Positions 1 to 64,000 of a stretch of DNA of 64,000 bases are shown here, piece after piece. Made by a program: the position numbers and the translations under genes. The notes under the pieces are model-generated. The model did no database searches. It had not been told where the DNA came from and worked only from the letters and a program-made list of their open reading frames with translations. Within the stretch, counting starts at the first letter, position 1, and every line of letters starts with the position of its first letter. This stretch comes from an uncultured Thermoleophilia bacterium (GTDB lineage Bacteria; Actinomycetota; Thermoleophilia; UBA2241): assembly GCA_963702475.1 (NCBI GenBank), contig CAVPCT010000009.1, positions 128,001 through 192,000 of the forward strand, written 5' to 3'.

Positions 1-1
1 C

Positions 2-112
2 GTACGCGTGCACGAGGACGTCAAGGTCGTCTTCGTGCGCGACAACACGGGGAACCTCGTCGAGCTCGTCGAGCCGCTGCGCGCGGCCGGCACGGCTCGC
101 GGCACAGTGTAA
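2..112 (+). CDS. VOC/glyoxalase family protein, C-terminal fragment (runs off window start)
   Basis: Frame 2 reads ...VVFVRDNTGNLVELVEP...*, matching the VOC C-terminal motif FxxDPDGNxxEL; TAA at 110-112. Confidence 0.7.
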   Translation, partial: VRVHEDVKVVFVRDNTGNLVELVEPLRAAGTARGTV

Positions 113-133
113 GAGCGAAAGGAAACGGAAGTC

Positions 134-757
134 ATGGAGAGCACCGTCTGGCAGGACGACCACCCCTGGACCCACATCGACTGGGAGCTCAACGACGTCA
201 CGCCGTACCAGCTCAACTGGTTCTGGTGCAACATGGAGAAGGGCGACTACCTCTGGCACCCCAACCAGCACAAGGGCTTCGAGTGGTGGATCAGCCTCGA
301 AGAGGCCGGTGGTCCCCTGGGTAGCGTGCACATCGCGCCACAGACCTGGAACGACGGCGTCAAGATCCGCCCGTACATCAAGTTCCCGCGCCTGGAGGAG
401 ATCCCGGCCGAGTATCGGGACCTCATCAAGTACGACCACGTCGTGTTCGCCGGGGCGATCAGCATCATGGGCGACGACGTGAAGCCCGACGATCCGGTGC
501 TCGGCTACCGCTGTCACCAGTGGCAGAAGAGCGACAGCGGCGTCGTCGGCATGTCTTCGGCGATCGAGGCCAAGGAGAACGCCGCCGACGACGGCCTCAT
601 CTGGGCGCAGCACGCCACCGAGGAGGTCGGCAACTGGGAGGTCTTCCTGCCGACCCTGATGCGCCTGTACCGCGTGATCACCGACCCGGAGATCTGCCCG
701 TACTACTCGTTCCGCGTGGAGGGCACGGGGCGCGAGGCGAAGTACGTCGAGCTCTGA
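134..757 (+). CDS. Short, divergent PhlG/DAPG-hydrolase (phloretin hydrolase) family protein
   Basis: VTPYQLNWFW..YLWHPNQH and C-terminal HATEE..FLPTL match the PhlG-family WxPxxH and HxxxE metal motifs; RBS AAGGA upstream. Confidence 0.65.
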   Translation: MESTVWQDDHPWTHIDWELNDVTPYQLNWFWCNMEKGDYLWHPNQHKGFEWWISLEEAGGPLGSVHIAPQTWNDGVKIRPYIKFPRLEEIPAEYRDLIKYDHVVFAGAISIMGDDVKPDDPVLGYRCHQWQKSDSGVVGMSSAIEAKENAADDGLIWAQHATEEVGNWEVFLPTLMRLYRVITDPEICPYYSFRVEGTGREAKYVEL

Positions 758-788
758 GAGGCGCGAGATCCGCGCGGGGACGACGACC

Positions 789-2495
789 GTGAACAGCCGG
801 CGTGGCGGGGCTGTCGAGCGGGGCGCCGCAGGTACACCGCTCTGCGCGGAGCAGCACGGAGCGGACGGGGCCGGGGGCGCGGCGAGCGTCCCGGCCCCGC
901 CTGCGTCTGCGTGGGCGCCGCTGCGCCACAAGGTCTACCGCGCGCTGTGGTTCGCTCTGCTGGCGACCAACGTCGGCGCCTGGATGCAGGCGGTGGGCGC
1001 CGCCTGGCTCATGGTGGAGCTGGAAGCTTCGCCGACGATCATCGCCCTCGTGCAGACGGCGACGTTCCTGCCCGTGGTGCTGGTCGGCGTGGTGGCCGGC
1101 GCGCTCGCCGACCTGCTGGACCGGCGCCGGCTGCTGCTGGCGACGCAGGCGGCCGGGCTGGTCGTGGCCGCGGCGTTGGCCGTCGTGACGGCTGCCGGCG
1201 CCGTCACGCCTTGGGTGCTGCTCGGCTTCACCTTCGCGCTCGGGGTGTGCACGGCGTTCAACGGGCCGGCGTATCAGGCCATCCAGCCTGAGCTGGTGCC
1301 GGCCCGCGAGCTGAAGCAGGCGCTCACGCTCGGCGGCGCCAACATCAACCTCGGCCGGGCCATCGGCCCGGCCGTGGGCGGGGTGCTCATCGCCGCCGTC
1401 GGCGCCTGGCTCGTGTTCGGTCTCAACGCCGTCGCCTACCTCGGCAGCGTCGTCGTGCTGTGGCGCTGGAGGCGGGCCCCGGGCGACGACGTCGGCCCGC
1501 CGGAGCACTTCGCCGGGGCCATCCGCGCCGGCGTGCGGTACGCCCTGTTCTCGCGCGTGCTGCAGGGCGTGCTGCTGCGCTCGTTCGTCTTCGGGCTCGC
1601 CAGCTCCGCCCTGCTCTCGCTGCTGCCGGTGTACGCCTCCCGGGCGCTCGGCGCAGGGTCCGGCGGCCTCGGCCTTCTGTACGCCGGCATCGGCGTCGGG
1701 GCGGTGGCGATGGCCGCGCTGTTGCCGCGGCTCCGCGCGCACCTCAGCGACGACCGCATCTTCGCGCTGGGGAGCGTCACGGTCGGCGCGGCGCTTGTCA
1801 CCTATGCGGCCGCGCCGGTCCTCGCCGCCGCCCTGGCCGCCAGCTTCGTGGCCGGCCTCGGCTGGCTCTGCTGTCTCTCCACCCTCAGCGTCGCCTCCCA
1901 GGACGCCCTGCCTTCGTGGGTGCGGGCCCGCGGCCTCGCCTTCTGCCTCACGGCTCTCTCGGCAGGGGTGGCTCTCGGCGCGGTCCTGTGGGGCATGCTT
2001 GCCTCCGTCGAGGGCGTTCGCGCTGCGTACGCATGGGGCGCCGCCGCGCTCGTCGTGACGCTCGTCCTCGCCCTGCGCTGGCGCTTCGACGCGATCGCCC
2101 GCCTCGACCTCTCGCCGTCGCCGCTCGCGTCGCCGGAGACGCGGCTCCTCGGGGAGGAGCACGCCGACAGCCCGGCCTTCGTGCTCGTGAGCTACGAGGT
2201 CCGGCCCGAGTGCGAGGACGACTTCCTCCGCGCGCTGCGGCTTGTCGGCCGCGTACGGCGCCGCAACGGCGCCGCCGACTGGTCCTTCTACCGCGACGCC
2301 GAGAGGCTGGACCGGTTCATCGAGACCTTCGTGCTGCCGACCTGGGACGAGCACGTGCGGCAGCACCAGCGCCTCACCGTCACGGACGCCGCCGTCCTCG
2401 ACAGGGTCCTCGAATTCCTCAAGCCCGGGACGTCCTTCACGGCCGAGCACTACGTCCAGCCGCCGCAACCGCCGCTCGAGCTCTGGCCGCGGTAG
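789..2495 (+). CDS. MFS transporter (MFS_3/DUF894 type) with soluble C-terminal domain
   Basis: About 12 hydrophobic segments, GALADLLDRRR motif A, C-terminal ...RRRNGA..W...ETF..TWDEHVRQHQR domain; start uncertain. Confidence 0.9.
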   Translation: MNSRRGGAVERGAAGTPLCAEQHGADGAGGAASVPAPPASAWAPLRHKVYRALWFALLATNVGAWMQAVGAAWLMVELEASPTIIALVQTATFLPVVLVGVVAGALADLLDRRRLLLATQAAGLVVAAALAVVTAAGAVTPWVLLGFTFALGVCTAFNGPAYQAIQPELVPARELKQALTLGGANINLGRAIGPAVGGVLIAAVGAWLVFGLNAVAYLGSVVVLWRWRRAPGDDVGPPEHFAGAIRAGVRYALFSRVLQGVLLRSFVFGLASSALLSLLPVYASRALGAGSGGLGLLYAGIGVGAVAMAALLPRLRAHLSDDRIFALGSVTVGAALVTYAAAPVLAAALAASFVAGLGWLCCLSTLSVASQDALPSWVRARGLAFCLTALSAGVALGAVLWGMLASVEGVRAAYAWGAAALVVTLVLALRWRFDAIARLDLSPSPLASPETRLLGEEHADSPAFVLVSYEVRPECEDDFLRALRLVGRVRRRNGAADWSFYRDAERLDRFIETFVLPTWDEHVRQHQRLTVTDAAVLDRVLEFLKPGTSFTAEHYVQPPQPPLELWPR

Positions 2496-2564
2496 GGCGG
2501 GAGGGTCTTCGCGGCAGGCTTGCTGCTCCGCTCAGCGGTCCGTGCGTCGCCGGACCGGCCTAGA

Positions 2565-2580
2565 GAGAGCGTTCGCTCTA
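2565..2580. promoter_or_regulatory. Palindromic operator GAGAGCG-TT-CGCTCTA (TetR-like)
   Basis: Arms differ by one base from the perfect palindrome at 36320-36335; just upstream of the -35 at 2589. Confidence 0.6.
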
Positions 2581-2588
2581 TTTGCCCC

Positions 2589-2616
2589 TTGCATCCTGGC
2601 AGAGAGGCACTATAGT
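2589..2616 (+). promoter_or_regulatory. Putative sigma70-type promoter TTGCAT-N16-TATAGT
   Basis: AT-rich hexamers in a GC-rich intergenic region upstream of the MerR-TetR operon. Confidence 0.55.
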
Positions 2617-2625
2617 ATTCAGCAC

Positions 2626-2652
2626 GTGAACTAGACTTGTAGAGTAGTTCAC
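2626..2652. promoter_or_regulatory. Inverted repeat GTGAACTA-N11-TAGTTCAC, candidate operator
   Basis: Perfect 8-bp arms just downstream of the putative -10. Confidence 0.55.
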
Positions 2653-2692
2653 TGGAGCAAAGGGGAACCAGCGTCCGCCTGAGGGGGTGGGG

Positions 2693-3646
2693 ATGCGGGC
2701 ACTCACGATCGGTGAGCTCGAGACGGAATCCGGCACCGCGCGCAGCACGATCTACTTCTACGTGCGCGCGGGGCTCCTGCCGCCCGCCCAGAAAGCCAGC
2801 CCGACGCGCGCCATCTACACCGACGCCCACGTCGAGCTCCTCGAGGAGATCCGGCGGCTGAAGGCGCAGGGCCTGGACATCCGGGCCATCGGCGAGCGGC
2901 TGCGGCAGCGCGTGCACTCCGCCAGCCAGAACGGGGAAGATCTCGTGGCGCGGCAGGAAGAAGAGACCCGCCGCGCCATCCTCTCCGTCGCCGGGCGCGA
3001 GTTCTCCCGCAACGGCTACCGCCAGACGCGCATCGCCGACATCATCCGCGACCTGGGCATCACCCCGCAGACGCTCTACGGCTACTTCCCGACCAAGCGC
3101 GACCTGTTCGCCGCCGCGTACCGGGACTACCTCGAGGCGTCCATGACTGCTATCGAGCCGCGGCTCGCGGATGAGGACGATCCGGCCGTCCACGTGCTGT
3201 GGCGCATGGTGGGCGACTACAGTCTGCAGGCGCTGAACCCCGACCTTCTCTATCTCTCGCGTGAGGCCGCCTACGACGACCCCGAGACCACCCGCGAGCT
3301 GCGGGCCGCCCACGACCACGTCCTCACCGGGCCGACCGAGGATCTCCTGCGCCGCCGCGGCGGTCCGGACGAGCCGCCCCTGTCGGACGAGCTCGTCAGC
3401 TATGCCCTGTACGGCGCGTTCCAGACGATGCGTCTGCGCGCCTCGTGGGACAGCCGCTTCTCCCGCAGCGACGTGATGTGGACGAACGTGGCCATCAACC
3501 TGGCCGTCCTGGCGCTGTACGACGGCACCATCGACGTCGCCGCTCTCAGGGAGAAGTACGCCGACCTCGTCGCGGAGCTCGCGGCCATGGAGCCGCCCGA
3601 ACCCGCGGATCTCGAGACCTCACTGCCGACGCGAGAGGGCACTTGA
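2693..3646 (+). CDS. MerR-HTH / TetR fusion transcriptional regulator
   Basis: N-terminal LTIGELE..STIYFYVRAGLLP (MerR HTH) followed by RRAILSVAGREFSRNGY..TRIADI...TLYGYFPTK (TetR HTH). Confidence 0.9.
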   Translation: MRALTIGELETESGTARSTIYFYVRAGLLPPAQKASPTRAIYTDAHVELLEEIRRLKAQGLDIRAIGERLRQRVHSASQNGEDLVARQEEETRRAILSVAGREFSRNGYRQTRIADIIRDLGITPQTLYGYFPTKRDLFAAAYRDYLEASMTAIEPRLADEDDPAVHVLWRMVGDYSLQALNPDLLYLSREAAYDDPETTRELRAAHDHVLTGPTEDLLRRRGGPDEPPLSDELVSYALYGAFQTMRLRASWDSRFSRSDVMWTNVAINLAVLALYDGTIDVAALREKYADLVAELAAMEPPEPADLETSLPTREGT

Positions 3647-4440
3647 TGGAGGTGCGGCCGGCCCACGACCAGCGCCTCCGCGGGCGCGTCGCCGTCGTGA
3701 CCGGCGCGGCGCGCCCGCGCGGCATCGGCCGCGCCGTCGCCCTGCGCTACGCGGCCGAGGGTGCGCGCGTGGCCGTGCTGGACCTGGACGGCGAGGGCGC
3801 GCGCGGTGTGGCCGACGAGATCACGGCGGCCGGCGGCGCGGCCGTCGGCGTCGCCTGCGACGTCGCCGATCTCGCGTCGGTGGAGGCGGCCGCGGTGCGC
3901 GTTCTCGACGCGTGGGGCGGCCGCGTCGACATCCTCGTGAACAACGCGGCCGCGCTCGACGGTGTCGTCTGGCAGCCGTTCGACCAGTGGACCGTCGAGG
4001 AGTGGGACACGATGCTCGACGTGAACCTGCGCGGCATGTGGTTCTGCGCCCGCGCCTTCGTCCCCGCCATGAAGGCGCGCGGCTACGGCAAGATCGTCAA
4101 CGTCACATCCTCCACCTTCTGGGAGGGCGTGGGCGGCTTCATCCACTACACCTCGAGCAAGGGCGGCGTGATCGGCTTCACGCGTGCCCTCGGCCGCGAG
4201 CTCGGGCCGTTCGGCGTCCGCGTGAACGCGCTCGCTCCGGGCTACACGATGACCGACGCGCAGACCGAGCACGCGACGGCGCACCCCGACCATCAGGTCG
4301 CGATGCGCGAGCAGCGTGCCCTGGCCCGCGATCAGGTGGCGGACGACCTCGCCGGCCCGGCTTTCTTCCTGGCCTCGGACGACAGCGATTTCATGACCTG
4401 CCAGACCATCCTCGTGGATGGCGGCCGGAGCATGTGGTGA
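3646..4440 (+). CDS. Short-chain dehydrogenase/reductase
   Basis: TGAARPRGIG, NNAA, YTSSK (YxxxK); ATG overlaps the upstream TGA. Confidence 0.95.
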   Translation: MEVRPAHDQRLRGRVAVVTGAARPRGIGRAVALRYAAEGARVAVLDLDGEGARGVADEITAAGGAAVGVACDVADLASVEAAAVRVLDAWGGRVDILVNNAAALDGVVWQPFDQWTVEEWDTMLDVNLRGMWFCARAFVPAMKARGYGKIVNVTSSTFWEGVGGFIHYTSSKGGVIGFTRALGRELGPFGVRVNALAPGYTMTDAQTEHATAHPDHQVAMREQRALARDQVADDLAGPAFFLASDDSDFMTCQTILVDGGRSMW

Positions 4441-4488
4441 TGGCGATGACCGCGACACGGCGCAGAGGCCGCCGAGGGGGTACGTCCA

Positions 4489-5367
4489 TTGACTGATTGG
4501 CTGCAACTGCTGGTCTCCGGCATCACGCTGGGGTCGATCTTCTCGCTCGTCGCTCTCGGGTTCGTGACGATCTACCGCACCTCGAAGGTGGTGAACATGG
4601 CCCAGGGCTCGTTCGTGATGCTCGGCACCATGTTCACGTACTCCTTCCTCAATGAGCTCGGCTGGCCGTTCTGGCTGTCGGCCATCGTTTCCATCGCGGG
4701 CGTGATCGTGGTCGGCATCCTGATGTTCCAGATCGTGCTCAAGCCGATGCTCAAGGCGCCGCCGGCGGCGATGATCCTGCTGACGATCGCCCTGAGCCTG
4801 CTCATCGAGAACCTCGCCCTCCTCAAGTGGGGCGGCTACGGCCTCGGCATCCCGGCGTTCACCGGGGAGACGTCCATCTGGGTGCGCGGCGTCGCCATAC
4901 CGCCCCAGACGCTGTGGGTGCTCGGGGTCACCATCGCAGTCCTCATCGCGCTCTACTGGCTCAACAACCGCACCCTCGTCGGCAAGATGATGACGGCGAC
5001 GGCCACGCGGCCCAACGCCGCCAGCCTGTGCGGCATCTCCACGACACTGATGATCATCATCGCCTTCGCCATCAGCGCCGGCATCGGCGCCATCGGCGGC
5101 GTGAGCGTCGGCTCGGTCATCCCGATCGCCTTCACCACCGGCGGCCTCATCGGCCTCAACGGCTTCGTCGCCGCCATCCTCGGCGGCTGGGGCTCAAGCA
5201 CCGGCGCCGTCGTCGGCGGCTTCACCCTCGGCATCCTCGAGTCGCTGTTCACCGGCGTCGTCCCGGCGGGCTACAAGGACGCGCTTGCGTTCGTCCTGCT
5301 CATCATCGTGGTGTACTTCCGGCCCTCCGGCCTCCTCGGTACCCCGTCCGTGGAAGGCGAGGAGTGA
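4489..5367 (+). CDS. livH: HAAT-family ABC transporter permease (LivH-like)
   Basis: LVSGITLGSIFSLVALGF..VVNMAQG, AAILGGWGS, RPSGLLG motifs; TTG start. Confidence 0.9.
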   Translation: MTDWLQLLVSGITLGSIFSLVALGFVTIYRTSKVVNMAQGSFVMLGTMFTYSFLNELGWPFWLSAIVSIAGVIVVGILMFQIVLKPMLKAPPAAMILLTIALSLLIENLALLKWGGYGLGIPAFTGETSIWVRGVAIPPQTLWVLGVTIAVLIALYWLNNRTLVGKMMTATATRPNAASLCGISTTLMIIIAFAISAGIGAIGGVSVGSVIPIAFTTGGLIGLNGFVAAILGGWGSSTGAVVGGFTLGILESLFTGVVPAGYKDALAFVLLIIVVYFRPSGLLGTPSVEGEE

Positions 5368-8090
5368 TGGCGGCGAGCAAGGTCGACAAGAAGGCCGCCC
5401 CGCCGAAGGGCCTCGTGCCCACTCTGAGGAGCGGCAGCTTCCTCTTCAAGCTCATCTTCATCGCGATCCTGCTCATCTGGCCGATGGTGCTTCCCAACAC
5501 CTACAACATGAGCGTGATGACCACTGCCGGGTACTACGCGATGATCGTCGTCGCCGTGAGCCTCATCCTCGGCCAGGCCGGCCAGCTCTCGCTGGCGCAC
5601 AACGCGTTCTACGGGATAGGCGCCTACGTCGCCGCCATCCTCGCCACGACGTACCACTGGAACAGCCTGCTGGCGCTGTTCGTCGGGGCGCTCGCCGCCG
5701 GCGGCGTGGCCATCCTGATCGGCAAGCCGGTGCTCAAGCTCAAGTATTTCTACCTGGCCCTCGCCACCCTGGGTCTGGGCCAGATCTTCGGCATCATCGT
5801 CACGCAGCTCACCATCACCGGCGGCGCCAACGGCTTCGGGCCGATCCCGACGCTCGACATCTTCGGCTTCGACGTCGGCACCTACATGCGCCAGTACTAC
5901 GTCATCTGGATCATCGTGATCCTGACGCTGTTGTTCACCGACCGCGCCCTCAAGTACCGGTTCGGGCGCTCGCTGCGCTCGCTGGCGACGAGCGAGATCG
6001 CGGCCTCGACCCTCGGCGTGCGCACCGCCAACTGGAAGCTCGTCGCCTTCGTGGTCGGGGCCGTGTACTGCGGCTTCGCCGGCGGCCTGTTCGCCTTCTT
6101 CAGCGTGGCCATCATGCCGGGCTCCTTCGGCTTCGCCGCGGCGGTCCTGCCGGTGGTCATGATGCTCGTCGGCGGCGACCAGAACATCTGGGGCGGCGCC
6201 ATCGGCGCCATCGTGCTCACCTGGGTCGTCAACGGCTTCCCGCAGCTCCAGCAGTACAGCGGCGTCACCTACTCGGTCGTCATGATCCTGCTCCTCATGT
6301 TCCTCCCGATGGGCATCGTCGGCCTGTTCTCGCCGATGGCCCGCGCCCGGATGCGCAAGCGCTTCGGCATGAAGGACAAGGGCGATCTCGGGGAGGTGGA
6401 GGCCCTGCCCGATGTGGGTGCCGACACCGGCGGCGAGCTGGAGTTCAAGGCCTCGGTGGCCGAGGCTGCGGCCGCGGCCCAGGAGACGAAGGAGGCCCTC
6501 GCCGCCGCCGCGGACGTGAGGACGGCGGCCGCCGCCCAGGACGACGCGCCGGCGCTGCTGCGCGTGGAGGGCGTCACCGTCCAGTTCGGCGGTCTCAAGG
6601 CCGTGAACGACGTGACCATGGAGGTCCGCGAGGGCGAGATCACGGCGCTCATCGGCCCGAACGGCGCCGGCAAGACCACGCTGTTCAACGCCGTCAGCCG
6701 GCTGCAGTCCATCACCACCGGCTCCATCAGCTTCATGGGGCGGGACATCACGAAGCTCAGCCCGCCGGAGGTCGCACGACTGGGCATGGCGCGCACCTTC
6801 CAGAACCTGCGCATCTTCGCCAACATGAACGTGCTCGAGAACGTGCTCGTGGGCTGCCACCGGCACGAGCACTCCGGCATGTTCTCGGAGGGCATCGGCC
6901 TGCCCAAGCAGCGGGCCGAGGAGAAGGCCTCGCGCGAACGCGCCATGAAGACGCTCGAACTGCTCGGCCTCGAGCACTACGCCATGCGGCCGGCCGCGAG
7001 CCTGCCCTACGGCATCCAGCGGCTGGTCGAGATCGCCCGCGCGGTCGCGTCCGAGCCCAAGCTGCTCATGCTCGACGAGCCCGCGGCCGGCATGAACGCG
7101 CACGAGCGGGCTTATCTGGTCGACAGGATCGGGCGCATCCGAGACGCCGGCATCAGCGTGCTGCTCGTCGAGCACGACATCGGCCTCGTGATGGGCATCT
7201 CCGACGCGGTCAACTGCCTTGACTACGGCAAGCTCATCGCCTGTGGCACGCCGGGCGTCGTCCAGCAGGATCCTGCGGTCATCGCCGCCTACCTCGGCGA
7301 CGGCAAGGCGCGCGTCGCCAGTCACCGCGACGCGGAGCACGTGACGGCCTGCGATGACTGCATGCTGGTCGTGGAGGACCTCGTCACGTCCTACGGCACC
7401 ATCGAAGCGCTCCACGGCGTGTCGTTCGAGGTGCCCAAGGGGCAGATCGTGGCCGTGCTCGGGGCCAACGGCGCCGGCAAGACCACGCTGCTGGAGACGA
7501 TCTCCGGCCTGCTCAAGCCCAACCGCGGCCGGATCCTCTACGAGGGCGCCGACATCACCAAGGTCGCGCCACACAAGATCGCGAGGCGGGGCCTCGGCCA
7601 CGTGCCCGAGGGGCGCCAGCTCTTCCCGACGCTGAGCGTCGAGGACAACCTCATCCTCGGGGCCACGGCCCGGGCAGACAAGGCAGGGCTCCAGGACGAC
7701 ATCGCCTTCGTGTATGAGGTGTTCCCCGTGCTCGGGGAGCGGCGCAAGCAGCACGCCGGCACGCTGTCGGGCGGCGAGCAGCAGATGCTCGCCATCGGCA
7801 GGGCCATCACCGGCAAGCCCAGCCTGCTGCTGCTCGACGAGCCGTCCATGGGCCTCGCTCCCATGACGGTGGACCGCATCTTCGAGGGCCTGCAGAAGCT
7901 CAACGAACAAGGCCTCACCATGCTCATGGTGGAGCAGAACGCGGAGATGGCACTCTCCATCGCGGACTATGCGGTGGTGCTTCAGACCGGCAATGTCGTC
8001 ATCGCGGAGAGCGCCACCGCTCTCCGCGAGGACGACCGGGTGCGGGCGTCCTATCTGGGCCAGAGCCAGACCGGGGCTCGCGCAAACTGA
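5367..8090 (+). CDS. Fused ABC permease plus two ATPase domains (LivM-LivG-LivF)
   Basis: LivM motifs GQLSLAHNAFYGIGAY and YLALATLG, then two Walker A motifs (GPNGAGKT, GANGAGKT) and LSGGEQQM in one uninterrupted frame. Confidence 0.92.
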   Translation: MAASKVDKKAAPPKGLVPTLRSGSFLFKLIFIAILLIWPMVLPNTYNMSVMTTAGYYAMIVVAVSLILGQAGQLSLAHNAFYGIGAYVAAILATTYHWNSLLALFVGALAAGGVAILIGKPVLKLKYFYLALATLGLGQIFGIIVTQLTITGGANGFGPIPTLDIFGFDVGTYMRQYYVIWIIVILTLLFTDRALKYRFGRSLRSLATSEIAASTLGVRTANWKLVAFVVGAVYCGFAGGLFAFFSVAIMPGSFGFAAAVLPVVMMLVGGDQNIWGGAIGAIVLTWVVNGFPQLQQYSGVTYSVVMILLLMFLPMGIVGLFSPMARARMRKRFGMKDKGDLGEVEALPDVGADTGGELEFKASVAEAAAAAQETKEALAAAADVRTAAAAQDDAPALLRVEGVTVQFGGLKAVNDVTMEVREGEITALIGPNGAGKTTLFNAVSRLQSITTGSISFMGRDITKLSPPEVARLGMARTFQNLRIFANMNVLENVLVGCHRHEHSGMFSEGIGLPKQRAEEKASRERAMKTLELLGLEHYAMRPAASLPYGIQRLVEIARAVASEPKLLMLDEPAAGMNAHERAYLVDRIGRIRDAGISVLLVEHDIGLVMGISDAVNCLDYGKLIACGTPGVVQQDPAVIAAYLGDGKARVASHRDAEHVTACDDCMLVVEDLVTSYGTIEALHGVSFEVPKGQIVAVLGANGAGKTTLLETISGLLKPNRGRILYEGADITKVAPHKIARRGLGHVPEGRQLFPTLSVEDNLILGATARADKAGLQDDIAFVYEVFPVLGERRKQHAGTLSGGEQQMLAIGRAITGKPSLLLLDEPSMGLAPMTVDRIFEGLQKLNEQGLTMLMVEQNAEMALSIADYAVVLQTGNVVIAESATALREDDRVRASYLGQSQTGARAN

Positions 8091-8124
8091 CGTGGGGACA
8101 CAAAGGCAAGGGGAGGAGAAGAGC

Positions 8125-9418
8125 ATGAAGCGTTGGAAGTGGCAGCTGGGCGTCGTGTCGGTGCTCGTGCTGCTCGCCGCCGCCACCATCGGTGTGATGG
8201 CCGCGTGCGGTGAGGAAGAGTCGGGCGGAGAGGCGTCGCCGGCGGCGAGCGAATCGGCGGGCGCCGGCGACTTCACCGGTACCACCACCAAGTGGGGCGA
8301 GATGAACTCGCTCACCGGCGTCTCGGCGGCTCCCGCCAAGACGCTGCAGATGGGCTACGACGAGGAGGTCGAGTACATCAACGCCAACGGCGGCGTCCTC
8401 GGCGCCGCCATCGACTCGATCAACCTCGACGACAAGTCGGACATGAGCGCCTCCGTGGCCGGGGTGACGCAGCTGATCAACCAGGACAAGGTCGACCTGA
8501 TCATCGGACCGTTCCCGCAGATGGTCGCCACCGCTGCGCGCTCCATCACGGAGAAGGCCGGTACGCCGCACATGCTGTACGCGCCGCCGACCATCGCCGA
8601 CCTCAAGAAGACCGACTACAAGTGGTCCTTCCTGTGCGCGGCCGGGCCTGACGCCGTCGCCGACGCGCTCCTCGTGGCCTGCCAGAAGGGCGGCTACAAG
8701 AACGTCGTCGCCATCGCCGACGTCATTCCGATCCACCAGGAGTCCCTGGTGCTCATGAAGGAGTACTACCAGGACGCCGGCATCGAGAACTTCACGGTGC
8801 TCCCCGACAAGTGGGACCTGGCCGCGACCGACGTCTCGCCGATCGTCGCCAAGCTCGCCGCTGCCGCCAAGGCGAACAAGCCTGACGTGCTGCTCGTCCT
8901 CAGCAACCCGATCCACGTGCCGGCCATCCAGAAGGGCCTCAAGGCACTCGGCATCACCACCCCGGTGATCGGCTCGGCCGCCGGTACCTCGCCGGCCATC
9001 TTCCTGCAGGGCCCCGAGGCCGTCGAAGGCTTCACTGCCCTCGGCGTCGGCATCACCAACCCGGCCGAGCTGCCCGACGGGTATCCGGGCAAGGAAGACA
9101 TGCTCGCCTTCTCCGAGCGTTTCATGGCCAAGTACGACATGCCGCCGGACTTCTACGCCGGGCTTCGCGTATGACGCCGTGCACCTGATGGCGAACGCGC
9201 AGATCGCCGCCGGCAACCCGACCGACAAGGAAGCCGTGCGCACGGCCATGGAGGCCACCACGGAGTGGGCGGGCTGCCAGGGCGTGTTCACGTACTCAGC
9301 AACCGACCACGTGGGCATCCACGGCGGCTTCTGCCTGTGGAAGGTCGAGGGCGGCCAGTTCAAGCTCGTCGAGGAGCTCAACCCGACGGGCCTGGTCATC
9401 ATCCCGCCGCTCCAGTAA
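8125..9418 (+). CDS. ABC substrate-binding lipoprotein (LivK/Peripla_BP_6 type), one +1 frameshift near 9160
   Basis: Signal peptide ending in MAAC lipobox, INANGGVLG; FYAG continues as FAYDAVHL in the next frame (GCCGGGC, one extra G). Confidence 0.88.
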
Positions 9419-9448
9419 CCCGGAGCAGCAGACCGACCACCGCGTGAC

Positions 9449-9496
9449 GGCCTCCGGCCGCGGCGAGGCGAAGCCTCAGCACCGCGGCCGGAGGCC
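9449..9496 (+). terminator. Long GC hairpin after the substrate-binding protein gene
   Basis: GGCCTCCGGCCGCGG...CCGCGGCCGGAGGCC arms with an inner GAGGC-gaa-GCCTC hairpin, followed by CCTTT. Confidence 0.6.
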
Positions 9497-9672
9497 CCTT
9501 TCGGGGGACGTCTTCGCCGTGCGGTGGCGCATGGCCCAGGTGGCCGCCCGACGTTCTGAGCAAGACGCGGCCGGCGAGGAGGGCTCACGCCGACGACCCC
9601 CGCGACAGAGAGCCGTGACGACCCGCGGCCGGGCGTGCCATGGCCGCGGGACGAACACCGGAGGAGTTCATC

Positions 9673-10443
9673 ATGTCCGATCGTCTGGCCGGCAAGGTGG
9701 CCGTGGTCACCGGCAGCGGCAATGGGATAGGCCAGGGCTGCGCGCTCATGTTCGCTCGTGAGGGGGCCACGGTGGTGGGCGCGGACCTCGACGTGGCCGG
9801 CTCCGAGGAGACCCTCAGGCGCGCCGTCGCGGAGGGTCTCACGATCGACGGCGTCCATCCCTGCGACCTCGTCGACCCGCCTCAGGTCGAGCAGCTCATG
9901 AAGTACACGGCCGAGAAGTACGGCGGCATCCACGTGTTGCTGAATGCCGCCGCCAAGATCGCCTTCGAGTTCATCGAGGACATGGACTACGAGGCGCACT
10001 GGAAGAAGACCATCGTCGGCGAGCTGGACATCGTCTTCCTGGCCTGCAAGGCGGCGTGGCCGTACATGAAGAAGAGCGGAGGAGCCTCCATCATCAACTT
10101 CTCCTCCGCCAACGCCTGGGAGGCGCTGCAGGGCTCCGGCGCCCTGGCGCACTGCGCGACCAAGGGCGCCGTGCTCGCCATGACCCGCCAGCTGGCGATG
10201 GAGGGCGGGCCTCACGGCATCCGCGCCAACACCATCGCTCCCGCGCTCATCGTCACCTCAGAGACCAAGCCCCGGCTCGACAACGAACCGGGCTTTCGCG
10301 AGACCGTGGAAGCCAAGATGATGCTTCCGCGCCTCGGCACGCCGGAAGACATCGCCTACTGCGCGACCTTCCTCGCGTCCGATGAATCGAGCTGGGTGAC
10401 CGCCTCCGACTACAAGGTCGACGGCGGCGCCACGTCGTGGTGA
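9673..10443 (+). CDS. Atypical SDR (HxxxK in place of YxxxK)
   Basis: TGSGNGIG, LNAAA, NFSS, AHCATKG; RBS GGAGGAG. Confidence 0.92.
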   Translation: MSDRLAGKVAVVTGSGNGIGQGCALMFAREGATVVGADLDVAGSEETLRRAVAEGLTIDGVHPCDLVDPPQVEQLMKYTAEKYGGIHVLLNAAAKIAFEFIEDMDYEAHWKKTIVGELDIVFLACKAAWPYMKKSGGASIINFSSANAWEALQGSGALAHCATKGAVLAMTRQLAMEGGPHGIRANTIAPALIVTSETKPRLDNEPGFRETVEAKMMLPRLGTPEDIAYCATFLASDESSWVTASDYKVDGGATSW

Positions 10444-10456
10444 GAGGAGCAGGGTC

Positions 10457-10927
10457 GTGACACAGCACACCGACGAACTGAAGAGCGAGTTCCTCTGGAG
10501 CGCGCACATCGACGTTGAAGGCTTCTACGAGGTCGGCCACACGTTCCGCGGTCACCGCAACATCGTCCGTGTGAAGGGCGGTTGGTTCGAGGGGCCGGAG
10601 ATCAAGGGCAGCATCCTGCCGGGGACCGGCGACTGGTTCCTCACGCGTCCGGATGGCGTCGGTGAGGGCGACGTGCGCGACACCTACCAGACCGACGACG
10701 GCGCCATCATCTACGTGAGCTACCGAGGCATCCTCGACATCAGCGCCGACGTGTGGACGCGCATCGGCGCCGGCGAGGACGTCCCGGCCACCGAGTACTA
10801 CCTGCGCGGGCAGCCGATGTTCGAGACCGGCTCGGAGAAGTACGACTGGCTCAACAGGATCGTCGCCGTCTCCGTCGGCAAGCAGGAGGCCATGGGGGTG
10901 ACCTACGACGTGTTCCGGATCCTGTAG
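10457..10927 (+). CDS. DUF3237 / UPF0311 family protein
   Basis: GGWFEGPEIKGSILPGTGDW..RPDG, TDDGAIIY..YRG, FETGSEKYDWLN. Confidence 0.9.
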   Translation: MTQHTDELKSEFLWSAHIDVEGFYEVGHTFRGHRNIVRVKGGWFEGPEIKGSILPGTGDWFLTRPDGVGEGDVRDTYQTDDGAIIYVSYRGILDISADVWTRIGAGEDVPATEYYLRGQPMFETGSEKYDWLNRIVAVSVGKQEAMGVTYDVFRIL

Positions 10928-10952
10928 GGGCCGGGGATTCGAGGAGGGTCAC

Positions 10953-11816
10953 ATGCTGAAGTTCATCCTGGCTAGCCGCAGCAAGCCGGAGCACACCAAG
11001 GAGCGCTACTACTTCGAGTGGGGCATCATCCACGTCTCGCTGATGCTGCAGACGCCGACGGTCATGTCCACCTTTCGCCGCTACGCCCAGCACTTCGTGC
11101 CGGACGGACTCGAGGGCGACAGGCTGCTGTTCCCCCTCTCTCCGATGGCGTGGGAGAACATGGCCGACCACTGGCTCGAGACCTGGGAGGACCTCGTCCT
11201 CCCCTTCAGGGCGTCGGACTACCCGAACCGCATGCAGCCGCACAACTTCGGCGACTTCAACTTCGACATCCAGCTCATGACCGGCGAGGAGCTCTACGCC
11301 GAGGACGGGTACTACAGCGGGGGCATCAAGCTCGTGCACTTCCTTCACCGTCGCGCGGACGTGGGCCTCGATGAGTTCAAGTCCAGGTACGGGGCGCACG
11401 GCGACGTGCTGATCGAGGCCGGCAAGGGTCTGCTGCGCAAGTACGTGCAGAACACCGAGACGCAGGGCGACCCGAAGTACTTCGCCGGCACGCTGTTCGA
11501 GCTCGGCGGGGTCAACACCTATGCGGGTCACGAGGAGCTGTGGTTCGACGATGTGGAGTCGGTGTACGCGTTCTGCCAGGACCCCGCGCGGCGCGCGGCC
11601 CTGCTGGAGAGCTACGCCGGGTTCTCCGACGAGCGGACGTACTCGATGGTGACGACGGAGCGCGTGGTGTTCGACTTCGTCACGCCCGGGCACGTCAGCC
11701 CGCGGCCGGCGGTGCTGCAGGCCGGTTCGCTGGAGGCACTCGTCGATGCCCAGGGCTACGCAGGTTGGTGGCTTCCCGGGTGGGAGAAGACGGCCCGCGG
11801 CGAAGGGCCCGCGTGA
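10953..11816 (+). CDS. Tandem EthD-like (dimeric alpha/beta barrel) protein
   Basis: Two repeats: KFILASRSKP..W..H..RRYAQH and KLVHFLHRRADV..EF...H..RKYVQN..EELWFD. Confidence 0.75.
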   Translation: MLKFILASRSKPEHTKERYYFEWGIIHVSLMLQTPTVMSTFRRYAQHFVPDGLEGDRLLFPLSPMAWENMADHWLETWEDLVLPFRASDYPNRMQPHNFGDFNFDIQLMTGEELYAEDGYYSGGIKLVHFLHRRADVGLDEFKSRYGAHGDVLIEAGKGLLRKYVQNTETQGDPKYFAGTLFELGGVNTYAGHEELWFDDVESVYAFCQDPARRAALLESYAGFSDERTYSMVTTERVVFDFVTPGHVSPRPAVLQAGSLEALVDAQGYAGWWLPGWEKTARGEGPA

Positions 11817-13150
11817 CGTCCGGCGAGCCGGACGGGAGCGTCGGGGCCGGGCTGCCGGCCGGCGGCTTGCTGGAGCCGCCGGCGGAGGACCTGGCAGAGG
11901 CGGCGCCTCAGCTGGGTGGACTGGAGCTGCAGGGCGGCCGGGCCGACACGGTGGCCGCCGTCCTCATGGGCTACGTCGCCCTGCAGACGGTGGGCGTCAC
12001 CGTGGTCGCCGTCAGCGCGCCGGTCCTGCAGGAGCGCTTCGGGTTCAGCGCCGCGCAGGTCGGCCTGTTGACCTCGATGTTCGCGCTGGCCGTCGGGTTG
12101 ACCGCCATCCCGATGGGCCTGGGGACGGCCAGGTGGGGAGGGCAGGTGCTCTTCGCGGCCGCCGCGCTGTTCCTGATCGGCAGCCTCGTCTTCGCGGCGG
12201 CGGACTCCTACCCCTGGTTCCTGGCCGGCCGGTTCATCCAGGGGCTGGGGGCCGGTGCGGGTGTCCCGGTCGGCACGGCGCTCGTCACCCGCTTCATTGC
12301 GCCGGGGGCGCGGCACCGGGCGTTCGGCCTGTTCGGGGCCGGCGCCGGTCTGGGCACGACGGTGAGCCTGCTCATCCTGCCGAGCATCGTCGTCGCCGGC
12401 GGCTACCGGTGGGTCTTCGTTGCGGCGGCGCTGTACGGGGTCGTGCTGGTGCTCGCCGTGCTCGCGGTGCACGTGCTGCGCATCCGTCCGCACAGCGCGG
12501 ACCCCCCCGCCTCCGCCGGCGCGCTGGTCCGTGCCTTCGTGCACGCCGCCCGGAGCCCCGGCGTGTGGCTCTGCGCCCTCATGAACGTCACTGTCGTGGG
12601 CGTCGTGGTGGGCGTGCTCACGTGGACGCCGCAGTTCCTGCACGACCAGTTCGGCGCGTCCCTCGCCATCGCCGCCTTCCTCACTGCCGGCATCGGCGTC
12701 TCGCAGGCGGCCGGCAACCCCGTCGGCGCGGTCGCCATGCACAGGTGGGGCACGCCTGCCGTGCTGCTCGGGGGTCTCGGACTCCTGGCAGTGGCGACAG
12801 CGCTGGTGCCGGTCGGCCCGGGTGTCGTGTGGGCGTACGTGGCGATCCTCGCGGTCGTCCTGCTCGCCGGCGTGCTCCTGCCGCCCGGCCTGGCGATGAT
12901 CGGCGACATCGCCAAGGGTCACGAGGCGGTCGGCGCGGCCACCGGCCTCGTCGGCATGCTCAACCTCATCGGCTCGATGCTCGCGCCGTGGTTGTTCGGG
13001 GTGCTGCTCGACGTGTACGGCTCGGCGCCCGGCGATGACGGCTACGCCGCGGGCTGGTTCATGCTGGCCGGCTTCGCCGTAGCGGGCTTCGCCGGAGGGG
13101 CGGCCTTCTGGCTGCTGCGCCGGCGCGGCCACTTGCAGCCTGCCGCCTGA
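11813..13150 (+). CDS. MFS transporter
   Basis: About 12 TM segments, GRFIQGLGAG motif; GTG overlaps the upstream TGA; start uncertain. Confidence 0.88.
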   Translation: MTSGEPDGSVGAGLPAGGLLEPPAEDLAEAAPQLGGLELQGGRADTVAAVLMGYVALQTVGVTVVAVSAPVLQERFGFSAAQVGLLTSMFALAVGLTAIPMGLGTARWGGQVLFAAAALFLIGSLVFAAADSYPWFLAGRFIQGLGAGAGVPVGTALVTRFIAPGARHRAFGLFGAGAGLGTTVSLLILPSIVVAGGYRWVFVAAALYGVVLVLAVLAVHVLRIRPHSADPPASAGALVRAFVHAARSPGVWLCALMNVTVVGVVVGVLTWTPQFLHDQFGASLAIAAFLTAGIGVSQAAGNPVGAVAMHRWGTPAVLLGGLGLLAVATALVPVGPGVVWAYVAILAVVLLAGVLLPPGLAMIGDIAKGHEAVGAATGLVGMLNLIGSMLAPWLFGVLLDVYGSAPGDDGYAAGWFMLAGFAVAGFAGGAAFWLLRRRGHLQPAA

Positions 13151-13231
13151 CCCGGGCTCTCGGCCTTTCCCCAGTCTCGAGTGTGCGCGTACAATCGCGC
13201 TTTCCGCCCGGGAAGAGAAGGAGACGCCCCC

Positions 13232-13834
13232 ATGGCTGACTGGACGCTGCAGGGCAAGACGGCGCTGCTCGTGGTCCACATGCAGAACGCCATCACCAAG
13301 TCGCCGAGCCCTCTGGACTTCATGGGCCACCCTCGGGCAACGGCCGAGGATGAGGTCATCCCGCACATCGCCGCTCTGCTCGAGGCGTTCCGGGAGAAAG
13401 ACCTGCCGGTCTTCTACGTCGTCGCGTACACGCCCGACGACTCGCCTGCGCCCGTCTACGGCCAGTTCTGGCGCGGGATCGAGGAGTCGCAGGCCAACAG
13501 GCTGGGCACGCGCGACGTTCAGATCGTCGACGAGCTCACGCCGCGCGACGGCGAGCCTGTCCTGTACAACTGGCCGTTCGACATCTTCCGGACGACCGAC
13601 CTGGAACAGCGCTTCGCGGACCAGGGCATCGAGACGGTCGTCCTCGTCGGCGTCTCGACCGGCATGGCCATCAACGTCGCCGCGTACCAGCTCGCCGAGC
13701 GCTTCTACAACCTCATCATCCCGTCGGACTGCATCACCGACGGCAACCGCGAGCTGCACGAGGTGCTGCTGGCCGGGGTGCTGCCGGTGCTGGGCCTGGT
13801 GACGACGCACGAGGACGTGATCGCGCACCTGTGA
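13232..13834 (+). CDS. Isochorismatase-fold protein lacking the Asp-Lys-Cys triad
   Basis: TALLVVHMQN, LYNWPFDIFRTTDLEQ, GIETVVLVGVSTGMAI, PSDC; RBS AAGGAG. Confidence 0.85.
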   Translation: MADWTLQGKTALLVVHMQNAITKSPSPLDFMGHPRATAEDEVIPHIAALLEAFREKDLPVFYVVAYTPDDSPAPVYGQFWRGIEESQANRLGTRDVQIVDELTPRDGEPVLYNWPFDIFRTTDLEQRFADQGIETVVLVGVSTGMAINVAAYQLAERFYNLIIPSDCITDGNRELHEVLLAGVLPVLGLVTTHEDVIAHL

Positions 13835-13852
13835 GCGAGGCGCCCTACTGAG

Positions 13853-14971
13853 TCAGTGGGTCTCTGCCGCAGTCGCAGCCCAGTGAAAGCGCGTCCGCAG
13901 CGAATTCCGCTCGTCGTGTTTCAGGTGGCCGTCATGCTGAAGGCGACCGACGACGATGCCGGCGTCGATGCCGACCTCGGAAGCGAAAGCCGAGATCGCT
14001 GCTCCTGAGAAGCGTCCGGACGCAACGAAGCGCAGGTAGTCGTCCGCTGGGAGCAGCAGGTCAGCGGCGAAGCGGTCGGCCTCGTCTTCCCTCGCCTGGA
14101 GTGCGGGATCCGCGTCGTCGTTCTCGAGAATCACCTCCTGCCGGCCGTGGAGCAGGACATGCCCGATCTCGTGGAAGAGACTGAACCAGAAGACATCGGC
14201 CCAGGCACCGCGAATCGTCATCATGAGCGCGGCCTTGCTCCGGCCCAGCCAGAACGTGGCTCCGTGGACCCGAGTGCCGGGGAAGTGCGGGCAGATGACG
14301 AGAGCGACGCCTGACTTGGCGAGGAGCGATGTCAGTGCGGGCTCAAAGACCTCGGGAGCCTGGTGGGTCATGGCGCGTAGAGCGGGCAGGGCTGCCTCCA
14401 GCAGCTTCTTGTCGAAGATGGCGCAGTCCAGCCTCCTGGCTTCGAGCTCTCCGAGGCGAAGCCAGGAGGCCAGGGCCTCGGGAGACCGCCGATGCCGGCC
14501 GGCAACTCCCTGCCGGAATGCCGCCTGATACCGTCGGACCTCGGGGATCGCGGCCAGCGACGCCACGCCGAAGAAGCGCTGCAGCTCAGCGACTCTCACC
14601 AGCGGCTTGGTAGTGCGGGCCACTGCCCCGAGCTTGGAGAGCTGGCTGTAGCAGTACGCTGATGTGAGCTTGCTCTCTTCGCGGAGGCGCTCGAGCTCCG
14701 CCTGACTCTGGCGTCGGGCCAGGGTCAGGCGATACTCGGATTCAAGGCCCAGCCAGATGTGCGCCGGCACGCCCAGGACCTTCTCGAGCTGTAACGCCGT
14801 GTCTGGGGTGATGGCCTTCTCACCCTTGAACACGGCGCTGAGCTTCGCGGCAGGGCGGCGCATGCGGCGCGCGAGCTCGTCCTTGCTCATGTCCAGCTCG
14901 GCGATCACCTCCTCGATGTACTCGCCCGGCGGGATGGCCAGATCGGAGTGGATGGTCGCGTCAGTCGTCAT
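13853..14971 (-). CDS. higA: HigA-family antitoxin (XRE HTH) fused to ImmA/IrrE metallopeptidase domain
   Basis: IPPGEYIEE, ITPDTALQLEKVLG..WLGLE, FWFSLFHEIGH (HExxH), EDEADRFA. Confidence 0.92.
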   Translation of the reverse strand: MTTDATIHSDLAIPPGEYIEEVIAELDMSKDELARRMRRPAAKLSAVFKGEKAITPDTALQLEKVLGVPAHIWLGLESEYRLTLARRQSQAELERLREESKLTSAYCYSQLSKLGAVARTTKPLVRVAELQRFFGVASLAAIPEVRRYQAAFRQGVAGRHRRSPEALASWLRLGELEARRLDCAIFDKKLLEAALPALRAMTHQAPEVFEPALTSLLAKSGVALVICPHFPGTRVHGATFWLGRSKAALMMTIRGAWADVFWFSLFHEIGHVLLHGRQEVILENDDADPALQAREDEADRFAADLLLPADDYLRFVASGRFSGAAISAFASEVGIDAGIVVGRLQHDGHLKHDERNSLRTRFHWAATAAETH

Positions 14972-15263
14972 AGTGCTTGCTCACCTCCTCGATCATCGCG
15001 ATCTCCAGTCGTTCTCCCTCCAGCGTGAAGATGAGCCTGCTGGATCCCGTCAACGTCACCGCCCATTGGCCGGCGCGATCGCCTTTGAGCGGATGGCAAC
15101 GCAGGACCGGCAGTTCCCGAAGCTCCTCGATGTCGCTTGCCTGCTTCATGAGATTGATTCTGGCGATGTACGTTCGGCCGACCTCGTCGCCGTATGCCCG
15201 GATCGCATCGGCGGAGCGCTCGTACTGGCGTTTGAGCTTGCGCGTCCGGAAGGCGATCTCCAC
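14961..15263 (-). CDS. higB: HigB/RelE-like toxin (killer protein)
   Basis: MEIAFRTRKL...RCHPLKGDRAGQWAVTL..RLIF..IEEVSKHY; toxin upstream of and overlapping the antitoxin. Confidence 0.9.
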   Translation of the reverse strand: MEIAFRTRKLKRQYERSADAIRAYGDEVGRTYIARINLMKQASDIEELRELPVLRCHPLKGDRAGQWAVTLTGSSRLIFTLEGERLEIAMIEEVSKHYDD

Positions 15264-15287
15264 GCAGACCTCTCAGGGCTGTCGGTA

Positions 15288-15361
15288 TTCACCGATGGGG
15301 TAAATCGAGTCTACCGCAGTTGGGCCGGCAATACACTGCTTCGCTTTACCTGAAAGGTATA
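15288..15361. promoter_or_regulatory. Two candidate HigA operators TTYACC-N5-GGTAWA
   Basis: TTCACC-gatgg-GGTAAA (15288-15304) and TTTACC-tgaaa-GGTATA (15345-15361) upstream of higB. Confidence 0.6.
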
Positions 15362-15658
15362 CCAGATGTCCGTGCCGCCTGCGAGAACGTGCTCGACGCC
15401 TTTGCCTGTCCGTCGTGCGGCAAGAAGGTCCGGTGCGCAACTGGAGAAGCACATCCTCAGGATGCTCAAGTAGACCGCCACTGGGTTGGCAGCGCCCGCT
15501 TGCGCATCGCACCCGTGGCGCGCAGCGTGGCACGTTCGTGACGATCTGAGATGAAGAAGGCGGCTCGCGAGCTCGATAGCCAGCTCGCGGGCCGCCCTGT
15601 GAAGTGAGACTGCCGGCGAAGGGGGACGCCGCGGGGCAGTCTCGGAGGCAGCGTATGG

Positions 15659-16147
15659 TCAGCGGAGGTGCCGGCGCTCCTCGGCACGAGACTCGCCGTC
15701 CCGCGCCAGCGGGCTGATCGCCTGGAAGGTTGGGCTGTCGAACACGCCGCCCAGGCAGGCGCCGGTCTCCTGCAGCTTGGCCTTGCCGACGGAGTAGCAG
15801 ACGCAGTACGCGACTTCCATGATCTCCTCGTCGGTGGCGCCGGCGGCTTTGGCGTTGCACGCCTGCGGCAGCACGCCGTCGTAGTGGCCGTTCATCATGT
15901 AGAGGCCGACGAGCAGCAGGTAGCGCGTCTTGGGGTCGAGGATGCCGCGGTCGAGCAGGCCGGTGAGCTGGTTCTGCGCGTAGGTGTGCAGCATGTCGGG
16001 GCGGTTCTTGACCCAGAAGTCGAGGCTCGGGTCGTCCGGCGGCTTGCCGTAGCCCGGGCGCTGCTTGGCCCACGAGGCGAGGACCTCCTCGCCGGTGACG
16101 GCGGCCTTCATCGCTTCAACGACGTCTACTTCTTCCGGTCGGGGCAT
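15659..16147 (-). CDS. Carboxymuconolactone decarboxylase / AhpD-like protein
   Basis: LDPKTRYLLLVG..NAKAAGATDEEIMEV motif. Confidence 0.85.
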   Translation of the reverse strand: MPRPEEVDVVEAMKAAVTGEEVLASWAKQRPGYGKPPDDPSLDFWVKNRPDMLHTYAQNQLTGLLDRGILDPKTRYLLLVGLYMMNGHYDGVLPQACNAKAAGATDEEIMEVAYCVCYSVGKAKLQETGACLGGVFDSPTFQAISPLARDGESRAEERRHLR

Positions 16148-16166
16148 GGGAAGCTCCTTGTCGTGA

Positions 16167-18224
16167 TCAGGCGAGTGCCTTCTCGGTCGGTGTGCCCGGA
16201 GCGGCCAGGTGGAGCCGTCCGGCGAGGATCTCCGCCAGGTCCATGACGCGGACGTCGCGATCGGGGGCGACGCTCCCGAGGCCGTCCTCCATCATGGTCA
16301 GGCAGTAGGGACAGTTCACGCCGATGAGATCCGGCGACGTCTCCAGGAGCTGGCCGACGCGCAGCTCGTTGACGCGGTGGCCGGCCTCCTCCTCCATCCA
16401 CATGCGGCCGCCGCCGGCGCCGCAGCAGAGGCTCTTGCTGCGCGTGCGCTTCGGCTCGAGCACGGCGACGCCGGGCACGGAGCGCAGCACGTCGCGCGGC
16501 GCCTCGTACTGCTCCTGGTAGCGGCCGAGATAGCAGGAGTCGTGGTAGGCGACCTTGGCGGCCCGGGCGCCGCCGGCGGAGGCGGCCGACGTTGCGCCGC
16601 CGCCCGTCTCGCCGTTGAGCGTCAGCCGGCCGCTCTTCAGCAGGTCGGCGAGCAGCTCGGTGTGGTGCACGACCTCGTAGTGCCCGCCGAACGCCGGGTA
16701 CTCGTTTCTCAGCGTGTTCAGGCAGTGCGGGCACGAGGCGAAGATCTTCGTGACGCCCAGCGCGTTCATGGTCTCGACGTTCTGGGCGGCGAGCATCTGG
16801 AAGAGGTACTCGTTGCCGATGCGGCGCATCGGGTCGCCGCAGCAGGTCTCGTCGGGGCCGAGGATGGCGAAGCTCACCTCGGCCTGCCTGAGGAGGGCGA
16901 CGAGTGCCTGGGAGACCTTGACGGCGCGGTCGTCGAAGGCGCCGGCGCAGCCGACCCAGTAGAGGTACTCGACCGGCGCGTCGGTGTCGAGCACGGCGAC
17001 GTCGAGGTCCTTGGCCCAGTCGCCGCGCGTGTGCGCGCCGATGCCCCAAGGGTTGCCGTTCTTCTCCACGTTGGCGCAGGCGAGCTGCGCCTCCTGCGGG
17101 AACTCGGCCAGGTCCAGGACCAGGGCGCGGCGCATGTCGATGATCTTGTTGACGTGCTCGTTCTGCACCGGGCACTGCTCCTGGCAGGACCAGCAGGTGG
17201 TGCAGGCCCACAGCTCATCCTCGCTGATGACGTCGCCGATCATGCTGGGTCGGCGGCCGGTCGGCATCGGTCGCCGCGGCGTGGCGCAGGGCTGGACCAA
17301 CCCCGTTCAGGTGGTCCTTCAGCTTCGTCATCAGCAGCTTGGGGGAGAGGGGCTTGCCGGTGAGCCACGCGGGGCAGTGGTCCTGGCAGCGGCCGCACTC
17401 GGCGCACGCGTACAGGTCCAGGAGCTGCCAGCGCGTGAACTGCTCGACGCGGCTCGACGCCGTACTCCTCGAGGTCCTCGTCCTCCAGGTCGAGCGGCCG
17501 GACCTGCCCGCCGCGCGGCTTGAGGTTGCGGAAGAACTCGTTGACCGGGCACATGATCAGGTGCAGGTGCTTGCTCAGCGGGATGTAGACGAGGAAGGCG
17601 AGCAGCAGCGCGAGGTGCACCCACCAGAAGACCTGCATGCGCGGTCTGCGTGGCGCCGTCGTCGAGCGGTCCGAACAGTGCCGCGAGCGCGCCGGTGACC
17701 GGCGCGAGGGCGTACTTGTCGTGCGCCTCAAGGGCGTAGGCGAAGCCGCTGTACACGAGAGCGGCGGCCACCAGGCCGAAGATGAGCGCGAGGATGACGG
17801 CCGCCTCCAGGCTGGCCTCCAGCCGCGGCGGCCTCACGACGTAGCGGTACACGATGGCGACCACGATGGCGACCAGGACCAGCACCATGAGGACGTCCAG
17901 CACGAGGTAGAAGACCGGCCAGGCGCCGATCGCCGGCAGTGAGAACGCCTCCCACAGCCCTTCGCCGATGATCTGCAGCGTGCCGAAGGCGATGACGATG
18001 AAGCCCCAGAAGATGACGAAGTGGACGATGCCCACGGGCTCCTTGAAGAGCTTCTTCTGGCCGAGGACGTAGACGACGAAGCCGCCGGTGCGCGTGCCGA
18101 GGCGGTCGTGGCGAGCCTCGGGTCGCCCGACAAGTACGTACTGCACGCGCCGCGTGAGGAACACGCCGAACACGGCGAGCGCGACGACGAGGACGGCGAG
18201 GAAGATGGCGGCGGTGAGCGTCAT
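16167..18224 (-). CDS. FadF-like membrane Fe-S/CCG oxidoreductase (putative ETF:quinone oxidoreductase); three +1 frameshifts near 17640, 17455 and 17280
   Basis: NarI-like TM part ([19 protein letters not shown]), [27 protein letters not shown] domains ([22 protein letters not shown]). Confidence 0.88.
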
Positions 18225-18240
18225 GCCAGGGTCACTCGCG

Positions 18241-19225
18241 TCAGGAGGCGGCCTTGCGCCGGCGCAGCTCGTCCGCGAGCGCCGGCACGACCGTGAACAG
18301 GTCGCCCACCACGCCGAAGTCGGCGATGGAGAAGATCGGCGCCTCGGGGTCCTTGTTGACGGCGACGATGTGCTGCGAGCTCTGCATGCCGGCGCGGTGC
18401 TGGATGGATCCGGAGAGGCCGACGGCGATGTAGAGCTTGGGCGACACGGTCTTGCCGGTCTGGCCGACCTGGTACTGGTGGTGCTTCCAGCCGGCGTCGA
18501 CGACGGCGCGGCTCGCGCCGACCGCCGCGCCGACGGCCTCGGCGAGCTGCTCGACCACGGCGAAGCCCTCCGCGCTACCGACGCCGCGGCCGCCGCTGAC
18601 GATGATGGAGGCCTCCTCGAGGCTCACGATGCCGGCGTTCTCGCAGACCACGTCGGCGATGCTCGTGAGCAGGCTCGCGGGGCCGAAGTCGACCGCGAGC
18701 GGGACGACCTCGGGCTCGGCCGGCGCCTCTTCACGAGCGAACGAGCTCGGGCGCAGGGCGACGACCGTCGGGGCCTGCCGTGACTTGCATCGTGGCGACC
18801 ACGCTGCCGCCGAAGCAGGGGTGCGTGGCCACGAAGCCGCCGTCGGCGAGCTCGAGGCCGGTGGCGTCGATCAAGCAGCCGGCGCCGAAGCGGGCCGCGC
18901 AGGCCGAAGCCACATCGCGGCCCTCGGCGGAGCCGGAGAACAGCACGGCCGCCGGTTGCTCTGCCTTCACGGCGGCCGCGGCCGCGTCGGTGAACGGGCC
19001 CGGCCGGTAGGTGGCCAGCTCCGGGCTCTCGGCGACGTACACGCGCTGCGCGCCGAAGCGCGCCGCCTCGGCGACGAGCGGCGCGGCGTTCGCCGCCGCC
19101 ACGAGAACGCTCAGCGTGCTGCCGAGGGCGGCGGCCAGGCCGCGCCCGTGCGAGATGCTCTCGAGGGTCACGCCGGCGAGCCGGTCGCCGCGCGCCTCCG
19201 CGATGACGAGGATGTTGTCAGCCAT
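18241..19225 (-). CDS. etfA: Electron transfer flavoprotein alpha subunit; one +1 frameshift near 18770
   Basis: [55 protein letters not shown]. Confidence 0.93.
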
Positions 19226-19238
19226 GTCTCCGCCCTCC

Positions 19239-20015
19239 TCAGACGAGCCTGGCGCTCGCCAGGAAGTCGGCGATCTGCTGCGCGCCGCTTCCGTCGTCCT
19301 CGATCTTGACGCCGGCCGCGCGCGGTGGCGGCACGCTCGCGGAGAGCACCCGGGTCTTCGCCCCTGCGAGGCCGACGCCCGTGACGTCCAGGCCCAGGGC
19401 CGCGACGTCGTGCTGCGCGATCGGCTTCTTCTTGGCCGTCATGATGCCCTTCATCGAGGGGTAGCGAGGCTCGTTGATGCCCTTGACCACGGAGATGACG
19501 GCCGGCGTCGGGCACGAGTACGCCACGTAGCCCTCGTCGGTCTCGCGGTGCACGCTCAGCGCGCCGCCGTCGACCTCGACCTTCGACAGCGCCGAGAGCA
19601 GCGGCAGGCCGAGCAGTTCGGCCACCGCGGCCGGCACGGCGCCAGTCTCGCCGTCAGTCGACCTGAGCCCGAACAGGGCCAGGTCGCACGGGACGGTCCT
19701 GAGCGCCGCGGCCAGCACGGCGGCCGTGGCCTGCGCGTCCGAGCCGGCCAGCGCCGGGTCGGTGACCAGCACGGCGTCGTCGGCGCCCATGGCCAAGGCC
19801 TTACGGACAGCGTCGGTGGCGTCGTCCGGGCCCATACACAGCACCGTGACCTGGCCGCCGGCGGCCTCCTTGATGCGCAGCGCCTCCTCCACTGCGTACT
19901 CGTCGTACGGGTTGAGGATGCGGTTCACGCTGCGGTCGAGACACCAGGTGGACGGATCGAGGCGCTTCTCGGCCTCGGTGTCGACCACCTGCTTCACGCA
20001 CACGACGATGTTCAT
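19239..20015 (-). CDS. etfB: Electron transfer flavoprotein beta subunit
   Basis: MNIVVCVKQV, NPYDEYAVEEAL, ALAMGAD, STDGETG, INEPRYPS. Confidence 0.95.
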   Translation of the reverse strand: MNIVVCVKQVVDTEAEKRLDPSTWCLDRSVNRILNPYDEYAVEEALRIKEAAGGQVTVLCMGPDDATDAVRKALAMGADDAVLVTDPALAGSDAQATAAVLAAALRTVPCDLALFGLRSTDGETGAVPAAVAELLGLPLLSALSKVEVDGGALSVHRETDEGYVAYSCPTPAVISVVKGINEPRYPSMKGIMTAKKKPIAQHDVAALGLDVTGVGLAGAKTRVLSASVPPPRAAGVKIEDDGSGAQQIADFLASARLV

Positions 20016-20132
20016 GCTTGGCTCCTGAGCTCGTGCGGTTCCCCTTCGCACCGACCCGGGGCAGCGCTCGCGCGCACGCCGGGCCCGTCGGTTGCGGCCA
20101 TGATAGGCGGAGGTCCCGCGAGCGCGGACAGG

Positions 20133-20181
20133 TTCGCCGCAACTTTTCATGCAGGCGCGGCGGTATTACCATCGCGTATAG
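20133..20181 (-). promoter_or_regulatory. LysR binding region oriented toward etfB
   Basis: Minus strand CTATACGCGATGGTAATAC-N12-ATGAAAAGTTGCGGCGAA; contains T-N11-A; repeated at 21340. Confidence 0.75.
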
Positions 20182-21075
20182 ATGGAACTGGACCTCTTCC
20201 GCTCGTTCGTGGCCGTCGCCGAGTCCCGTAGCTTCAGCCGGGCCGCGCGTGCCATGCACTCCACGCAGCCCACGCTGAGCCGCCAGATCGCACGCCTGGA
20301 GGGCGAGCTGGGCGTGCGCCTGTTCGAGCGGTACGGCCGGCACGTGGAGTGCACCGAGAGCGGCCAGCTCCTGCTGCCGCTGGCGAAGGCCATCGTGTCT
20401 CGCACCGACGAGGTCGTGAGCCTCATGCGCGAGCAGGCCGGCGGCGGCCCCAGCACGGTGCGCTTCGGGGCCGCCGGCAACGTCATCGTGATGCTCACGC
20501 CCATCTTGGCGTCGTTCTTCAAGGCGTACCCCAAGGTCACGGTGGACCTTGTCGAGAAGGACGACTCCCAACTCGAGGAGGCCGTCATCACCGGCGAGCT
20601 GGACTGCGCCGTGATCACCCCGTGGGGGTCGACGCGGGCGATGGCCCAGCACCTGCTGACGGAGGAGATCCTGCTGGTCGTGCCGGAGGGGCACCGCTTC
20701 GCGGAGCTCCCGGCGGTGCCCATCGGCATGCTCGCGAGTGAGTCGTTGCTGCTCCCGCGCGCGACGATGAACGCCAGCAACGTGATCGCCGACGCCCTGC
20801 GCAGGGCCGGCGTCGAGCTGCGCTTCTCGTACCGCGCCAACTACCCCGATCTGACCAAGGCGCTCGTCCGTATGGGTCTCGGCGTCGCGCCGATGCCCAG
20901 GATGCTCGTCGCGCCGGAGACCATGGACGGCCTCGTCGCGATACCGTTCGAGCCGCGCGTGCAGCGCGACCTCACGATGCTCGCGCCGCGGGACCGGCCC
21001 CTCCCGGGCGCCGCCCGCGCCCTCATGGCGCACGTGAGGGGTGCCCTGGCCGGCCGCGGGGTCTCCGGCGCCTGA
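20182..21075 (+). CDS. LysR-family transcriptional regulator
   Basis: FVAVAESRSFSRAARAMHSTQPTLSRQIARLEGELGVRLFER. Confidence 0.97.
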   Translation: MELDLFRSFVAVAESRSFSRAARAMHSTQPTLSRQIARLEGELGVRLFERYGRHVECTESGQLLLPLAKAIVSRTDEVVSLMREQAGGGPSTVRFGAAGNVIVMLTPILASFFKAYPKVTVDLVEKDDSQLEEAVITGELDCAVITPWGSTRAMAQHLLTEEILLVVPEGHRFAELPAVPIGMLASESLLLPRATMNASNVIADALRRAGVELRFSYRANYPDLTKALVRMGLGVAPMPRMLVAPETMDGLVAIPFEPRVQRDLTMLAPRDRPLPGAARALMAHVRGALAGRGVSGA

Positions 21076-21339
21076 GAAAGCGCTTTCACGAGCGAGCCTT
21101 TGCTCGGCGCCTTTCCGAAGAAGCCCAGTCGCCGATGTTCACGCAGGGCACCGGCCGCATCTGTCGTTCCTCAGTGTTGGTTGCGTTTTACACCGAACGC
21201 CGAGGGCGTGAGGAGGATGACAGGGGCGCGGTCAGGTGGACGTTGAGTCGCATTGCGCCGCGAGCGTCCAGAGAGCGAGTCTCATGCAACGGGCACAGAG
21301 CCTCGGCGTCGCCTCCTGCGCAGCCGCGCGGCGTCAGTC

Positions 21340-21388
21340 CTATACGTTATGGTCATACTTCGCACCAACGATGAAGACTTCCGCCGAA
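21340..21388 (+). promoter_or_regulatory. Second LysR binding region upstream of the acyl-CoA dehydrogenase / Mo-enzyme operon
   Basis: CTATACGTTATGGTCATAC-N12-ATGAAGACTTCCGCCGAA, colinear with 20133-20181. Confidence 0.75.
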
Positions 21389-21466
21389 GTGCTTCCGCCG
21401 CCTTCATGCGCGGCCTACTCTGTGACATTCGCCGACCCCACGTCATCGCACGCCAGGAGCTGCCGC

Positions 21467-22684
21467 ATGGATTTCCGGCTGACCGAAGAGCAAGAGATGA
21501 TCCGCGACATGGTGCGGGAGTTCGCCCGGGAAGAGGTGGCGCCTGCGGCCATGGTGTACGACGCGTACCGCGACCCCCAGGAGTGCGTGCCCTGGGACCT
21601 CCTCAAGAAGGCTTCGGCCCTCGGGCTGCGCACCGCCGCCATCCCGGAGAAGTGGGGCGGCGAAGGCGCCGACTACCTCACGCTGGCCATCATCCTGGAG
21701 GAGCTCGGCGTCGCCGACCAGGGCTTCGCCACCCTCATCCGCGGCTGCTACACCGAGTCGCCGCGCCTCATCGGCGAGCTGAACGACGAGCAGCGCGACG
21801 AGTGGCTGCCCAGGTTCATGGAGGACGACACGTTCCTGCTCGGGCTGGCGCGCTCGGAGCCGGACGCCGGCACCGACTCGCACTTCCTCTACGACGAGCC
21901 CGGCGCGTCCATCCAGACCTACGCCGTGTGCGAGGGCGACGAGTACGTGATCAACGGCACCAAGCACTACATCTCGTGCGGCGGCATCGCCAAGCTCTAC
22001 TTCCTGTACGCGCGCACGGACAGGAAGGGGCCGATCTCGACCAGCCTCAGCTGCTTCCTGCTGCCCGCCGACGCGCCGGGGTTCCGCATCGGCCGCTTCC
22101 ACAACAAGCTCGGGCGGCGCACGCTGGCAAACGCCGAGCTCGTGTTCGAGGACGCTCGCATCCCCGCGAGGTACCTGCTCGGCAACGAGGGCGAGGCGTG
22201 GGGCACCGAGGGCGAGTGGGGCGGCCCGCAGAAGGACTGGTCCAAGACGCCGCTGGGTGTGCCGCCGCCCTTCGGGCTTCTGGGCGCGGCGGCCAACCTC
22301 GGCACCGTGCGCTCGGTGTACGAGGAGGCCCTGGACTACGCCAGGAAGCGCATCCAGGGCGGCAAGCCGATCATCGAGCACCAGCACGTGGCCATGAAGC
22401 TGGCCGAGCTCCAGGTGCAGGTGGAGGCCGCGAGGGCCCTGCTCCACAAGGCCTGCTGGTCGTTCGAGACCAAGTACGAGTACGACCCCAAGATCGGCAT
22501 GCTCGTGAAGGCCTACATCGACACGATCGGCGTGAACGCCGTGAACATCGGCGCCGGCATCTTCGGCGGCTACGGCACCGCGGACGACGACGTGCCCTTC
22601 GGCAAGCACCTGCGCGACATCTACTCGTTCCTGCACGGCTTCGCGACCACGGAGATGGCGTTCCTGAACGGCGCTCCGGTCTGA
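21467..22684 (+). CDS. Acyl-CoA dehydrogenase family protein (non-canonical active site)
   Basis: MDFRLTEEQEMIRDMVREFA, SEPDAGTD, INGTKHYIS, YARKRIQGGKPI; RBS AGGAG. Confidence 0.92.
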   Translation: MDFRLTEEQEMIRDMVREFAREEVAPAAMVYDAYRDPQECVPWDLLKKASALGLRTAAIPEKWGGEGADYLTLAIILEELGVADQGFATLIRGCYTESPRLIGELNDEQRDEWLPRFMEDDTFLLGLARSEPDAGTDSHFLYDEPGASIQTYAVCEGDEYVINGTKHYISCGGIAKLYFLYARTDRKGPISTSLSCFLLPADAPGFRIGRFHNKLGRRTLANAELVFEDARIPARYLLGNEGEAWGTEGEWGGPQKDWSKTPLGVPPPFGLLGAAANLGTVRSVYEEALDYARKRIQGGKPIIEHQHVAMKLAELQVQVEAARALLHKACWSFETKYEYDPKIGMLVKAYIDTIGVNAVNIGAGIFGGYGTADDDVPFGKHLRDIYSFLHGFATTEMAFLNGAPV

Positions 22685-22733
22685 TCGACCATCTGATCCA
22701 TCACTGCCCAACTCGACCAATGGGGGACCGAGG

Positions 22734-25238
22734 ATGGCGGAACAGAGCTTCGTGAACTGCACCAGCGGCGGCGCGATCCGCGTGGACGTGGCCGACGGCA
22801 GGATCGTCCGCGTGCGGCCGCTGGTGTTCGACGAGACGGACGCCGCGTCGTGGACGCTGGAGGTCGAGGGACACGAGTACACGCCGCCGCGTAAGTCCTG
22901 CGTGGCGGCGTTCTCGCTCACCGAGCGCGCGCGCGTCTACTCCGAGGAGCGGATCCAGTACCCGATGAAGCGGGTCGACTTCGACCCGGACGGGGAGCGT
23001 AATCCGCAGAACCGCGGCAAGTCCGGGTACGAGCGCATCAGCTGGGACGAGGCGCTCGATCTCGTGGCCGGCGAGATGAAGCGCATCCGCGAGAAGTATG
23101 GCCCGGAGGCCATCACCTCGCGGGCCTCGTCCCACCACAACTGGGGCAACCTGGGCTACCGCTCGGCGGCCTGGGCCCGCTTCTTCAGCCTCATCGGCTT
23201 CACCGACATCCTCGACAACCCGGACAGCTGGGAAGGCTGGCACTGGGGCGCCACGCACGCCTGGGGCTTCTTCTGGCGCCTCGGCAACCCGGAGCATTAC
23301 GACCTGCTCGAGGACGCGCTGCGCAACACCGAGCTGATCATCCAGTGGGGCAATGACCCCGACACCACGCACGGCATCTACGGCGGCAACGACTCGGCCG
23401 TGTGGCGGCTGTGGCTGCGGGAGCGGGGCATCAGGACCATCGTCATCGACCCCTTCTTCAACTACACGGGCGCGCACGTGGGCGACAAGTGGATCGCCTA
23501 CCGGCCGGGCACGACGGCGGCGCTCGCACTGGCCATCGCCCACGTGTGGATCGAGGAGGACACCTACGATCACGAGTACGTGGCCGCGCGGACGCTCGGG
23601 TTCGAGGACTATCGCGCCTACGTGCTCGGCGAGGAGGACGGCGTCGCCAAGACGCCGGCCTGGGCCGCCGAGCTCACCGGCGTACCGGCGCGCACGATCG
23701 TCGCGCTGGCGCGCGAGTGGGCGTCCAAGCGCACGTGCCTGGCGGGCGGAACCAAGGGTGGCGAAGGCGGGGCCTGCCGGCAGGCCTTCGCCACCGAGAG
23801 CGCCCGCATGCTCGTCCTGCTGCAGGCCATGCAGGGCCTCGGCAAGCCCGGCGTGATGATCTGGGGCACGGCCAACGGGCCGCCGTACAACGCTACGCTC
23901 GAGTTCCCCGGCTACGCCTCCGGCGGCTTCAACCTCATCGCCGAGAAGCCGGCCGTGAACCCCGTTCGACAGCGCCTGTACCGCCTCACGGTGCCGGAGG
24001 CCATCCTGAGCGCGCCCATCAGCTGGATGGGCGAGGGCTTCTGCGGCAACTCCATCGAGCAGCAGTTCACGAAGTTCACGTACCCGATGCCCGGTCACTC
24101 CGAGGTCAGGATGTTCTACCGCTACGGCGGAGCCTTCCTGGCCACGATGACGGACACGAACCGCTGGGTGCGCATGTACCAGAGCCCCAATCTCGAGTTC
24201 GTCGTGAACCAGGACTGCTGGTGGTGCACCGAGACGAAGTTCGCCGACGTGGTGCTGCCGGCGTGCACAAACCTGGAGCGCGAGGACATCGCCGAGTGGG
24301 CGAGCTCCGGCGGCTACTCGCTGCACGCCTCGGGCAGCGCCAGCCACCGCGTGATCGTCTACCAGCAGAAGTGCATCGAGCCGGTCGGCGAGTCGAAGCC
24401 CGACTACGACATCTTCGTCGAGCTGGCCCGGCGCCTGGGCGTGGAGCAGGAGTACACCGAGGGCAACACGTTCGAGGGCTGGATCCGCAAGATGTTCGAC
24501 AAGTCGGACCTGCCCCAGTACGTCTCGTACGAGGACTTCAAGGCGAAAGGCTACTTCGTCGTCCCGCAGATCGAGGACTACAAGCCGACGCCGGCCCTGC
24601 GCTGGTTCGCCGAGGGCCGGCCCTGCGACACGCCGGACACGAGCAACCCGAACCGGGGCACGGACAAGGAGCATCTGCTCGCGACCGTCAGCGGCAAGCT
24701 CGAGTTCGTCTCCCAGAGCCTGCTGGCGCACACGCCGGACGACGACGAGCGCTCGCCGCTGCCGCGCTGGCACGAGAGCTGGGAGGGGCACACGTCGGAG
24801 CTGGCGCAGGCGTACCCGCTGCAACTGATCTCGCCGCACCCGCGCTTCTCCTTCCACACGCAGCACGACACGCGCGTGCCGTGGCTCTCGGAGATCCCCG
24901 GGCACCGCAGGTGGATCGACGGCTACCCGTACCAGGTGGTGCGCGTGCATCCGGACGACGCCGCTGCGCGCGGTATCCGCGACGGCGACGTCGTGAAGCT
25001 CTACAACGGCCGGGCATCGGTGCTGCTCGCGGCGCAGATCACGGAGCGTGTGCGCCCGGGTGTGGTGCACTCGTATGAAGGCTCCTCGAGGTACGACCCG
25101 CTGGAACCGGGCAAGGCCGGGAGCACCGACCGCGGCGGCTGCGTGAACCTGCTCACGCCGTCGCGGATGCTCTCGAAGAACGTGCCCGGCATGGCGCCCA
25201 ACTCGTGCCTCGTCGAGCTCGCGAAGTGGGAGGGGTGA
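22734..25238 (+). CDS. Mo-bisPGD enzyme alpha subunit, pyrogallol-phloroglucinol transhydroxylase (AthL) family
   Basis: NCTSGG..PPRKS, SSHHNWGNLGYR, NPDSWEGWHWG..WRLGNPEHYDLLED, SPHPRFSFHT, DRGGCVN; no Tat signal, no FS0 Cys motif. Confidence 0.92.
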   Translation: MAEQSFVNCTSGGAIRVDVADGRIVRVRPLVFDETDAASWTLEVEGHEYTPPRKSCVAAFSLTERARVYSEERIQYPMKRVDFDPDGERNPQNRGKSGYERISWDEALDLVAGEMKRIREKYGPEAITSRASSHHNWGNLGYRSAAWARFFSLIGFTDILDNPDSWEGWHWGATHAWGFFWRLGNPEHYDLLEDALRNTELIIQWGNDPDTTHGIYGGNDSAVWRLWLRERGIRTIVIDPFFNYTGAHVGDKWIAYRPGTTAALALAIAHVWIEEDTYDHEYVAARTLGFEDYRAYVLGEEDGVAKTPAWAAELTGVPARTIVALAREWASKRTCLAGGTKGGEGGACRQAFATESARMLVLLQAMQGLGKPGVMIWGTANGPPYNATLEFPGYASGGFNLIAEKPAVNPVRQRLYRLTVPEAILSAPISWMGEGFCGNSIEQQFTKFTYPMPGHSEVRMFYRYGGAFLATMTDTNRWVRMYQSPNLEFVVNQDCWWCTETKFADVVLPACTNLEREDIAEWASSGGYSLHASGSASHRVIVYQQKCIEPVGESKPDYDIFVELARRLGVEQEYTEGNTFEGWIRKMFDKSDLPQYVSYEDFKAKGYFVVPQIEDYKPTPALRWFAEGRPCDTPDTSNPNRGTDKEHLLATVSGKLEFVSQSLLAHTPDDDERSPLPRWHESWEGHTSELAQAYPLQLISPHPRFSFHTQHDTRVPWLSEIPGHRRWIDGYPYQVVRVHPDDAAARGIRDGDVVKLYNGRASVLLAAQITERVRPGVVHSYEGSSRYDPLEPGKAGSTDRGGCVNLLTPSRMLSKNVPGMAPNSCLVELAKWEG

Positions 25239-25240
25239 CG

Positions 25241-26086
25241 ATGCCGCGCTACGGGATGGTCATGGACGTCGCCCGCTGCAACGGGTGCTACAACTGCTTC
25301 CTGGCCTGCAAGGACGAGCACTGCGGGCAGGCCCATCCGGGCTACGCCGCGGCGCAGCCGATGACGGGCCAGTCCTGGATCCGCGTGACGGAGCACGAGC
25401 GCGGCCAGTTCCCCAAGGTCAAGGTCGACTACACGGCGGTGCCGTGCCTGCACTGCGACGAGGCGGCGTGCGTGGCGGCCGCCTCCGAAGGCGCCGTGTA
25501 CCGCCGCGACGACGGCATCGTGCTCATCGATCCGGAGAAGGCGGCGGGGCAGAGGGACGTCGTGCAGAGCTGCCCGCACCGCCTGATCTTCTGGAACGAG
25601 GCGGAGCAGGTGGCGCAGAAGTGCACCCTGTGCGCCCACCTGCTGGACAAGGGCTACAAGGAGCCCCGGTGCGTGGAGGTGTGTCCCACCGGGGCCCTCG
25701 TCTTCGGCGACCTCGACGACTCCGACAGCGAGGTCGCGCGGGCGTTCGCCGAGGCCGAGGTCCTGCACCCGGAATACCGCCTCGGCGACAAGGTCCGCTT
25801 CGTCGGCCTGCCTGCCGAGTTCGTCGCCGGCTGCGTCGTGTTCGGCGACACCGACGCCTGCGGGGTCGGCGCCACGGTCACCCTGCAGGGTGACGACGGC
25901 GTGGCGGTCTCGGCTGTGGCCGACAGCTACGGCGACTTCGCGTTCGACGGCCTGCCGCGGACCGCGCGCTTCACGGTGTCTGTGTCGGCTCCGGGCTACG
26001 CCCCGTCAACCTGCGAGGTGACGACCCGAACGTCCATCAACCTCGGCGACATCGTGCTCGGCACGCTCACGGAAGGAGCGGTGTGA
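25241..26086 (+). CDS. Transhydroxylase-type Fe-S beta subunit (BthL-like, three clusters) with C-terminal beta-sandwich domain
   Basis: CNGCYNCFLACKDEH, CLHCDEAAC, DPEKAAGQRDVVQSCP (Cys-deficient), CTLC, CVEVCP, ADSYGDFAFDGL. Confidence 0.9.
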   Translation: MPRYGMVMDVARCNGCYNCFLACKDEHCGQAHPGYAAAQPMTGQSWIRVTEHERGQFPKVKVDYTAVPCLHCDEAACVAAASEGAVYRRDDGIVLIDPEKAAGQRDVVQSCPHRLIFWNEAEQVAQKCTLCAHLLDKGYKEPRCVEVCPTGALVFGDLDDSDSEVARAFAEAEVLHPEYRLGDKVRFVGLPAEFVAGCVVFGDTDACGVGATVTLQGDDGVAVSAVADSYGDFAFDGLPRTARFTVSVSAPGYAPSTCEVTTRTSINLGDIVLGTLTEGAV

Positions 26087-28785
26087 ACGGCATGAACGAT
26101 GAGGGCAAGGCCGGCGCGCCTGCGGACGCCGGCCCCGGCGCGGCTCCAGCTACGCCCGCCGCGCCCCTCGACACTCGCGGCGACAAGAGCGTCCTCAAGG
26201 CGCTCGGCCTGAGCGGCGGCATCTTCGGCGCCTGCCCGTCCAGCGTGGACGTCAAGGACGGGCGCGTCGTCCGCATCCGCCCGCTCCACTGGGACGACAA
26301 GTACGACCCGGCTACCTTCAACGCCTGGAAGATCGAGAAGAACGGCCACACCCTCGAGCCGCTCTACAAGTCCGTCCCGGCCCCGTGGAGCCTCGCGTAC
26401 AAGAAGCGCACCTACTCGCCGAACCGCATCAAGTACCCGCTCAAGCGCGTGGACTGGGACCCGAACGGCGAGCGCAACACCCACAACCGCGGCGTGAGCA
26501 AGTACGTGCGCATCAGCTGGGACGAGGCCACCGACCTCATCGCCGCCGAGATCCGCCGCCTCCATGAAGAGTACGGTCCGCTCAGCATCCTCGTCCAGGC
26601 CGACGGCCACGGCGAGTGCAAGATGATCCACGCCCCGCACGGCTGCGCCACGCTGCTGCTCGACAAGATGGGCGGCTTCACCCAGCAGGTCCGCAACCCG
26701 GACAGCTGGGAGGGCTGGTACTGGGGCTCCAAGCACGTGTGGGGCAAGGGCTTCATCGGGATGATGGCGCCCAACGACAACCTCGTGAAGGACATCTCCG
26801 AGAACAGCGATATGGTCGTCGTCTGGGGCGGCGATCCGGAGACCACCACGTGGGGCTTCCGCGGCCAGTTCGCCAGCCGCCTGTTGTTCTTCTGGAACGA
26901 CATCGGCCTCAGACAGGTCTACATCAACCCGGACCTGAACTACGCGGCCGCCATCCACGCCGACAAGTGGATCCCGATCCTGCCCAACACCGACGCGGCG
27001 CTGCAGCTCGCGCTCATGTACGTGTGGATCACCGAGGATACGTACGACAAGGAGTACGTGGAGACCCACACGGTGGGCTTCGACAAGATGAAGGCCTACG
27101 TGCTGGGCGAGGAAGACGGCGTCGCCAAGACGCCCAGGTGGGCCTCGGAGAAGTGCGGCGTGCCGCCGTGGACCATCAAGGCCCTGGCCCGCGACTGGGC
27201 CACGAAGGCCGTCACCATCGGCCACTACTTCGGCGGCGGGCTGGCGCGCGGGCCGTACTCTCATGAGCCCGCGCGGCTCGAGGTCGTCCTGCTGGGCATG
27301 CAGGGCCTGGGCAAGCCCGGCGTGCACCAGGCCCAGATCGCCTATACCGGTATGCCCAAGAACGTGATCACCGGAGGCGCCGACCACATGGGGCCCTTTG
27401 CCCACCTCACGGCGACGCCGGCCGGCGACCGTCTGCTCAAGCCCCACAAGGGCACCCCGACGGCGTGGGGCAAGCAGATGATCCCCAAGACGCTCATCGA
27501 GGCGGCCATCAAGCACGGCACCGTGGACTTCTGGGGCACCGGCGGTCACGAGGAGCCGACCTCCGACCAATACAGGAAGTACACGTACCCGATCGCCAAG
27601 GAGGACGGCGGCACCGAGATCCACATGATGTGGACCGACACGCCCTGCCGCACGACCTGCTGGAACTGCGGCAACGACGTCGTCGAGGCCATGCGCAATC
27701 CCAAGATCGAGTTCGTGCTGGCGCAGCACCCGTGGCTGGAGAACGACACCCTGTTCTCCGACATCATCCTGCCGGTCAACACCACGCTCGAGGTGGACGA
27801 CATCAGCCCGTGCATCCGCGAGGGCGACAGCTTCCAGAGCGTCATCCTGATGCGCAAGGCTGTGGAGCCCATCGGCGAGTCCCGCAGCGACTTCGAGGCC
27901 GTGTGCGCCATCGCCGAGAAGCTCGACATGCTCGAGGCGGTCACCGACGGCTTCTCGGTGGAGGACCTGCAGCGCATCACCTACGAGGGCATGAAGTTCG
28001 ACTCTGTGGTGCCGTGGGACGAGTTCGCGGAGAAGGACTACTGCGTGCTGCCGGTCGCGCCCGACTGGGAGAAGTGGCCGGCGGGCCTGTACGAGTTCTA
28101 CGCCGACCCTGAGGGTCACCCGCTGCCCACGCCGACCGGCAAGCTCGAGTTCTACTCGGCGAGCCTGGCGCAGGCGTTCCCGACCGACGAGGAGCGCCCG
28201 CCGTACCCCAAGTGGGTGGAGAAGGGCATCACCCACGACGAGCGCATCTCGAGCACGCGGGCGAAGGCGTATCCGCTGCTCGTGATGTCCAACCACGGGC
28301 GCTGGCGCACGCACGCGCAGGGCGACGACATCCCGTGGACGCGCGAGGCCCTCACCTGCAAGGTCAAGGGCTTCGACGGCTACCTGTACGAGCCGTGCTG
28401 GATGCACCCGTCCGACGCCGAGGCGCGAGGGATCAAGGGCGGCGACATCGTCCAGGTCTACAACGAGCGCGGCGGCGTGCTCTGCGGCGCCCTTGTGTGG
28501 GAGCGCATCATGCCGGGCGTGCTGTCCATCGACCACGGCGCCCGCGCCGACTACATCATCCCGTGCAAGCTGGACCGCGGCGGCGCCATCAACGTCATCG
28601 CCCCGGAGGGGCTGACGTCCAAGCACGCCGCCGGCCAGGCCACGAGCGGCTACCTCGCCGACGTCGAGCGCGTGTCCATGGCGCAGATGGAGCAGTGGAT
28701 GCGCGACTACCCCGAGGCGTTCCAGCGCGAGTACGACCCGGCTTCGGGTCTGCGCTTCAACGCCTGGGTCCAGGAAGGGAGGTGA
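26083..28785 (+). CDS. Second, divergent transhydroxylase-family Mo-bisPGD alpha subunit
   Basis: VDVKDGRVVRIRP, ADGHGECKMIH, NPDSWEGWYWG, SNHGRWRTHAQGDD, DRGGAIN. Confidence 0.88.
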   Translation: MNGMNDEGKAGAPADAGPGAAPATPAAPLDTRGDKSVLKALGLSGGIFGACPSSVDVKDGRVVRIRPLHWDDKYDPATFNAWKIEKNGHTLEPLYKSVPAPWSLAYKKRTYSPNRIKYPLKRVDWDPNGERNTHNRGVSKYVRISWDEATDLIAAEIRRLHEEYGPLSILVQADGHGECKMIHAPHGCATLLLDKMGGFTQQVRNPDSWEGWYWGSKHVWGKGFIGMMAPNDNLVKDISENSDMVVVWGGDPETTTWGFRGQFASRLLFFWNDIGLRQVYINPDLNYAAAIHADKWIPILPNTDAALQLALMYVWITEDTYDKEYVETHTVGFDKMKAYVLGEEDGVAKTPRWASEKCGVPPWTIKALARDWATKAVTIGHYFGGGLARGPYSHEPARLEVVLLGMQGLGKPGVHQAQIAYTGMPKNVITGGADHMGPFAHLTATPAGDRLLKPHKGTPTAWGKQMIPKTLIEAAIKHGTVDFWGTGGHEEPTSDQYRKYTYPIAKEDGGTEIHMMWTDTPCRTTCWNCGNDVVEAMRNPKIEFVLAQHPWLENDTLFSDIILPVNTTLEVDDISPCIREGDSFQSVILMRKAVEPIGESRSDFEAVCAIAEKLDMLEAVTDGFSVEDLQRITYEGMKFDSVVPWDEFAEKDYCVLPVAPDWEKWPAGLYEFYADPEGHPLPTPTGKLEFYSASLAQAFPTDEERPPYPKWVEKGITHDERISSTRAKAYPLLVMSNHGRWRTHAQGDDIPWTREALTCKVKGFDGYLYEPCWMHPSDAEARGIKGGDIVQVYNERGGVLCGALVWERIMPGVLSIDHGARADYIIPCKLDRGGAINVIAPEGLTSKHAAGQATSGYLADVERVSMAQMEQWMRDYPEAFQREYDPASGLRFNAWVQEGR

Positions 28786-28787
28786 CC

Positions 28788-29618
28788 GTGGGCAAGGTCT
28801 TCGTCATCGACGTCGGCAGGTGCAACGGCTGTCACTCGTGCCAGGTCGTCTGCAAGGACGAGCACGTGGCCAACGACTGGACGCCGTACGCCAAGCCGCA
28901 GCCCGAGGTCGGTCAGTTCTGGATCGAGCTCACCGAGCGGGTGCGGGGCACGGTGCCCAAGGTCAAGGTGGCCTACCGCCCGCACCTCTGCATGCACTGC
29001 GACAACGCCCCGTGCATGACCTCATGCACGGTGCCCGGCGCCCTGTACAAGCGCGCCGACGGGCTGGTCATCATCGACCCGGTCAAGTGCACCGGGTGCA
29101 AGAACTGCGTGGACGCGTGCCCGTACGGCACCATCTTCTTCAACGACAACCTCAACATCGCCCAGAAGTGCACCGGCTGCGCCCATCTGCTGGACGACGG
29201 CTGGGCCGAGCCGCGCTGCGCCGACGCCTGCCCGACGCTGGCCATCAAGCTGCTGGAGGAGGACGAGGCGAAGGCACAGGGGCTGCTCGACGGCGCCGAG
29301 GTCTGGAAGCCGGAGCGCGCGGAGGAGCTCAGGCCGCGCGTGTACTACCGCAACCTGCCGAAGAAGTTCATCGCCGGCACGCTCTACGACCCGGCGGAGG
29401 AGGAGGTCGTGATCGGCGCGACGGCGACGCTGACGGCGGCGGACGGTGGGGGAGAGGCGCTGACCGCCGAGACCGACGCCTACGGCGATTTCTGGTTCGA
29501 GGGCCTCGAGGACGGCGTGTACGACCTGGAGCTGAAGCACGACGGCCAGGCCGTGAGCTTCGCCGGCCTGGACGCCGCCGCGGCCGACATCAACCTGGGG
29601 GACATCCCGCTGGTGTGA
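28788..29618 (+). CDS. Fe-S beta subunit with four complete cluster motifs
   Basis: CNGCHSCQVVCKDEH, CMHCDNAPCMTSC, CTGCKNCVDACP, CTGC..CADACP, TDAYGDFWFEGL; GTG after GGAGG. Confidence 0.9.
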   Translation: MGKVFVIDVGRCNGCHSCQVVCKDEHVANDWTPYAKPQPEVGQFWIELTERVRGTVPKVKVAYRPHLCMHCDNAPCMTSCTVPGALYKRADGLVIIDPVKCTGCKNCVDACPYGTIFFNDNLNIAQKCTGCAHLLDDGWAEPRCADACPTLAIKLLEEDEAKAQGLLDGAEVWKPERAEELRPRVYYRNLPKKFIAGTLYDPAEEEVVIGATATLTAADGGGEALTAETDAYGDFWFEGLEDGVYDLELKHDGQAVSFAGLDAAAADINLGDIPLV

Positions 29619-29764
29619 CGGCGGCCACAGTCTGACTCATCGCATGCGGACCTTTCGCCGCCGGGGGTTGCCACCGCGACCCGGATGGGTAACCCTCGCT
29701 GCAGCGCCGCTGCGTGAGCGCGGCGATTCCTGTACTCGATCGGTCGCGTGGAAGGGAGCCCGGG

Positions 29765-30160
29765 ATGTCAGGCTGGGAGAAGGTCGCCGGTAGCGACGAG
29801 AAGGACCCCATCAAGCTCGCCGAGAGCGGCGAGAAGCAGCAGTGGTCCTTTCACGGCCACGTCTTCGAGTTCGAGTGCCGTCAGGCACCGCACAAGTACA
29901 CGCTGATCCCCAACGGCGTGCAGCTCGAGGTCAGCATCGTCGAGACGGCTGCCGGCGACCCGGCGAGGCCCATCCAATGCACTGAGACCGTGCTCCAGGG
30001 CAACGATGGTGCGGAGCTCCTCAGTGACTTCGACGAGTACGCACGCATCAACGCCGAGGCGAAGATGCGGGAGATCTTCGCGTACGCCGGCAAGATGGTG
30101 CTCGCGCAGGAGGAGCTGAAGCGGCTGTACGATCCGGAGCCTGTCGCTGAGGAGGCCTGA
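29765..30160 (+). CDS. Hypothetical protein
   Basis: RBS AAGGGAG and GC3-biased codons; no recognisable motif. Confidence 0.65.
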   Translation: MSGWEKVAGSDEKDPIKLAESGEKQQWSFHGHVFEFECRQAPHKYTLIPNGVQLEVSIVETAAGDPARPIQCTETVLQGNDGAELLSDFDEYARINAEAKMREIFAYAGKMVLAQEELKRLYDPEPVAEEA

Positions 30161-30220
30161 TCGGGCGCACCTGCGCGTGCTGCTCGGCAGGGACGTCGTG
30201 CTCGGCCGCTGAGAACGCGG

Positions 30221-30256
30221 GAGCGGGCCGGGCGCCTCGCGGCGCCCGGCCCGCTC
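30221..30256. terminator. Terminator hairpin between convergent genes
   Basis: Perfect 16-bp stem GAGCGGGCCGGGCGCC-tcgc-GGCGCCCGGCCCGCTC. Confidence 0.8.
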
Positions 30257-30265
30257 TTCCAGACG

Positions 30266-31480
30266 TTACTGCACGACCACAGTCCCGTGGTGGCACTGCG
30301 GGCCCATCCAGCACTCCCACTCGTAGGAGCCGGGAGCCAGGCCTGTGGTGTGCCAGGTGAGCGGGTCGGGGTAGGCCTTCGTCTTGGTGAGGTCGCTCGC
30401 CGTGGTGAAGTACATCGTGCGCCAGCAGGCCATCCTGGTGCCGGTGAAGACGATGTCGACCGGCGTGTTGGCCGACACCTGCGTGATCGAGTCGTGCGGG
30501 TCCGAGTCGATGGTCACCTTCTGGGGCGCACCGTCTACCACGAGCTTGCCGTAGTGGCACTCGTCCATCCAGCACTTCCAGGAGTAGCTGCCGTAGTCCA
30601 GGCCGGCCGTGTACCAGACGAGGGGATCGGCGCTGGTCTGCGCGAAGACGCGCGTCTCGAAGGCGATGCTCCGGTCGCAGCCCATGCCCTCGGAGGAGAC
30701 GTCACCGAAGGAGACGTAGGCAGGCAGGTACGGCAGGGCGTGCGTGTCGGCGTGGGACGTCTTGTCGATCGCGATGTCCTGGGCGACCACCAGACAGCCG
30801 GTGCCCCACTTGGGCATGGCGTCGCGCATCCAGTCGTAGCGGCCCGGTGCCAGCCCTGAGGTGCGCCAGACCAGCCCATCGGTGTCGGCCTTCTCGAAGT
30901 CGCCCCAGATGAAGTGCGCGGCGCCGTTCTTCTTGGGGTCGTTGGAGGTCCAGTCGGAGGGGGTGCTGAACACGACCTCGAGCGGCGTGTTCGCGGGGGC
31001 GACCGTGTCCCGAAGCGCTGCAGTCAGCCAGCCGTTCACGTTGGAGTCGACGTGGACCTGCAGGATGGCCTTCTCGACGTCGAAGCTCGTCATGTCGGAC
31101 CGCTTGACGAGCTTGCCGCCGCGGTACTGGTAGGCGCGGACGGCGTACTCGCCCTCGGCCGGGACTGTCATGCGGGACGAGTACGCGGTGCCAGCCGTGC
31201 CGGCGGGCGGCTTGGCGAGCGCGGCGCGGTGCGTGTCTGTGAGGTCCCACTGTCCGTCGTCGCGCATGTACAGCTTGACCTCGACGGTGGCGCGCGACGA
31301 TGCGGTCGATGCCGGCGTGATCACGCCGGAGACGGTGAAGGGCTCGCCGGCGACGGGCGCTGTGGAGAGCTTCGGTGTGCTGACCTTGTAGGTCACGCGC
31401 GCCTGTGCCACAGCGGGCAGGACTCCGACCAAGGCAAGCACGAGCGCCGCCAGCAGCAGTCGCTTCACGGGACGTGACAT
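30266..31480 (-). CDS. Secreted protein with three tandem cupredoxin-like repeats
   Basis: Signal peptide (AQA); repeats ending GRYDWMRDAMPKWGTGCLVV, GSYSWKCWMDECHYGKLVV and GSYEWECWMGPQCHHGTVVV; RBS GGAGG. Confidence 0.65.
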   Translation of the reverse strand: MSRPVKRLLLAALVLALVGVLPAVAQARVTYKVSTPKLSTAPVAGEPFTVSGVITPASTASSRATVEVKLYMRDDGQWDLTDTHRAALAKPPAGTAGTAYSSRMTVPAEGEYAVRAYQYRGGKLVKRSDMTSFDVEKAILQVHVDSNVNGWLTAALRDTVAPANTPLEVVFSTPSDWTSNDPKKNGAAHFIWGDFEKADTDGLVWRTSGLAPGRYDWMRDAMPKWGTGCLVVAQDIAIDKTSHADTHALPYLPAYVSFGDVSSEGMGCDRSIAFETRVFAQTSADPLVWYTAGLDYGSYSWKCWMDECHYGKLVVDGAPQKVTIDSDPHDSITQVSANTPVDIVFTGTRMACWRTMYFTTASDLTKTKAYPDPLTWHTTGLAPGSYEWECWMGPQCHHGTVVVQ

Positions 31481-31837
31481 GGCTTCCTCCCAACGTCGCG
31501 GCGCCGGGTGCGGCCCCGGCGCCTCCCCAATGCATAGGACAGCGTGCATAGGCGAGCATATATCATTGTGCGTAGCTTCCTTCCGCCTGTTGGCGTTGAC
31601 TGCCGCCGAGGAGTCAGACCCGCGTGCGGTTCAGCGGTCGTCGGGCCGCGCTCGACCGTCGTCTCTGGGGCGACCAGTAACGTGCAGGTCGACGTACTCA
31701 GCGAGGCCACGCCGAGCGACGCGGAGAGTCCGGCGACGGTCGGGATGGCGTCGCTGGAGGCGGGGCGTTGCCGTTTGTCCACCCTGCGCGGCCGCAACGG
31801 CGTTGCCGCCGTCAGGGCGACTCCGTATCATCGGGTC

Positions 31838-32059
31838 ATGAGCATGCCTGCCATCGACATCGAGAAGCTCGCGCCGGAGGAGCGCCTGGAGCTCATCTCA
31901 GAGCTATGGGAGAGTCTCCGCGCAATACCTGAGACCGTGGCTCTCACACCTGCGCAGCGAACCGAGCTCAAGCGACGGCTCGACGAGCTCGACAGCGGCA
32001 CAGTCGGCCTCGTGCCTTGGGACGAGGTCAAGCGGCGGCTGACCGCCAGTCTCGAGTGA
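31838..32059 (+). CDS. Addiction-module antitoxin (TIGR02574-like)
   Basis: LAPEERLELISELWESL..LTPAQRTELKRRL..VPWDEVK; TATCAT -10 at 31826 suggests a leaderless start. Confidence 0.88.
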   Translation: MSMPAIDIEKLAPEERLELISELWESLRAIPETVALTPAQRTELKRRLDELDSGTVGLVPWDEVKRRLTASLE

Positions 32060-32355
32060 CCCGCGTCTGGTTCCTGCCGTCGGCGGTCGTCGACGTCAGG
32101 ACCGCTTGGGCGTGGTACGAAGAGGAGAGGGCAGGGCTGGGGGACGAGTTTGTCGCGGCCGTCGAAGCAGCAGTCGACCGTCTCCTGGACTCGCCGCTGG
32201 CGAGCCCGGTGGTGTTCCGCGACGCGCGCCGCTTCCTGCCGGAGCGCTTCCTGTACTGCCTGTTCTACCGCGTCGTCGGGGATGGCGTTGTCGTGATCGC
32301 CCTGCTCCACGCCGCGCGTGATGCGGACGTGCCCGAAGGCCGGTTGCCGGCCTGA
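32056..32355 (+). CDS. RelE/ParE family toxin
   Basis: AWAWYEEERAGLGDEF..RRF..RFLYCLFY..VIALLHAARD; overlaps the antitoxin stop. Confidence 0.88.
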   Translation: MTRVWFLPSAVVDVRTAWAWYEEERAGLGDEFVAAVEAAVDRLLDSPLASPVVFRDARRFLPERFLYCLFYRVVGDGVVVIALLHAARDADVPEGRLPA

Positions 32356-32402
32356 CGAGCGCCAGCGTCGTTGCCGCGCGGATGGGGGACATCCGCCCGG
32401 CG

Positions 32403-32723
32403 TCACTCAGCGCCGAGCGCGCCATCCTCTCGCGCCGGCGTGATGCTCGCCTGCTGGGGCCGCAGTCCGACGTTCAGTTGCATCCCCAGGGCGAATGCCA
32501 ACTTCGTCATCGTCTTGAGCGTGAAGTTGGCGTTGCCGCCGAGCACGCGGGTCACATAGGCCTGCGACGTGCCCAGCCTGCGGGCCAGCTCGGTCCTCGT
32601 GATGCCCTGCTCCGCCATGGCGGCCGAGAGCGCCTCCGTGAAGGCGATGATCGCGCCCTCCTCCCAGTACTCGGGCATGCGGCGAGCGTCGTCGAAGAGC
32701 TGACGGAACGACGGCTCAGTCAC
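32403..32723 (-). CDS. XRE-family HTH antitoxin
   Basis: AMAEQGITRTELARRLGTSQAYVTRVLGGNANFTLKTMTKLAFALG; RBS GGAGGAG. Confidence 0.88.
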   Translation of the reverse strand: MTEPSFRQLFDDARRMPEYWEEGAIIAFTEALSAAMAEQGITRTELARRLGTSQAYVTRVLGGNANFTLKTMTKLAFALGMQLNVGLRPQQASITPAREDGALGAE

Positions 32724-33121
32724 GTCTCCTCCAGAAGGCCGAGCTTGCCGGCGCGTTTGGCGTTGAGGTAGCGCCAGCGGGTCCGCGTCGTCTGCTCGAC
32801 GGCGAGCGTGAGCCGGCGCGGCTTGGGTTTCGCCAGGGCCTCGCTGCAGACCACGACGCGGCTCTCGTCGAAGAAGCAGAGGACGCGAGTGCAACCGCGC
32901 GTCTTCAACTCGTACACGTCCCGCGTCAGGCGGCGGAAGCGGGACGTGTCGTGCGGCGGCCTGGACTCAGCCACGAGGTCGAAGGCGCGCATGAGGCGCG
33001 CGAACTCAGGGGGGTCGTCACGGCGGAGGCGGACCGCAAGTTCGAGCACGGGGCATCGCTCCTCGTCGGTGCACGCGGCGAGCACGGTCCATCGTCCGCG
33101 CGCGATGATGCGGAGCTTCAG
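32720..33121 (-). CDS. RelE/Gp49-like toxin (start uncertain)
   Basis: RFRRLTRDVYELK..RVLCFFDE..VVVCSEALAK; overlaps the HTH gene; no clear ATG/GTG start. Confidence 0.7.
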   Translation of the reverse strand: MKLRIIARGRWTVLAACTDEERCPVLELAVRLRRDDPPEFARLMRAFDLVAESRPPHDTSRFRRLTRDVYELKTRGCTRVLCFFDESRVVVCSEALAKPKPRRLTLAVEQTTRTRWRYLNAKRAGKLGLLEET

Positions 33122-33139
33122 CTTAACACAACAGTTAAG
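33122..33139. promoter_or_regulatory. Palindrome CTTAAC-N6-GTTAAG, candidate TA autorepression operator
   Basis: Perfect 6-bp AT-rich arms directly upstream of the toxin. Confidence 0.55.
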
Positions 33140-33275
33140 TCGTTTCCAAGGGGAAGCATGGGGACGCACGCAACCCGTCGTCGCCTGCCTGAGGCAGGGT
33201 GACGAGGGTGGACATTGGCGCGTGGGGCGGCGGTATCGAGTATTTCGTCCACTCACCGTGTACGCTACGAAGGCC

Positions 33276-33596
33276 ATGCAGACTGACGTCGCAGCCGAGA
33301 TCGAACGCTTGGTGAGCCTCATCGTGGCCGAGGCGCACCCGGTGCGCGTGATCCTGTTCGGGTCTGCCGCGCGCGGCGAGATGACGCCGGACAGCGACAT
33401 CGATCTGCTCGTGGTGATGCCCGACGGCACGCACCGGCTCCACACCATGCAACGGCTCTACGCGCGCATCCGCGGGGTGAGAGTGCCGTTCGACCTGCTC
33501 GTCGCGACGATTGCAGACCTCGAGGCGCACGGCGACGCACTCGGCCTTATCTATCGCGACGCTCTCCGTGAGGGCAGGGAGCTCTATGCGGCCTGA
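33276..33596 (+). CDS. Minimal nucleotidyltransferase (MNT) antitoxin
   Basis: VILFGSAARGEMTPDSDIDLLV (GS-x10-DxD). Confidence 0.92.
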   Translation: MQTDVAAEIERLVSLIVAEAHPVRVILFGSAARGEMTPDSDIDLLVVMPDGTHRLHTMQRLYARIRGVRVPFDLLVATIADLEAHGDALGLIYRDALREGRELYAA

Positions 33597-33996
33597 CTCT
33601 GCCGATCCCCGCCGCTGGCTCGCGTACGCCCGCAGTGATCTCGCGCTGGCTCGCGAGGGACGCCAGAGCGCGGACGTCTTCCTTGAGTCGCTGTGCTATC
33701 ACTGCCAGCAGGCTGTTGAGAAGAGCCTCAAAGCCGTGCTGATTGCGCACAGGCTGGACTTCCCGCGCACGCACAACGTGGGCACGCTGGCGGATCTTCT
33801 GCCGGCTACTGCGGCGCTTTCGTCCGTGGTCTCCGACGACCTGCTCCGCGGACTGAGCGCCTACGCGATCCTCTCACGGTATCCCGGGGACCTGGAGGAC
33901 GTCTCGGAGGCCGACTACGCGCAGGCGCTGGATGTCGCATCACGGATAGTCGACTGGGCGGGCTTGCATGTGGACAGCGAGTTGTCCAGTCACTGA
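33586..33996 (+). CDS. HEPN domain protein
   Basis: WL..ARSDL, CYHCQQAVEKSLKA, PRTHN, SRYPG. Confidence 0.92.
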   Translation: MRPDSADPRRWLAYARSDLALAREGRQSADVFLESLCYHCQQAVEKSLKAVLIAHRLDFPRTHNVGTLADLLPATAALSSVVSDDLLRGLSAYAILSRYPGDLEDVSEADYAQALDVASRIVDWAGLHVDSELSSH

Positions 33997-34049
33997 GGCG
34001 CTCTGAGCGCGCCTTGGCGAGGCGGGACTTCGGGACACAGTACGTCACG

Positions 34050-34081
34050 GCCCGCTCCCCGGAAGGGGAAGCGGGCTTGTT
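34050..34081 (+). terminator. Putative intrinsic terminator
   Basis: GCCCGCTCCCC-ggaa-GGGGAAGCGGGC then TTGTT, between convergent genes. Confidence 0.6.
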
Positions 34082-34126
34082 GCGTCAGGGGGTGAGCCTG
34101 GCGGGCGGGTAGGGAGGGACCCGGCC

Positions 34127-35425
34127 TCAGCACCCCGGCTCGAGCGCCGCGACGGCCTCCCGGCGGCGGCGCAGGAGCATGTGGACGGCGACCAGCACCA
34201 GCGCCGCCACGTTGATCACGGCGGCGATCACGAAGGCCTGCGAGAAGCTCCCGTCGCTGGCCTCGGCGACTTGGGCGGCGAGCCGCGGTCCGGCGTAGGC
34301 CGCCACGGCGATGGTCAGGAACATGATGCCGAAGTTCACGCCGAGGTGCCGCGCGCCGAAGGCGTCCGCAGTGACCGGTCCCATGAGCGAGAGGAACCCG
34401 CCGTAGCAGAGGCCGACGGTCGCGAGCGCGAGCACCACCATGAAGTAGGCCGTGGCCTGCGAGAGCACGACGAGGGCGAGGGCGGCGAGCACCAGCATGG
34501 AGGCGAACACGGGGTACCGCCCGATCCTGTCCGACAGGCTGCCCCACCCGACCTTGCCCAACACCATGCCGAGGGCCACGAAGCCGACGACCACGCCGGC
34601 CGCCTGCGGGGAGATGCCGAGGATCTCCTGGGCGATGGGGGACGCGTGCCCGAGCACCATCATGCCGGAGAACGTGCCGGCCACGAAGAGGGCGAAGAGC
34701 ACGTAGAAGTCGGGCGTGCGCAGCATGCCGCGCCAGTCGAGGTCGGCGTCCGTGTCGTCGCCGTCGATGGCCGGCACGTCGACCAGCGGCTCTTCGTGGG
34801 CGTCGATGTGGGGGGCGGTGTACACGAGCCGCGAGCTGAGTGCGATGGCGACGAAGAAGAACATGCCGAGGGCGACCAGCGTGACCGTGAGCCCGTACCT
34901 GTCGATGAGCAGGGCGGCGAGCGGGGCGCACACGACGCCGCCGACGCCGTAGCCGGCGGTGAGGATGCCCGAGGCCATGCCGCGGCGGTCGGGAAAGAAG
35001 CGGATGACGTTGGTCATGGTGCCGCCGGGGTACACGGCGCCCATGCCGAAGCCGGCGAGAAAGGAGAACCCGTACACGCCGGCCAGCGAGTGCACGAAGG
35101 CCAGGCACACGAGACCGAGGCCGATGAGCGCGCCGCCGACGATGATCACGGTGCGCGGTTTGACGTACTGCTGCGCCTTGCCGGCGACGATGCTGGCGAT
35201 GGCGCCGGCCCCCAGAAGGGCCGTGAACGACAAGGCGATGTCGGCCGTGGACCAGCCGGCGCCCTCCGCGAGCGGCCTCTGGAACACGCTCCAGGCGTAG
35301 CCGATGCCGGCGCAGAGGCTCGCCGCCACGCAGGCGGCGAGGGCGATCCAGCGGCGCCGGCCCGCGGTGACCGGCGCGGCGTCTGGGGCTGGGTCGGTGG
35401 TTGGGGCGGGGTCAGCGGCGCGCAT
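34127..35425 (-). CDS. OFA-family (oxalate:formate antiporter-like) MFS transporter
   Basis: YAWSVFQRPL, FFPDRRGMASG..GYG, WGSLSDRIGR, FGARHLGVNFG. Confidence 0.9.
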   Translation of the reverse strand: MRAADPAPTTDPAPDAAPVTAGRRRWIALAACVAASLCAGIGYAWSVFQRPLAEGAGWSTADIALSFTALLGAGAIASIVAGKAQQYVKPRTVIIVGGALIGLGLVCLAFVHSLAGVYGFSFLAGFGMGAVYPGGTMTNVIRFFPDRRGMASGILTAGYGVGGVVCAPLAALLIDRYGLTVTLVALGMFFFVAIALSSRLVYTAPHIDAHEEPLVDVPAIDGDDTDADLDWRGMLRTPDFYVLFALFVAGTFSGMMVLGHASPIAQEILGISPQAAGVVVGFVALGMVLGKVGWGSLSDRIGRYPVFASMLVLAALALVVLSQATAYFMVVLALATVGLCYGGFLSLMGPVTADAFGARHLGVNFGIMFLTIAVAAYAGPRLAAQVAEASDGSFSQAFVIAAVINVAALVLVAVHMLLRRRREAVAALEPGC

Positions 35426-36224
35426 ACGCCGCGATCTGGTCGTCGGTGAGGTAGCCGGGGTCGGCCTGGGCGCCGTAGCCGCCGCCGTCGATGACGACGA
35501 TCTGGCCGGTGATGTTGGCGGCCAGCGGGCTGGCGTAGTACACGGCCAGGGAGGCGACCTCCTCGGGCTGCGACAGGCGACCGAGCGGCACGAGCGCGGT
35601 CGCCGTGTCCATGCTGTCGCCGATGATGCCGAGCGTCATCTCGGTGAGCACACCGCCGGAGGCGATGGCGTTGACGGTGATGCCGTACTCGGCCCACTCC
35701 ATGGCGGCCTGGCGGCTGATCGCCGCCGCGGCGCCCTTGCTGGCGCTGTACATCGGCGAGCATAGTGGCTTGCGCATGCCGACGATGCCGGCGATCGAGG
35801 CGAAGTTCACGATGGCGCCCTTCTTGCGTCGCTTCATCGACTGGCCCACGACCTCACGCATCACGAAGAAGAGCGCTTTTGCGTTGATGGCGAAGACGTC
35901 GTCCCACTCCTGCTCGGTGACGTCCTCCGCGTAGCACTGCGGGCCGACGGCGGCCGGCTGGATGAGCACGTCGATCTCGCCCATCTCGGCGCGGATCTTC
36001 TCCACAAGCGGCTTGATCTCCGCGATCTTGCGCAGGTCCTGCGGGTACGCTTTGACCTCGCCCTTCTTCGCGAGCTCGGCCGCCGACGCGGCCAGCCTGT
36101 CCTCCATGATGTCCACCATGGCGACCTTGGCGCCGCTGCTGACGAGGATATCGGCGATGGCGTAGCCGATGCCGCGCGCCGAGCCGGTGACGACGGCGAC
36201 CTGGTTGTCGAAGCGGATCTCCAC
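35412..36224 (-). CDS. Short-chain dehydrogenase/reductase (acidic residue after beta2, likely NAD)
   Basis: TGSARGIG, MVDI, YSASK; RBS AAGGAG. Confidence 0.93.
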   Translation of the reverse strand: MEIRFDNQVAVVTGSARGIGYAIADILVSSGAKVAMVDIMEDRLAASAAELAKKGEVKAYPQDLRKIAEIKPLVEKIRAEMGEIDVLIQPAAVGPQCYAEDVTEQEWDDVFAINAKALFFVMREVVGQSMKRRKKGAIVNFASIAGIVGMRKPLCSPMYSASKGAAAAISRQAAMEWAEYGITVNAIASGGVLTEMTLGIIGDSMDTATALVPLGRLSQPEEVASLAVYYASPLAANITGQIVVIDGGGYGAQADPGYLTDDQIAAYARR

Positions 36225-36286
36225 GGGGACTCCTTCTCGCGTGTACGCGTGCGCGCTGGCTTGTCGTCGTGCGCCTCCCGAGGTGC

Positions 36287-36335
36287 TTGACAGCGGGGAG
36301 GCCGGGGCCCAGTATATCGTAGAGCGAGCGCTCTA
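36287..36335 (+). promoter_or_regulatory. Promoter TTGACA-N17-CAGTAT with perfect operator TAGAGCG-AG-CGCTCTA over the likely start site
   Basis: -35 at 36287, -10 at 36310, palindrome at 36320-36335. Confidence 0.75.
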
Positions 36336-36408
36336 TCTAGGGTCGTTCCGCGCCACTCAGCAAGATAGGCAGCAGACCACTGAGACCCAGTCGGGGAGGT
36401 CACACGCG

Positions 36409-37398
36409 ATGATCAGGGCCAACTACGAGTCCGACGCCGGCAAGCGCAGGGAGATCCCGCCGAGCGAGCTGGGCACGATCCCCTTCGTCCCGTTCGAAGA
36501 GTACCGCGAGATGTTCAAGCACTTCCTGCTCCTGAAGCGGGAGAACGGCATCCTCGAGGCCCGTCTGCACACCGACGGCGACAGCATGCAGTGGGGCGCC
36601 CCGGCGCACCAGGGCCTGCACGTGTTCTTCGACCTCGCCGGCCGCGACCTGGACAACGAGGTCATCATCCTGGGCGGCACCGGCCAGGACTTCATCAAGA
36701 GCATGGGCAAGGCGGACCTCAAGCAAGACGAGGAGACCAAGGAGTTCGAGTCGCAGGGCGACGACGCCTGGAAGCTCTACGAGTACCAGTACCTCGACGG
36801 CACCAAGAACATCGAGGGCCAGATCTTCGACATCCAGGTGCCCACCATCGGCATCTGGAACGGCGCCGCCTTCCACACCGACATCCCGCTGTTCTGCGAC
36901 CTCACCCTGTGCACCGAGGACGCCTGGACCACGGAGATGCACTTCCGCGTCAACATGGTGCCCGGCGACGGCATCCAGACGGTGTGGCGCGAGCTCATGG
37001 GCCGCAAGCGCTACGCCTATGCCGAGCTGACCGGCGAGGTCATCACCGCGCGCAAGGCGCTGGCGCTGGGCATGGTCAACGAGATCCTGCCGGACACCGA
37101 GGCTGCGTACGCGCGCGCCTGGGAGATCGCCGAGCTCATCATGCGCACCGGCTCGCGCGTGACGCGTCGCATCACCACCCAGCAGCTGCGCAAGCCCTGG
37201 AAAGAGGACATCGCCGACGAGCTCCGCAACGCCTTCTCGTCCGAGATGTACGTCACCGCGACCGAGCACTCCCCGCACGAGAACAAGTACTGGGAGTGGG
37301 CGCACGAAGAGGCCGGCCTGGTCCGCGCCGCCGAGGCCAAGGGCAAGGTCATCCGCCCGCGCGTCGACGGCGGCCACGAAGAGGACGAGATCAGGTAA
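36409..37398 (+). CDS. Crotonase-superfamily beta-diketone hydrolase (6-oxocamphor hydrolase-like)
   Basis: HFRVNMVPGDG (His-x8-Asp), LTGEVITARKALALGMVNE. Confidence 0.8.
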   Translation: MIRANYESDAGKRREIPPSELGTIPFVPFEEYREMFKHFLLLKRENGILEARLHTDGDSMQWGAPAHQGLHVFFDLAGRDLDNEVIILGGTGQDFIKSMGKADLKQDEETKEFESQGDDAWKLYEYQYLDGTKNIEGQIFDIQVPTIGIWNGAAFHTDIPLFCDLTLCTEDAWTTEMHFRVNMVPGDGIQTVWRELMGRKRYAYAELTGEVITARKALALGMVNEILPDTEAAYARAWEIAELIMRTGSRVTRRITTQQLRKPWKEDIADELRNAFSSEMYVTATEHSPHENKYWEWAHEEAGLVRAAEAKGKVIRPRVDGGHEEDEIR

Positions 37399-37438
37399 GA
37401 CGGCCGGGTACGGGCGACACGAGAGAGAAGGGGACGCC

Positions 37439-38179
37439 GTGAGCGAGCAGGCAGCCGTGAGCGCCATGAGCCAGGCCCTGACCGACATGCAGGAGCGCGT
37501 CGCCGGGCGTGAGCTGCCTGCGACCTCGCAGGACCGGGAGCTGACCGACATCCGCCGGCGGCAGATCGTCGACGGCGCCAGCGCGGTGCTCTTCGAGCAG
37601 GGCTTCCATGGCTGCTCGATTCGGGACATCGCACGCGCCTGCGAGATGTCGATGGGGCAGCTCTACCACTACATCTCCTCGAAGGACGACATCCTGTTCT
37701 TGATGCACGTCTACAGCCAGGAGATGTGGCACGAGCACCTGGCCGACGCGGGCTTCGACGCGATCGCCGACCCGGTGGACAAGCTCGAGCACGGCTTGCG
37801 GATCACGATGAAGTACCTCTCGGAGAACCGCGACCTGTACCAGTTCCTGTACACGGAGTCCAAGTACCTCGACCGCGAGCACCTTCGCGAAGTGCTGGAG
37901 CTGGACGACCAGAACGTGGTCGGCTTCTACCGGCACCTGCTGGCGCAGATCCCGGGCTTCGCCGACCGTGACCACGCCGACCTCGCCGCCAACCTGGTCG
38001 CGTTCGTCTGCGTGTTCCTCTCGCTGCGCGGCTGGAACCTGCACCTGGGTGGCGAGGCCGACGTGGACGCCGCCGTCGACTACCTCGTCGATTTCGTGTT
38101 CCGCGGCCTCGGCATCGAACGCGCCGTCAGGCAAGGCGACGGAGCGCAGACGACACACACTTCGGAGGAAAGCGCATGA
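37439..38179 (+). CDS. TetR-family regulator
   Basis: [41 protein letters not shown]. Confidence 0.93.
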
Positions 38180-40498
38180 TGGTGATCCGCAAGGCGGCCG
38201 TGCTGGGCGCAGGCCTGATGGGCGCCACCGTGGCGGCCCAGCTGGCCAACGCCGGCATCCCGACGGTGGTGCTCGACCTGCCGCCGACCGAGACGGCCGA
38301 GAACGGCCTCGAAGGCGCTGGCCAAGGCGCGGCCGGCGCCGCTGGCCCACAAGGACCGCCAGGCGCTGCTCACCGCCGGCAACTTCGACAGACGACCTCG
38401 GACTGCTGGCCGACGTCGACTGGGTCGTCGAGGCGGTCGTCGAGAACCTCGAGGTCAAGACGGCGCTGTTCGCGCGCGTGGCCGAGCGCCTGAACGACCG
38501 CGCGATCGTCACGACCAACTCGTCCGGCCTCTCGGTGAACGCGATGGCCGAGGCCCTGCCGGAGGCGCTCAGGCCGAGGTTCTTCGGCGCTCACTTCTTC
38601 AACCCGCCGCGGTACATGTACCTGCTGGAGGTCATCCCGAGCGAGTACACCGACGCGGCGCTCGTGGATGCCTTCGCCGACTTCGCCTCCCTGCGCCTCG
38701 GCAAGGGCGTGGTGCGCTGCAACGACGCGCCCATGTTCGTGGCCAACCGCATCGGCATGTTCACCACCGTGCACGCGATGAACAAGATGGGCGAGTTCGG
38801 GCTGACGGTCGAAGAGGTGGACGCGGCCAGCGGGCCGGCCATCGGCCGCGCCGTGACGGCGACCTTCGGCACGGCGGACCTGGCCGGCTCGGACATCCTC
38901 GCGCACAACGTCGCCGCGCACGCGAGCACGGCGAGCGACGACGAGATGCTCGAGCTCTGGCAGGTGCCGGACTGGGTGCTGGCGCTCATCGACAGCGGCC
39001 GCACCGGCAACAAGTCCGGCAGCGGGTTCTTCAAGGACCGCCGGGCCCTGACCATCGACCCGGCGACGCTGGAGTACCGGCCGTTCCAGAAGCCGCGGCA
39101 GGCGAGCCTGCAGGCGGCGGCCGGCATCAAGGACCCGGTGGCGCGCGTCGCAGCCGTCATCTCCAAGGATGACGAGGCCGCGCGCTTCGCCTGGGAGATC
39201 CTCGCCGGCACGATGCTGTACGCGGCGCACCGCATCCCCGGCATCTGCGCCGACATCACCGCCGTCGACGACGCCATGCGCTGGGGCTACGCCTGGGACC
39301 TGGGACCGTTCGAGCTCTGGGACGCGCTCGGCGTGCCGGAGACGGTCGCGCGCATGCGCGAGGACGGCCGCCCGATCCCGGCGTGGGTCGAGGAGCTCGC
39401 CGCGTCCGAGACAGCCGTCGTTCTACCTGCGTGAGGACGGCCGCACGCTCATCTGGGGCCCGGGCCAGACGGAGCACAAGGCTCTGGCGCCGCGCGCGCG
39501 GAGCATCCAGCTCGCGCGGCTCAAGGCCACCGGCCACGTGCTGGCCGAGGACGAGCACGCCAGTCTCGTCGACCTCGGAGACCGCGTGGCCTGCATCGAG
39601 TTCCACACCAAGGCCAACATCGTCGGCGAGGGCGTGCTGGCCTTCATCGAGGCGACGCTCGCCGAGGCCGGGGGCGACTACGACGCGCTCGTCATCGGCA
39701 ATCAGGGCGCCCACTTCTCCGGCGGCGCCGACCTCAAGATGATGGTCGGCAAGATCGAGGCCGAGGACTGGGACGGCATCGACGCCACGCTGAGGAACGC
39801 GCAGCGCGCCAGCATGGCGCTCAAGTACGCGCCGGTCCCGGTCGTCGCCGCCCCGTTCGGGCGCGTCCTGGGCGGCGGTCTCGAGGTCTGTCTGCACTGC
39901 AGCCGCGTCCAGGCCCACACCGACGTCAGCATGGGCCTGGTCGAGACGGGCGTCGGCCTCGTGCCTGCGGCCGGCGGCATCAAAGAGACCGTGGTCCGCG
40001 CCATGGCGTTGCACAGCTGGCGAGGCCATCATGTTCCCGATCCTGCGCGAGCCCTGGGAGGCCATCACGATGGCCAAGACGTCACGCTCCGCGCTCGACG
40101 CCGCCGAGATGGGGTACCTGCGCGGCGGCGACGGCATCACCATGGACCGCGACAGCGTGATCTACGCCGCAAAGCAGGTCGCGCGCAGCATGGCCGACGC
40201 CGGCTACCAGCCGCCGGTGCCGCCGGCAATCACCGTGCAGGGCCGCGACGGCCTCGCCAACTTCCACAAGCTCCTGCACATCGTGCGCTGCGGCGACTTC
40301 ATCAGCGACCACGACCAGTTCCTCTCCGACCAGGTGGCGTGGGTGATGTGCGGCGGCGACGTGGACCCCGGCAGCGTGGTCGACGAGCAGTACCTGCTCG
40401 ACCTGGAGCGCCAGGCGTTCCTCACGGTGTGCCGCACCGAGAAGACGATGGAGCGGCTGCAGGCGATGCTGACCAGCGGCAAGCCGCTGCGCAATTGA
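38176..40498 (+). CDS. 3-hydroxyacyl-CoA dehydrogenase / enoyl-CoA hydratase (FadN-like); four +1 frameshifts near 38311, 38390, 39412 and 40020
   Basis: [49 protein letters not shown], terminal GKPLRN. Confidence 0.9.
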
Positions 40499-40524
40499 CC
40501 GGCCGGGACCCAAGGAGACGAACG

Positions 40525-41705
40525 ATGAGAGAAGCTGTGATCGTGTCCTCGGTGCGCACGCCGGTCGGCAAGGCGCCCCGAGGGCTCGCTGAAGACGGTG
40601 CGGCCGGAGACGCTGGCCGTGACCGCCATCCGCGCCGCCATGGAGCGGGCGCCGGGGCTGGACCCGGCCGAGATCGACGACATCGTCTGGGGCTGCGCGT
40701 TCCCCGAGGCCGAGCAGGGGCTCAACCTGGCCCGCTACGTCGGCATCCTGGCCGGGCTGCCCGAGAACGTGCCCGGCGTCACCGTGAACCGGTTCTGCTC
40801 GTCGGGCCTGCAGGCCATCGCCTTCGGCGCCCAGGCGATCATGAGCGGCATGGCCGACGTGATCCTGGCCGGCGGCACCGAGTCGATGTCGTGCGTGCCC
40901 GGCGGCGGCAACAAGGAGATGCCGGACGACGCCGTGGCCGCCGTCGGCCGCCGACGCGTACACCAGCATGGGCATGACGGCCGAGAACGTGGCCGAGCGC
41001 TACAACGTGAGCCGCGAGGAGCAGGACGCCTTCGCGGCGCAGAGCCAGGCGCGGGCGCTGGCGGCACAGGCCGAGGGCCGCTTCGACGACGAACTCGTGC
41101 CGGTCCCGGTGGTGCACCGGCGGCCCGGCCCGGGCGGGACGATCGTCGAGTCGACGACGATGTTCACCGCCGACGAGGGGCCGCGCCCGGGCAGCACGCC
41201 CGAGGTGCTGGCGAAGCTGCGCACGATCTTCAAGCAGAACGGTACCGTGACCGCCGGCAACTCGTCGCAGACGAGCGACGCCGGCGCGGCCGCCGTACTG
41301 ATGAGCGGCGAGAAGGCCGAGGCCTTGGGCCTCGAACCGCTCGCCGTGTTCCGCTCCTTCGCCTGCTACGGCGTCGACCCCGGCGTGATGGGCATCGGGC
41401 CGGCGTTCGCCATCCCGAAAGCCCTCAAGATCGCCGGCATCGGCATCGACGACGTCGACCTGGTCGAGCTCAACGAGGCCTTTGCCAGCCAGGCCGTGTA
41501 CTGCGTCCGCGAGCTCGGCCTGGACCCCGAGATCGTCAACGTCAACGGCGGCGCCATCGCGCTCGGGCATCCGCTCGGCGCGACCGGCGCCAAGCTCACG
41601 GCCACGCTGCTGCACGAGCTCAAGCGCCGCAAGGGCCGCTACGGCGTCGTGAGCATGTGCATCGCCGGCGGCCAGGGCGCCGCCGCCGTGTTCGAGCGCG
41701 TCTGA
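40525..41705 (+). CDS. Acetyl-CoA C-acyltransferase (thiolase); two +1 frameshifts near 40584 and 40947
   Basis: [34 protein letters not shown]. Confidence 0.93.
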
Positions 41706-41736
41706 CCCGCCCGGCAACGAGAGCCAGGGAGACGAG

Positions 41737-43836
41737 ATGAAGTACACCAAGCTGCTGGAGCCGGGCTACATCGGCAAGGTGCGGACCCGCAACCGCATCT
41801 ACAAGACCGGCGCCGGCATGATGACCTTCCACGAGGACGAGCTCTCGATGAACGAGGATTCGCTCGGCTACTACGACGCCCTGGCCCGCGGCGGCGCGGG
41901 CGTCGTCACCGTCGAGGCGCCCACCATCGACTACCCGATGGGCGCGCGCTGGCGCGAGCGCTACCGCATGGACGACGACCGGTTCATCCCCGGGATGAAG
42001 GAGCTGGTGGACGTCATCCACAGCTACGGCGCCCCGGCGTTCATGCAGATGGAGCACGACGGGCCCTGGCAGTCGCCGCTCTTCGCCAACGCCCCGGCGA
42101 CCTTCGACGGACCGCCCATCGGCGCCTCAGCGATGAGCATCAACAGGATGGGCGACTTCCACCGCGACGTGATCCGCCCGCTCGCGGTGGCGGAGATCCA
42201 GGAGATCACGCGCAAGTACATCGACGGCGCGGAGCGCGCCCAGAAGGCCGGCTACGACGGCATCGACATCAACGCCGGCAGCAGCCACATCATCCACAAC
42301 TTCCTCTCGCCGTTCTGGAACAGGCGCACCGACGAGTACGGCGGCACGCAGCACAAGCGCGCCAAGCTGCTGCTCGACATCCTCACCGGCATCAAGGAGC
42401 GCTGCGGCTCCGACTTCCCGATCGTCGTCTGCCTCAACGGCTTCGAGGACGGCCACGCCATCGGCGCCGACCAGACGTTCACGCACGGCCAGGCCATCAT
42501 GACCATGCTGCTGGCCGAAGAGGCCGGCGCCGACGCCATCATGATCCGCAGCAGCTGGCTGGGCGTGCACGTGGCCGGGTTCCTGCCCGACTACCTGTTC
42601 TTCCCGGACGCGCAGGTGCCGCTCGACCAGATGCCGCCGCAGTACTACGCCAAGGAGCGCGGCCGCTCGGCCATGAAGCTGATGACCGACGAGGCCAGGA
42701 AGATCCTCTCCGTGCCGGTGATCCTGGTCGGCTACGTGACCCCGGACGACGGCGAGAAGCTGCTGGAGAAGGGCGCCGCCGACTTCATCGGCATGAACCG
42801 GCCGCTGATGTGCGATCCGAACCTGCCCAACAAGCTCGCCGCCGGTCACCCCGACGACGTCGCGCCCTGCACGCGCTGCGGCACCTGCCTCGACCAGAGC
42901 GAGCAGTTCCTGCGGCACTGCCGCCTGAACGCCGCACTCGGCTTCGGCTACCAGAACGTGCCGGCCCTCGAGGGGCCGCGCAAGAAGGTCGTCGTGGTGG
43001 GCGGCGGCCCGGCAGGCATGGAGGCCGCCCGCGTCGCGGCGCTGCGCGGCCACGACGTCACGCTCGTGGAGGCGGCGTCCCAGCTCGGCGGCCGCCTGCC
43101 GCTCGCCACGCTCATCAAGGGCAGCGACCTCGAGGACCTCCCCAACCTGATCCGCTACCTCAAGGGGCAGGTCAAGAAGAACGGCGTCAAGGTCATGCTC
43201 AACACCGAGGCGACGGCGGCGTCGATCAAGGCGATGGACGCCGACGTCGTGATCCTCGCGACCGGCGCCCAGCTCGCCGCGCCGGTCCTGCCGGGCACGC
43301 CGGGCGGCCAGAAGAAGGTCCTCACGACGCCCGAGCTCCACAAGCAGGTCAAGCCCTACCTGAAGACGCTCGGGCCCAAGGTGCTCGAGAAGGCGACGAA
43401 GTACCACCTGCCCATCGGCAAGAAGGTGGTCGTCGTCGGCGCCGGCCTGCACGGCATGGAGGTCGCCGAGTTCCTCGCCAAGCGCGGGCGCAAGGTGACC
43501 ATCGTCGAGCCGTCGGAGGTCATCGGCGAGGGCATGCTCGACTTCCGCCTCGGCCTGACCATGGACTGGCTGCCGTCAGTGGGCGTCGAGCTCGTGACCC
43601 GCGCAAGCGACCTCGAGGCCACCGACGCCGGCCTCGCCTACACCGACGCCGGCGGCGTGCGGCAGCTCATCCCCTGCGACACCATCCTGCCGACCGCGCC
43701 GCTCCAGCCCAACGACGAGCTGTACAAGGCGCTCGAGGGCGAGGTCCCCGAGCTGTTCCTCATCGGGGACGGCAAGGAGGCCGGCATGATCGTCCACGCG
43801 GTGCGCTCCGGCTACCAGACCGCCTGCGCGCTCTGA
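41737..43836 (+). CDS. NADH:flavin oxidoreductase (OYE barrel + 4Fe-4S + FAD/NAD domains), enoate-reductase-like
   Basis: [22 protein letters not shown]-x10-C, GGGPAG, GAGLHG. Confidence 0.92.
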
Positions 43837-43881
43837 GCATCCCGACCTGACGAGACTCCCGAGAGAAGAGGACTGAGAGCC

Positions 43882-44559
43882 ATGTGTGACTCGAACTACG
43901 ACGCGCTGCTCAAGCGACTCGAGAAGGCCGAGCGCGACGCTGAGATCGCCCGCGACTGGGTGGAGATCAGCAACCTGCACGGCCGCTACAACCACTACGT
44001 GCTCGGCCACCACTGGGAGCGCATCGTCGACGAGCTGTTCGCGCACAACACCCCCGGCGTGAAGATCGAGGTCGTCGAGAGCGGCGTGTTCTACGGCATC
44101 GAGGGCGTGCGCAAGCTCTTCGTCGACATGCTCGGCAAGCTCTATGACTACCCGGGCAACTGCGCCATCCACGAGATCACCACGCCGGTCATCCAGGTCC
44201 AGCCCGACATGAAGACGGCCAAGGGCATGTGGTACCACGTGGGCTTCAACACGTTCGAGGACCCGGAGAAGGGCGTCGTCCCGATCTGGCAGGTCATCAA
44301 GTACAACCACGTGTTCGTCAAGGAAGACGGCCAGTGGAAGTGGCTCGAGTACGGCGCCCACCTGCTCATCCGCACCACCTACGAGAAGGCGTGGGTGGAC
44401 GAGCCGGTGATCATGGCGAGCCAGATCCAGGGCGCCGAGCCGTCCGACGCGCCTGTGCCGGACGAGCCGACCTCGTTCCACGAGCCGTACGGCGGCAGGA
44501 CCGGCGTGCACAGTGGCCTGCCGCTGCCCCCCGAGTACATCGACCTCGATATCCACTGA
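43882..44559 (+). CDS. SnoaL/NTF2-like fold protein
   Basis: EISNLHGRY, HEITTPVIQV..TAKGMW, FVKEDGQWK. Confidence 0.85.
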   Translation: MCDSNYDALLKRLEKAERDAEIARDWVEISNLHGRYNHYVLGHHWERIVDELFAHNTPGVKIEVVESGVFYGIEGVRKLFVDMLGKLYDYPGNCAIHEITTPVIQVQPDMKTAKGMWYHVGFNTFEDPEKGVVPIWQVIKYNHVFVKEDGQWKWLEYGAHLLIRTTYEKAWVDEPVIMASQIQGAEPSDAPVPDEPTSFHEPYGGRTGVHSGLPLPPEYIDLDIH

Positions 44560-44593
44560 CCGACGTAGTCGGGTCAAGGCTGAAAGGAAGACC

Positions 44594-46084
44594 GTGGCAC
44601 TGAAGACACCCCAGGAGTTCATCGAGAGCCTGCGCGACGGCAGGGTCGTGTACTACGACGGGGAGCTGATTCCCGATGTCACCCAGCACCCCGTGCTGAA
44701 GATCACCAACGACTGGGTGGCGACCGACTACGTGCTCAGCAACGACCCGCGCTACCAGGACCTGCTCACCGACCTCGACGAGGACGGCGAGCGCGTGAGT
44801 TTCGCGCTGCAGCCGCAGCGCACGCCGGAGGACCTCTTGCGCCTGCGCGAGATCGTCAAGCTGTGGGCGCGCGTCTCGTTCGGCAAGCCGACCGGGGCCA
44901 AGTTCGTGGCCAAGGACGGCCTCAACGCCGTGACGACGATCGCGCCGCGCGTGGACCGCAAGTACGGCACCACCTACGCGGCGAACGTCGAGGCCTACCG
45001 CAGGCACCTCCAGAAGAACGACCTCGCCTTCGCCATGGGCCTCACCGACATCAAGGGCGACCGCAGCCTGCGCCCCTCGCAGCAGGTGCAGCACAAGGAC
45101 TTCTACGTGCGCATCGTGGAGGAGCGTGAGGACGGCATCATCGTGAGCGGCGCCAAGACGCACATCAGCCAGGCGCCGGCCTGCAACGAGGTCCTCATCG
45201 CGCCCTGCCGCGCCATGCAAGAGGACGACGCCGCGTACGCCGTCGCCTTCGGCATCGAGCTCAACACGCCGGGCATCACCATGATCTGCGCCCAGCCCGA
45301 GATCCACGCCCCGGTCTCGCTCTTCGACAACCCCGTGTCCGGCGCCGTCTACATCAACGACGCCACGATCGTCTTCGACAACGTGTTCATCCCCAACGAG
45401 CGCATCTTCCTCAAGGGCGAGTGGGAGTTCGCCGGCCAGGTCGCCTACATGTTCGCCAACTTCCACCGCCTGAGCGCCGAGACCTACAAGGCCATGGAGC
45501 TGGAGCTCTTCACCGGTGCCGCCGCCCTCATGGCCGACTACAACGGCATCATCAAGAAGGCGCACGTGCGCGAGAAGCTCACCTGGCTGGTGATGTACAC
45601 CGAGGCCGTCGAGACGCTCGGCAAGGCTGCCGTCGAGCATTGCCAGGCCGAGGAGGGCTCGGACCTCGTGTATCCGGATCCGATGACCGCCAACATCTGC
45701 AAGTTCTACTTCGCCGACAACTGGCACCAGGCGACCAAGTACATCCAGGACATCGGCGGCGGCATCATCGTCACGGCGCCGAGCTCCAAGGACTTCTACA
45801 ACCCCGCCACGCACGACCTGATGGAGAAGTACTTCGCCGGCAGGGACGGCGTGCCGACCGAGCACCGTCTGCGCATGGCCAAGCTGATCCGCGACCTCAC
45901 GTCGGCCTACGAGGACGTGCTGACCATCCACGCGGAGGGTTCGCTGGAGGCGCAGAAGATGTCCATCGGGCAGATGGCGGACTGGGGCCGGTATACGGCG
46001 GCGGCGAAGCGCGCCGCCGGCATCCCCGGCGCGGACAAGCACCCCATCTTCGCGGAGCTGCCCGCCTACCCGCCGGACCTCTGA
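44594..46084 (+). CDS. HpaB / 4-hydroxybutyryl-CoA dehydratase family flavoprotein
   Basis: TDIKGDRS, GIIVSGAKTHI, VFDNVFIPNERIF, FHR, IHAEGSLEAQK. Confidence 0.85.
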   Translation: MALKTPQEFIESLRDGRVVYYDGELIPDVTQHPVLKITNDWVATDYVLSNDPRYQDLLTDLDEDGERVSFALQPQRTPEDLLRLREIVKLWARVSFGKPTGAKFVAKDGLNAVTTIAPRVDRKYGTTYAANVEAYRRHLQKNDLAFAMGLTDIKGDRSLRPSQQVQHKDFYVRIVEEREDGIIVSGAKTHISQAPACNEVLIAPCRAMQEDDAAYAVAFGIELNTPGITMICAQPEIHAPVSLFDNPVSGAVYINDATIVFDNVFIPNERIFLKGEWEFAGQVAYMFANFHRLSAETYKAMELELFTGAAALMADYNGIIKKAHVREKLTWLVMYTEAVETLGKAAVEHCQAEEGSDLVYPDPMTANICKFYFADNWHQATKYIQDIGGGIIVTAPSSKDFYNPATHDLMEKYFAGRDGVPTEHRLRMAKLIRDLTSAYEDVLTIHAEGSLEAQKMSIGQMADWGRYTAAAKRAAGIPGADKHPIFAELPAYPPDL

Positions 46085-46205
46085 GCCGGAGCGGGGAAGA
46101 GGGGAGACGCACACATGAGCGGAGGCGGTTCCGCGACGTCGAAGACCGCGGTGGACTGAGTGGCCGCCGATCGAGACCAGGGCCCGGGAGGCCGGCCGCG
46201 AGCTG

Positions 46206-48328
46206 GTGAACGCAGCGCTCGCGGCCGGCCGTACGGCCCTCACCGAGTGGGAGTCCAAGCAGCTCCTCGCGGCCTACGGCGTGCCCGTGCCCGAGGGCGA
46301 GCTGGTGACGAGTGAAGCCGAGGCGGCGGCCGCTGCGGCCCGCCTCGGCGGCCGTCTCGCGATGAAGGCCGTCGGGCCGGAGATCCTGCACAAGACGGAG
46401 GCCGGTCTGGTCGTGCTCGGCGTGTCCGGCGCGGACGAGGCCGTGGAGACGTTCCGCGGCCTCAGCGAGCGCGCCGGCGACAAGCTCGAGGGTGTACTGG
46501 TCGAGCGCATGGCCGGCGGTGACCGGGAGTTCCTCGCCGGCCTCGAGCGCGACCCGTCGTACGGGCCCGTGCTCGCCTTCGGCCTCGGCGGCGTGCTCAC
46601 CGAGGCCATCGGCGACGTGGCCTTCGGCCTGGCGCCGCTCGACGAGCGCGAGGCGCGCGCGCTGCCGGAGCAGCTCCGCGCGCGCCGCCTGCTCGGCGCG
46701 TTCCGCGGCGCCCCGCCGGTCGACCGCGCCGCGCTCGCTCAGGTGCTCGAGGCGCTCTCGGCCATCGCCGCCGACCTGCCCGAGGTCGCCGAGGTCGACG
46801 TGAACCCGCTGCTCGTCGACGGCGGCTCTCCCGTCGCCGTCGACGCGCTCGTGCTGCTCACGGCGGGGCCTGCGGCGGCGCCGCAGGCCCGTGCCGCCGC
46901 ACCCGACCTGGACGCCGTGTTCGCGCCGAAGTCCGTGGCCATCGTCGGCGCCTCCGACGACCTCGCCAAGTGGGGCGGCTCAGCTCTGCGCAACATCCTG
47001 CGCGGTGGCTACGCCGGCCGCGTCTACCCGGTGAACCCGCGGGCCTCGGTGCTCTTCGGCCTCCCGGCCTACCCGAGCGTCGACGAGCTCCCGGAGGAGC
47101 CCGACCTCGTGCTCGTCGTCGTCGGCGGTCACCAGGTCGTCGGCGTGCTGGAGGCCTGCGCCCGCCGGCACGCCCGCGCCGTCGTGGTCATCACTGCGGG
47201 CTTCGCCGAGACCGGCAAGCAAGGCGCGGAGGTGGAGCGCGAGCTCGCGCGCATCGCCGCCGAAGCGCACATGACCCTCATCGGCCCGAACTGCGTCGGC
47301 CTGGTCTCCAACGAGCGCGACCTGTTCATCACCGGCTTCATCGTGATGAGCCCGCCGCTCGCGAACGTGAGCCTCATCTCCCAGTCGGGGAGCATGGGCC
47401 CCGTCGTCGTCGCGACGTGCGAGCAGCGCGGCATCGGCCTGGACAAGTTCCTCAGCGTGGGCAACGAGGCCGCGGTGAGCGCCGTGGACGTGCTCGACTA
47501 CCTGCGGGAGGACCCCGGCACCAAGTGCGCCATGATGTACCTGGAGGGCGTCACGCGACGGGCGGCACTTTTTCGACGTGGCGAAGCGCACGACGCGCGA
47601 GAAGCCCGTCGTCGTGCTCCGTGGCGGACGCACGGAGGCCGGCAGCCAGGCGGCGGCGTCGCACACGGCGGCTCTCGCCGGCTCGGGCGCCGTGTTCGAG
47701 GCGGCCGCCCGCCAGGCCGGCGTCGTCACGTGCACCACGCCGGACGAGCTCGTGGACGTCACCGCCTGCCTCGCGTACCTACCGCTGCCGAAGGGCCGCT
47801 GCGTCGCCGTGGTGACGAACGGCGGCGGCCCGGGCGTGCTGGCCGCCGACGAGGTCGCCCTCAACAACCTGACGCTTGCCGAGCTCCCGGACGGGCTCAT
47901 CGCCGAGCTCGACAAGCTGTTCCCGCCGTTCTGGAGCCGTCGCAACCCGCTCGACCTGGTGGCGGCCGGCTTCGGTGACGAGGGCCTGCGCTGCCTCGAG
48001 CTGCTCGCCGAGTGCGACGCCGTCGACGCCATCCTCGCCGTCACCTTCGTCGGCGTGCCCGCCCTGCGCGAGGAGAGCGAGGACAACCGCACGCACGGCC
48101 AGTATCACGGCTTCTCCGCGCGTGAGGAGCAGTACCTGGAGCGCGTCGTCGACCCTCATGGACCAGACCGGCAAGCCCATCGTCAATGTCCCCGATCACC
48201 CGGTCCGCGGCACGATCCTCGACTTCGGCGACACCTACGCCCCCGTCATCCTGAACTCACCGCAGGCCGCTGCCCGCGCCCTCGACAAGATGGCGTGCTA
48301 CGCGGAGTACCTGCGCGCGCAGGACTGA
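46206..48328 (+). CDS. ADP-forming acyl-CoA (acetate-CoA) ligase, ATP-grasp domain first; two +1 frameshifts near 47555 and 48152
   Basis: HKTEAGLV, EVDVNP, VAIVGAS, GPNCVG, SQSG, SHTAALAG (phospho-His), NPLDL. Confidence 0.9.
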
Positions 48329-48363
48329 CGCACCCCGACCCGTCCCAGCAGGAGGGCCTCAAC

Positions 48364-49188
48364 GTGAACCCCATCATCACCGCAGCGCTGAACGGCCCCA
48401 TCGCCACGCGCGCGAACAACCCCAACCTGCCGGAGACGCCCGAGGACATCGCCACCAGCGCCAGGGGCGCCTACGAGGCCGGCGCCGCCGTCATCCACGT
48501 CCACCTGCGCGACGAGCAGGGCGGCTTCACCACCGACCTCGACGTGGCCAAGCGCACGGTCGAGCTGATCCGCGAGGCCTGCCCCGGCATCGTCCAGCTC
48601 TCCACCGGCGGGATGTTCGACTACGCCGACCGCATGCGCATCGTGGAGGCGAAGCCCGCCATGGCGACGCTGAACCCGTGCACCATGTCGTTCGCCGACG
48701 CCGAGTTCCGCAATCCGCCGAAGCAGATGCGGCAGATGGCGGCGCGCATGATCGAGTTGGGCGTGAAGCCCGAGGTGGAGCTCTACGATGTCGGCCACCT
48801 CGGCGTGATGCTCGACCTCGTGAACGAAGGCCTGCTGCTCGAGCCGTTGCAGGTGTCGTTCGTCATGGGCGTCAAAGGCGGCATGCCGGGCGACCCGCAA
48901 ATCCTCTCGTGGCTCGTGAAGAACCTGCCCGAGGGCACGAGCTGGCAGGTGATCGCCATCGCCAAGGCAAACCTGCCGATGACGTCTATCGGCCTCGCCA
49001 TGGGCGGCAACGCGCGCACGGGCATGGAGGATACGCTCATGGTGGCCTCGCACGTGCTCGCCGACTCCAACGCGCAGCTCGTGGAGCGCCTCATGAACAT
49101 CGCCCGCTCCATGCAGCGCGAGCCCGCCAAGGTCGACGAGGTCATCGAGCGGCTGAAGCTCAGCCCGGAGCTGATCGGACCGGGGTGA
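48364..49188 (+). CDS. BKACE / DUF849 beta-keto-acid cleavage enzyme
   Basis: NPNLPETPEDIA, AGAAVIHVHLRD, KPEVELYD, GGNARTGMED; RBS GGAGGG. Confidence 0.93.
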   Translation: MNPIITAALNGPIATRANNPNLPETPEDIATSARGAYEAGAAVIHVHLRDEQGGFTTDLDVAKRTVELIREACPGIVQLSTGGMFDYADRMRIVEAKPAMATLNPCTMSFADAEFRNPPKQMRQMAARMIELGVKPEVELYDVGHLGVMLDLVNEGLLLEPLQVSFVMGVKGGMPGDPQILSWLVKNLPEGTSWQVIAIAKANLPMTSIGLAMGGNARTGMEDTLMVASHVLADSNAQLVERLMNIARSMQREPAKVDEVIERLKLSPELIGPG

Positions 49189-49433
49189 GGGCGCTGCAGC
49201 CGGCGCTCGACCCGCCGTCGGCGCCGAGAGCAGTGCCTTCCTCGGCCCTCTCACTTCGTTGTATTTTGCACCAAAGCGTGAGGACCGGAAAGGGAGATAG
49301 GTCCCGGCAGGGGATGACGTTGGCGACCGCAGCGGGTTGATGATGGATGGCGAGCGTGGTGACGGCCGTCGTGGAGACCGGCGTGGCGACAGACCTGACG
49401 CGCGGCACCAGCTCGCCGTGAGCCTCCTTCCCG

Positions 49434-52403
49434 ATGCCTGACGTCGTTCCCGCGCACCTCAAGCTGCGCGCCGTCCTGTACGGCCTCGGCACGCTGCTGC
49501 GCGTGCGCGCGGCGGCCGACGCCGGCTTCCGCGCGCTGCTGGCGCGCCGGGACGCCGTCTTCCAGATCCGCCTGGCGGACGGCTCGGAGGCGCGCTGGTT
49601 CGCCGTCCGCGGCGGGCAGGTGACGTCCAAGGGCGGCGTGCACTCACGTCCTGACGCCGCCCTCGTGTTCGGTACGCCGCACGCCGCCCTGACGATGCTC
49701 AGCCTCAAGCCCGACTACCTCGGGCGCATCGAGGCGGCCAAGAACTTCCAGCTCGCCATGGAGGGTGACGACGACGTTGTCGGCTGGATGCTTGAGGTGC
49801 TCGCGCGCGCCGCCGGGGGCGAGCCCGAGTACGGGCTCGACCTCGGCGGCGGCGTGCGCCGCTACACCAACAACACCAACGGCGGGCCCGTGCACGTGGA
49901 CGTCAAGCACGGGCGCATCCTGCGCGTCACGCCCATCGAGTTCAGCGACGAGGACGCGCCGTCCTGGTCGATCACTGCGCGCGGCCGGCGCTTCGCCCCG
50001 CCGCGCAAGACGAGCCTCGCACCTCACGCGCTCTCGGCGCGGTCGACCGTGTACTCGCCCGACCGCCTGCTGTACCCGCTGAGGCGCGTCGACTTCGACC
50101 CGCACGGCGACCGGCACCCGGAGACCCGCGGCGTGGCCGAGTACGAGCGCATCAGCTGGGACGAGGCACTCGACCTCGTGGCCGGCGAGCTGATGCGCGT
50201 GCGCCGCGAGCACGGCCCGGGCTCCGTCTTCACGGCGCACGGCTCGCATCACACCTGGGGCACGCTCGGCTATTTCCTGAGCGCTCACCGGCGGTTCTTC
50301 AACACCGTCGGCTCGACGCGGATGCTGCACAACCCGGACAGCTGGGAGGGCTGGGCCTGGGGCGCCGAGCACCACTGGGGCCACAGCATGCGCGCCGGCG
50401 GGGGAGAGTTCTACGGCACGGTGGAGGACCTGCTGCGCGAGTGCGAGCTGGTCGTGTTCTGGGCGAGCGACCCGGAGGCGACCACCGGCATCTACGCCGG
50501 CATGGAGGGCACCGCCCGCCGGCGCTGGCTGCAGGAGCTCGGGATTCCCTGCGTACACATCGACCCGTTCCTGAACCACACGGCCTCGTGGCTCGGCGGC
50601 ACGTGGCTGGCGCCGCGACCGACGACGAGCGTCGCGCTGGCGCACGCGATCGCCTGGGTGTGGCTGACGGAGGGCCTGTACGACGAGCAGTACGTCGCGG
50701 AGCGCACCACAGGCTTCGAGGCGTGGCGCGACTACCTGCTGGGCGCGGACGACGGCGTGCCCAAGACGCCGGAGTGGCAGGAGCCGGAGACCGGCGTCCC
50801 CGCGCGCAAGGTCCGCGCCCTGGCGCGCGAGTGGGCGACGAAGAAGACGTACCTGGCGGTCGGCGGCCCCGGCAACACGTTCGGCGGCGCCTGCCGCTCG
50901 GCCACGGGCATCGAGTGGGCGCGCTCGATGGTCTATCTCATGGCGATGCGCGGGCTCGGCAAGCCGGGCGTCAACTTCGGCAACCTGCAGTTCGGCGCGC
51001 CGCTCGACACCACGTTCTACTTCCCCGGCTACGGTGAGGGCGGCCTCTCCGGCGACCTCGAGGGCACCATGATGTCCGCGCACCTGTACCAGCGCGTGCC
51101 CCAGCTCCCGACGATGAACCCGGTGGGGCAGAGCATCCCGCGCCTGCGGATCCCGGAGGCCCTGCTGGACGGGCGGGCCGAGGGCTACGCCTTCAGCCCG
51201 CCCACGGTGCAGGGCCAGTTCCGCCGCACCGTGTACCCGGAGCCCGGCTACTCGCAGGTGCGGCTGTACTACAAGTACGGCGGCTCGTTCTTCGGAACGA
51301 TGACAGAGACGAACCGGTACGTGCGCGCCTACCGGGCTCCGGATCTGGAGTTCGTCGTCAACCAGTCGATCTGGTTCGAGGGCGAGGCCCGGTTCGCCGA
51401 CGTGGTCCTGCCGGCGTGCACGAACTACGAGCGCTGGGACATCAGCGAATGGGCCAACTCGAGCGGCATCCTCGTGAACGGCATGACGCAGTGCAACCAC
51501 CGCGTGATCGTGCTGCAGCACAAGTGCATCGAGCCGCTCGGTGAGTCACGCTCGGACTGGAGCATCTTCGCGGCGCTGGCGGCGCGGATGGGGCTGGCGG
51601 CGCCGTTTGCCGAGGGGAGCAACGAGCTGGAGTGGGTGCGTCGGACCTTCGAGGGCAGCGACCTGCCGAAGGCTGTCTCGTGGCGCGAGTTCCTCAAGAA
51701 GGGGTACTACGTGGTGCCGCCGCCGGCTGAAGGGACGCCGAAGCCGGTGGCCTACCGCTGGTTCGCCGAGGGCCGCCCGAAGGACACGCCCGACCTGCAG
51801 CCGCTGCCGGGCGACTACGCCGGGAAGTTCGGCGAGGGCCTGCAGACGCAGTCCGGCAAGATCGAGTTCGTCTCGTCCAGCCTGACCCGCTTCGACCCTC
51901 ACGACCTGGAGCGGCCTCCGCTGGGCCGGTATCATCCCTCCTGGGAGGGACCGGCCCAGACCGAGCTGGCTGCGAAGTACCCGCTCCAGTTGATCTCGCC
52001 GCACCCGCGCTTCAGTCATCACACGCTCGACGACGGCAAGGACAGCTTCGTCAACGACGTGGTTGACCACCGCGTGCTGGTCGACGGCCGTTACTACTGG
52101 ATCGCGCGGCTCAATCCGCAGGACGCCGCCGCGCGGGGTATCGCCGACGGCGACCTCGTCCGGCTCTTCAACGACCGCGGCGCCGTGGTGTGCGCCGCCC
52201 GGCTCACGGAGCGCGTGCGGCCGGGCGTCGTGCACTCCTACGAGTCGTCCGCGGTGTACGAACCGTCCGGCGAGCCCGGCGCGTCCGCCGACCTGGGCGG
52301 CTGCGTGAACATCCTGACGCCCAGCCGTCCCATCGCCGCCAAGACGCACAGCATGGCGCCGAACTCGTGCCTGATCGAGGTGGAGGCCTGGGACAAGGCG
52401 TAA
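49434..52403 (+). CDS. Third transhydroxylase-family Mo-bisPGD alpha subunit with N-terminal SCP2-like domain (start uncertain)
   Basis: About 140-aa extension, then TNNTNGGPV, GSHHTWG, HNPDSWEGW, FYFPGYGEGG, ACTNYERWDISEWAN, SPHPRFS. Confidence 0.9.
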   Translation: MPDVVPAHLKLRAVLYGLGTLLRVRAAADAGFRALLARRDAVFQIRLADGSEARWFAVRGGQVTSKGGVHSRPDAALVFGTPHAALTMLSLKPDYLGRIEAAKNFQLAMEGDDDVVGWMLEVLARAAGGEPEYGLDLGGGVRRYTNNTNGGPVHVDVKHGRILRVTPIEFSDEDAPSWSITARGRRFAPPRKTSLAPHALSARSTVYSPDRLLYPLRRVDFDPHGDRHPETRGVAEYERISWDEALDLVAGELMRVRREHGPGSVFTAHGSHHTWGTLGYFLSAHRRFFNTVGSTRMLHNPDSWEGWAWGAEHHWGHSMRAGGGEFYGTVEDLLRECELVVFWASDPEATTGIYAGMEGTARRRWLQELGIPCVHIDPFLNHTASWLGGTWLAPRPTTSVALAHAIAWVWLTEGLYDEQYVAERTTGFEAWRDYLLGADDGVPKTPEWQEPETGVPARKVRALAREWATKKTYLAVGGPGNTFGGACRSATGIEWARSMVYLMAMRGLGKPGVNFGNLQFGAPLDTTFYFPGYGEGGLSGDLEGTMMSAHLYQRVPQLPTMNPVGQSIPRLRIPEALLDGRAEGYAFSPPTVQGQFRRTVYPEPGYSQVRLYYKYGGSFFGTMTETNRYVRAYRAPDLEFVVNQSIWFEGEARFADVVLPACTNYERWDISEWANSSGILVNGMTQCNHRVIVLQHKCIEPLGESRSDWSIFAALAARMGLAAPFAEGSNELEWVRRTFEGSDLPKAVSWREFLKKGYYVVPPPAEGTPKPVAYRWFAEGRPKDTPDLQPLPGDYAGKFGEGLQTQSGKIEFVSSSLTRFDPHDLERPPLGRYHPSWEGPAQTELAAKYPLQLISPHPRFSHHTLDDGKDSFVNDVVDHRVLVDGRYYWIARLNPQDAAARGIADGDLVRLFNDRGAVVCAARLTERVRPGVVHSYESSAVYEPSGEPGASADLGGCVNILTPSRPIAAKTHSMAPNSCLIEVEAWDKA

Positions 52404-52496
52404 CGGCGTCCCCATGGAACGCCGCTTCGGCCTGTGCTAGAACGGGGTGGGTTCGGTGGCGGGGACCGAACGGACCAGCGGGCCAGGAGGGGACCG

Positions 52497-52574
52497 ATGG
52501 ACTACCGGATCATCATTTTCATGCACCTGCAGCGCATCCTCAGCTTTCTCGGCGGGTACTTCCCCTACTACTGA
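52497..52574 (+). CDS. Candidate 25-aa small peptide MDYRIIIFMHLQRILSFLGGYFPYY
   Basis: Strong RBS AGGAGGGG, possible extended -10 TGcTAGAAC at 52435, leader hairpin at 52451-52471. Confidence 0.45.
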   Translation: MDYRIIIFMHLQRILSFLGGYFPYY

Positions 52575-52629
52575 GCCGCACCAGGGCGGCGGCCGGCGGC
52601 GGTGAGGCCGCGCTCACCCGCGCCGAGCC

Positions 52630-53391
52630 TCAGAGGCACATCCCCCGGTCGACCACCAGCACCTGCCCGGTGACGTACCGCGCAGCGTCGCTGGCCAGGA
52701 AGAGGATCGCCTCCGCCTGGTCGAGCACGTCGGACTCGCCGACGCTCATGTCGGTGTGCCGGGCGCAGATGGCCATGAACTCCCGGTCGAACTGCTCCAG
52801 CTTCTCCGGCAGGTTGAGCTCGGTGGGCGTCGGGCCGGGGCAGACGGCGTTGCAGCGGATCCCGGTGCCCGCGTACTGGATGGCGATGTTCTTCGTCAGG
52901 CCGATGACGCCGTACTTGGAGGCGGAGTACGCGGCGCCGCCGTTGCCGTAGACGCCGGCGATGGACGAGACGTTGACGATGCTGCCGGCCTGTCCCTCGT
53001 GGGCGCGCAGCAGGAACTCGCGGCAGAAGGAGAAGGTGCCGGTGAGGTTGACGGCGAGAACGGTGTCCCAGAGGTCGTCCGTCACGCGGATCGTCGGCGT
53101 GTGACGATCGACGATGCCCGCGTTGTTGACGAGGACGTCGATGCGTCCGAAGCGCTTGACGGTCTCGTCGCACACGTTGCGGCAGTCGTCGACGACGGTG
53201 ACGTCGGCGGGCAGGACGAAGGCCCTTCCGCCCGCCGCCTCGATGCGGTCGGCGACCTCTGCGAGCTTGTCGGCGCGGCGCGCGACCAGGACGACGGTCG
53301 CCCCCTCGCGCGCGAACAGTTCCGCTGTCGCCTCGCCGATGCCGGCGTTGGCTCCGGTGATGATGGCGATCTTGCCGACCAGCCTGTCCAA
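52630..53391 (-). CDS. Short-chain dehydrogenase/reductase (basic ARR after beta2, likely NADP)
   Basis: TGANAGIG, VARR, NNAG, YSASK; TTG start with GAGGAGG. Confidence 0.93.
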   Translation of the reverse strand: MDRLVGKIAIITGANAGIGEATAELFAREGATVVLVARRADKLAEVADRIEAAGGRAFVLPADVTVVDDCRNVCDETVKRFGRIDVLVNNAGIVDRHTPTIRVTDDLWDTVLAVNLTGTFSFCREFLLRAHEGQAGSIVNVSSIAGVYGNGGAAYSASKYGVIGLTKNIAIQYAGTGIRCNAVCPGPTPTELNLPEKLEQFDREFMAICARHTDMSVGESDVLDQAEAILFLASDAARYVTGQVLVVDRGMCL

Positions 53392-53402
53392 GTCCGTCCT
53401 CC

Positions 53403-54161
53403 TCAGGTGCGCGTGGCGCCGCCGTCCACGGACAGCGCCTGGCCGGTGATGAACGCGGCCTCGTCGGAGGCCAGGTAGAGCACGGCGCTGGCGACCTCTT
53501 CCGGCGTGCCGACACGGTGCAGCGGCACGATGCTCACGATCTCTTCGGGCACCTGGTCGGCGAAGACGCGCGTCAGCCCCGGCGTGGCGACGGGCCCGGG
53601 GCAGACGCAGTTGACGGTGATGTCGTAGGCCGCGGCCTCCAGAGCCAGCGCCTTGGTGAAGGCGATCACGCCGCCCTTGACGGCCGAGTACACCGCCATG
53701 TTGGGGCCACCGATCTTGCCTGCGACGGCGCCGGTCGTGATGATCCTGCCGTATCCGCGCGCCATCATCCCGGGGAGCACGGCCCGGCAGGCGCGGAGCG
53801 TGCTCGTGAGGTTCATCGCGATCATGCGCGCCCAGAAGTCCTCGTTCTGTTCGACGAACGGCTTCTGCGGGGCGAGGTCGGGGTCGCCGCCGGCGTAGGT
53901 GAACAGGACGTCGGCCTTGCCGAACTCGGCCTCCGCCGTGTCAATCATGCGGGTGACGGTCTCCGGGTCGGTGATGTCACCGGGCGCGAGCGCGATCCTG
54001 CCGCCGCTTGCGCAGATCGCGGCGGCCAGGGTCTCGAGGCCCGCCGCGTCGATGTCGTTGACGACGACCGCGGCGCCCTCGGCGGCGAAGCCGAGCACGG
54101 CGGCTCTTCCCATCCCTGCTGCGCCGCCGGTCACGACGGCGACCTTCTCAGTGAAACGCAT
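53403..54161 (-). CDS. Short-chain dehydrogenase/reductase
   Basis: TGGAAGMG, VNDID, YSAVK. Confidence 0.93.
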   Translation of the reverse strand: MRFTEKVAVVTGGAAGMGRAAVLGFAAEGAAVVVNDIDAAGLETLAAAICASGGRIALAPGDITDPETVTRMIDTAEAEFGKADVLFTYAGGDPDLAPQKPFVEQNEDFWARMIAMNLTSTLRACRAVLPGMMARGYGRIITTGAVAGKIGGPNMAVYSAVKGGVIAFTKALALEAAAYDITVNCVCPGPVATPGLTRVFADQVPEEIVSIVPLHRVGTPEEVASAVLYLASDEAAFITGQALSVDGGATRT

Positions 54162-54194
54162 GGGTCTCCTCAGCCTCTTCGGGTGACAGCGACA

Positions 54195-55151
54195 TCAGAG
54201 GGCCAGGCGGGCCGGCGCCTGTCGGTTCAGGTCCGCCGGCACCGGCGGCCCCTGTTCGATCAGCCGGTCGACGAGCTCACGATAGCCGTCGAGCCGCTCC
54301 GCGACGTCGTTGGTGCCCGTGTACGCCGCCTCCACGGCGAGGAACAGGAACACGTGCGTGAGCATGGTATCGCGCTGGTCGTAGTCGTTGTCCCAGGCGG
54401 CGCGCATCACGGCTTGCTCGTTGGCGCCGAAGAGGCTGTAGGCAACGAGTTCGTCCGGGACCGGCGGAGCGTCCGGGTTGCAGCGCAGGCCCGCGAGGTC
54501 CTCCGTGGGCCCGGAGGCGATGATGCGGAGCGCCTCTTGCACGGCCGCGCGGGTCTCCGAGTCCTCCTGCAGCGCCTCGGCGCGCGCGAGGCCGAGCAGG
54601 TCCGGGCTCAGCCGCTGCACGCCCCAGAACGCGTAGGTGCGCATGATGAGGCGTACGACCGGGTCGGGCTCGTCGGCGAGCGGCGGCTCGATGAGGCTGT
54701 TCATCCAGCGCACGAACACGCTGAAGGACTCGATGAACAGCTGCCGCTTGGTGCTGAAGTGCTGATAGAAGACGGGCAGGGTGATGCCGACCTCGGCGAT
54801 GATGTCGCCGATGCGCGCGCGCTTGTAGCCGTGGCGGGCGAAGTGGCGCGCCGCCGCCTGCAGGATCGCGGCGCGCGTCTCCGCCGTGCGGCGGGCGACG
54901 AGGTCGGGCTCGGCCGCCGCCTGCTGCTCGATGAGCGGCCGGATGCTCGCGCGGATCGAGTCGAGGTCGGCGCCGGCGGTCTTGAGGCGGCGGATCTCCG
55001 TGAGCAGCGCGACGTGCGTGTCGCTGTACAACGCACGGCTGGCCGCCGCCTTCTGTGCCTGCGGCAGCAGGCCCTCGCGCACGTAGAAGTAGATCGTGCT
55101 GCGCGGCGTGCTCGTCGCTGCTTCGAGCTCCGTGATCGTCAGCGCCCTCAC
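54195..55151 (-). CDS. Second MerR-HTH / TetR fusion regulator (paralog of 2693-3646)
   Basis: RALTITELE..RSTIYFYVREGLLPQAQKA, RARIGDII..FSTKRQLF, GPTEDL, DELVAYSLFGA. Confidence 0.9.
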   Translation of the reverse strand: MRALTITELEAATSTPRSTIYFYVREGLLPQAQKAAASRALYSDTHVALLTEIRRLKTAGADLDSIRASIRPLIEQQAAAEPDLVARRTAETRAAILQAAARHFARHGYKRARIGDIIAEVGITLPVFYQHFSTKRQLFIESFSVFVRWMNSLIEPPLADEPDPVVRLIMRTYAFWGVQRLSPDLLGLARAEALQEDSETRAAVQEALRIIASGPTEDLAGLRCNPDAPPVPDELVAYSLFGANEQAVMRAAWDNDYDQRDTMLTHVFLFLAVEAAYTGTNDVAERLDGYRELVDRLIEQGPPVPADLNRQAPARLAL

Positions 55152-55168
55152 GCGCCCTCCGTCTGCGA

Positions 55169-55198
55169 TTGACACGACCTTGCGCAGAACTCTAGCAT
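55169..55198 (+). promoter_or_regulatory. Putative promoter TTGACA-N18-TAGCAT for the 55.3-63.3 kb operon
   Basis: Consensus -35 in the divergent intergenic region. Confidence 0.6.
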
Positions 55199-55274
55199 GC
55201 ATAGCAACTATTCCAAGTCCTATAGCTCGCCGTCGCAGCCCGGCGGCGGAGATGCCAGGAGGTAGCGGGGAGAC

Positions 55275-55529
55275 ATGAACCAGGTCCTCATCGACTTCGA
55301 CGCGTGCACCGGCTGCAAGACCTGTTACCGGGCCTGTTTCGCCGACGTGATCCGCTGGGACGCGGAGGCGAAGCTGCCCCTCGTCGCGTACCCGGAAGAC
55401 TGCGTGCACTGCAACCTCTGCGAGATCAGCTGCAAGGACGAGGCCATCACCATCGTGGCCGACTGGGACGTGCCGTACCCGCCGGTCATCGAGCGCGGGT
55501 TCCCGTACAGAGTGGGAGGCCTGCGATGA
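55275..55529 (+). CDS. 2x[4Fe-4S] ferredoxin (AprB-like)
   Basis: CTGCKTCYRAC and AYPEDCVHCNLCEISC. Confidence 0.92.
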   Translation: MNQVLIDFDACTGCKTCYRACFADVIRWDAEAKLPLVAYPEDCVHCNLCEISCKDEAITIVADWDVPYPPVIERGFPYRVGGLR

Positions 55530-57253
55530 CCGACCTCTCGCATCTCGGCCGGATCGAGACCGCAGACATCCTGGTGGTCGGCGGCGGCATCGGGGGTCTG
55601 GTCGCCGCCGTCGCGGCGAAGGAGAAGAACCCGGACGCCGACGTGCTCGTCGTCGAGCGCGCGACCTGCGGCTGGGCCGGCCAGGCCAACAAGGGGGCCG
55701 GCATCTGGTGGTACCTCGCCCCCGAGGACGACGCGGACGCGTTCGTGAAGTTCCACTGCGACCACATCGGCCACTACATCGAGGACCAGGAGCTGCTCGC
55801 CGAGTTCGGGCGCGAGAGCATGGACACGCTCGAGCGCATGGACGGCTGGACGCACAAGTTCCAGCGCCGTGAAGACGGGCAGTTCATCCACAAGCGCTTC
55901 AAGCCGTTCCTGCCCTGGAGCCTCACCGGCGCCGACCTCGACCTCATGCGCGTGCTCGCACGCCACGCGAAGAGGCTCGGCGTGCGCTTCATCGACAAGA
56001 CGTCGCTCACCGACCTGCTCACCGACGGCGGCCGCGTGGCCGGCGCCGTCGGCTTCGACCTGCTGGACGGCTCGCCCATCATCGTGCAGGCGCCGGCCGC
56101 CATCATCGCCACCGGCGGCCAGAGCTACCGCATCATGGGAATGTGGAGCTGCCAGCGCGGCGACGGCCTGGGTATGGCATGGCGCGCCGGAGCCGAGATG
56201 CGCAACGCCGAGTGGGGCCCGTTCGCCCAGCTCGCCGGCATCCGCGGCAAGGAGCCGCTCATCGGCGCGGAGGACGCCCTGTACAACGCGTGGCACGAGA
56301 AGCTCTCGCCGCGGTTCCGCGGCGAGTACGAGGCCGACGTGTGCGGCATGACCAGCGCCACCTGGTACAAGGAGATGGTGGCAGGCAACGGGCCGCTCGT
56401 GACGTTCCACCCGGAGAACTGGATGCTCGCCAACACCACCGAGGACGTTGAAGGCGGCACCGTGTGGGACCGCCCCGTCGCCGTGAAGTTCTGGACGACG
56501 CTCATCAGCCGCATCCGCGCCGCCGACGCGCCGGGCGCCTTTCTCGAGGTGTACCCGGCCGTACTCGGCGAGCTCTCGCCGATCAAGGTCGACCACCAGA
56601 TGGCGACGACGGTGCCGGGTCTCTACGCCTGCGGCAACGCCTGCTACAACGGCTCAGGCCTGCCCGGCGCCGTGCCCGCCTCGCCCGGGCGCATGCGCGG
56701 AGCCGGGCTCTACGGCGCCACCTTCATGGGCATCCGCGCCGGCGAGTCGGCGGCAGCCCAGGTGTCTCGCGCCGCGTCGCCCAAGCCCGACGCGGCGCAG
56801 GCCGAGGCGCTGGTCCACGAGGCACTCGCGCCGCTCGAGCGCGCTGATGGCACACCGGCCATGGACCTCGTCAAGGCCGTGCAGTACGCCGTGAACCCCG
56901 TCGGCTACTCGATCTACAAGAGCGAAGAGCGCATGAACGAGGCGCTCCAGCTCGTCCTGGACGTCAAGGAGCGCCTGCACCAGGCCAAGGCGGCCGACCC
57001 GCACTACCTGGTGGCCGCCCACGACGCGCGCAACATGGTCCTGAGCGCCGAGCTCTTCTACCGCACGGCGCTCGAGCGCAAGGAGTCGCGTGGCTGGTTC
57101 ATCCGCGAGGACTACCCCGAGCGCGACGACGCGCACTGGCTCAAGTGGATCAACGCCGCCGCCAGCGCGGGCGGCGGCGACATGCGCATCTGGACCGAGG
57201 ACGTGCCGCTGGAGCAGTACCCGTTCCGGCCGGCCGCAGCCGAGAGGAGCTGA
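55526..57253 (+). CDS. AprA/SdhA-superfamily flavoprotein
   Basis: GGGIGG, IATGG, GDGLGMAWRAGAEMRN, TTVPGLYACG, ALERKESRG..REDYPERDD. Confidence 0.88.
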   Translation: MTDLSHLGRIETADILVVGGGIGGLVAAVAAKEKNPDADVLVVERATCGWAGQANKGAGIWWYLAPEDDADAFVKFHCDHIGHYIEDQELLAEFGRESMDTLERMDGWTHKFQRREDGQFIHKRFKPFLPWSLTGADLDLMRVLARHAKRLGVRFIDKTSLTDLLTDGGRVAGAVGFDLLDGSPIIVQAPAAIIATGGQSYRIMGMWSCQRGDGLGMAWRAGAEMRNAEWGPFAQLAGIRGKEPLIGAEDALYNAWHEKLSPRFRGEYEADVCGMTSATWYKEMVAGNGPLVTFHPENWMLANTTEDVEGGTVWDRPVAVKFWTTLISRIRAADAPGAFLEVYPAVLGELSPIKVDHQMATTVPGLYACGNACYNGSGLPGAVPASPGRMRGAGLYGATFMGIRAGESAAAQVSRAASPKPDAAQAEALVHEALAPLERADGTPAMDLVKAVQYAVNPVGYSIYKSEERMNEALQLVLDVKERLHQAKAADPHYLVAAHDARNMVLSAELFYRTALERKESRGWFIREDYPERDDAHWLKWINAAASAGGGDMRIWTEDVPLEQYPFRPAAAERS

Positions 57254-57257
57254 CCCG

Positions 57258-58112
57258 ATGGCGACCAGCAGGGAGTGCGCCGCGCGCGAACCCGCGCCGC
57301 TCACGGCGGAAGAGCAGGCCAGGCCGTACGCCAAGTACTACACGATGGACCTGGGCGGGGCCGACCCGGCAGCCCTGGAGCTCATGGCCCGCGACCGGCA
57401 GGTCCCGCAGGGCAAGATGCTCATGCCGGAGGACCTGGACAGGCTGCTCGACCCGGGCAACTTCGAGGTCGAGACCGGCTGGGGCATGATGGACAACGGC
57501 GCCGGTTACATCGCCATGCGCCACGAGATGCCGGGCGTCACCGTCGAGATGATCGACTGGTGGTTCGCCTGGCACCCCCTCGAGCCGCTGCGCTACCGCA
57601 TCTGGTACCCGCAGTACCACCTGGGCATCGGTCTCGACGAGTGGGTGCGTCCCCGCCTCAAGGACCCCGACGTCCCCGTGCGCGACAAGGTCGAGCAGGT
57701 CGTCCACCACGTGACCGAGGACACGGGCTGCGGCACCGAGCACATCGACATCCACTTCCTCACGCCGGAGCAGATGGGCTTCGACATGAACCGCTGGCAC
57801 GCGCCCAACGTGGGCACCTTCGTCGGCGGCTTCGGCTTCAGCCTCAACGAGCACCAGCCGGCGGATCTCCCCGCGGCGCCGGCCATCATGGTCCACTTCG
57901 TGCGCGAGATGGACGGCGGCGTGGAGTGGCGCACGCGCTTCTGGATGGGCTACACCATCATGGGCGGCCACCCGGTGTGCATGCTGCCGCCGGGCGTGCG
58001 CATCCCCGAAGAGGTGCCGCACGGCCTCGCCAACCACAACGTGCACGAGTACGGGCGCCTCAAGGCGCTGCTGCCGCTGATCTACGCCGAGCTCGGCGGC
58101 ACCTACGCATGA
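57258..58112 (+). CDS. PhlG / phloretin hydrolase family C-C hydrolase
   Basis: MPGVTVEMIDWWFAWHPLEPLRYRIWYPQYH, HHVTED, RTRFWMGY, HNVHE..LLPLIY. Confidence 0.9.
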   Translation: MATSRECAAREPAPLTAEEQARPYAKYYTMDLGGADPAALELMARDRQVPQGKMLMPEDLDRLLDPGNFEVETGWGMMDNGAGYIAMRHEMPGVTVEMIDWWFAWHPLEPLRYRIWYPQYHLGIGLDEWVRPRLKDPDVPVRDKVEQVVHHVTEDTGCGTEHIDIHFLTPEQMGFDMNRWHAPNVGTFVGGFGFSLNEHQPADLPAAPAIMVHFVREMDGGVEWRTRFWMGYTIMGGHPVCMLPPGVRIPEEVPHGLANHNVHEYGRLKALLPLIYAELGGTYA

Positions 58113-59869
58113 GCGCTGACCCGGTCTACTACGACGCTCTGGTCAAGGACTACGACCTGCCGGTGACGATGCGCGACGGCGTCACCCTGCGCGTGGACGT
58201 GTACCGCCCCGACGCGCCCGGTCAGTTCCCCGTCCTCTACACGTGCGCCATGCACAACAAGGACCTGCAGCGGGTGGAGGTGGCCGAGAGCCTCAGGGTC
58301 GGGCAGCCCGCCTGGTCCACGCAGTGGTACGGGGTGATCGAGGGGGGAGACTCGAAGCGCTTCGTGGCCCACGGCTACGTGCACGTGATCGCGCAGGTGC
58401 GCGGCGGCCACAAGTCGGAGGGTGAGCTCCTCGTCGGCGACGAGTGGGACCACTACGACACCATCGAGTGGATCTGCTCCCAGCCGTGGTGCGACGGCAA
58501 CGTCGGCATGGTCGGCCTCTCGGCCTTCGCCGCCGAGCAGTGGAGGGCCGCCGCCCAGGGACACCCGGCGCTCAAGGCCATCTTCCCCCTGGACGCCGGC
58601 GGCTGCTACGGAGGGCTCGAGGGCTTCCGCGACCAGCACCCGGGCGGCGTGATCCAGACGATGCCGTACCATATCGGCCTCTACAACAGCCTGCACGGGA
58701 GCATCGGCACGCCGCCTGAGCTGCCGCCGCCCCTGGAAGAGGCGTGGGCGGCGGCCATGCGGGACCCCGACTACCTGATGTACGTGAACCTGTACAACAT
58801 CCTCACGCTGAAGGGGCAGCGTGACCCGGGGATGTTCTATCCGCTGCTGTTCCCGTTCGAGCGCCCCGGCACCGTCGCGCGCACCGAGGAGCTCTTCGCC
58901 AAGATCAGGATCCCCTTCGTCACCGGGGCCTTCGAGGGCGCCTACACCTACAAGATGCACTGGCAGGGGGCGCAGCACTTCTTCGCCGGCGTCGACGTGC
59001 CGCACAAGCACCTCTTCGTCACCCCGCCGGCGCACGCAGAGCGCCCGTTCCACGAGTGGCACGACGAGATCATCCGCTGGTACGACCACTGGCTGAAGGG
59101 CGTCGACAACGGAGTCGAGGACGACCCTGCAGTGCGGGCCTGGATCATGGGCGAGAACAGGTGGCGCGAGTTCGACGCGTGGCCCGTGCCCGAGACGCGG
59201 TGGACAGAGTACTACCTGCACTCCTGGGAGAAGCTCGACACCAGGGGTCACCTGCCGGCCACGCGCACCTTCGTCGACGAACCGCCGGACGCCTTCGTGC
59301 AGATGCCGCCGACGCAGACCAACACCATCCAGCGGCTCCGCTACCTGACGGAGCCGCTGGCCGACGACACCCTCGTCGTCGGTCCCATCTCGCTCACCTT
59401 CTGGGCGTCACTCGACGAGGACGACACGAACTGGATCGTCATCCTCAAGGACGTCGGCCCGGACGTCTCGGTGCAGACCGTGCGACCCGGCGAGCGCGAG
59501 CGCCCCGCCGTGCCGGAGCGGGAGCTCACGCGCGGCTGGCTGAGGGCCTCACGCCGCGCGCTCGACCCCGAACGCTCGACGCCCTGGAAGCCCTGGCACC
59601 ACCTCAGCCCGGAGACCATCAGCCCGGTCGTGCCCGGCGCCGTCGAGGAGTACCAGGTGGAGATCCTCTCCACCGCCAACCTCTTCAAGACGGGCCACCG
59701 CATCTGCCTCGAGATCACCAGCCTGGACCTGGCCGAAGGAGTGGCCGGCGAGACCTTCGCGGAGTACATCCCCAACCACGTGTGCTCGAGCAGGACGGTG
59801 CTGCACAAGGTGTTCCACAACGCCGAGTACCCGTCGCACCTGCTGCTGCCCGTCGTCCCCCTCGAGTAG
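58109..59869 (+). CDS. CocE/NonD family serine hydrolase
   Basis: MRDGVTLRVDVYRP, RGGHKSEG, QPWCDGNVGMVGLSAF, RWYDHWLKG, FKTGHRI. Confidence 0.9.
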   Translation: MSADPVYYDALVKDYDLPVTMRDGVTLRVDVYRPDAPGQFPVLYTCAMHNKDLQRVEVAESLRVGQPAWSTQWYGVIEGGDSKRFVAHGYVHVIAQVRGGHKSEGELLVGDEWDHYDTIEWICSQPWCDGNVGMVGLSAFAAEQWRAAAQGHPALKAIFPLDAGGCYGGLEGFRDQHPGGVIQTMPYHIGLYNSLHGSIGTPPELPPPLEEAWAAAMRDPDYLMYVNLYNILTLKGQRDPGMFYPLLFPFERPGTVARTEELFAKIRIPFVTGAFEGAYTYKMHWQGAQHFFAGVDVPHKHLFVTPPAHAERPFHEWHDEIIRWYDHWLKGVDNGVEDDPAVRAWIMGENRWREFDAWPVPETRWTEYYLHSWEKLDTRGHLPATRTFVDEPPDAFVQMPPTQTNTIQRLRYLTEPLADDTLVVGPISLTFWASLDEDDTNWIVILKDVGPDVSVQTVRPGERERPAVPERELTRGWLRASRRALDPERSTPWKPWHHLSPETISPVVPGAVEEYQVEILSTANLFKTGHRICLEITSLDLAEGVAGETFAEYIPNHVCSSRTVLHKVFHNAEYPSHLLLPVVPLE

Positions 59870-59884
59870 AGCGAGAGGAGAGCA

Positions 59885-60667
59885 ATGCTCAAGAGCATCG
59901 TCATGATGGACCTGCCCATCGACGACATCGCCGAGATGGAGCGCTGGTATTACGAGGCGCACTCCTCGGAGATCTCGCGGCGGTACGGGCCCTGGCTGCA
60001 GCGCCACGAGAGCTACGTGGCGCTGGACGCGCCCGAGGACGCGCGCCAGTTCGGCTTCTACAACTGGCGCGTCACCGAGTGCTGCTGGCGCGAGATGCCG
60101 CAGGCGGGGCCGGCCGGCGCCTACTGCTTCACGCCGGCCCCCGTCTGGAACCCTATCGCCACCTGCGCCGTCAAGCCGCAGCCCGACGACGACTTCTTCG
60201 GCTGGGACGGCTTCTCCACGCAGGGCGCCAGCATCCGCTGGTTCATCCTCCTGCGGTATCCGTTGGGCGTGCGCCTCAAGGACGGCGAGGACTGGTTCCG
60301 CAACGTGCACGCCCCGGAGGTGTGCCGGCAGCCGGGGCTCACACGCTTCTTCAGCCACAAGTGCGAGCAGGCGGCGGTCCCGCTGCCCGGCGTGTGGCAC
60401 CCGGACGCCTCGCCGCCCCAGGACTACCTCATGGTCCAGTGGGACCGCGTCGTGGAGCTCTGGTACCCGAGCTTCAGCGCCTGGCGCAAGGCGGTCATCG
60501 AGGAGCCGCCGGTCTACACGCCGCCGGAGTGGGCGACCGACGACTTCTACAAGGACGGCTACGCCCGGTACCCGTTCTTCAAGCCCGGCGTGGACTTCGT
60601 CAGCACGTTCCTGCTCGAGCGCCCCGCCGACGAGTTCCTGCGCGACACGCGCTACTACCGGCCGTGA
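59885..60667 (+). CDS. Bacterial chalcone isomerase-like protein
   Basis: RWYYEAH, FGFYNWRVTECCW, YPLGVRLKDGEDW, VVELWY, PEWA..YPFFKP, colinear with the Eubacterium ramulus CHI sequence as recalled. Confidence 0.75.
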   Translation: MLKSIVMMDLPIDDIAEMERWYYEAHSSEISRRYGPWLQRHESYVALDAPEDARQFGFYNWRVTECCWREMPQAGPAGAYCFTPAPVWNPIATCAVKPQPDDDFFGWDGFSTQGASIRWFILLRYPLGVRLKDGEDWFRNVHAPEVCRQPGLTRFFSHKCEQAAVPLPGVWHPDASPPQDYLMVQWDRVVELWYPSFSAWRKAVIEEPPVYTPPEWATDDFYKDGYARYPFFKPGVDFVSTFLLERPADEFLRDTRYYRP

Positions 60668-60683
60668 CGAGGAGGTCGAGACG

Positions 60684-61523
60684 ATGCCCGTGAGACAGCT
60701 CACGCCCGAAGAAGAGGCCAAGCCGTACGCGAAGTACTACCACCGTCCGGTGACGCCGCCGGACGCGGACCTGGTCGCGCTCATCCGGCCGGACGTGCAG
60801 ATCGACCCGGCCCTGGCGCTGCCGCCGGAGCGCATCAGCGACCTGCTCGACCCCGGCTACCACGAGGTCGAGACCGGCTGGTGCATCATGCCCGACGGCA
60901 GCGGCTACCTGGCCGTGCACAACCGCATGCCCGGCGTCACCGTGGAGATGCTCGACTGGTGGTTCTGGTGGCACTCCATGGCCAGCGTGCGCTACGGCCT
61001 GTGGTATCCGCCGGGGCACTACGGCATCTCCATAAGCCGGAGGTCGCGCGCCCGGCTCAGCGACCCGGACGTACCGGCCAAGGACAAGATCTACGGCCGC
61101 ACCGACCACGTGGTCGAGGACATCGGCACCGGCGCGGAGGACATCTACATCTGCTTCTGCGCGCCCGAGGAGATGGGCTTCGACATGAGCCGCTTCCATG
61201 CCCCGCACGTGGCGGCCGTGTACGGCGGCTACGGCTTCGACCAGCCGCAGGGCGCCAGGCCGAGCGACATCCGCGCGCCCGCCATCATGTGCCACTTCAT
61301 ACGCGAGCTCCCCGACGCCGAGGGCGTCGAGTTCCGCTCGCGCTTCTGGATGGGTTACAAGCTCATCGACGGCGAGCCCGTGCTGGCCATCCCGCCGGGC
61401 GAGTCGGTGCCGGCCGCGGTGCCCTACGGCCTCGCCGATCACAACGTCAAGGAGTACTGCAACCTCAAGTCGCTGCTGCCCGAGGTCTGGGCGGAGTTCA
61501 AGGACGAGGACCCGGCTCTGTGA
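60684..61523 (+). CDS. PhlG / phloretin hydrolase family C-C hydrolase
   Basis: MPGVTVEMLDWWFWWH..RYGLWYPPGH, HVVEDIG, RSRFWMGY, HNVKE. Confidence 0.9.
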   Translation: MPVRQLTPEEEAKPYAKYYHRPVTPPDADLVALIRPDVQIDPALALPPERISDLLDPGYHEVETGWCIMPDGSGYLAVHNRMPGVTVEMLDWWFWWHSMASVRYGLWYPPGHYGISISRRSRARLSDPDVPAKDKIYGRTDHVVEDIGTGAEDIYICFCAPEEMGFDMSRFHAPHVAAVYGGYGFDQPQGARPSDIRAPAIMCHFIRELPDAEGVEFRSRFWMGYKLIDGEPVLAIPPGESVPAAVPYGLADHNVKEYCNLKSLLPEVWAEFKDEDPAL

Positions 61524-61542
61524 AGCCGCGCGGAGGAACCCC

Positions 61543-62337
61543 ATGCCAATGAAGCTGATGGCGGCGTCACGCCGCCGGCCTGGACTCACCAGGGCGGAGT
61601 ACTTCCGCTACATCGAGCACTACCACGGCACGGTGGCGCGCCTGGAGCGCTTCAAGATCGAGAAGTACATCCAGAACCACGTGATCGACGGCGCCTTCGG
61701 CGTGATCTCCGACGCCGGCGGCCACAAGAACAAGGTCGCCGACAGGGACGCCGTCGTCGAGCTCCACTTCGACAGCTTCCGCGACATGCTGGCCACCCTC
61801 GAGCCCGAGGGGGTGACCCAGTCGCGGGCCAACCAGGACGGCCGCTTCTTCGCCGACGAGCCGACCAACATCATCGTCATGGCCGAGGAGACCGAGCTTC
61901 CCGTGGCCAAGCCCCTGCCGGACTTCAATCCGGGACTGGGTGAGCCGGGGCACGGAGCTCTCAAGGTGATGCAGTTCGTCATGCGCCGCCCCGACGTCTT
62001 CCCCCAGGACTTCCACCGGCTCTGGTGCCGGGCTCACGACGAGGCCCTGGCGGCGAGCCCGTACGCGAACGACATGTTCCGCAGGATCGTCGTGAGCAAG
62101 CGCTCCCGGGTGAACGACAACGACGCGGCCGCCCGGGCGCACTTCAAGATGGTCGACCCGCCGGTGTACGACCTCGTGGTCTCGTTCATCCTCGACAGCG
62201 TGGAGCAGGCCGGCGCCTTCAGGCAGTACTTCGACGCCGTCACGAGCAGCCCGCTGGAGTTCGCCGACTGGTCGGAGTCGTTCTTCCTCTACGTGAGGCA
62301 GGTGCGGATCATCGACGACGCGCCGCCGAAGGAGTAG
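61543..62337 (+). CDS. Tandem EthD-like protein
   Basis: RRRPGLTRAEYFRYIEHYHG..KYIQNHV..RDAVVELHFDS and a second KVMQFVMRRPDV..FHRLW repeat. Confidence 0.8.
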   Translation: MPMKLMAASRRRPGLTRAEYFRYIEHYHGTVARLERFKIEKYIQNHVIDGAFGVISDAGGHKNKVADRDAVVELHFDSFRDMLATLEPEGVTQSRANQDGRFFADEPTNIIVMAEETELPVAKPLPDFNPGLGEPGHGALKVMQFVMRRPDVFPQDFHRLWCRAHDEALAASPYANDMFRRIVVSKRSRVNDNDAAARAHFKMVDPPVYDLVVSFILDSVEQAGAFRQYFDAVTSSPLEFADWSESFFLYVRQVRIIDDAPPKE

Positions 62338-62341
62338 TGCC

Positions 62342-63250
62342 ATGGCAGACATGACCAAGCCCGAGTGGGCCGCGCAGAAGACCTACGACCAGAATCTGGG
62401 CGACGCCAGGATCAAGGCCACGCGCCCGCCGCTCACGCCGGAGGAAGAGAAACGGCCGTTCGCCAAGTACTACTACGACGAGATCCCCGAGCCGGACCCG
62501 GCGCACTACGCGGACATGGACGTGCCGATGGACCCCTCCGACGCGTTCTACCCGGAGGAGATCGACCGCCTGCTCGACGTCCCGGCCCTCGAGGCGGGCG
62601 TGGAGGTCGGCTGGTGCAACCTGCCCAACGGCGCCGGCTACATCGCCAACCGGATCCACTATCCGGACTTCACCGCCGACATGGTCGACTGGTGGTTCGC
62701 CTGGCACCCGCTCGAGGACCTGAGGTACCGCATCTGGTACCCGCCGCAGCACGCCGGCATCATGCTGAGCCCCATCGACAGGGCCCGCATCCTCGACGAC
62801 TCCATCCCCAACCGGGAGAAGAACTGGGGCGTGGTCCACAACGTGACGGAGAACTGCAACTGCGGCTTCGAGAACGTCGACATCGCCTTCCGCTCGCCGG
62901 CCGACATGGGCTTCGACATGGAGAAGTTCGGCAGGGTGGCGGCCACGATGGCGGCGGGCCAGGGCTGGGCCGTGGCCGTCGAGAAGTGCGACGCGTCCAT
63001 CACCGCGCCGGCGATCATGTGCCACGTGCTGTACGACGCTCCGGAGGGCGGGCTGATCCACCGCACGCGTTTCTGGATGGGCTACCGCTTCAACGAGGCG
63101 GGCAAGCCGGAGCTGTGCCTGCCGCCGGGCGTGAGCGTGCCCGTGGAGGCCGTGCAGGGTCTGGCGCGCCACAACGTCAAGGAGTTCACGCGCTGGCGCG
63201 AGTTCCTGCCGCGGATCTACGCGGAGCTGGGGCCGGGGATGTACTGCTGA
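62342..63250 (+). CDS. PhlG / phloretin hydrolase family C-C hydrolase
   Basis: DMVDWWFAWHPLEDLRYRIWYPPQH, HNVTEN, RTRFWMGY, HNVKEF..FLPRIY. Confidence 0.9.
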   Translation: MADMTKPEWAAQKTYDQNLGDARIKATRPPLTPEEEKRPFAKYYYDEIPEPDPAHYADMDVPMDPSDAFYPEEIDRLLDVPALEAGVEVGWCNLPNGAGYIANRIHYPDFTADMVDWWFAWHPLEDLRYRIWYPPQHAGIMLSPIDRARILDDSIPNREKNWGVVHNVTENCNCGFENVDIAFRSPADMGFDMEKFGRVAATMAAGQGWAVAVEKCDASITAPAIMCHVLYDAPEGGLIHRTRFWMGYRFNEAGKPELCLPPGVSVPVEAVQGLARHNVKEFTRWREFLPRIYAELGPGMYC

Positions 63251-63284
63251 CGGCGGGATCCGCCTGACGAGTCCGACCGACTTC

Positions 63285-63320
63285 CGGGCGCCGGGAGGAC
63301 CATCGTCCCCCCGGCGCCCG
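63285..63320 (+). terminator. Hairpin ending the hydrolase operon
   Basis: CGGGCGCCGGGAGGAC-catc-GTCCCCCCGGCGCCCG. Confidence 0.65.
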
Positions 63321-63380
63321 CTCTGCGTTGAGCGCCAGCCGGTGGGGCGGGGCGTCCTCCTCGATGCAGCGGGAGAGGCC

Positions 63381-63411
63381 TTGACTCTCACCCGCGTCAG
63401 AGTTGCAGGGT
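63381..63411 (+). promoter_or_regulatory. MerR-type promoter: TTGACT-N19-CAGGGT with dyad ACTCTCAC-N4-GTCAGAGT
   Basis: 19-bp spacer and an inverted repeat overlapping the -35, the MerR-family hallmark. Confidence 0.65.
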
Positions 63412-63497
63412 CCGCGTCATTCGGCTGATCAGGGCTGAAGAGTCGACGCTTCACGCAGACGTCCGCGCCCACGAGTCGGCGACCTCAGGGGGAGTCC

Positions 63498-64000
63498 ATG
63501 ACCGCGTCGTACCCGCAGCTGTTCTCGCCGACGAGCATCGGCAAGGTCCGGCTGAAGAACCGCATCGTCAAGACGGCCGCGCAGACGTACTTCTTCGAGT
63601 CGGGCGAGCGGCGCTTCGGCGGCATCGCCAAGGCCTTCTACGGAGCTGTGGCGCGTGGTGGTCCCGGCCTCGTCATCTGCGAGACGCCGGCCATGGAGGC
63701 GCCCTACAAGGAGACGGACGACCGCCGCTACCGCGTCGACGACGACCGCTTCCTGCCCGACATCGAGGCGCTCGCGGCCGAGGTCCACAAGTACGACTGC
63801 CCGCTCTTCCTGCAGTTCTACCACCGCGGCCCGTGGGGCGGCGTGTACGCGGTCGGCAGGCGGCGCATCTCCGCGTCGGGCGTGACCGTGGCGTCGCCCT
63901 TCGACGTCTACGGGGAGGAGCCGCCGCACGCCATGACCCTCGCCGACATCGAAGAGGTCATCGAGGCGTTCGTGGACGGCGCCGCGCGCGCGGCGCGCGG
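63498..64000 (+). CDS. Second NADH:flavin oxidoreductase / OYE (runs off window end)
   Basis: YPQLFSPTSIGKVRLKNRIVKTA..ARGGPGLVICE..DDDRFLP..LQFYHRGPW. Confidence 0.9.
   Translation, partial: MTASYPQLFSPTSIGKVRLKNRIVKTAAQTYFFESGERRFGGIAKAFYGAVARGGPGLVICETPAMEAPYKETDDRRYRVDDDRFLPDIEALAAEVHKYDCPLFLQFYHRGPWGGVYAVGRRRISASGVTVASPFDVYGEEPPHAMTLADIEEVIEAFVDGAARAAR

Follow-up and report, generated by a model that had tools for sequence, protein, structure and literature searches.

The closest described counterparts of this locus are the flavonoid pathway of Eubacterium ramulus and Flavonifractor plautii, which comprises CHI, the reductase Fcr/ERED and the hydrolase Phy, and the phloroglucinol cluster of Clostridium scatologenes, which consists of PGR, DPGC, TfD and TAL according to the pathway definitions given by Zhou et al. 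(2023, PMC10470551). Mycobacterial clusters with Phy and phloroglucinol genes are presented in the same source. For single enzymes, the reference systems are the transhydroxylase AthL/BthL of Pelobacter acidigallici (4v4c), the 6-oxocamphor hydrolase of Rhodococcus (1o8u) and the beta-diketone hydrolase of Anabaena (2j5g).

We analysed a stretch of 64,000 nucleotides (the window), which is the middle of an island of more than 100 kb on contig C9 of an uncultured Thermoleophilia bacterium (Actinomycetota; genome size 4.3 Mb, estimated contamination 6.5%). The first-pass annotation had described it as a near-complete anaerobic flavonoid pathway at one locus of a probably anaerobic actinobacterium. 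Searches of Pfam, NCBIfam and PDB found nearly all the listed parts in place, in a region rich in homologues of polyphenol-catabolic enzymes, and the nearest loci come from Thermoleophilia MAGs, in agreement with an actinobacterial host. However, judged from its sequence, the window is a patchwork of relatives of polyphenol-breakdown enzymes and not one complete flavonoid pathway. The notion of a single locus is weakened, since synteny in relatives (G013, G015, G020 and G027) is limited to a core of about 8 kb, formed by a flavoprotein, PhlG_a, a CHI-like protein, PhlG_b, EthD_b and PhlG_c. We consider it fairly probable that the window is part of an oxygen-independent catabolic island for phloroglucinol-type polyphenols. 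The core, the genes around it and one distant relative of its hydrolases are the following.

52630-55409, minus strand: SDR4, SDR5 and a fused MerR-TetR regulator, divergent from the core (profile matches)
55304-57253, plus strand: SdhA/FrdA-like FAD flavoprotein, first core gene (PF00890 and PF02910)
57258-58112, plus strand: PhlG_a (PF18089, 2.5e-68)
58163-59869, plus strand: CocE/NonD-family alpha/beta hydrolase (TIGR00976)
59885-60667, plus strand: lid-less (type I) bacterial-CHI-fold protein (PF18232, E 4e-7)
60684-61523, plus strand: PhlG_b (PF18089, 4.3e-71)
61567-62337, plus strand: EthD_b, tandem EthD-domain core protein (PF07110)
62342-63250, plus strand: PhlG_c (PF18089, 3.9e-63)
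63498-64000, plus strand: OYE_b (690 aa), FadH/enoate-reductase-type, extending to C9:193570 (profile matches)
134-757, plus strand: short (207 aa) distant member of the PhlG/DAPG-hydrolase superfamily, "unk134" (hhalign, fold match)

PhlG_a, PhlG_b and PhlG_c are the only three PF18089 genes of the genome and all lie within 6 kb, while no PF18089 match was found in 14 control genomes. All three retain the His/Glu/His/Glu columns and are related more closely to phloretin hydrolase than to PhlG: among solved structures, PhlG_b comes closest to the phloretin hydrolase of Mycobacterium abscessus (5xey, 6.9e-37, as compared to 3.6e-26 for PhlG 3hwp), and the paralogs score 89-97 bits, far below the NCBI PhlG cut-off of 600 bits. 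A fourth PhlG/Phy hydrolase had also been counted, which is probably the product of the gene at 134-757; three are canonical, whereas this one is a short, distant relative that lacks a Pfam match itself. PF18089 occurs in some of its homologues, its comparison with the three paralogs by hhalign gave a probability of 94% (E 1.2e-7), and the top fold match of its AF2 model (pLDDT 85.8) was again 5xey (E 5e-6). Hydrolases of this family are common to the E. ramulus/F. plautii pathway (E. ramulus Phy being compared by family only), which has one with respect to the three to four found here. As with the mycobacterial clusters covered by Zhou et al. (2023), the host is an actinobacterium able to use oxygen, but here CHI-fold and EthD genes are interspersed among three tandem paralogs, with no linkage to the phloroglucinol cluster.

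The protein at 59885-60667, previously named a CHI, shares the fold and the catalytic His of the E. ramulus enzyme, which is its only PDB sequence match and the only one matched by its family profile (E 1e-30). Foldseek gave a TM of 0.76 (E 6e-18), the next-best fold scoring 1e-4, and His26, equivalent to His33 of CHI, is kept in 86 of 89 alignment rows. The lid helices of CHI, including Gln101, Asn122 and Arg125, are missing from the protein, His stands at the position of Tyr48, and the second domain contains an additional loop. In its structural features it matches branch B of Meinert et al. (2021), in which the lid is absent, the extra loop is present and CHI activity was reported to be lacking (data not shown). 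This argues against its identity as CHI, and no CHIera-like type II CHI was found anywhere in the genome.

Among the 24 closest loci, those with a CHI-like protein of 60% identity or more, PhlG is present in all 24, EthD_b in 20 and the SdhA-like flavoprotein, which has only remote PDB matches (2e-28), in 11. The conserved partners are therefore the tandem-EthD protein and the flavoprotein and not, as in E. ramulus/F. plautii, an OYE: OYE_b directly follows the core in this genome, but it was not found adjoining the core in G013, G015 and G020. The CocE/NonD hydrolase is an insertion into the core of this genome only, missing there in the same three genomes, and CocE-like genes occur in 3 of 80 CHI-like loci (genes of the EthD_a type, in 15 of 80). 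The divergent MerR-TetR regulator is kept beside the core in relatives.

These data bear on an alternative in which the core acts on non-flavonoid acylphloroglucinols or polyketides (e.g., DAPG-type compounds of microbes or acylphloroglucinols of plants), a different isomerisation or tautomerisation is carried out by the CHI-fold and EthD proteins, and flavonoids are no substrates. The three to four PhlG-superfamily hydrolases, set against only a lid-less CHI-fold protein matching a branch reported inactive on chalcones, would fit this scenario, as would the neighbourhoods of type I CHI-like genes, which include a PhlG-superfamily member in 31 of 70 cases and an OYE in 2 of 70. Nevertheless, we regard it as unlikely, with the PhlG paralogs being closer to phloretin than to DAPG hydrolase and scoring well under the PhlG cut-off. 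Moreover, a Holophagaceae MAG (L087) and Holophaga foetida (L089) have homologues with about 40% identity, and McGivern (2021) describes Holophaga MAGs that, in polyphenol-fed anoxic soil, expressed proteins annotated as CHI.

Outside the core, the window is a lineage-specific mosaic, whose molybdenum-enzyme and CoA-dependent genes are listed here.

22734-26086, plus strand: AthL_a and BthL_1 (25205-26086) (4v4c_A, 2.9e-264, full length)
26083-29618, plus strand: AthL_b, divergent type, and BthL_2 (about 28794-29618) (PF21423, PF00384, PF01568)
34127-36224, minus strand: MFS transporter and SDR3, divergent from the OCH operon (profile matches)
36484-37398, plus strand: 6-oxocamphor-hydrolase-type beta-diketone hydrolase (OCH; crotonase superfamily) (PDB matches)
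37439-41705, plus strand: TetR regulator, FadN (38176-40498) and thiolase (40525-41705) (profile matches)
41737-43836, plus strand: OYE_a, FadH/enoate-reductase-type flavoenzyme with a CxxCxxC...C motif (PF00724 and PF07992)
43882-46084, plus strand: SnoaL_4 protein and HpaB/AbfD-family flavoprotein (1u8v, 1.5e-68; 2yyg, 2.3e-54)
46206-48330, plus strand: ADP-forming acyl-CoA ligase (two frame breaks, near 47570 and 48150)
48367-49188, plus strand: BKACE (PF05853, 2.1e-86)
49434-52403, plus strand: AthL_c (profile matches)

The three transhydroxylase-family molybdenum enzymes previously noted were recovered as three AthL-like subunits with two BthL partners. AthL_a scores high against the P. 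acidigallici transhydroxylase, aligning to it over the full length (882 bits) and retaining the equivalents of five active-site residues (His144, Arg153, Asp174, Ser175 and Tyr404). BthL_1 combines Fer4_11 and CarboxypepD_reg, in line with the Fe-S and carboxypeptidase-regulatory-like domains of the P. acidigallici beta subunit. If the window encodes a true pyrogallol-phloroglucinol transhydroxylase, this pair is the best candidate. The B-ring re-hydroxylation previously attributed to the molybdenum enzymes is a hypothetical role. AthL_b (37% identity to AthL_a) retains only His, Asp and Ser, without Arg153 and Tyr404, and its partner BthL_2, identified by tblastn, shows 57% to the upstream BthL; AthL_c (51% identity to AthL_a, with a 140-residue N-terminal extension) retains His, Asp, Ser and Tyr, without Arg153. 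AthL-domain matches number 16 in this genome (G000), the most among 54 genomes of the genus, with three in the window.

By homology, the beta-diketone hydrolase, FadN, thiolase, the Fe-S OYE, the HpaB/AbfD-like protein, the ADP-forming ligase and BKACE make up a CoA-dependent operon. The best PDB matches of the beta-diketone hydrolase are 1o8u (1.7e-32) and 2j5g (6.7e-29), from which it differs in a gene context of BKACE, AthL and SDR; it is rare, occurring in 2 of 53 other genomes of the genus and in 6 of 400 others of the phylum. BKACE has its own GTG start and is not fused to the ligase. Contig C3 carries, beside an AthL, a canonical phloroglucinol cluster with the same four families as the C. 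scatologenes cluster defined in Zhou et al. (2023), namely SDR, 3HCDH, cyclase and BKACE, and the window BKACE is a close paralog of the C3 copy (73% identity). In the window, however, BKACE is paired with the crotonase-type beta-diketone hydrolase, and the absence there of a cyclase-family (DPGC) gene and of a stand-alone 3HCDH speaks against a near-complete pathway. All five announced SDRs are present, at only 30-37% identity to the C3 SDR; in contrast to characterised PGRs, including that of C. scatologenes, neither they nor the C3 candidate contain the TR(S/N) motif. AthL, BKACE and SDR co-occur with beta-diketone hydrolase or cyclase at three further loci of this genome, contig C2 carrying a second set (SDR, AthL, BKACE, OCH, OCH); in G009, BKACE, OCH, OCH and a ligase lie together. 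This recurring set is one lead and the core module is another.

Both expected OYE reductases were found, long and FadH-type (37% identity to each other), one continuing beyond the window. Such Fe-S enzymes are common to E. ramulus/F. plautii, Fcr being compared by family only. The motif residues are Cys378/381/384/395 in OYE_a and Cys373/376/379/389 in OYE_b. The nearest solved relative of OYE_a is an aryl-CoA reductase, 2-naphthoyl-CoA reductase (6qkg, 3e-71), not a flavonoid enzyme. The AbfD-type Cys ligands are missing from the HpaB/AbfD-family flavoprotein, in which no Cys was seen between residues 6 and 223. The remaining genes of the window are these.

789-2495, plus strand: MFS_3 transporter (PF05977, 1.4e-144)
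2687-3646, plus strand: fused MerR-TetR regulator (PF13411 and PF00440)
3445-4440, plus strand: SDR1, domain from about residue 77 of the ORF (PF13561, 1.4e-59)
4489-9418, plus strand: Liv-type ABC importer, with permease, permease fused to two ATPase domains, and binding protein (PF02653, PF00005 twice, PF13458)
9640-11816, plus strand: SDR2, DUF3237 and tandem EthD-like EthD_a (profile matches)
11540-13834, plus strand: MFS transporter and isochorismatase-family hydrolase (profile matches)
13853-15263, minus strand: HigA/HigB-like toxin-antitoxin pair (TIGR02607; PF05015 weak)
16167-20150, minus strand: CCG Fe-S oxidoreductase, ETF alpha and ETF beta (PF02754, PF00766, PF01012)
20182-22684, plus strand: LysR regulator and acyl-CoA dehydrogenase (ACAD) (profile matches)
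31544-33996, plus strand: ParD/ParE-like and MNT/HEPN toxin-antitoxin modules (PF09720, PF05016, PF01909, PF05168)

The predicted importers were confirmed as three MFS transporters and one Liv-type ABC importer. ACAD, FadN, thiolase, ligase, EtfAB (ETF alpha 18241-19225; ETF beta 19239-20150) and a membrane Fe-S partner were likewise found, the latter as a CCG Fe-S protein (16167-17300) and a membrane part (17331-18224) whose ORF has four hydrophobic 19-mers. Several genes are interrupted, with at least nine frame breaks in the window (FadN three, thiolase two, ligase two, ETF alpha one, and one in the ABC binding protein, split near 9175).

In the phloroglucinol-type reading that we favour, the three PhlG-type hydrolases would release phloroglucinol and an acid from acylphloroglucinols (dihydrochalcones etc.) by cleavage at the aryl-ketone C-C bond, and the CHI-fold, EthD and flavoprotein gene products together with OYE_b may prepare their substrates by isomerisation and ene-reduction. 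AthL_a/BthL_1 would convert pyrogallol-type into phloroglucinol-type rings. The main ring fission would proceed through the SDR, 3HCDH, cyclase and BKACE cluster on C3, and SDR3, the beta-diketone hydrolase and BKACE of the window may constitute a second fission route. Acid side products would be activated by the ligase and undergo beta-oxidation, the electrons of which would be delivered to the membrane through ETF.

COX1 (haem-copper oxidase) and cytochrome bd are encoded in the genome of the host, a high-GC actinobacterium of soil or wastewater, and for this reason the organism is not evidently an anaerobe, contrary to what had been assumed; since it can also respire oxygen, "oxygen-independent" is the proper term. 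These oxidases also weigh against the window alone encoding a near-complete anaerobic flavonoid pathway, with C-ring opening by CHI, chalcone reduction by OYE, cleavage by Phy and A-ring fermentation via SDR, ring hydrolase and BKACE in an anaerobic actinobacterium. Such a pathway appears very improbable to us even though every named enzyme family is present, OYE_b follows the core, both OYEs carry an enoate-reductase-type Fe-S motif, the CHI catalytic His is retained and ferredoxin-linked enzymes (IOR, AOR) are close by, because the cyclase family is represented on C3 and not in the window, the lid-less CHI type matches the one reported inactive, a CHIera-like type II CHI is missing from the genome, and OYE_b does not accompany the core in three relatives of the genus.

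Since synteny is lacking over most of the window and three toxin-antitoxin modules are present, part of the co-location may stem from accretion and not from one regulon; in G020, for instance, the distance between the core and the homologue of the 134-757 gene is about 8 kb as compared to 55 kb here. That accretion in a variable island largely accounts for the redox, beta-oxidation and molybdenum-enzyme genes, with AthL paralogs doing other chemistry (e.g., resorcinol-hydroxylase-like hydroxylation) and no shared pathway, is nonetheless hard to credit: the active-site losses of AthL_b and AthL_c and the generic assignment of many SDR and CoA enzymes would suit it, but the recurring AthL sets, the clustering of all PF18089 genes and the further AthL/BthL genes flanking the window speak against it. 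Those genes lie upstream with a ligase and IOR, and downstream of the window corrinoid/methyltransferase genes are found.

The window encodes the upper steps (C-C hydrolases and their helpers) of a catabolism of phloroglucinol-type polyphenols, together with hydroxyl transfer. We read it as one portion of a mosaic island that extends beyond it, whereas the established cluster for ring fission lies elsewhere in the genome, unlinked to it. Genes in the window were called by codon-position G+C and annotated with Pfam and NCBIfam. These searches and those of the PDB recovered nearly all the parts listed by the first-pass annotation, which had read the region as an anaerobic flavonoid pathway. The core module, of about 8 kb and with a divergently oriented MerR-TetR regulator, consists of:

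55304-57253, flavoprotein
57258-58112, PhlG_a, C-C hydrolase of the PhlG/Phy type
59885-60667, CHI-fold protein
60684-61523, PhlG_b, C-C hydrolase of the same type
between PhlG_b and PhlG_c, EthD_b, EthD-like protein
62342-63250, PhlG_c, C-C hydrolase of the same type

The three PhlG genes belong to PF18089, with 213-240 bits against a Pfam cut-off of 22.7, and are the only ones of this family in G000, the source genome. The family was found in 10 of 24 genomes of the same genus, in 2 of 16 from other families of the class and in 0 of 14 control genomes. The metal-ligand positions His, Glu, His and Glu of PhlG correspond to His112, Glu145, His253 and Glu257 (numbered as in PhlG_b); none of the three paralogs departs from these residues, which align with His and Glu of 5xey. 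All three paralogs stayed below the cut-off of the NCBIfam PhlG equivalog, 2,4-diacetylphloroglucinol hydrolase (89-97 vs 600 bits). Four hydrolases of this type had been claimed: three are canonical, and the fourth is probably the product of 134-757, a short and distant relative that gave no match in Pfam, PF18089 included. PF18089 is found in several of its homologues (44-53% identity), and the name of one is DAPG-hydrolase-domain protein. Its family profile aligned with the three PhlG paralogs (hhalign probability 94%, E 1.2e-7) and found no PDB relative by sequence. For its AF2 model (pLDDT 85.8) the top fold was phloretin hydrolase 5xey (E 5e-6, TM 0.54-0.58), with generic Bet v 1-like folds alongside.

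The CHI-fold protein matched only the E. ramulus CHI in a single-sequence PDB search (4.9e-9). A family profile of 22 sequences, drawn from 100 database relatives, found the same four CHI sequences only, with E 1e-30 and over the full length (residues 2-251 vs 9-279); the two ferredoxin-like domains and full-length homology with CHIera-type CHI are both present. Foldseek matched the AF2 model (pLDDT 82.6) to CHI with TM 0.76 and E 6e-18, the next fold being at 1e-4. His26 corresponds to the catalytic His33 of CHI, whose role is described by Meinert 2021 (PMC8361940) and in the title of PDB entry 8b7u; it is invariant in 22/22 profile sequences and was seen in 86 of 89 aligned rows. Of two residues in the substrate pocket of CHI, Thr71 is kept as Thr64, and the Tyr48 position is occupied by His (His in 50 of the 89 rows, Tyr in 30). 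The lid helices alpha3-alpha5, with Gln101, Asn122 and Arg125, are absent from the window protein, which misses about 35 residues with respect to CHI, and the second domain of its family has about 14 extra residues. Exactly these two differences, no lid and an extra loop, characterise 'branch B' of Meinert 2021 (PMC8361940), for which the article states no CHI activity (data not shown). Judging from that description, the window protein would belong to branch B. The claim of a chalcone isomerase holds for the fold, the full-length homology and the catalytic His, but the lid is absent and the type matches the branch reported inactive. This lid-less type weakens the case for flavonoids as the specific, so far putative, substrates of the region.

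In 80 loci encoding CHI-like relatives we counted 88 CHI-like ORFs, 16 of type II (long lid segment, short loop, Tyr at the Tyr48 position) and 2 unclear; the lid segment measures 53 residues in the window protein vs 72-86 in type II relatives. The other 70 were of the lid-less type I, as is the single CHI-like gene of G000, and pipelines that name any PF18232 protein 'chalcone isomerase' may over-call flavonoid degradation. Two CHI-like genes occur in each of seven loci (L046, L060, L061, L062, L075, L080 and L081, from MAGs of Proteobacteria, Chloroflexota, Acidobacteriota and Actinomycetota); types I and II lie side by side in 6 of the 7, and in L080 both are of type II. The EthD-like proteins were considered as hidden CHI homologues and rejected (hhalign probability 0.4-0.5%, BLASTP E 0.077), and an Atlas search with EthD_b returned generic EthD clusters only. 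The core flavoprotein showed only a remote likeness to SdhA/FrdA.

The neighbourhoods of the CHI-like genes were surveyed by tblastn of the window proteins on the 80 loci. Because these differ in length, absences make the counts lower bounds, and because they are related to one another, the counts are purely descriptive. PhlG was found in 30 loci, SDR in 28, MerR-TetR in 25, EthD_b in 22, short PhlG, EthD_a and the flavoprotein in 15 each, BKACE in 10, AthL in 8, OYE in 4 and CocE in 3. At 60% identity or above (24 loci), PhlG was found in 24/24, MerR-TetR in 22/24, EthD_b in 20/24 and the flavoprotein in 11/24. Within 5 kb, a PhlG-superfamily neighbour accompanies 31/70 type I and 10/16 type II genes (8 of the latter with the short form), and an OYE gene accompanies 2/70 and 2/16, respectively.

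The order regulator, flavoprotein, PhlG_a, CHI, PhlG_b, EthD_b, PhlG_c is kept in three relatives of the same genus, G013, G015 and G020. In G027, which belongs to a different family within the class, the regulator, EthD_b, PhlG_c, CHI and PhlG_b occur in a changed order, the flavoprotein is absent there and a PhlG_a-like gene lies about 15 kb further on. The synteny check confirmed the core, but not the CocE/NonD gene and OYE_b, which were absent beside it in the relatives compared by tblastn. The gene at 134-757 is 55 kb from the core in the window vs about 8 kb in G020. Fusions of a MerR HTH, which is N-terminal, to a TetR_N domain are encoded three times, at 2687-3646, at 54195-55409(-) and, in the 20-kb flank L005, at L005:12584-13513; one such fusion is conserved next to the core, in 22 of the 24 loci at 60% identity or above.

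Hydroxyl transfer is represented by three transhydroxylase-like Mo large subunits, AthL_a, AthL_b and AthL_c, all with the AhtL-type first domain PF21423. AthL_a (22734-25238) aligned over its full length with the large subunit of P. acidigallici, 4v4c_A (2.9e-264, residues 7-834 vs 8-869). In that enzyme Ser175 is the Mo ligand, and Asp174, His144, Tyr404 and Arg153 are further active-site residues; the sequence of 4v4c has each of the five at the stated number. Among the window genes the full set is kept only in AthL_a (5/5), with 4/5 in AthL_c (Arg153 replaced by Phe) and 3/5 in AthL_b, and two further AthL paralogs of G000 keep 3/5. Two BthL-like Fe-S partners are encoded in the window: BthL_1 joins the Fe-S domain PF13247 to a carboxypeptidase-regulatory-like domain, PF13620, and BthL_2 (about 28794-29618) was found by tblastn. 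An ORF at 28820-29635 was rejected as a gene, BthL_2 occupying that stretch in another frame. Directly upstream of the window are additional genes of the AthL/BthL type, together with IOR and another ADP-forming ligase. G000 gave 16 AthL-domain matches, a few being pieces of one gene, the highest count among 54 genomes of the genus; the next was 11, and at least one match was present in 36 of the 54, G000 counted. A literature search found no paper on pyrogallol transhydroxylase paralogs. AthL_c carries an N-terminal extension of 140 residues (49434-49880) without a Pfam match, and at the paralogous locus on contig C2 a separate ORF of 113 aa (G000:C2:356257-356598) precedes the AthL gene.

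A phloroglucinol ring-fission route contained in the window, as first proposed, was not supported. The pathway given by Zhou et al. 2023 (PMC10470551) comprises PGR (an SDR), DPGC (cyclase family), TfD (3HCDH family) and TAL (BKACE). No cyclase-family gene (PF04199) is present in the window, the three of G000 being at C3:580454, C9:91337 and C9:92146, and contig C3 carries SDR, 3HCDH, cyclase, a small cupin and BKACE together, adjoining AthL and with IclR regulators interleaved; the canonical cluster is therefore elsewhere in the genome. The cupin, of 116 aa, lies between the cyclase and BKACE genes (7527-7877 of L010, G000:C3:574001-592000) and is outside the published four-enzyme pathway. 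The window BKACE is 73% identical to that of the C3 cluster, a family-level assignment, as NCBIfam holds no PGR, DPGC or TAL model. The SDRs of the window share no more than 30-37% identity with the one on C3. The TR(S/N) NADPH motif of characterised PGRs, as described by Zhou 2023 (PMC10470551), was found in 0 of 7 aligned SDRs, SDR4 having Ala-Arg-Arg at that position.

The claimed beta-diketone hydrolase was confirmed at 36484-37398: its best PDB relatives are 6-oxocamphor hydrolase (OCH, 1.7e-32) and the Anabaena beta-diketone hydrolase (6.7e-29), with the best enoyl-CoA hydratase well behind (6.9e-15). Hydrolases of this type are rare, occurring in 2 of 53 other genomes of the genus (E<=1e-20) and 6 of 400 other genomes of the phylum (E<=1e-25). 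A row on contig C2 contains an SDR, an AthL_c-like gene (59%), BKACE (70%) and two OCH-type hydrolases, and the genus member G009 has BKACE, OCH, OCH and ligase. These OCH-type hydrolases may open cyclic beta-diketones, for example dihydrophloroglucinol, and would then stand in for the cyclase-type enzyme. In L011 (G000:C9:84001-100000), 36 kb upstream of the window, a row of genes for an SDR, a thiolase, two cyclases and a family III CoA-transferase (5171-10126) adjoins an aldehyde:ferredoxin oxidoreductase and may be another ring-cleavage locus.

G000 consists of 4.31 Mb in 9 contigs, with 70% G+C, 93.8% estimated completeness and 6.5% contamination. The host was checked against the record titles of the 80 best loci encoding CHI-like relatives. 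Twelve have a best segment 84-90% identical, 11 titled as Thermoleophilia bacterium MAGs (most 'uncultured') and 1 as Deltaproteobacteria. At 77% identity are 'Actinobacteria bacterium RBG_16_64_13' and a Thermoleophilia MAG (L030, L031), and at 70-73% MAGs of Gaiellales, Actinomycetota and Actinomycetes. Since the nearest loci are titled Thermoleophilia or Actinomycetota, the host is an actinobacterium, as had been proposed. The locus titled 'Deltaproteobacteria bacterium', L026, is 88% identical across the core, and every record close to it bears a Thermoleophilia title; most likely this record was binned or labelled wrongly.

An anaerobic host, also proposed, is not supported: G000 encodes subunit I of a haem-copper oxidase (541 bits; contig C3, 1.1 Mb) and a cytochrome bd (500 bits), and it also gave two LigB-type matches and no match to an intradiol dioxygenase. 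The surroundings of the window encode ferredoxin-linked enzymes, namely indolepyruvate/pyruvate:ferredoxin oxidoreductase and aldehyde:ferredoxin oxidoreductase, as well as a corrinoid protein accompanied by a methyltransferase of the URO-D type. The encoded chemistry is oxygen-independent and the organism probably facultative; a preprint of 2026 argues likewise for SAR116, with transhydroxylase and PGR in aerobes. OYE_a (41737-43836) and OYE_b (63498 onward) each combine an OYE domain, a FAD/NAD domain and a CxxCxxC...C (4Fe-4S Cys) motif. This combination is the Fcr/ERED architecture; among solved structures, OYE_a comes closest to 2-naphthoyl-CoA reductase (3e-71). An HpaB/AbfD-family protein best matched 4-hydroxybutyryl-CoA dehydratase in the PDB (1u8v, 1.5e-68). 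It is free of Cys from position 6 to position 223, a stretch that includes residues 99-103, near which AbfD has the Cys ligands of its 4Fe-4S cluster. This protein may be a flavin-dependent hydroxylase, in which case it would need oxygen.

Thermoleophilia are abundant, uncultured soil actinobacteria. How wet soils store carbon is the subject of the 'enzyme latch' view, for which the breakdown of polyphenols without oxygen is relevant. To our knowledge, the enzymes behind this breakdown have so far been those of Pelobacter, Holophaga and a small number of Firmicutes. Our literature search found no paper tying Thermoleophilia to polyphenol or phloroglucinol metabolism. The island points to Thermoleophilia with the largest AthL complement seen in the genus, and singles out three enzyme sets: the conserved module of CHI-fold protein, three PhlG, EthD and flavoprotein; two divergent AthL types; and the pairing of beta-diketone hydrolase with BKACE. 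A tentative reading, which we hold to be rather unlikely as a whole, gives the Actinomycetota of soils and sediments an uncharacterised pathway that degrades acylphloroglucinols and flavonoids independently of oxygen. Its components would be a lid-less CHI-fold enzyme, an SdhA-like flavoprotein, a protein with tandem EthD domains and three C-C hydrolases of the PhlG type, each specialised. On the same reading G000 would have a second route of ring fission, serving benzenes with other hydroxylation patterns, in which an OCH-type hydrolase with BKACE, SDR and AthL_c-type Mo enzymes takes the place of the dihydrophloroglucinol hydrolase of the cyclase type. According to McGivern 2021, MAGs of Holophaga and Sporomusales expressed CHI, FCR, PHY and PGR in anoxic soil; type I CHI-like homologues were found here in Holophaga foetida and one Holophagaceae MAG. 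A search of sequencing runs matched no RNA run, and the best DNA runs contained only 0.30-0.34 of the sampled words.

Several genes of the window are interrupted by frame breaks:

near 9175, ABC binding protein
near 18690, ETF alpha
near 38390, 39415 and 40020, FadN
near 40575 and 40950, thiolase
near 47570 and 48150, ADP-forming ligase

Split tblastn matches occur in other genes of G013 and G020, which are long-read MAGs of the same kind, and this hints that the breaks are assembly errors. A fusion of BKACE to the ligase was rejected, BKACE having its own GTG start at 48367, after a stop. Three type II toxin-antitoxin modules, HigBA-like (13853-15263(-)), ParDE-like (31544-32355) and MNT/HEPN (32808-33996), lie between the catabolic sub-clusters, which fits a variable, accreted island. 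Downstream of OYE_b, L005 (G000:C9:192001-212000) encodes, at 2696-7315 and 13656-15567, a FAD_binding_4/CCG/FAD_binding_4 trio, a second Liv-type ABC importer and the corrinoid protein with its URO-D-type methyltransferase, resembling an O-demethylase. At 4827-8090 of the window a LivM-like permease and two ABC ATPase domains share one open frame of more than 900 residues, and the same permease-ATPase fusion is found in the second importer, at L005:8406-11231.

Follow-up and report, generated by a model that had tools for sequence, protein, structure and literature searches.

Three partnered PhlG/Phy-family hydrolases in one actinobacterial operon with a putative role in flavonoid-type acylphloroglucinol catabolism

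Why does a single operon encode three C-C hydrolases of the same family? The question is raised by a 64,000-nucleotide stretch of DNA (hereafter, the window) from a soil actinobacterium (Thermoleophilia-like), in which three PhlG/Phy-type paralogues lie within a run of eight same-strand genes at 55275-63250. The original prediction offered three explanations: a panel of differently substituted substrates, sequential cleavages, or a hetero-oligomer. Here we report that the substrate panel fits best and that the obligate hetero-oligomer is disfavored. The operon probably serves the catabolism of flavonoid-type acylphloroglucinols via three modules that would each prepare a substrate and then cleave it, with the direction, step order and substrates being what we infer.

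Layout of the eight-gene operon

The genes follow the order fdx, flavoprotein, phy1, cocE, chi, phy2, ethD and phy3, all on the + strand, and their coordinates confirm the predicted overlaps or gaps under 20 bp, since every junction is a 4-base overlap or a gap of 4-19 bases. In module 1, fdx (55275-55529) encodes an 84-aa ferredoxin with two CxxCxxCxxxC motifs (Pfam Fer4, 3e-10) and shares an ATGA overlap with the flavoprotein gene (55526-57253), whose product carries FAD_binding_2 and Succ_DH_flav_C domains of the SdhA/FrdA/AprA superfamily. Four bases downstream lies the first PhlG/Phy-family hydrolase gene, phy1 (57258-58112; PF18089, 1.4e-68, 231 bits), which overlaps by another ATGA with cocE (58109-59869), encoding a CocE/NonD-family serine hydrolase with Peptidase_S15 and PepX_C domains. 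Module 2 begins after a gap of 15 with chi (59885-60667; Chalcone_N, 4e-7, 30.8 bits versus a cut-off of 25), followed after 16 bases by the second hydrolase gene of this family, phy2 (60684-61523; PF18089, 4e-71, 240 bits). In module 3, ethD (61543-62337), 19 bases beyond phy2, encodes a tandem-EthD protein with EthD in two stretches, and the third family member, phy3 (62342-63250; PF18089, 4e-63, 213 bits), starts after a gap of 4. The general reading of the locus is thus borne out, with three intact PhlG/Phy-type C-C hydrolase genes plus CHI-like and EthD genes, and the tight packing and common orientation support its assignment as a putative catabolic operon.

The predicted divergent regulator (54195..55202, - strand) is indeed a MerR-TetR fusion, as both domains were matched (MerR_1, 2e-11; TetR_N, 7e-12), and orthologues of it, 43-74% identical, lie beside the modules in relatives. 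The TTGACA promoter proposed for the operon exists as a sigma-70-like consensus match, TTGACA-18-TAGCAT (55169..55198, + strand; 10 of 12 positions), one such site being found versus a mean of 0.4 expected from 50 shuffles. It falls in the first codons of the regulator gene with the ATG at 55202 as start codon, and is intergenic only if the regulator starts at a later in-frame GTG near 55151, which may be the case. At the other end, the closing hairpin partly stood: 3' of phy3, a small stem (63252-63264) and a strong G+C-rich stem (63286..63319, + strand, 36 nt past the stop codon) fold within 101 nt (-55.8 kcal/mol, z -2.67), but the stem is not followed by a U run and a terminator scan called no terminator 3' of phy3.

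Three hydrolases and their recurrent partners

All three hydrolases match the DAPG_hydrolase domain (PF18089; E 1e-63 to 4e-71, 213-240 bits versus a gathering cut-off of 22.7). As predicted, the metal ligands are kept: the WYPxxH, Glu and HNVxE segments align to the His/Glu/His/Glu site of Pseudomonas PhlG (2,4-diacetylphloroglucinol hydrolase; 3hwp) and of the Mycobacterium abscessus phloretin hydrolase (5xe5), which we take to be His129, Glu160, His270 and Glu274 of PhlG (3hwp chain positions 137, 168, 278 and 282). The nearby His and Tyr at PhlG chain positions 222 and 129 are also shared. On the other hand, all three have Phe at chain position 237, where both solved enzymes have Tyr, and Gly-Ile at the position of PhlG chain Asn140, which is presumably the native Asn132 that positions the second acetyl group. 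The PhlG equivalog model NF047887 (NCBIfam) scored 98, 95 and 89 bits for Phy1, Phy2 and Phy3, far below its cut-off of 600. This score and the Gly-Ile set all three apart from PhlG proper and, unlike in the PhlG locus, phl biosynthesis genes are absent near the operon. The best solved relative is the M. abscessus enzyme (E 1e-29 with one sequence, 2e-42 with a profile). Given only ~30% identity to either solved enzyme, and such equivalog scores, any substrate of the three hydrolases is putative. According to PMC10470551, the M. abscessus gene adjoins a phloroglucinol-degradation cluster. It too is an actinobacterial hydrolase linked to phloroglucinol catabolism, although as described there it is single copy, with no CHI-like, EthD or flavoprotein partner.

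The domain and catalytic residues common to all three could suggest redundant isozymes, either for dosage or as recent duplicates, that are functionally alike. This is highly improbable, considering that their pairwise identity is only 49-51%, that the three clades described below are old and separately conserved, and that 17 alignment columns are constant inside every clade yet differ between clades, several of them adjoining the catalytic Glu and His. The variable segment is likewise clade-specific. The segments VGGFGFS, YGGYGFD and AAGQGWA, which were predicted to line the pocket, are all present in the translated sequences. The assumption of one copy per Phy/PhlG locus fails for environmental genomes, as 50 of the 301 genomes from the class have PF18089 matches, and many of these 50 carry 3-8 tandem copies of the match.

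We compared the hydrolases on a within-class tree (79 rows, 65 distinct) and a wider tree (108 rows). The Phy1 clade (15 rows, 12 distinct; support 100) lies entirely downstream of the flavoprotein gene, and the Phy2 clade (26 rows, 22 distinct; support 99) entirely downstream of chi. On the 79-row tree, 15 of 16 rows after the flavoprotein gene and 21 of 23 rows after ethD each fall in one clade (support 100 for both); the rows breaking the clade-partner rule are L021 and the pair L013/L023. Mapping the partner label onto the 108-row tree takes 10 changes, as compared to a mean of 58 after shuffling, and none of 200 shuffles was as low. In a further survey of 54 loci with 66 hydrolase genes, 58 genes had a partner directly adjacent (EthD upstream 32, chi upstream 10, flavoprotein upstream 7, fdx-flavoprotein downstream 9, none 8), with the caveat that such counts overstate independence, because the loci were picked by likeness to Phy1-3 and many are close kin. 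Judged by these trees, Phy1, Phy2 and Phy3 are separate, well-supported orthogroups that are older than the family split in the class. The operon is modular: Phy1 follows the ferredoxin and flavoprotein, Phy2 the CHI homologue, and Phy3 the tandem EthD protein. To our knowledge, no study so far has addressed this pairing, which recurs in many bacterial groups.

Across phyla, the link between partner and paralogue is not one-to-one. The Phy3-type clade on the 108-row tree comprises 53 rows, 41 after EthD, 8 before fdx-flavoprotein and 4 with neither, so that one subclade pairs with fdx-flavoprotein instead of EthD; in Acidobacteriota, Phy comes first, followed by fdx and flavoprotein. The adjacency is conserved, yet silent on which enzyme acts first.

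An obligate hetero-oligomer of the three paralogues might be expected from their tight coupling in a single operon, and PhlG itself is a dimer. However, for each module there are other genomes that have it but lack its companions, which disfavors such a complex and makes it extremely unlikely. The modules occur alone, reordered and in other phyla (Rubrivivax, Castellaniella, Holophaga, Halotalea). Phy3 is found with EthD alone in Halotalea, Rubrivivax and Castellaniella, and fdx-flavoprotein-phy1 stands alone in L016. In another family, nine loci are arranged as regulator, ethD, phy3, chi, phy2 and lack Phy1, and other loci contain only fdx-flavoprotein-phy1-chi-phy2 or only chi-phy2-ethD-phy3. 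In L004 and L008, a regulator gene on the opposite strand separates phy1 from the remaining modules.

The three intact hydrolases could instead act in series on poly-acylated phloroglucinols (diacetyl- or triacyl-, bacterial or plant), removing one acyl group each. According to PMC8003664, PhlG takes only one acetyl group from DAPG and leaves MAPG uncleaved, so that other enzymes would have to complete the deacylation. Nevertheless, action in series is very unlikely, since it leaves unexplained both the separate CHI-like, EthD and flavoprotein partners of the paralogues and the stand-alone single modules, and the low equivalog scores and the Gly-Ile in place of the Asn presumed to position a second acetyl group also argue against it. 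The substrate panel fits best because of the 49-51% identity, the separate old orthogroups, the clade-specific residues by the catalytic Glu and His, and the different partners.

The partner proteins

The AF2 model of the chi product (pLDDT 87) superimposes on Eubacterium ramulus chalcone isomerase (CHI) with Z 25.0-25.2 and an rmsd of 2.6-2.7 Å over 236 of 260 residues at 21% identity, whereas the runner-up entry reached Z 12.7. In E. ramulus CHI, His33 is catalytic and Asp36 polarizes it, according to PMC9694015. The aligned counterpart of His33 in chi is His26, which 34 of 34 family sequences share, and Glu29 aligns to Asp36. On the basis of this model, the chi product is a true homologue of the bacterial chalcone isomerase, and isomerase activity is predicted.

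The EthD protein matches PF07110 in two stretches (52.6 bits versus a gathering cut-off of 22), and its AF2 model (pLDDT 79) has two beta-alpha-beta-beta-alpha-beta, ferredoxin-like halves. Its structural neighbors tie at Z 13-14: the anthrone-oxidase-like 5f9p, PenE, sulfur oxygenase reductase and E. ramulus CHI. They are split between an isomerase and cofactor-free oxygenases, a tie unbroken by Z.

Could the partners be structural subunits, rather than enzymes of the preceding step, with EthD-Phy3 and CHI-Phy2 each forming a stable hetero-complex for channeling or activation? The two genes of a pair are strict neighbors across phyla, with very little DNA between them (4 bases from ethD to phy3; EthD directly upstream in 32 of 66), and EthD is unusually conserved, with homologues in other phyla 64-69% identical. 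Even so, we consider this unlikely. The catalytic His kept in 34 of 34 sequences argues that the CHI homologue is itself an enzyme. Among longer proteins there was no EthD-hydrolase fusion, which is weak evidence, and the sole apparent fusion (P0135, in the order Phy2-EthD) is a frameshifted gene call. Furthermore, E. ramulus CHI and Phy act as separate proteins, in part according to PMC9694015.

The ferredoxin and flavoprotein of module 1 were originally called an AprAB-like reductase. The pair does share the AprAB layout of an FAD flavoprotein and a small 2x[4Fe-4S] protein, but the ferredoxin is only 84 aa long, and adenylylsulfate reductase was excluded by the scores (aprA TIGR02061, 67.3 versus 641.75 bits; aprB TIGR02060, 19.4 versus 135.65). 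Fumarate reductase and succinate dehydrogenase were excluded by residues: His232, His355 and His44 of E. coli FrdA, of which we take the first two, with Arg390, to form the dicarboxylate site and the third to bind FAD covalently, are Ala, Leu and Asn in the flavoprotein. Arg390 is kept and Arg287 falls in an unaligned stretch, leaving a non-canonical active site. The flavoprotein reached no cut-off among the NCBIfam models (best, 179 bits versus 587) and aligns over its full length to the alpha subunit of an archaeal PAPS reductase (8a8o, 7e-21).

CocE exceeds the cut-off of the CocE/NonD family (TIGR00976, 243 bits versus 66.3), with a G-L-S-A-F stretch where we presume the nucleophile Ser motif to lie. 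Its gene is absent between phy1 and chi in all 10 related loci holding both genes, and is an insertion peculiar to the present genome. Distant CocE-like genes occur near Phy in Halotalea and Holophaga.

Proposed pathway and genomic surroundings

In the characterized flavanone pathway of E. ramulus and Flavonifractor plautii, CHI is followed by Fcr/ERED and then by Phy to yield phloroglucinol, as laid out in PMC10470551 and PMC8398226. The present locus resembles it in the enzyme families, namely CHI (Z 25, catalytic His kept), Fcr/ERED-type OYE + Pyr_redox_2 reductases and DAPG_hydrolase-family hydrolases, and in the presumed product, phloroglucinol. It differs in its host, a soil actinobacterium rather than a gut Firmicute, and in having a separate partner for each of three hydrolase paralogues; the tandem EthD and the ferredoxin with FAD flavoprotein are no part of the pathway as described. 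The modular partner structure, the cocE insertion and the surrounding polyphenol-catabolism genes go beyond the earlier reading from the window alone.

The most likely reading is that every module has its own flavonoid-derived acylphloroglucinol to prepare and cleave. Each combines a C-C hydrolase of the Zn-dependent PhlG/Phy family with a second enzyme that would make, or possibly take over, the substrate of the hydrolase. In module 2, the CHI homologue would open the flavanone C ring, and Phy2 would cleave the chalcone as such, or once the adjacent Fcr/ERED-type reductase has reduced it, to phloroglucinol and a phenylpropanoid acid. In module 3, the tandem EthD, a two-domain ferredoxin-like protein as CHI is, may perform a cofactor-free isomerization or oxygenation of another flavonoid class (flavanonol or auronol is a guess), with Phy3 taking the product. 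In module 1, the ferredoxin-coupled FAD flavoprotein would perform a redox step linked to Phy1, possibly the reduction of a C=C bond in a chalcone, flavone or hydroxycinnamate. The released phloroglucinol and aromatic acids would feed into neighboring pathways (BKACE, SDRs, 3-hydroxyacyl-CoA dehydrogenase-like, HpaB, CoA ligase).

A variant of these modules, possible though rather doubtful, is that the EthD-Phy and CHI-Phy pairs perform a reductase-independent, redox-neutral ring fission: the ferredoxin-fold partner would convert a flavanone or flavanonol to a chalcone or diketone by opening its C ring, and the hydrolase would directly cleave this unsaturated or alpha-oxo acylphloroglucinol to phloroglucinol and a hydroxycinnamate or arylpyruvate. 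Three observations hint at it. Within ~7 kb of the regulator-ethD-phy3-chi-phy2 operon in the nine loci, there was no match to the OYE-type reductases of the window, the sole reductase queries; a phenolic acid decarboxylase gene follows one EthD-Phy pair; and the pair is also found in aerobic and facultative Proteobacteria. If true, this route would also fill the enzyme gap in the auronol/flavanonol branch.

The surroundings of the operon point to polyphenol catabolism, as suggested by putative Fcr/ERED-type reductases, BKACE and pyrogallol-transhydroxylase-like enzymes. Near the operon are two OYE + Pyr_redox_2 reductases, BKACE, three AthL-like molybdoenzymes, HpaB and a CoA ligase. The upstream region (41653..52403, + strand) includes an OYE + Pyr_redox_2 reductase, SnoaL_4, an HpaB-like hydroxylase, an ADP-forming acyl-CoA synthetase, BKACE and an AthL-like molybdoenzyme. 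According to PMC10470551, BKACE is the family of the triacetate acetoacetate-lyase of the phloroglucinol pathway. The cyclase family, to which dihydrophloroglucinol cyclohydrolase belongs, has no member within the window, the nearest being ~36 kb before its start. Downstream of the regulator, two tandem SDR genes (52630-53391 and 53403-54161, - strand; adh_short_C2, 1e-61 and 1e-62; GC3 0.95), which may include a phloroglucinol reductase, are not separable from generic FabG-like enzymes. On the 3' side, the start of an Fcr/ERED-type enoate reductase gene (63498..64000, + strand; Oxidored_FMN) runs past the window end; its full-length counterpart in L042:130-2271 includes Pyr_redox_2, and it is missing at the same position in the relative L022. 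In Holophaga foetida, EthD is followed in turn by Phy, MFS and an OYE-reductase. In Oleisolibacter albus, EthD-Phy is directly followed by a gene for phenolic acid decarboxylase, an enzyme that acts on hydroxycinnamates.

Gene content of the operon

The window (G000:C9:128001-192000; G+C 70%) belongs to a 4.3 Mb genome of 9 contigs, whose closest relatives in public collections are MAGs labelled Thermoleophilia. Eight genes occupy 55275-63250 on the + strand, joined by two ATGA overlaps and gaps of 4, 15, 16, 19 and 4 bases. Pfam and NCBIfam assigned them to an 84-aa ferredoxin with 2x[4Fe-4S] (fdx), a 575-aa FAD flavoprotein with FAD_binding_2 and Succ_DH_flav_C domains (flav), three DAPG_hydrolase proteins (phy1-phy3; PF18089, 1e-63 to 4e-71), a CocE/NonD hydrolase (cocE), a Chalcone_N protein (chi) and a protein with EthD in two stretches (ethD), and the divergent gene encodes a MerR + TetR fusion. 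Given these junctions, domain assignments and fusion regulator, the eight-gene operon described in the original prediction therefore holds. The promoter-like site is a single consensus match at 10/12 positions (0.4 expected in shuffles), and it overlaps the first codons of the regulator unless the latter begins at a later GTG. The hairpin placed after phy3 exists as a strong G+C structure at 63286-63319, but it has no U run and a terminator scan downstream of phy3 did not call it. Among public sequencing data, no RNA run was listed as containing the operon, and for DNA the highest share was 0.17.

The only three PF18089 matches in the whole genome are Phy1-3, which share 49-51% pairwise identity and are each ~30% identical to both relatives of known structure, PhlG (3hwp) and the phloretin hydrolase of M. 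abscessus (5xe5). In a profile alignment, 3hwp chain residues His137, Glu168, His278 and Glu282 correspond to His/Glu/His/Glu in all three paralogues, and chain His222 and Tyr129 are also conserved. We take the former four to be native PhlG His129, Glu160, His270 and Glu274, the zinc ligands, which fits the offset of eight residues between chain and native numbering. All three paralogues differ from 3hwp at two positions (Asn140 to Gly-Ile and Tyr237 to Phe), and the PhlG equivalog model, whose cut-off is 600 bits, gives them 89-98. They are thus intact members of the PhlG/Phy family that are not PhlG orthologues, and similarity alone would not assign them a substrate. Seventeen alignment columns are constant inside each of three Phy clades and different between them, several adjoining the catalytic Glu and His; the segment earlier noted as variable among the paralogues is likewise clade-specific.

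The flavoprotein falls below every NCBIfam cut-off (best, 179 bits vs 587; aprA, 67 vs 642). Aligned to E. coli FrdA, it carries Asn, Ala and Leu at what we take to be His44, His232 and His355, with Arg390 kept. The label "AprAB-like" is therefore fair for the subunit layout, but the scores and the FrdA-aligned residues reject both APS reductase and fumarate reductase as the identity of the enzyme.

The chi product matches the E. ramulus chalcone isomerase (CHI) weakly by sequence (5e-9). Its predicted structure (pLDDT 87) superimposes on this CHI with Z 25 and an rmsd of 2.6 A over 236 residues, the next entry having Z 12.7, and on this model it is clearly a CHI homologue. Its His26, at the position of the catalytic His33, is the same in 34/34 family members, and Glu29 aligns to Asp36, the residue that polarises His33 (PMC9694015). 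This is a small family: among 1.84 billion proteins, 205 representative clusters match at E <= 0.001.

For the EthD protein, a sequence search found no solved relative. Its model (pLDDT 79) comprises two ferredoxin-like halves, and its structural neighbours are level at Z 13-14: an anthrone-oxidase-like protein, the monooxygenase PenE, sulfur oxygenase reductases and E. ramulus CHI. The match to CHI (Z 13.2-13.5, 222-226 residues aligned) thus shows the same architecture, a fold that by itself would fit an isomerase and a cofactor-free oxygenase equally. BLASTP detected no similarity between chi and ethD, so that their resemblance is only structural. Among longer proteins we found no EthD-hydrolase fusion, an absence of little weight; P0135, a protein bearing both domains, was rejected because it is a gene call in which a frameshift joins the end of Phy2 to EthD. 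A second EthD-domain gene at 10902-11816, following an SDR gene and a DUF3237 gene and adjoining an MFS transporter (region 9619-11816), may belong to another small polyphenol module.

Pairing of the hydrolases with partner genes

The main new point is the modularity of the operon, which divides into fdx-flav-phy1, chi-phy2 and ethD-phy3. Judging from related loci, cocE is an insertion in the window's operon: it lies between phy1 and chi in none of the ten loci with both genes, which abut in seven and are 1.2-1.4 kb apart in three. An opposite-strand MerR-TetR gene fills this space in two loci (L004 and L008). Nine loci from a second family in the class read reg>ethD>phy3>chi>phy2, where reg is the regulator, with both pairs intact and their order reversed relative to the window. 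Other loci contain only fdx-flav-phy1-chi-phy2 or only chi-phy2-ethD-phy3, and one (L016) has fdx-flav-phy1 without the other modules. The three paralogues might be imagined as an obligate hetero-oligomer, an option raised in the original prediction, but this is unlikely because the modules occur apart from each other.

A hydrolase tree of 79 rows (65 distinct, some loci having been fetched twice by different routes), rooted on a divergent group, sorted the genes by partner. Rows after chi fell into one clade in 26/26 cases (support 99), those after flav in 15/16 (support 100) and those after EthD in 21/23 (support 100), the last clade including a gene from Halotalea alkalilenta. A motif-based scan for relatives returned 547 stretches, the best 80 of which lay in 70 loci; we looked at 54 of these loci (L056-L109), with 66 hydrolase genes. 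Within this set from the best 80 of 547, the gene directly upstream was EthD for 32/66, chi for 10/66 and flav for 7/66; another nine had fdx-flav directly downstream, and eight had no adjacent partner, two of them with fdx-flav upstream at a larger gap. The pairing thus extends beyond the class, and organisms with the EthD-hydrolase pair include Rubrivivax gelatinosus, Castellaniella defragrans, Oleisolibacter albus, Holophaga foetida (two loci), Acidobacteriota and a Desulfobacteraceae MAG.

In a 108-row tree, the Phy2 clade was 22/22 after chi and the Phy1 clade 12/12 after flav, and in the Phy3-type clade 41 of the 53 rows followed EthD, 8 preceded fdx-flav and 4 had neither neighbour. The partner label changed 10 times on this tree against a shuffle mean of 58, and 0/200 shuffles were as low, counts that overstate independence because the rows are related and were selected for likeness to the query. 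Each paralogue is paired with a partner, and across phyla the link is not one-to-one. The locus shows that the hydrolase family has split into three or more ancient lineages, every one tied to a different partner.

Several loci vary on this theme. At L013/L023:10387-12062, EthD-Phy3 is swapped for a divergent EthD (46% identity) and a divergent hydrolase (47%), which may be a fourth module type. Halotalea alkalilenta DSM 17697 carries a four-gene island, EthD>Phy>NmrA-like reductase>CocE/NonD hydrolase (L041:7950-13196), with a GC3 of ~0.6 against ~0.8 in its neighbours, which looks like a horizontal acquisition; here a CocE-like gene again lies close to a hydrolase, in a second phylum. The L004 contig (JBLMXT010000097.1), labelled as a Deltaproteobacteria MAG, has this operon with 76-93% protein identity to the window and Thermoleophilia MAGs, and is probably mis-binned or mislabelled. 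MerR-TetR fusions recur in the island (2648-3646, 54195-55202 and L042:13126-14214) and in relatives (L008:8080-9084, L004:2264-3241), often one per module group. In relatives, the regulator and fdx are separated by the genes of a Liv-type ABC transporter, namely two permeases, two ATPases and a binding protein (L022:406-5354); in the window's genome the regulator abuts fdx (55203-55274) and a similar transporter lies ~8 kb downstream (L042:8190-13166).

A proposed catabolic route

Flavonoids and related polyphenols are a large plant-carbon input to soil. To our knowledge, the sole worked-out anaerobic-type route of ring fission, through CHI, the enoate reductase Fcr and Phy, comes from a few gut Firmicutes, and we know of no role assigned in polyphenol breakdown to a tandem EthD protein or a ferredoxin-coupled FrdA/AprA-like flavoprotein. 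The best-supported reading, which we consider probable, is that the operon serves flavonoid/acylphloroglucinol catabolism and consists of three "prepare, then cleave" modules; in each, the partner would make a product for which its own hydrolase is specialised. Gene content, catalytic residues, CHI homology and pairing are observed; which way the pathway runs, in what order its steps occur and on which substrates is our inference. The same pairing might instead reflect partner proteins acting as subunits of the hydrolases, and the three paralogues might deacylate one substrate serially; both are possible but less probable. The boldest reading, in which ring-opened chalcones or diketones are hydrolysed directly and no reductase takes part, is rather improbable.

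The pathway type and each protein family are already known. In the article texts searched, we found neither the partnered modular organisation, some contexts of which may be listed in Supplementary data 4 of PMC10470551 (gene neighbourhoods), nor any involvement of the tandem EthD protein and the FrdA/AprA-like flavoprotein. Literature searches combining EthD with phloroglucinol, or "phloretin hydrolase" with paralogs, returned nothing, and the papers retrieved for Thermoleophilia with flavonoid and phloroglucinol look irrelevant from their titles and abstract openings. According to one account, only two phloretin hydrolases had been characterised as of 2021 (PMC8398226). Cultured bacteria such as R. 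gelatinosus DSM 1709, C. defragrans DSM 12141, O. albus, H. alkalilenta DSM 17697 and H. foetida DSM 6591 carry the EthD-hydrolase pair, which makes its function directly testable. Known gaps that such tests could close include how auronols derived from flavanonols are cleaved, and polyphenol turnover in metagenomes from soils and wetlands could be annotated better.

Genomic surroundings and distribution in the class

Upstream of the operon lie an OYE + Pyr_redox_2 reductase, SnoaL_4, an HpaB-like hydroxylase, an ADP-forming acyl-CoA synthetase, a BKACE enzyme and an AthL-like molybdoenzyme, and two SDR genes adjoin the regulator. Beyond these genes, still in the upstream direction, come two further AthL-like enzymes, ETF, an acyl-CoA dehydrogenase, a further MerR-TetR regulator and an ABC transporter of the Liv type. 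The gene directly downstream of the operon encodes a second OYE + Pyr_redox_2 reductase, also full-length, at a position where the relative L022 has none. PMC10470551 names BKACE, SDR and 3-hydroxyacyl-CoA-dehydrogenase-like enzymes among phloroglucinol pathway families and describes mycobacterial phloroglucinol clusters with DAPG_hydrolase genes. A search of the two SDRs against the PDB for a phloroglucinol reductase gave generic FabG-like enzymes as the top 60 matches. No cyclase-family (DPGC-like) gene is present within the window; the genome has three, two of them ~36 kb before the window start.

The three AthL-like (pyrogallol hydroxytransferase large-subunit-like) molybdoenzymes are at 22668-28785 and 49422-52403, one accompanied by a Fer4_11 beta subunit (25079-26086). 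The coding sequence of the ADP-forming acyl-CoA synthetase spans two frames (~47360-47780 and 47536-49188), with Succ_CoA_lig profile positions 3-74 in one and 66-138 in the next, which continues stop-free as far as the BKACE domain. Possible explanations are a frameshift, an assembly error and a fusion.

Two neighbourhoods elsewhere give hints about substrates. H. foetida has the order EthD>Phy>MFS>OYE-reductase, and in O. albus (L082:4999-7476) a phenolic acid decarboxylase (PF05870, 3e-81) directly follows the EthD-hydrolase pair, a hint at a hydroxycinnamate as the possible acid product.

PF18089 was matched in 50/301 genomes sampled from the class, including 35/55 in one family and 9/36 in the window's genus (window's genome left out), and many of the genomes bearing it have 3-8 matches ~1.7 kb apart. 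A second, divergent triple DAPG_hydrolase cluster (L025:7979-13270, L026 and L031, in genomes G208, G173 and G293) shares 27-32% identity with that of the window; an esterase, a BD-FAE esterase and a GATase1-like protein are interspersed among its hydrolases, and a lactonase, an MFS transporter and ABC genes lie at its flanks.

Follow-up and report, generated by a model that had tools for sequence, protein, structure and literature searches.

A ferredoxin–flavoprotein gene pair linked to PhlG-type hydrolases as a candidate reductase of anaerobic flavonoid breakdown

The ferredoxin–flavoprotein pair and its operon

The DNA analysed here (the window) is a stretch of 64,000 nt from an uncultured Thermoleophilia bacterium (UBA2241; assembly GCA_963702475.1, contig CAVPCT010000009.1, positions 128,001–192,000 of the forward strand). 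It carries two overlapping plus-strand genes. The first (55275..55529) encodes a ferredoxin-like subunit of 84 aa with two CxxCxxCxxxC motifs and a Pfam Fer4 match (3.2e-10), followed by a C-terminal tail of 25 residues; a CF(A/V)DV(I/L)RWD stretch is conserved, and all eight cysteines were present in each of the 17 aligned homologues. The second (55526..57253) encodes an FAD subunit of the SdhA/AprA superfamily, 575 aa long, with a Rossmann FAD motif and matches to FAD_binding_2 (2.1e-23) and Succ_DH_flav_C (4.5e-19). The initial annotation had described a ferredoxin gene overlapping an SdhA/AprA-fold gene, and we confirmed this at the junction, where the ferredoxin TGA and the flavoprotein ATG share the bases ATGA (an overlap of 4 bases); the two genes are translationally coupled. 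Judged by its sequence, the pair is predicted to consist of an FAD subunit and a two-[4Fe-4S] subunit, an AprAB-like build. The idea of a selenocysteine codon was rejected, as the flags for one internal TGA were ordinary terminal stop codons.

Upstream of the pair lies a divergent regulator gene (54195..55202, minus strand, start assumed at 55202), whose product fuses MerR and TetR DNA-binding domains (Pfam MerR_1 2.2e-11, TetR_N 6.6e-12). In the closest relative, locus L001, a copy of this regulator with 69% identity is located about 5 kb upstream of the pair and not adjacent to it. The ferredoxin gene is preceded at a distance of 77 bases by a promoter-like site, TTGACA-18-TAGCAT (55169..55198, plus strand), which is a match to the sigma-70-like consensus only. 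This site agrees with the consensus at 10 of 12 positions and is the sole such site between 54000 and 64000, where shuffled sequences gave an expectation of 0.5. The intergenic gaps range from −4 to 16 bases down to the second PhlG-type gene, and 247 bases precede the OYE gene at the window end. This single promoter-like site and the tight spacing through the second PhlG gene agree with the earlier proposal that the pair leads a hydrolase operon.

All genes that follow are on the plus strand. The first, starting 4 bases past the flavoprotein stop, encodes a C-C hydrolase of the PhlG/phloretin-hydrolase type (PhlG1, 57258..58112, Pfam DAPG_hydrolase 1.4e-68), and its best solved relative is phloretin hydrolase 5xe5 (1.1e-29). 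A predicted complex of the flavoprotein with PhlG1 scored 0.00 against a threshold mark of 0.32, a value that counts neither for nor against binding. Next come a CocE/NonD (S15) serine hydrolase (58109..59869; TIGR00976 243 bits, above the cut-off of 66.3) and a distant relative of bacterial chalcone isomerase (CHI; 59885..60667, Pfam Chalcone_N 4e-7), which matched PDB 3zph (4.9e-9) over its N-terminal 70 residues only. They are followed by a second PhlG-type hydrolase (60684..61523, DAPG_hydrolase 4.3e-71), an EthD-domain protein (61576..62337, start approximate, EthD 3.9e-13) of which L001 has an 89%-identical copy at the equivalent place, and a third PhlG-type hydrolase (62342..63250, DAPG_hydrolase 3.9e-63). 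The last gene, for an OYE/enoate-reductase-type flavoenzyme (63498..64000, Oxidored_FMN), runs past the window end; at full length its product has 690 aa and an Oxidored_FMN + Pyr_redox_2 architecture (L085:498-2570).

On its other side, the operon is preceded by two short-chain dehydrogenases of the phloroglucinol-reductase enzyme type (52630..54161, minus strand, Pfam adh_short_C2 1.4e-61 and 8.2e-63) and by a molybdoenzyme with homology to the pyrogallol-phloroglucinol transhydroxylase large subunit (49434..52403, plus strand, Pfam AhtL-like_1st 6.6e-23 and Molybdopterin). Further plus-strand genes in 37968..49188 include phloroglucinol-pathway types, namely a 3-hydroxyacyl-CoA-dehydrogenase type (3HCDH_N 2.1e-31), a thiolase (Thiolase), and a BKACE type (2.1e-86), together with SnoaL, HpaB-type, and acyl-CoA-synthetase genes and a second OYE (Oxidored_FMN + Pyr_redox_2). 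The operon thus sits within a polyphenol/phloroglucinol island. No RNA data set was listed for 55275–58112. Contigs assembled from one run guessed to be RNA gave pieces mostly 90–95% alike and hence from relatives, and those from one DNA run gave short near-identical pieces, neither of which bears on transcription or co-transcription of these genes.

In a Pfam scan of about 70 ORFs across the window, we found no match to a membrane-anchor subunit, and no operon protein had a 19-residue hydropathy peak above 1.2 except at the Rossmann strand of the flavoprotein (1.94), so the reported lack of a membrane anchor held for both the window and the operon. No SdhB-type three-cluster subunit was detected, and the sole iron-sulfur partner is the 84-aa ferredoxin. 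None of the sat/qmo/dsr-type families occurred among the same ORFs, and in the whole genome (93.8% complete) the highest AprA score was 45 bits, below the cut-off of 641.75, and DsrA had no match. The absence of a sulfur-metabolism context, noted earlier for the window, was therefore borne out there and, as regards AprA and DsrA, in the genome.

Position of the flavoprotein among AprA, SdhA, and FrdA

The AlphaFold model of the flavoprotein had a pLDDT of 88.7 and a pTM of 0.92. Its best Foldseek match was the alpha subunit of PAPS reductase 8a8o (5.6e-35, TM 0.78, 21% identity), and other matches were FrdA (TM up to 0.81) and AprA (TM 0.76–0.78). The fold search did not separate these three (TM 0.76–0.81), so the placement of the flavoprotein rests on trees. 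The results showed that the PhlG-linked flavoproteins, including that of the window, form a clade of 31 rows (SH-aLRT 100), nested in a clade of 41 rows (SH-aLRT 99) that includes true AprA and excludes the SdhA/FrdA/NadB-type rows; FastTree gave the same placement. The four AprA sequences that exceeded the cut-off stood apart from this family, as a clade with a branch of 2.17. The phylogeny against AprA, SdhA, and NadB that the initial annotation had proposed thus gives the family a clade of its own among AprA-like proteins, in which the nearest relative of the window flavoprotein is that of L001 (82% identity).

These trees place the family in the part that contains AprA, and together with the shared subunit build and the best structural match this is what would be expected of a genuine APS reductase like AprAB or PAPS reductase like MtPAPSR. 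The AprAB structures (1jnr, 2fja, 3gyx) likewise pair an FAD-binding subunit with one that holds two [4Fe-4S] clusters, and they resemble the model at TM 0.76–0.78, and MtPAPSR alpha/beta of Methanothermococcus thermolithotrophicus (8a8o) matches the flavoprotein over its full length (7e-21). In MtPAPSR, too, the FAD subunit is soluble and its flavin is not covalently bound, and it presumably works with a small iron-sulfur partner. However, the identity to 8a8o is only 21%, and the flavoprotein scored below every curated family cut-off, with 67.3 bits for aprA (TIGR02061, cut-off 641.75), 118.3 bits for PRK06854 (cut-off 557), and 179.1 bits for NF006131 (PRK08275, cut-off 587). The ferredoxin reached 19.4 bits with aprB (TIGR02060, cut-off 135.65), and only model positions 4–67 of 132 were aligned. 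In addition, the family is separate from the four true AprA sequences, the window has no sulfur genes, and the pair is constantly linked to PhlG and phloroglucinol genes, all of which make an APS or PAPS reductase very unlikely. The pair was first described as AprAB-like in form and not as a sulfur enzyme, and both halves of that description agree with these results.

A soluble fumarate reductase, succinate dehydrogenase, or L-aspartate oxidase is suggested by the nearest named families in Pfam and NCBIfam, and the source annotations agree, naming the homologues 'succinate dehydrogenase/fumarate reductase flavoprotein'. The overall fold is shared with FrdA/SdhA (TM up to 0.81), and the flavoprotein keeps the capping-domain arginine (R316) and the GANRL-motif arginine (R389/R391). 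In contrast, the HMMER alignment to solved SdhA and E. coli FrdA showed that the covalent-FAD histidine position is G52 in the flavoprotein; glycine occupies this position in all 23 PhlG-linked members, and histidine in all 9 SdhA/FrdA-type rows. In place of GANRL the protein has ASPGRMRGAGL (residues 385–395), with a five-residue insertion before the motif arginine compared with E. coli FrdA. Both absences, of the covalent-FAD histidine motif and of GANRL (given as PGRMRGAGL), had been read from the letters before and proved correct. The equivalents of FrdA H232 and H355, which we take to be the dicarboxylate-binding histidines in this numbering, are A234 and L347 in the same alignment.

The scores are also far below the cut-offs for the best SdhA/FrdA model (TIGR01812, 144.7 bits against 567.3) and for L-aspartate oxidase NadB (TIGR00551, 101.6 bits against 452.75), the flavoprotein lies outside these clades in the trees, and an SdhB-type subunit and an anchor are missing. 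An enzyme of fumarate, succinate, or aspartate therefore has hardly any probability, and the missing active-site residues indicate that the 'succinate dehydrogenase/fumarate reductase' label is almost certainly wrong for these genes. In the best explanation, the FAD subunit has a role other than that of a sulfur or fumarate enzyme.

Linkage to PhlG and the hydrogenase-linked sister clade

In all 20 other genomes with a family member, the flavoprotein has a PhlG-like gene or domain as its neighbour or fusion partner (L001–L011, L106–L111 with L123, and L113–L115; related genomes among them are non-independent samples). These genomes span Actinomycetota, Bacillota, and Thermodesulfobacteriota, and most carriers are gut or rumen Bacillota. 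Second copies (L117, L118) show the same linkage, and the cultured human-gut strain Brotonthovivens ammoniilytica has two copies of the module (L011, L117). The two-cluster ferredoxin is directly upstream in the window and in 19 of the 20 other genomes, and the locus of the twentieth (L108) ends at a contig edge. DAPG_hydrolase genes were found in 0 of 14 control genomes, and in the window genome only as the three operon copies. A single reading frame encodes both flavoprotein and hydrolase in L005, L006, and L115 (818–828 aa) and in the representative P0127 (825 aa), while L009 and P0130 have a partial PhlG domain at the flavoprotein C-terminus. Shortened PhlG-like domains of about 150–185 aa stand beside or are fused to the flavoprotein in L009, L106, L123, and P0130, and L123 has a full-length PhlG gene further along.

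Phloroglucinol-pathway genes flank the module in three lineages. SDR, 3HCDH, and BKACE types are present in the window; SDR, 3HCDH, Cyclase, and BKACE types directly follow the module in L004; and SDR, 3HCDH, and Cyclase genes flank it in L123. These correspond to the enzyme types described in the accessible part of PMC10470551. Of all the loci, only the window and its close relative L001 have a CHI-like gene with the module. Thus, the expected association of homologues with PhlG and CHI genes was upheld for PhlG, with several fusions, and failed for CHI. The window genome and L001 also contain a paralogous ferredoxin–flavoprotein pair (48% identity) with no PhlG gene beside it.

Besides the window operon, L006 encodes an OYE/EnoR-type reductase, and an OYE gene is absent nearby in most gut loci carrying the module. 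FabK/NMO-type FMN proteins adjoin it in L011 and L118 and lie one gene further off in L010. The idea that these neighbours are of the same family as the flavone reductase FLR was considered and not supported, as the NMO-type neighbour in L011 matched FabK (7.6e-72) and no flavone reductase entry; by sequence, these neighbours in L010, L011, and L118 are classed as FabK-like FMN proteins only. The FLR family is not named in the accessible part of PMC7862272.

The sister group of the PhlG-linked family (support 98) shares with the window module the order of ferredoxin and then flavoprotein, but an [FeFe]-hydrogenase follows instead of the PhlG hydrolase, an arrangement found in 5 of 5 loci. Its flavoproteins, from gut Bacillota (L119–L122), are 31–33% identical to the window flavoprotein, and CocE homologues of 49–50% identity occur near them in L120 and L122. 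The coupling to hydrogenase in 5 of 5 loci suggests a reductase fed with low-potential electrons, which fits the reductive direction assigned in the initial annotation.

The opposite direction would make the module an oxidative dehydrogenase that draws electrons from a substrate derived from polyphenols and delivers them by way of FAD and the two clusters to an acceptor; oxidation of a dihydrochalcone or an arylpropionate is one example. SdhA-type enzymes are reversible, and oxygen-dependent enzyme types such as the HpaB-type hydroxylase are encoded nearby, suggesting that the window host need not be a fermenter; it is probably non-fermenting. Nevertheless, in strict-anaerobe lineages the sister-clade genes go together with [FeFe]-hydrogenases, the carriers are mostly gut or rumen Bacillota, and oxidising the substrate of the hydrolase would oppose the adjacent phloroglucinol-releasing pathway. 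We therefore regard an oxidative role as improbable.

Proposed function and significance

The near-constant adjacency or fusion to a phloroglucinol-releasing hydrolase suggests that the module probably carries out a reduction when plant flavonoids are broken down without oxygen. In the known route, as far as it is set out in the accessible parts of PMC10470551 and PMC12203004, Fcr/EnoR converts a flavanone or flavanonol to a dihydrochalcone, from which phloretin hydrolase releases phloroglucinol. For the window pair, a reductase that receives its electrons from ferredoxin and supplies the PhlG hydrolase with a dihydrochalcone-type substrate is a reading we hold with about even confidence, the substrate being deduced from the neighbouring genes only. 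It would have the same job as Fcr (EnoR) with Phy in Eubacterium ramulus and Flavonifractor plautii, which turn the C-ring into a PhlG-cleavable dihydrochalcone according to the accessible parts of PMC10470551, PMC7862272, and PMC12203004. Fcr/EnoR is an OYE-type FMN/FAD/[4Fe-4S] enzyme using NAD(P)H, whereas the flavoprotein differs in fold and donor; it has FAD_binding_2 and Succ_DH_flav_C in place of the Oxidored_FMN + Pyr_redox_2 architecture. These folds are unrelated, in line with the earlier view that the enzyme is distinct from OYE-type Fcr, and the flavoprotein is by analogy a candidate functional counterpart of Fcr/EnoR.

In the proposed mechanism, the two proteins would bind each other and form a soluble reductase of two subunits. 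Through its two [4Fe-4S] clusters, the 84-aa subunit may take low-potential electrons from the ferredoxin pool, a hydrogenase, or Rnf and pass them to the non-covalent FAD of the 575-aa subunit, a presumed path that resembles the one from AprB to AprA. Working in tandem with the adjacent PhlG-type C-C hydrolase, to which it is fused in some organisms, the flavoprotein would reduce a conjugated C-ring, namely the enone of a chalcone, flavanone, or flavanonol, to a dihydrochalcone-type acylphloroglucinol. This product may then be split by the hydrolase into phloroglucinol and phenylpropionic or phenyllactic acid, and the neighbouring pathway would use up the phloroglucinol, giving an overall order of 'reduce, then hydrolyse'.

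Several observations count against a dihydrochalcone-producing reductase. The CHI-like gene is limited to the window and L001, paralogous pairs occur without PhlG, the substrate histidines of FrdA are absent, and enone reduction needs no donor as low in potential as ferredoxin. The OYE/EnoR-type enzymes of the window operon and L006 could cover the Fcr step, in which case the flavoprotein may catalyse something else in polyphenol breakdown. We consider such a role at another redox step a less probable yet serious possibility. Candidate steps within it are C2=C3 reduction of flavones or flavonols, processing of alphitonin (auronol), conversion of catechin to taxifolin, and reduction of the unsaturated acyl chain of another acylphloroglucinol, and in some members the PhlG-fold domain may be a substrate-binding part of the reductase and not a hydrolase. 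The FabK/NMO-type proteins near the module and the shortened PhlG-like domains are in favour of it, as is the marking of both the catechin-to-taxifolin step and alphitonin cleavage as 'unknown enzyme' in the accessible part of PMC12203004.

The complete-hydrolase fusions, however, suggest that the product of the flavoprotein is the direct substrate of the hydrolase, or the reverse, and they fit a dihydrochalcone best. The chemistry of the superfamily also argues against another redox step, as SdhA-type enzymes are known for C=C/C-C redox and not for benzylic hydroxylation.

Returning to the dihydrochalcone-producing reductase, a wider reading joins several claims: an undescribed class of ene-reductases, fed by ferredoxin or H2, in which the AprA/SdhA fold has recruited a PhlG-fold domain as a neighbour, subunit, or fusion, and which serves as a 'reduce-then-hydrolyse' C-C cleavage machine replacing OYE-type Fcr/EnoR in many anaerobes and in soil actinobacteria. 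Taken together, these claims are advanced tentatively, at somewhat short of an even chance. No paper describing the module was found in the openly accessible literature.

How flavonoids and tannins are degraded without oxygen governs how much carbon is stored in peat and sediments, and shapes methane formation in the rumen and wetlands as well as the polyphenol metabolites that reach the host from the gut. The module is conserved and amenable to experiments, and it is a candidate for one of the 'unknown enzyme' steps marked in the accessible part of PMC12203004. If the proposed function is correct, it would represent a new reductase class for flavonoid catabolism and a biocatalyst for dihydrochalcones, and the sister clade with its hydrogenase would tie polyphenol reduction to H2 turnover. 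If the wider reading also holds, this hydrogenase-coupled clade would let gut bacteria use polyphenols as direct H2 sinks.

A ferredoxin-flavoprotein pair at the head of a hydrolase operon

The product of the ferredoxin gene (55275-55529, + strand) is 84 aa long and contains two complete CxxCxxCxxxC motifs. The flavoprotein gene (55526-57253, +) begins at an ATG overlapping the TGA stop of the ferredoxin gene, and its 575-aa product carries the Pfam domains FAD_binding_2 and Succ_DH_flav_C. Downstream on the same strand lie PhlG-type hydrolase 1 (PhlG1, 57258-58112), a CocE/NonD hydrolase (58109-59869), a distant relative of bacterial chalcone isomerase (CHI; 59885-60667), PhlG-type hydrolase 2 (60684-61523), an EthD protein gene ending at 62337, PhlG-type hydrolase 3 (62342-63250) and, 247 bases further on, an OYE/enoate-reductase-type gene extending past the window. 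The only sigma-70-like site within 54000-64000 was found 77 bases upstream of the ferredoxin start, and, divergent to the operon, there is a gene for a fused MerR-TetR regulator. The initial annotation, which described a ferredoxin gene overlapping an SdhA/AprA-fold gene, the pair leading the hydrolase operon, was borne out in these and all its other sequence-level observations. The window has a G+C content of about 69%, and its closest named relative is the Thermoleophilia MAG L001 (flavoprotein identity 82%).

The regulator, with a MerR HTH fused before a TetR HTH, is unusual. At least five copies occur within about 100 kb (2687-3646 and 54195-55202; beyond the window, L085:13584-14513, L086:7305-8345 and L086:10545-11474), each adjoining polyphenol-related genes, and two of them flank a paralogous ferredoxin-flavoprotein pair. 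This second pair (contig 9, 218534-220460, equal to L086:8534-10469, or 218766-220460 on narrower bounds; 48% identity) lies downstream of the first, at a distance of 35 kb, without an adjoining PhlG gene. The second pair of L001 (652-2569) shows the same arrangement, and the paralogue clade may serve a different substrate.

Position of the flavoprotein in the SdhA/AprA superfamily

Members are labelled succinate dehydrogenase in source annotations. The flavoprotein scored below every curated NCBIfam cut-off: NF006131 (PRK08275), 179 bits versus 587; sdhA_frdA_Gneg (TIGR01812), 145 versus 567; TfrA (NF004900), 144 versus 718; aprA, 118 versus 557 (PRK06854) and 67 versus 642 (TIGR02061); and nadB (TIGR00551), 102 versus 453. 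HMMER alignments to solved SdhA and FrdA placed G52 at the position of the covalent-FAD histidine, whose absence had been noted previously. This glycine is present in 23/23 PhlG-linked members, 8/8 paralogue rows and all five rows of a hydrogenase-linked sister clade, while all nine SdhA-type rows have histidine. A234 and L347 align to the FrdA substrate histidines, for which we assume the usual FrdA numbering. The GANRL motif is indeed absent, its arginine being retained behind a five-residue insertion (…GAVPASPGRMRG…). The lack of a sulfur-metabolism context also held: no such families were found among the scanned window ORFs, and the genome (4.3 Mb, 93.8% complete) contains neither a DsrA match nor an AprA above cut-off.

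The AlphaFold model, built from a 31-sequence alignment, was confident (pLDDT 88.7, pTM 0.92), with the inserted loop 380-388 as its sole poorly defined part. Foldseek ranked PAPS reductase (8a8o, 5.6e-35) first, and FrdA and AprA were about equally close (TM 0.76-0.81), so the fold by itself leaves the placement undecided. We constructed a 57-row maximum-likelihood tree (IQ-TREE quick, LG+C20) from the window protein and its homologues, taken both from genome loci and from the protein database, together with PRK08275-like proteins, SdhA/FrdA/NadB-type rows and four true AprA sequences, all above the TIGR02061 cut-off. The results showed that the family forms a 31-row clade (SH-aLRT 100) nested in a 41-row group (SH-aLRT 99) that includes AprA on a very long branch (2.17), with the SdhA/FrdA/NadB-type rows outside. 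A 61-row FastTree run, in which ten near-duplicates were dropped to save time and nine more PhlG-linked and five hydrogenase-linked rows added, agreed with this placement. Exact sister relations are uncertain because of the long branches, and "AprA-like but not AprA" is a fair summary.

Linkage to PhlG-type hydrolases across genomes

In a scan of one genome per species, 79 loci were kept, 11 of which (L001-L011) belong to the family at an identity of 36% or more. The ferredoxin is directly upstream in all 11 and a PhlG-type gene directly adjoins in 10; in the exception, L009, a partial DAPG_hydrolase domain (33 bits, cut-off 22.7) is fused at the flavoprotein C-terminus. Whole-genome samples gave 7/401 matches for Actinomycetota (this genome and 6 of the 16 sampled in one family), 4/401 for the order of L002's genome (centre genome included) and 1/401 for that of L005 (the centre genome alone), so the family is rare and patchy. 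Six new loci came from actinobacteria. At five, a PhlG-like gene lay inside the 1.5-kb flanks; at the remaining one, which was extended as L123, a short PhlG-like stretch adjoins and a complete PhlG gene lies at 1.5-2.3 kb downstream. The PhlG gene and the ferredoxin are both present at all three new Bacillota loci. Altogether, a PhlG-like gene or domain is adjacent or fused in 20/20 other genomes from three phyla, related genomes among them not being independent samples, and the ferredoxin is upstream in 19/20, L108 ending at a contig edge. Second copies in two of these genomes (L117 and L118) show the same linkage. Elsewhere DAPG_hydrolase is rare: 14 control genomes had none, and this genome has no copies apart from the three in the operon. 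We regard this neighbourhood as the decisive evidence. Of the association with PhlG/CHI genes expected earlier, the PhlG part stood, whereas linkage of the module to a CHI-like gene is not conserved. Among the 50%-identity protein representatives listed, about 23 matched the window protein at E of 1e-90 or better.

A single reading frame encodes the flavoprotein together with a complete hydrolase in L005, L006 and L115 (818-828 aa) and in the database representative P0127 (825 aa); P0130 (749 aa), like L009, has a partial PhlG domain only. P0044 and P0083 also combine both Pfam families, and may be artefacts of short-contig gene calls. Shortened PhlG-like domains of about 150-185 aa (L106:781-1245, L123:7286-7732, L009:11594-12148; profile positions about 35-168 of 223) adjoin the flavoprotein or are fused to it, with the full-length gene further downstream in L123. 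They may be non-catalytic parts binding substrate or docking to the flavoprotein.

Predicted product, electron direction and reaction

The nearest solved relatives of PhlG1 are phloretin hydrolase (5xe5, 1.1e-29) and PhlG (3hwp). The gene order in L004 is LysR, PhlG, ferredoxin, flavoprotein, SDR, 3-hydroxyacyl-CoA-dehydrogenase (3HCDH) type, Cyclase, BKACE and MFS, and the excerpted text of PMC10470551 assigns the SDR, 3HCDH, Cyclase and BKACE enzyme types to the anaerobic phloroglucinol pathway. In L123 the module has SDR, 3HCDH and Cyclase types on its flanks. The window has SDR, 3HCDH-type, thiolase and BKACE-type genes, and its contig carries Cyclase-type genes about 36 kb ahead of the window. 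From these relatives and pathway gene types, the module's product is very probably phloroglucinol.

Three window molybdoenzymes (22734-28785 and 49434-52403) are related to the pyrogallol-phloroglucinol transhydroxylase large subunit, and the first is followed by a Fer4_11 and CarboxypepD_reg protein (25205-26086) resembling the small subunit, which suggests trihydroxybenzene interconversion within the same island. B12-binding proteins and URO-D-type methyltransferase genes, which resemble O-demethylase components, recur near the module in this genome (L085:14656-16567, L086:6640-7272) and in gut carriers (L011:4801-5796 and 13258-14403, L118:9542-10810), hinting at the use of methoxylated flavonoids. 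Three gut loci have FabK/NMO-type FMN proteins, candidates for an additional ene-reductase in the pathway, at or close to the module: they directly adjoin it in L011 (7830-8795; FabK 7l00, 7.6e-72) and L118 (3774-4739), and in L010 (4182-5159) the gene is on the opposite strand, separated from the module by a LysR and an MFS gene. Just past the window, L085:3696-8315 encodes a GlcDEF-like oxidase, made up of two FAD_binding_4 proteins and an iron-sulfur protein with a CCG domain; genes for a branched-chain-type ABC transporter come next.

In the proposed mechanism, the 84-aa subunit would relay electrons via its two clusters to the non-covalent FAD, by analogy with AprB to AprA. Reduction by the flavin would take place at the enone of a flavonoid C-ring, opened or opening, and would give a dihydrochalcone-type acylphloroglucinol for the PhlG-type hydrolase to cleave. 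This route would match the known one, Fcr/EnoR then Phy (excerpts of PMC10470551, PMC7862272 and PMC12203004), but with an unrelated reductase. Three points count against so specific a role: the window operon and L006 also encode an OYE-type enzyme, conservation of the module does not extend to the CHI-like gene, and the paralogous pair lacks PhlG. We give roughly even chances that the flavoprotein is a C-ring enone reductase supplying the hydrolase's dihydrochalcone-type substrate. More broadly, a reductase role alongside PhlG, in polyphenol breakdown that releases phloroglucinol, is likely. We found no description of a ferredoxin-flavoprotein-PhlG module in the literature searched.

Gut Bacillota carry paralogues with 31-33% identity to the window flavoprotein. 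The order ferredoxin, flavoprotein, [FeFe]-hydrogenase on one strand was found in 5/5 loci examined (L119:3283-7029 and 13448-17184, L120:3141-6970, L121:1824-7057, L122:3126-6963), with a 119-aa ORF at the ferredoxin position in L121, where tblastn detected no ferredoxin. These five rows are sister to the PhlG-linked family (support 98, 61-row FastTree). PucR regulators and MFS transporters accompany the operons, which look like H2-driven reductases. The coupling of the pair to a hydrogenase speaks for uptake of low-potential electrons by the wider family, and hence for its members being reductases. CocE-type hydrolases 49-50% identical to that of the window occur in L120 and L122, and the repeated pairing with a PhlG-type or CocE-type hydrolase suggests a general logic for the family, in which a conjugated bond would be reduced and the product then hydrolysed.
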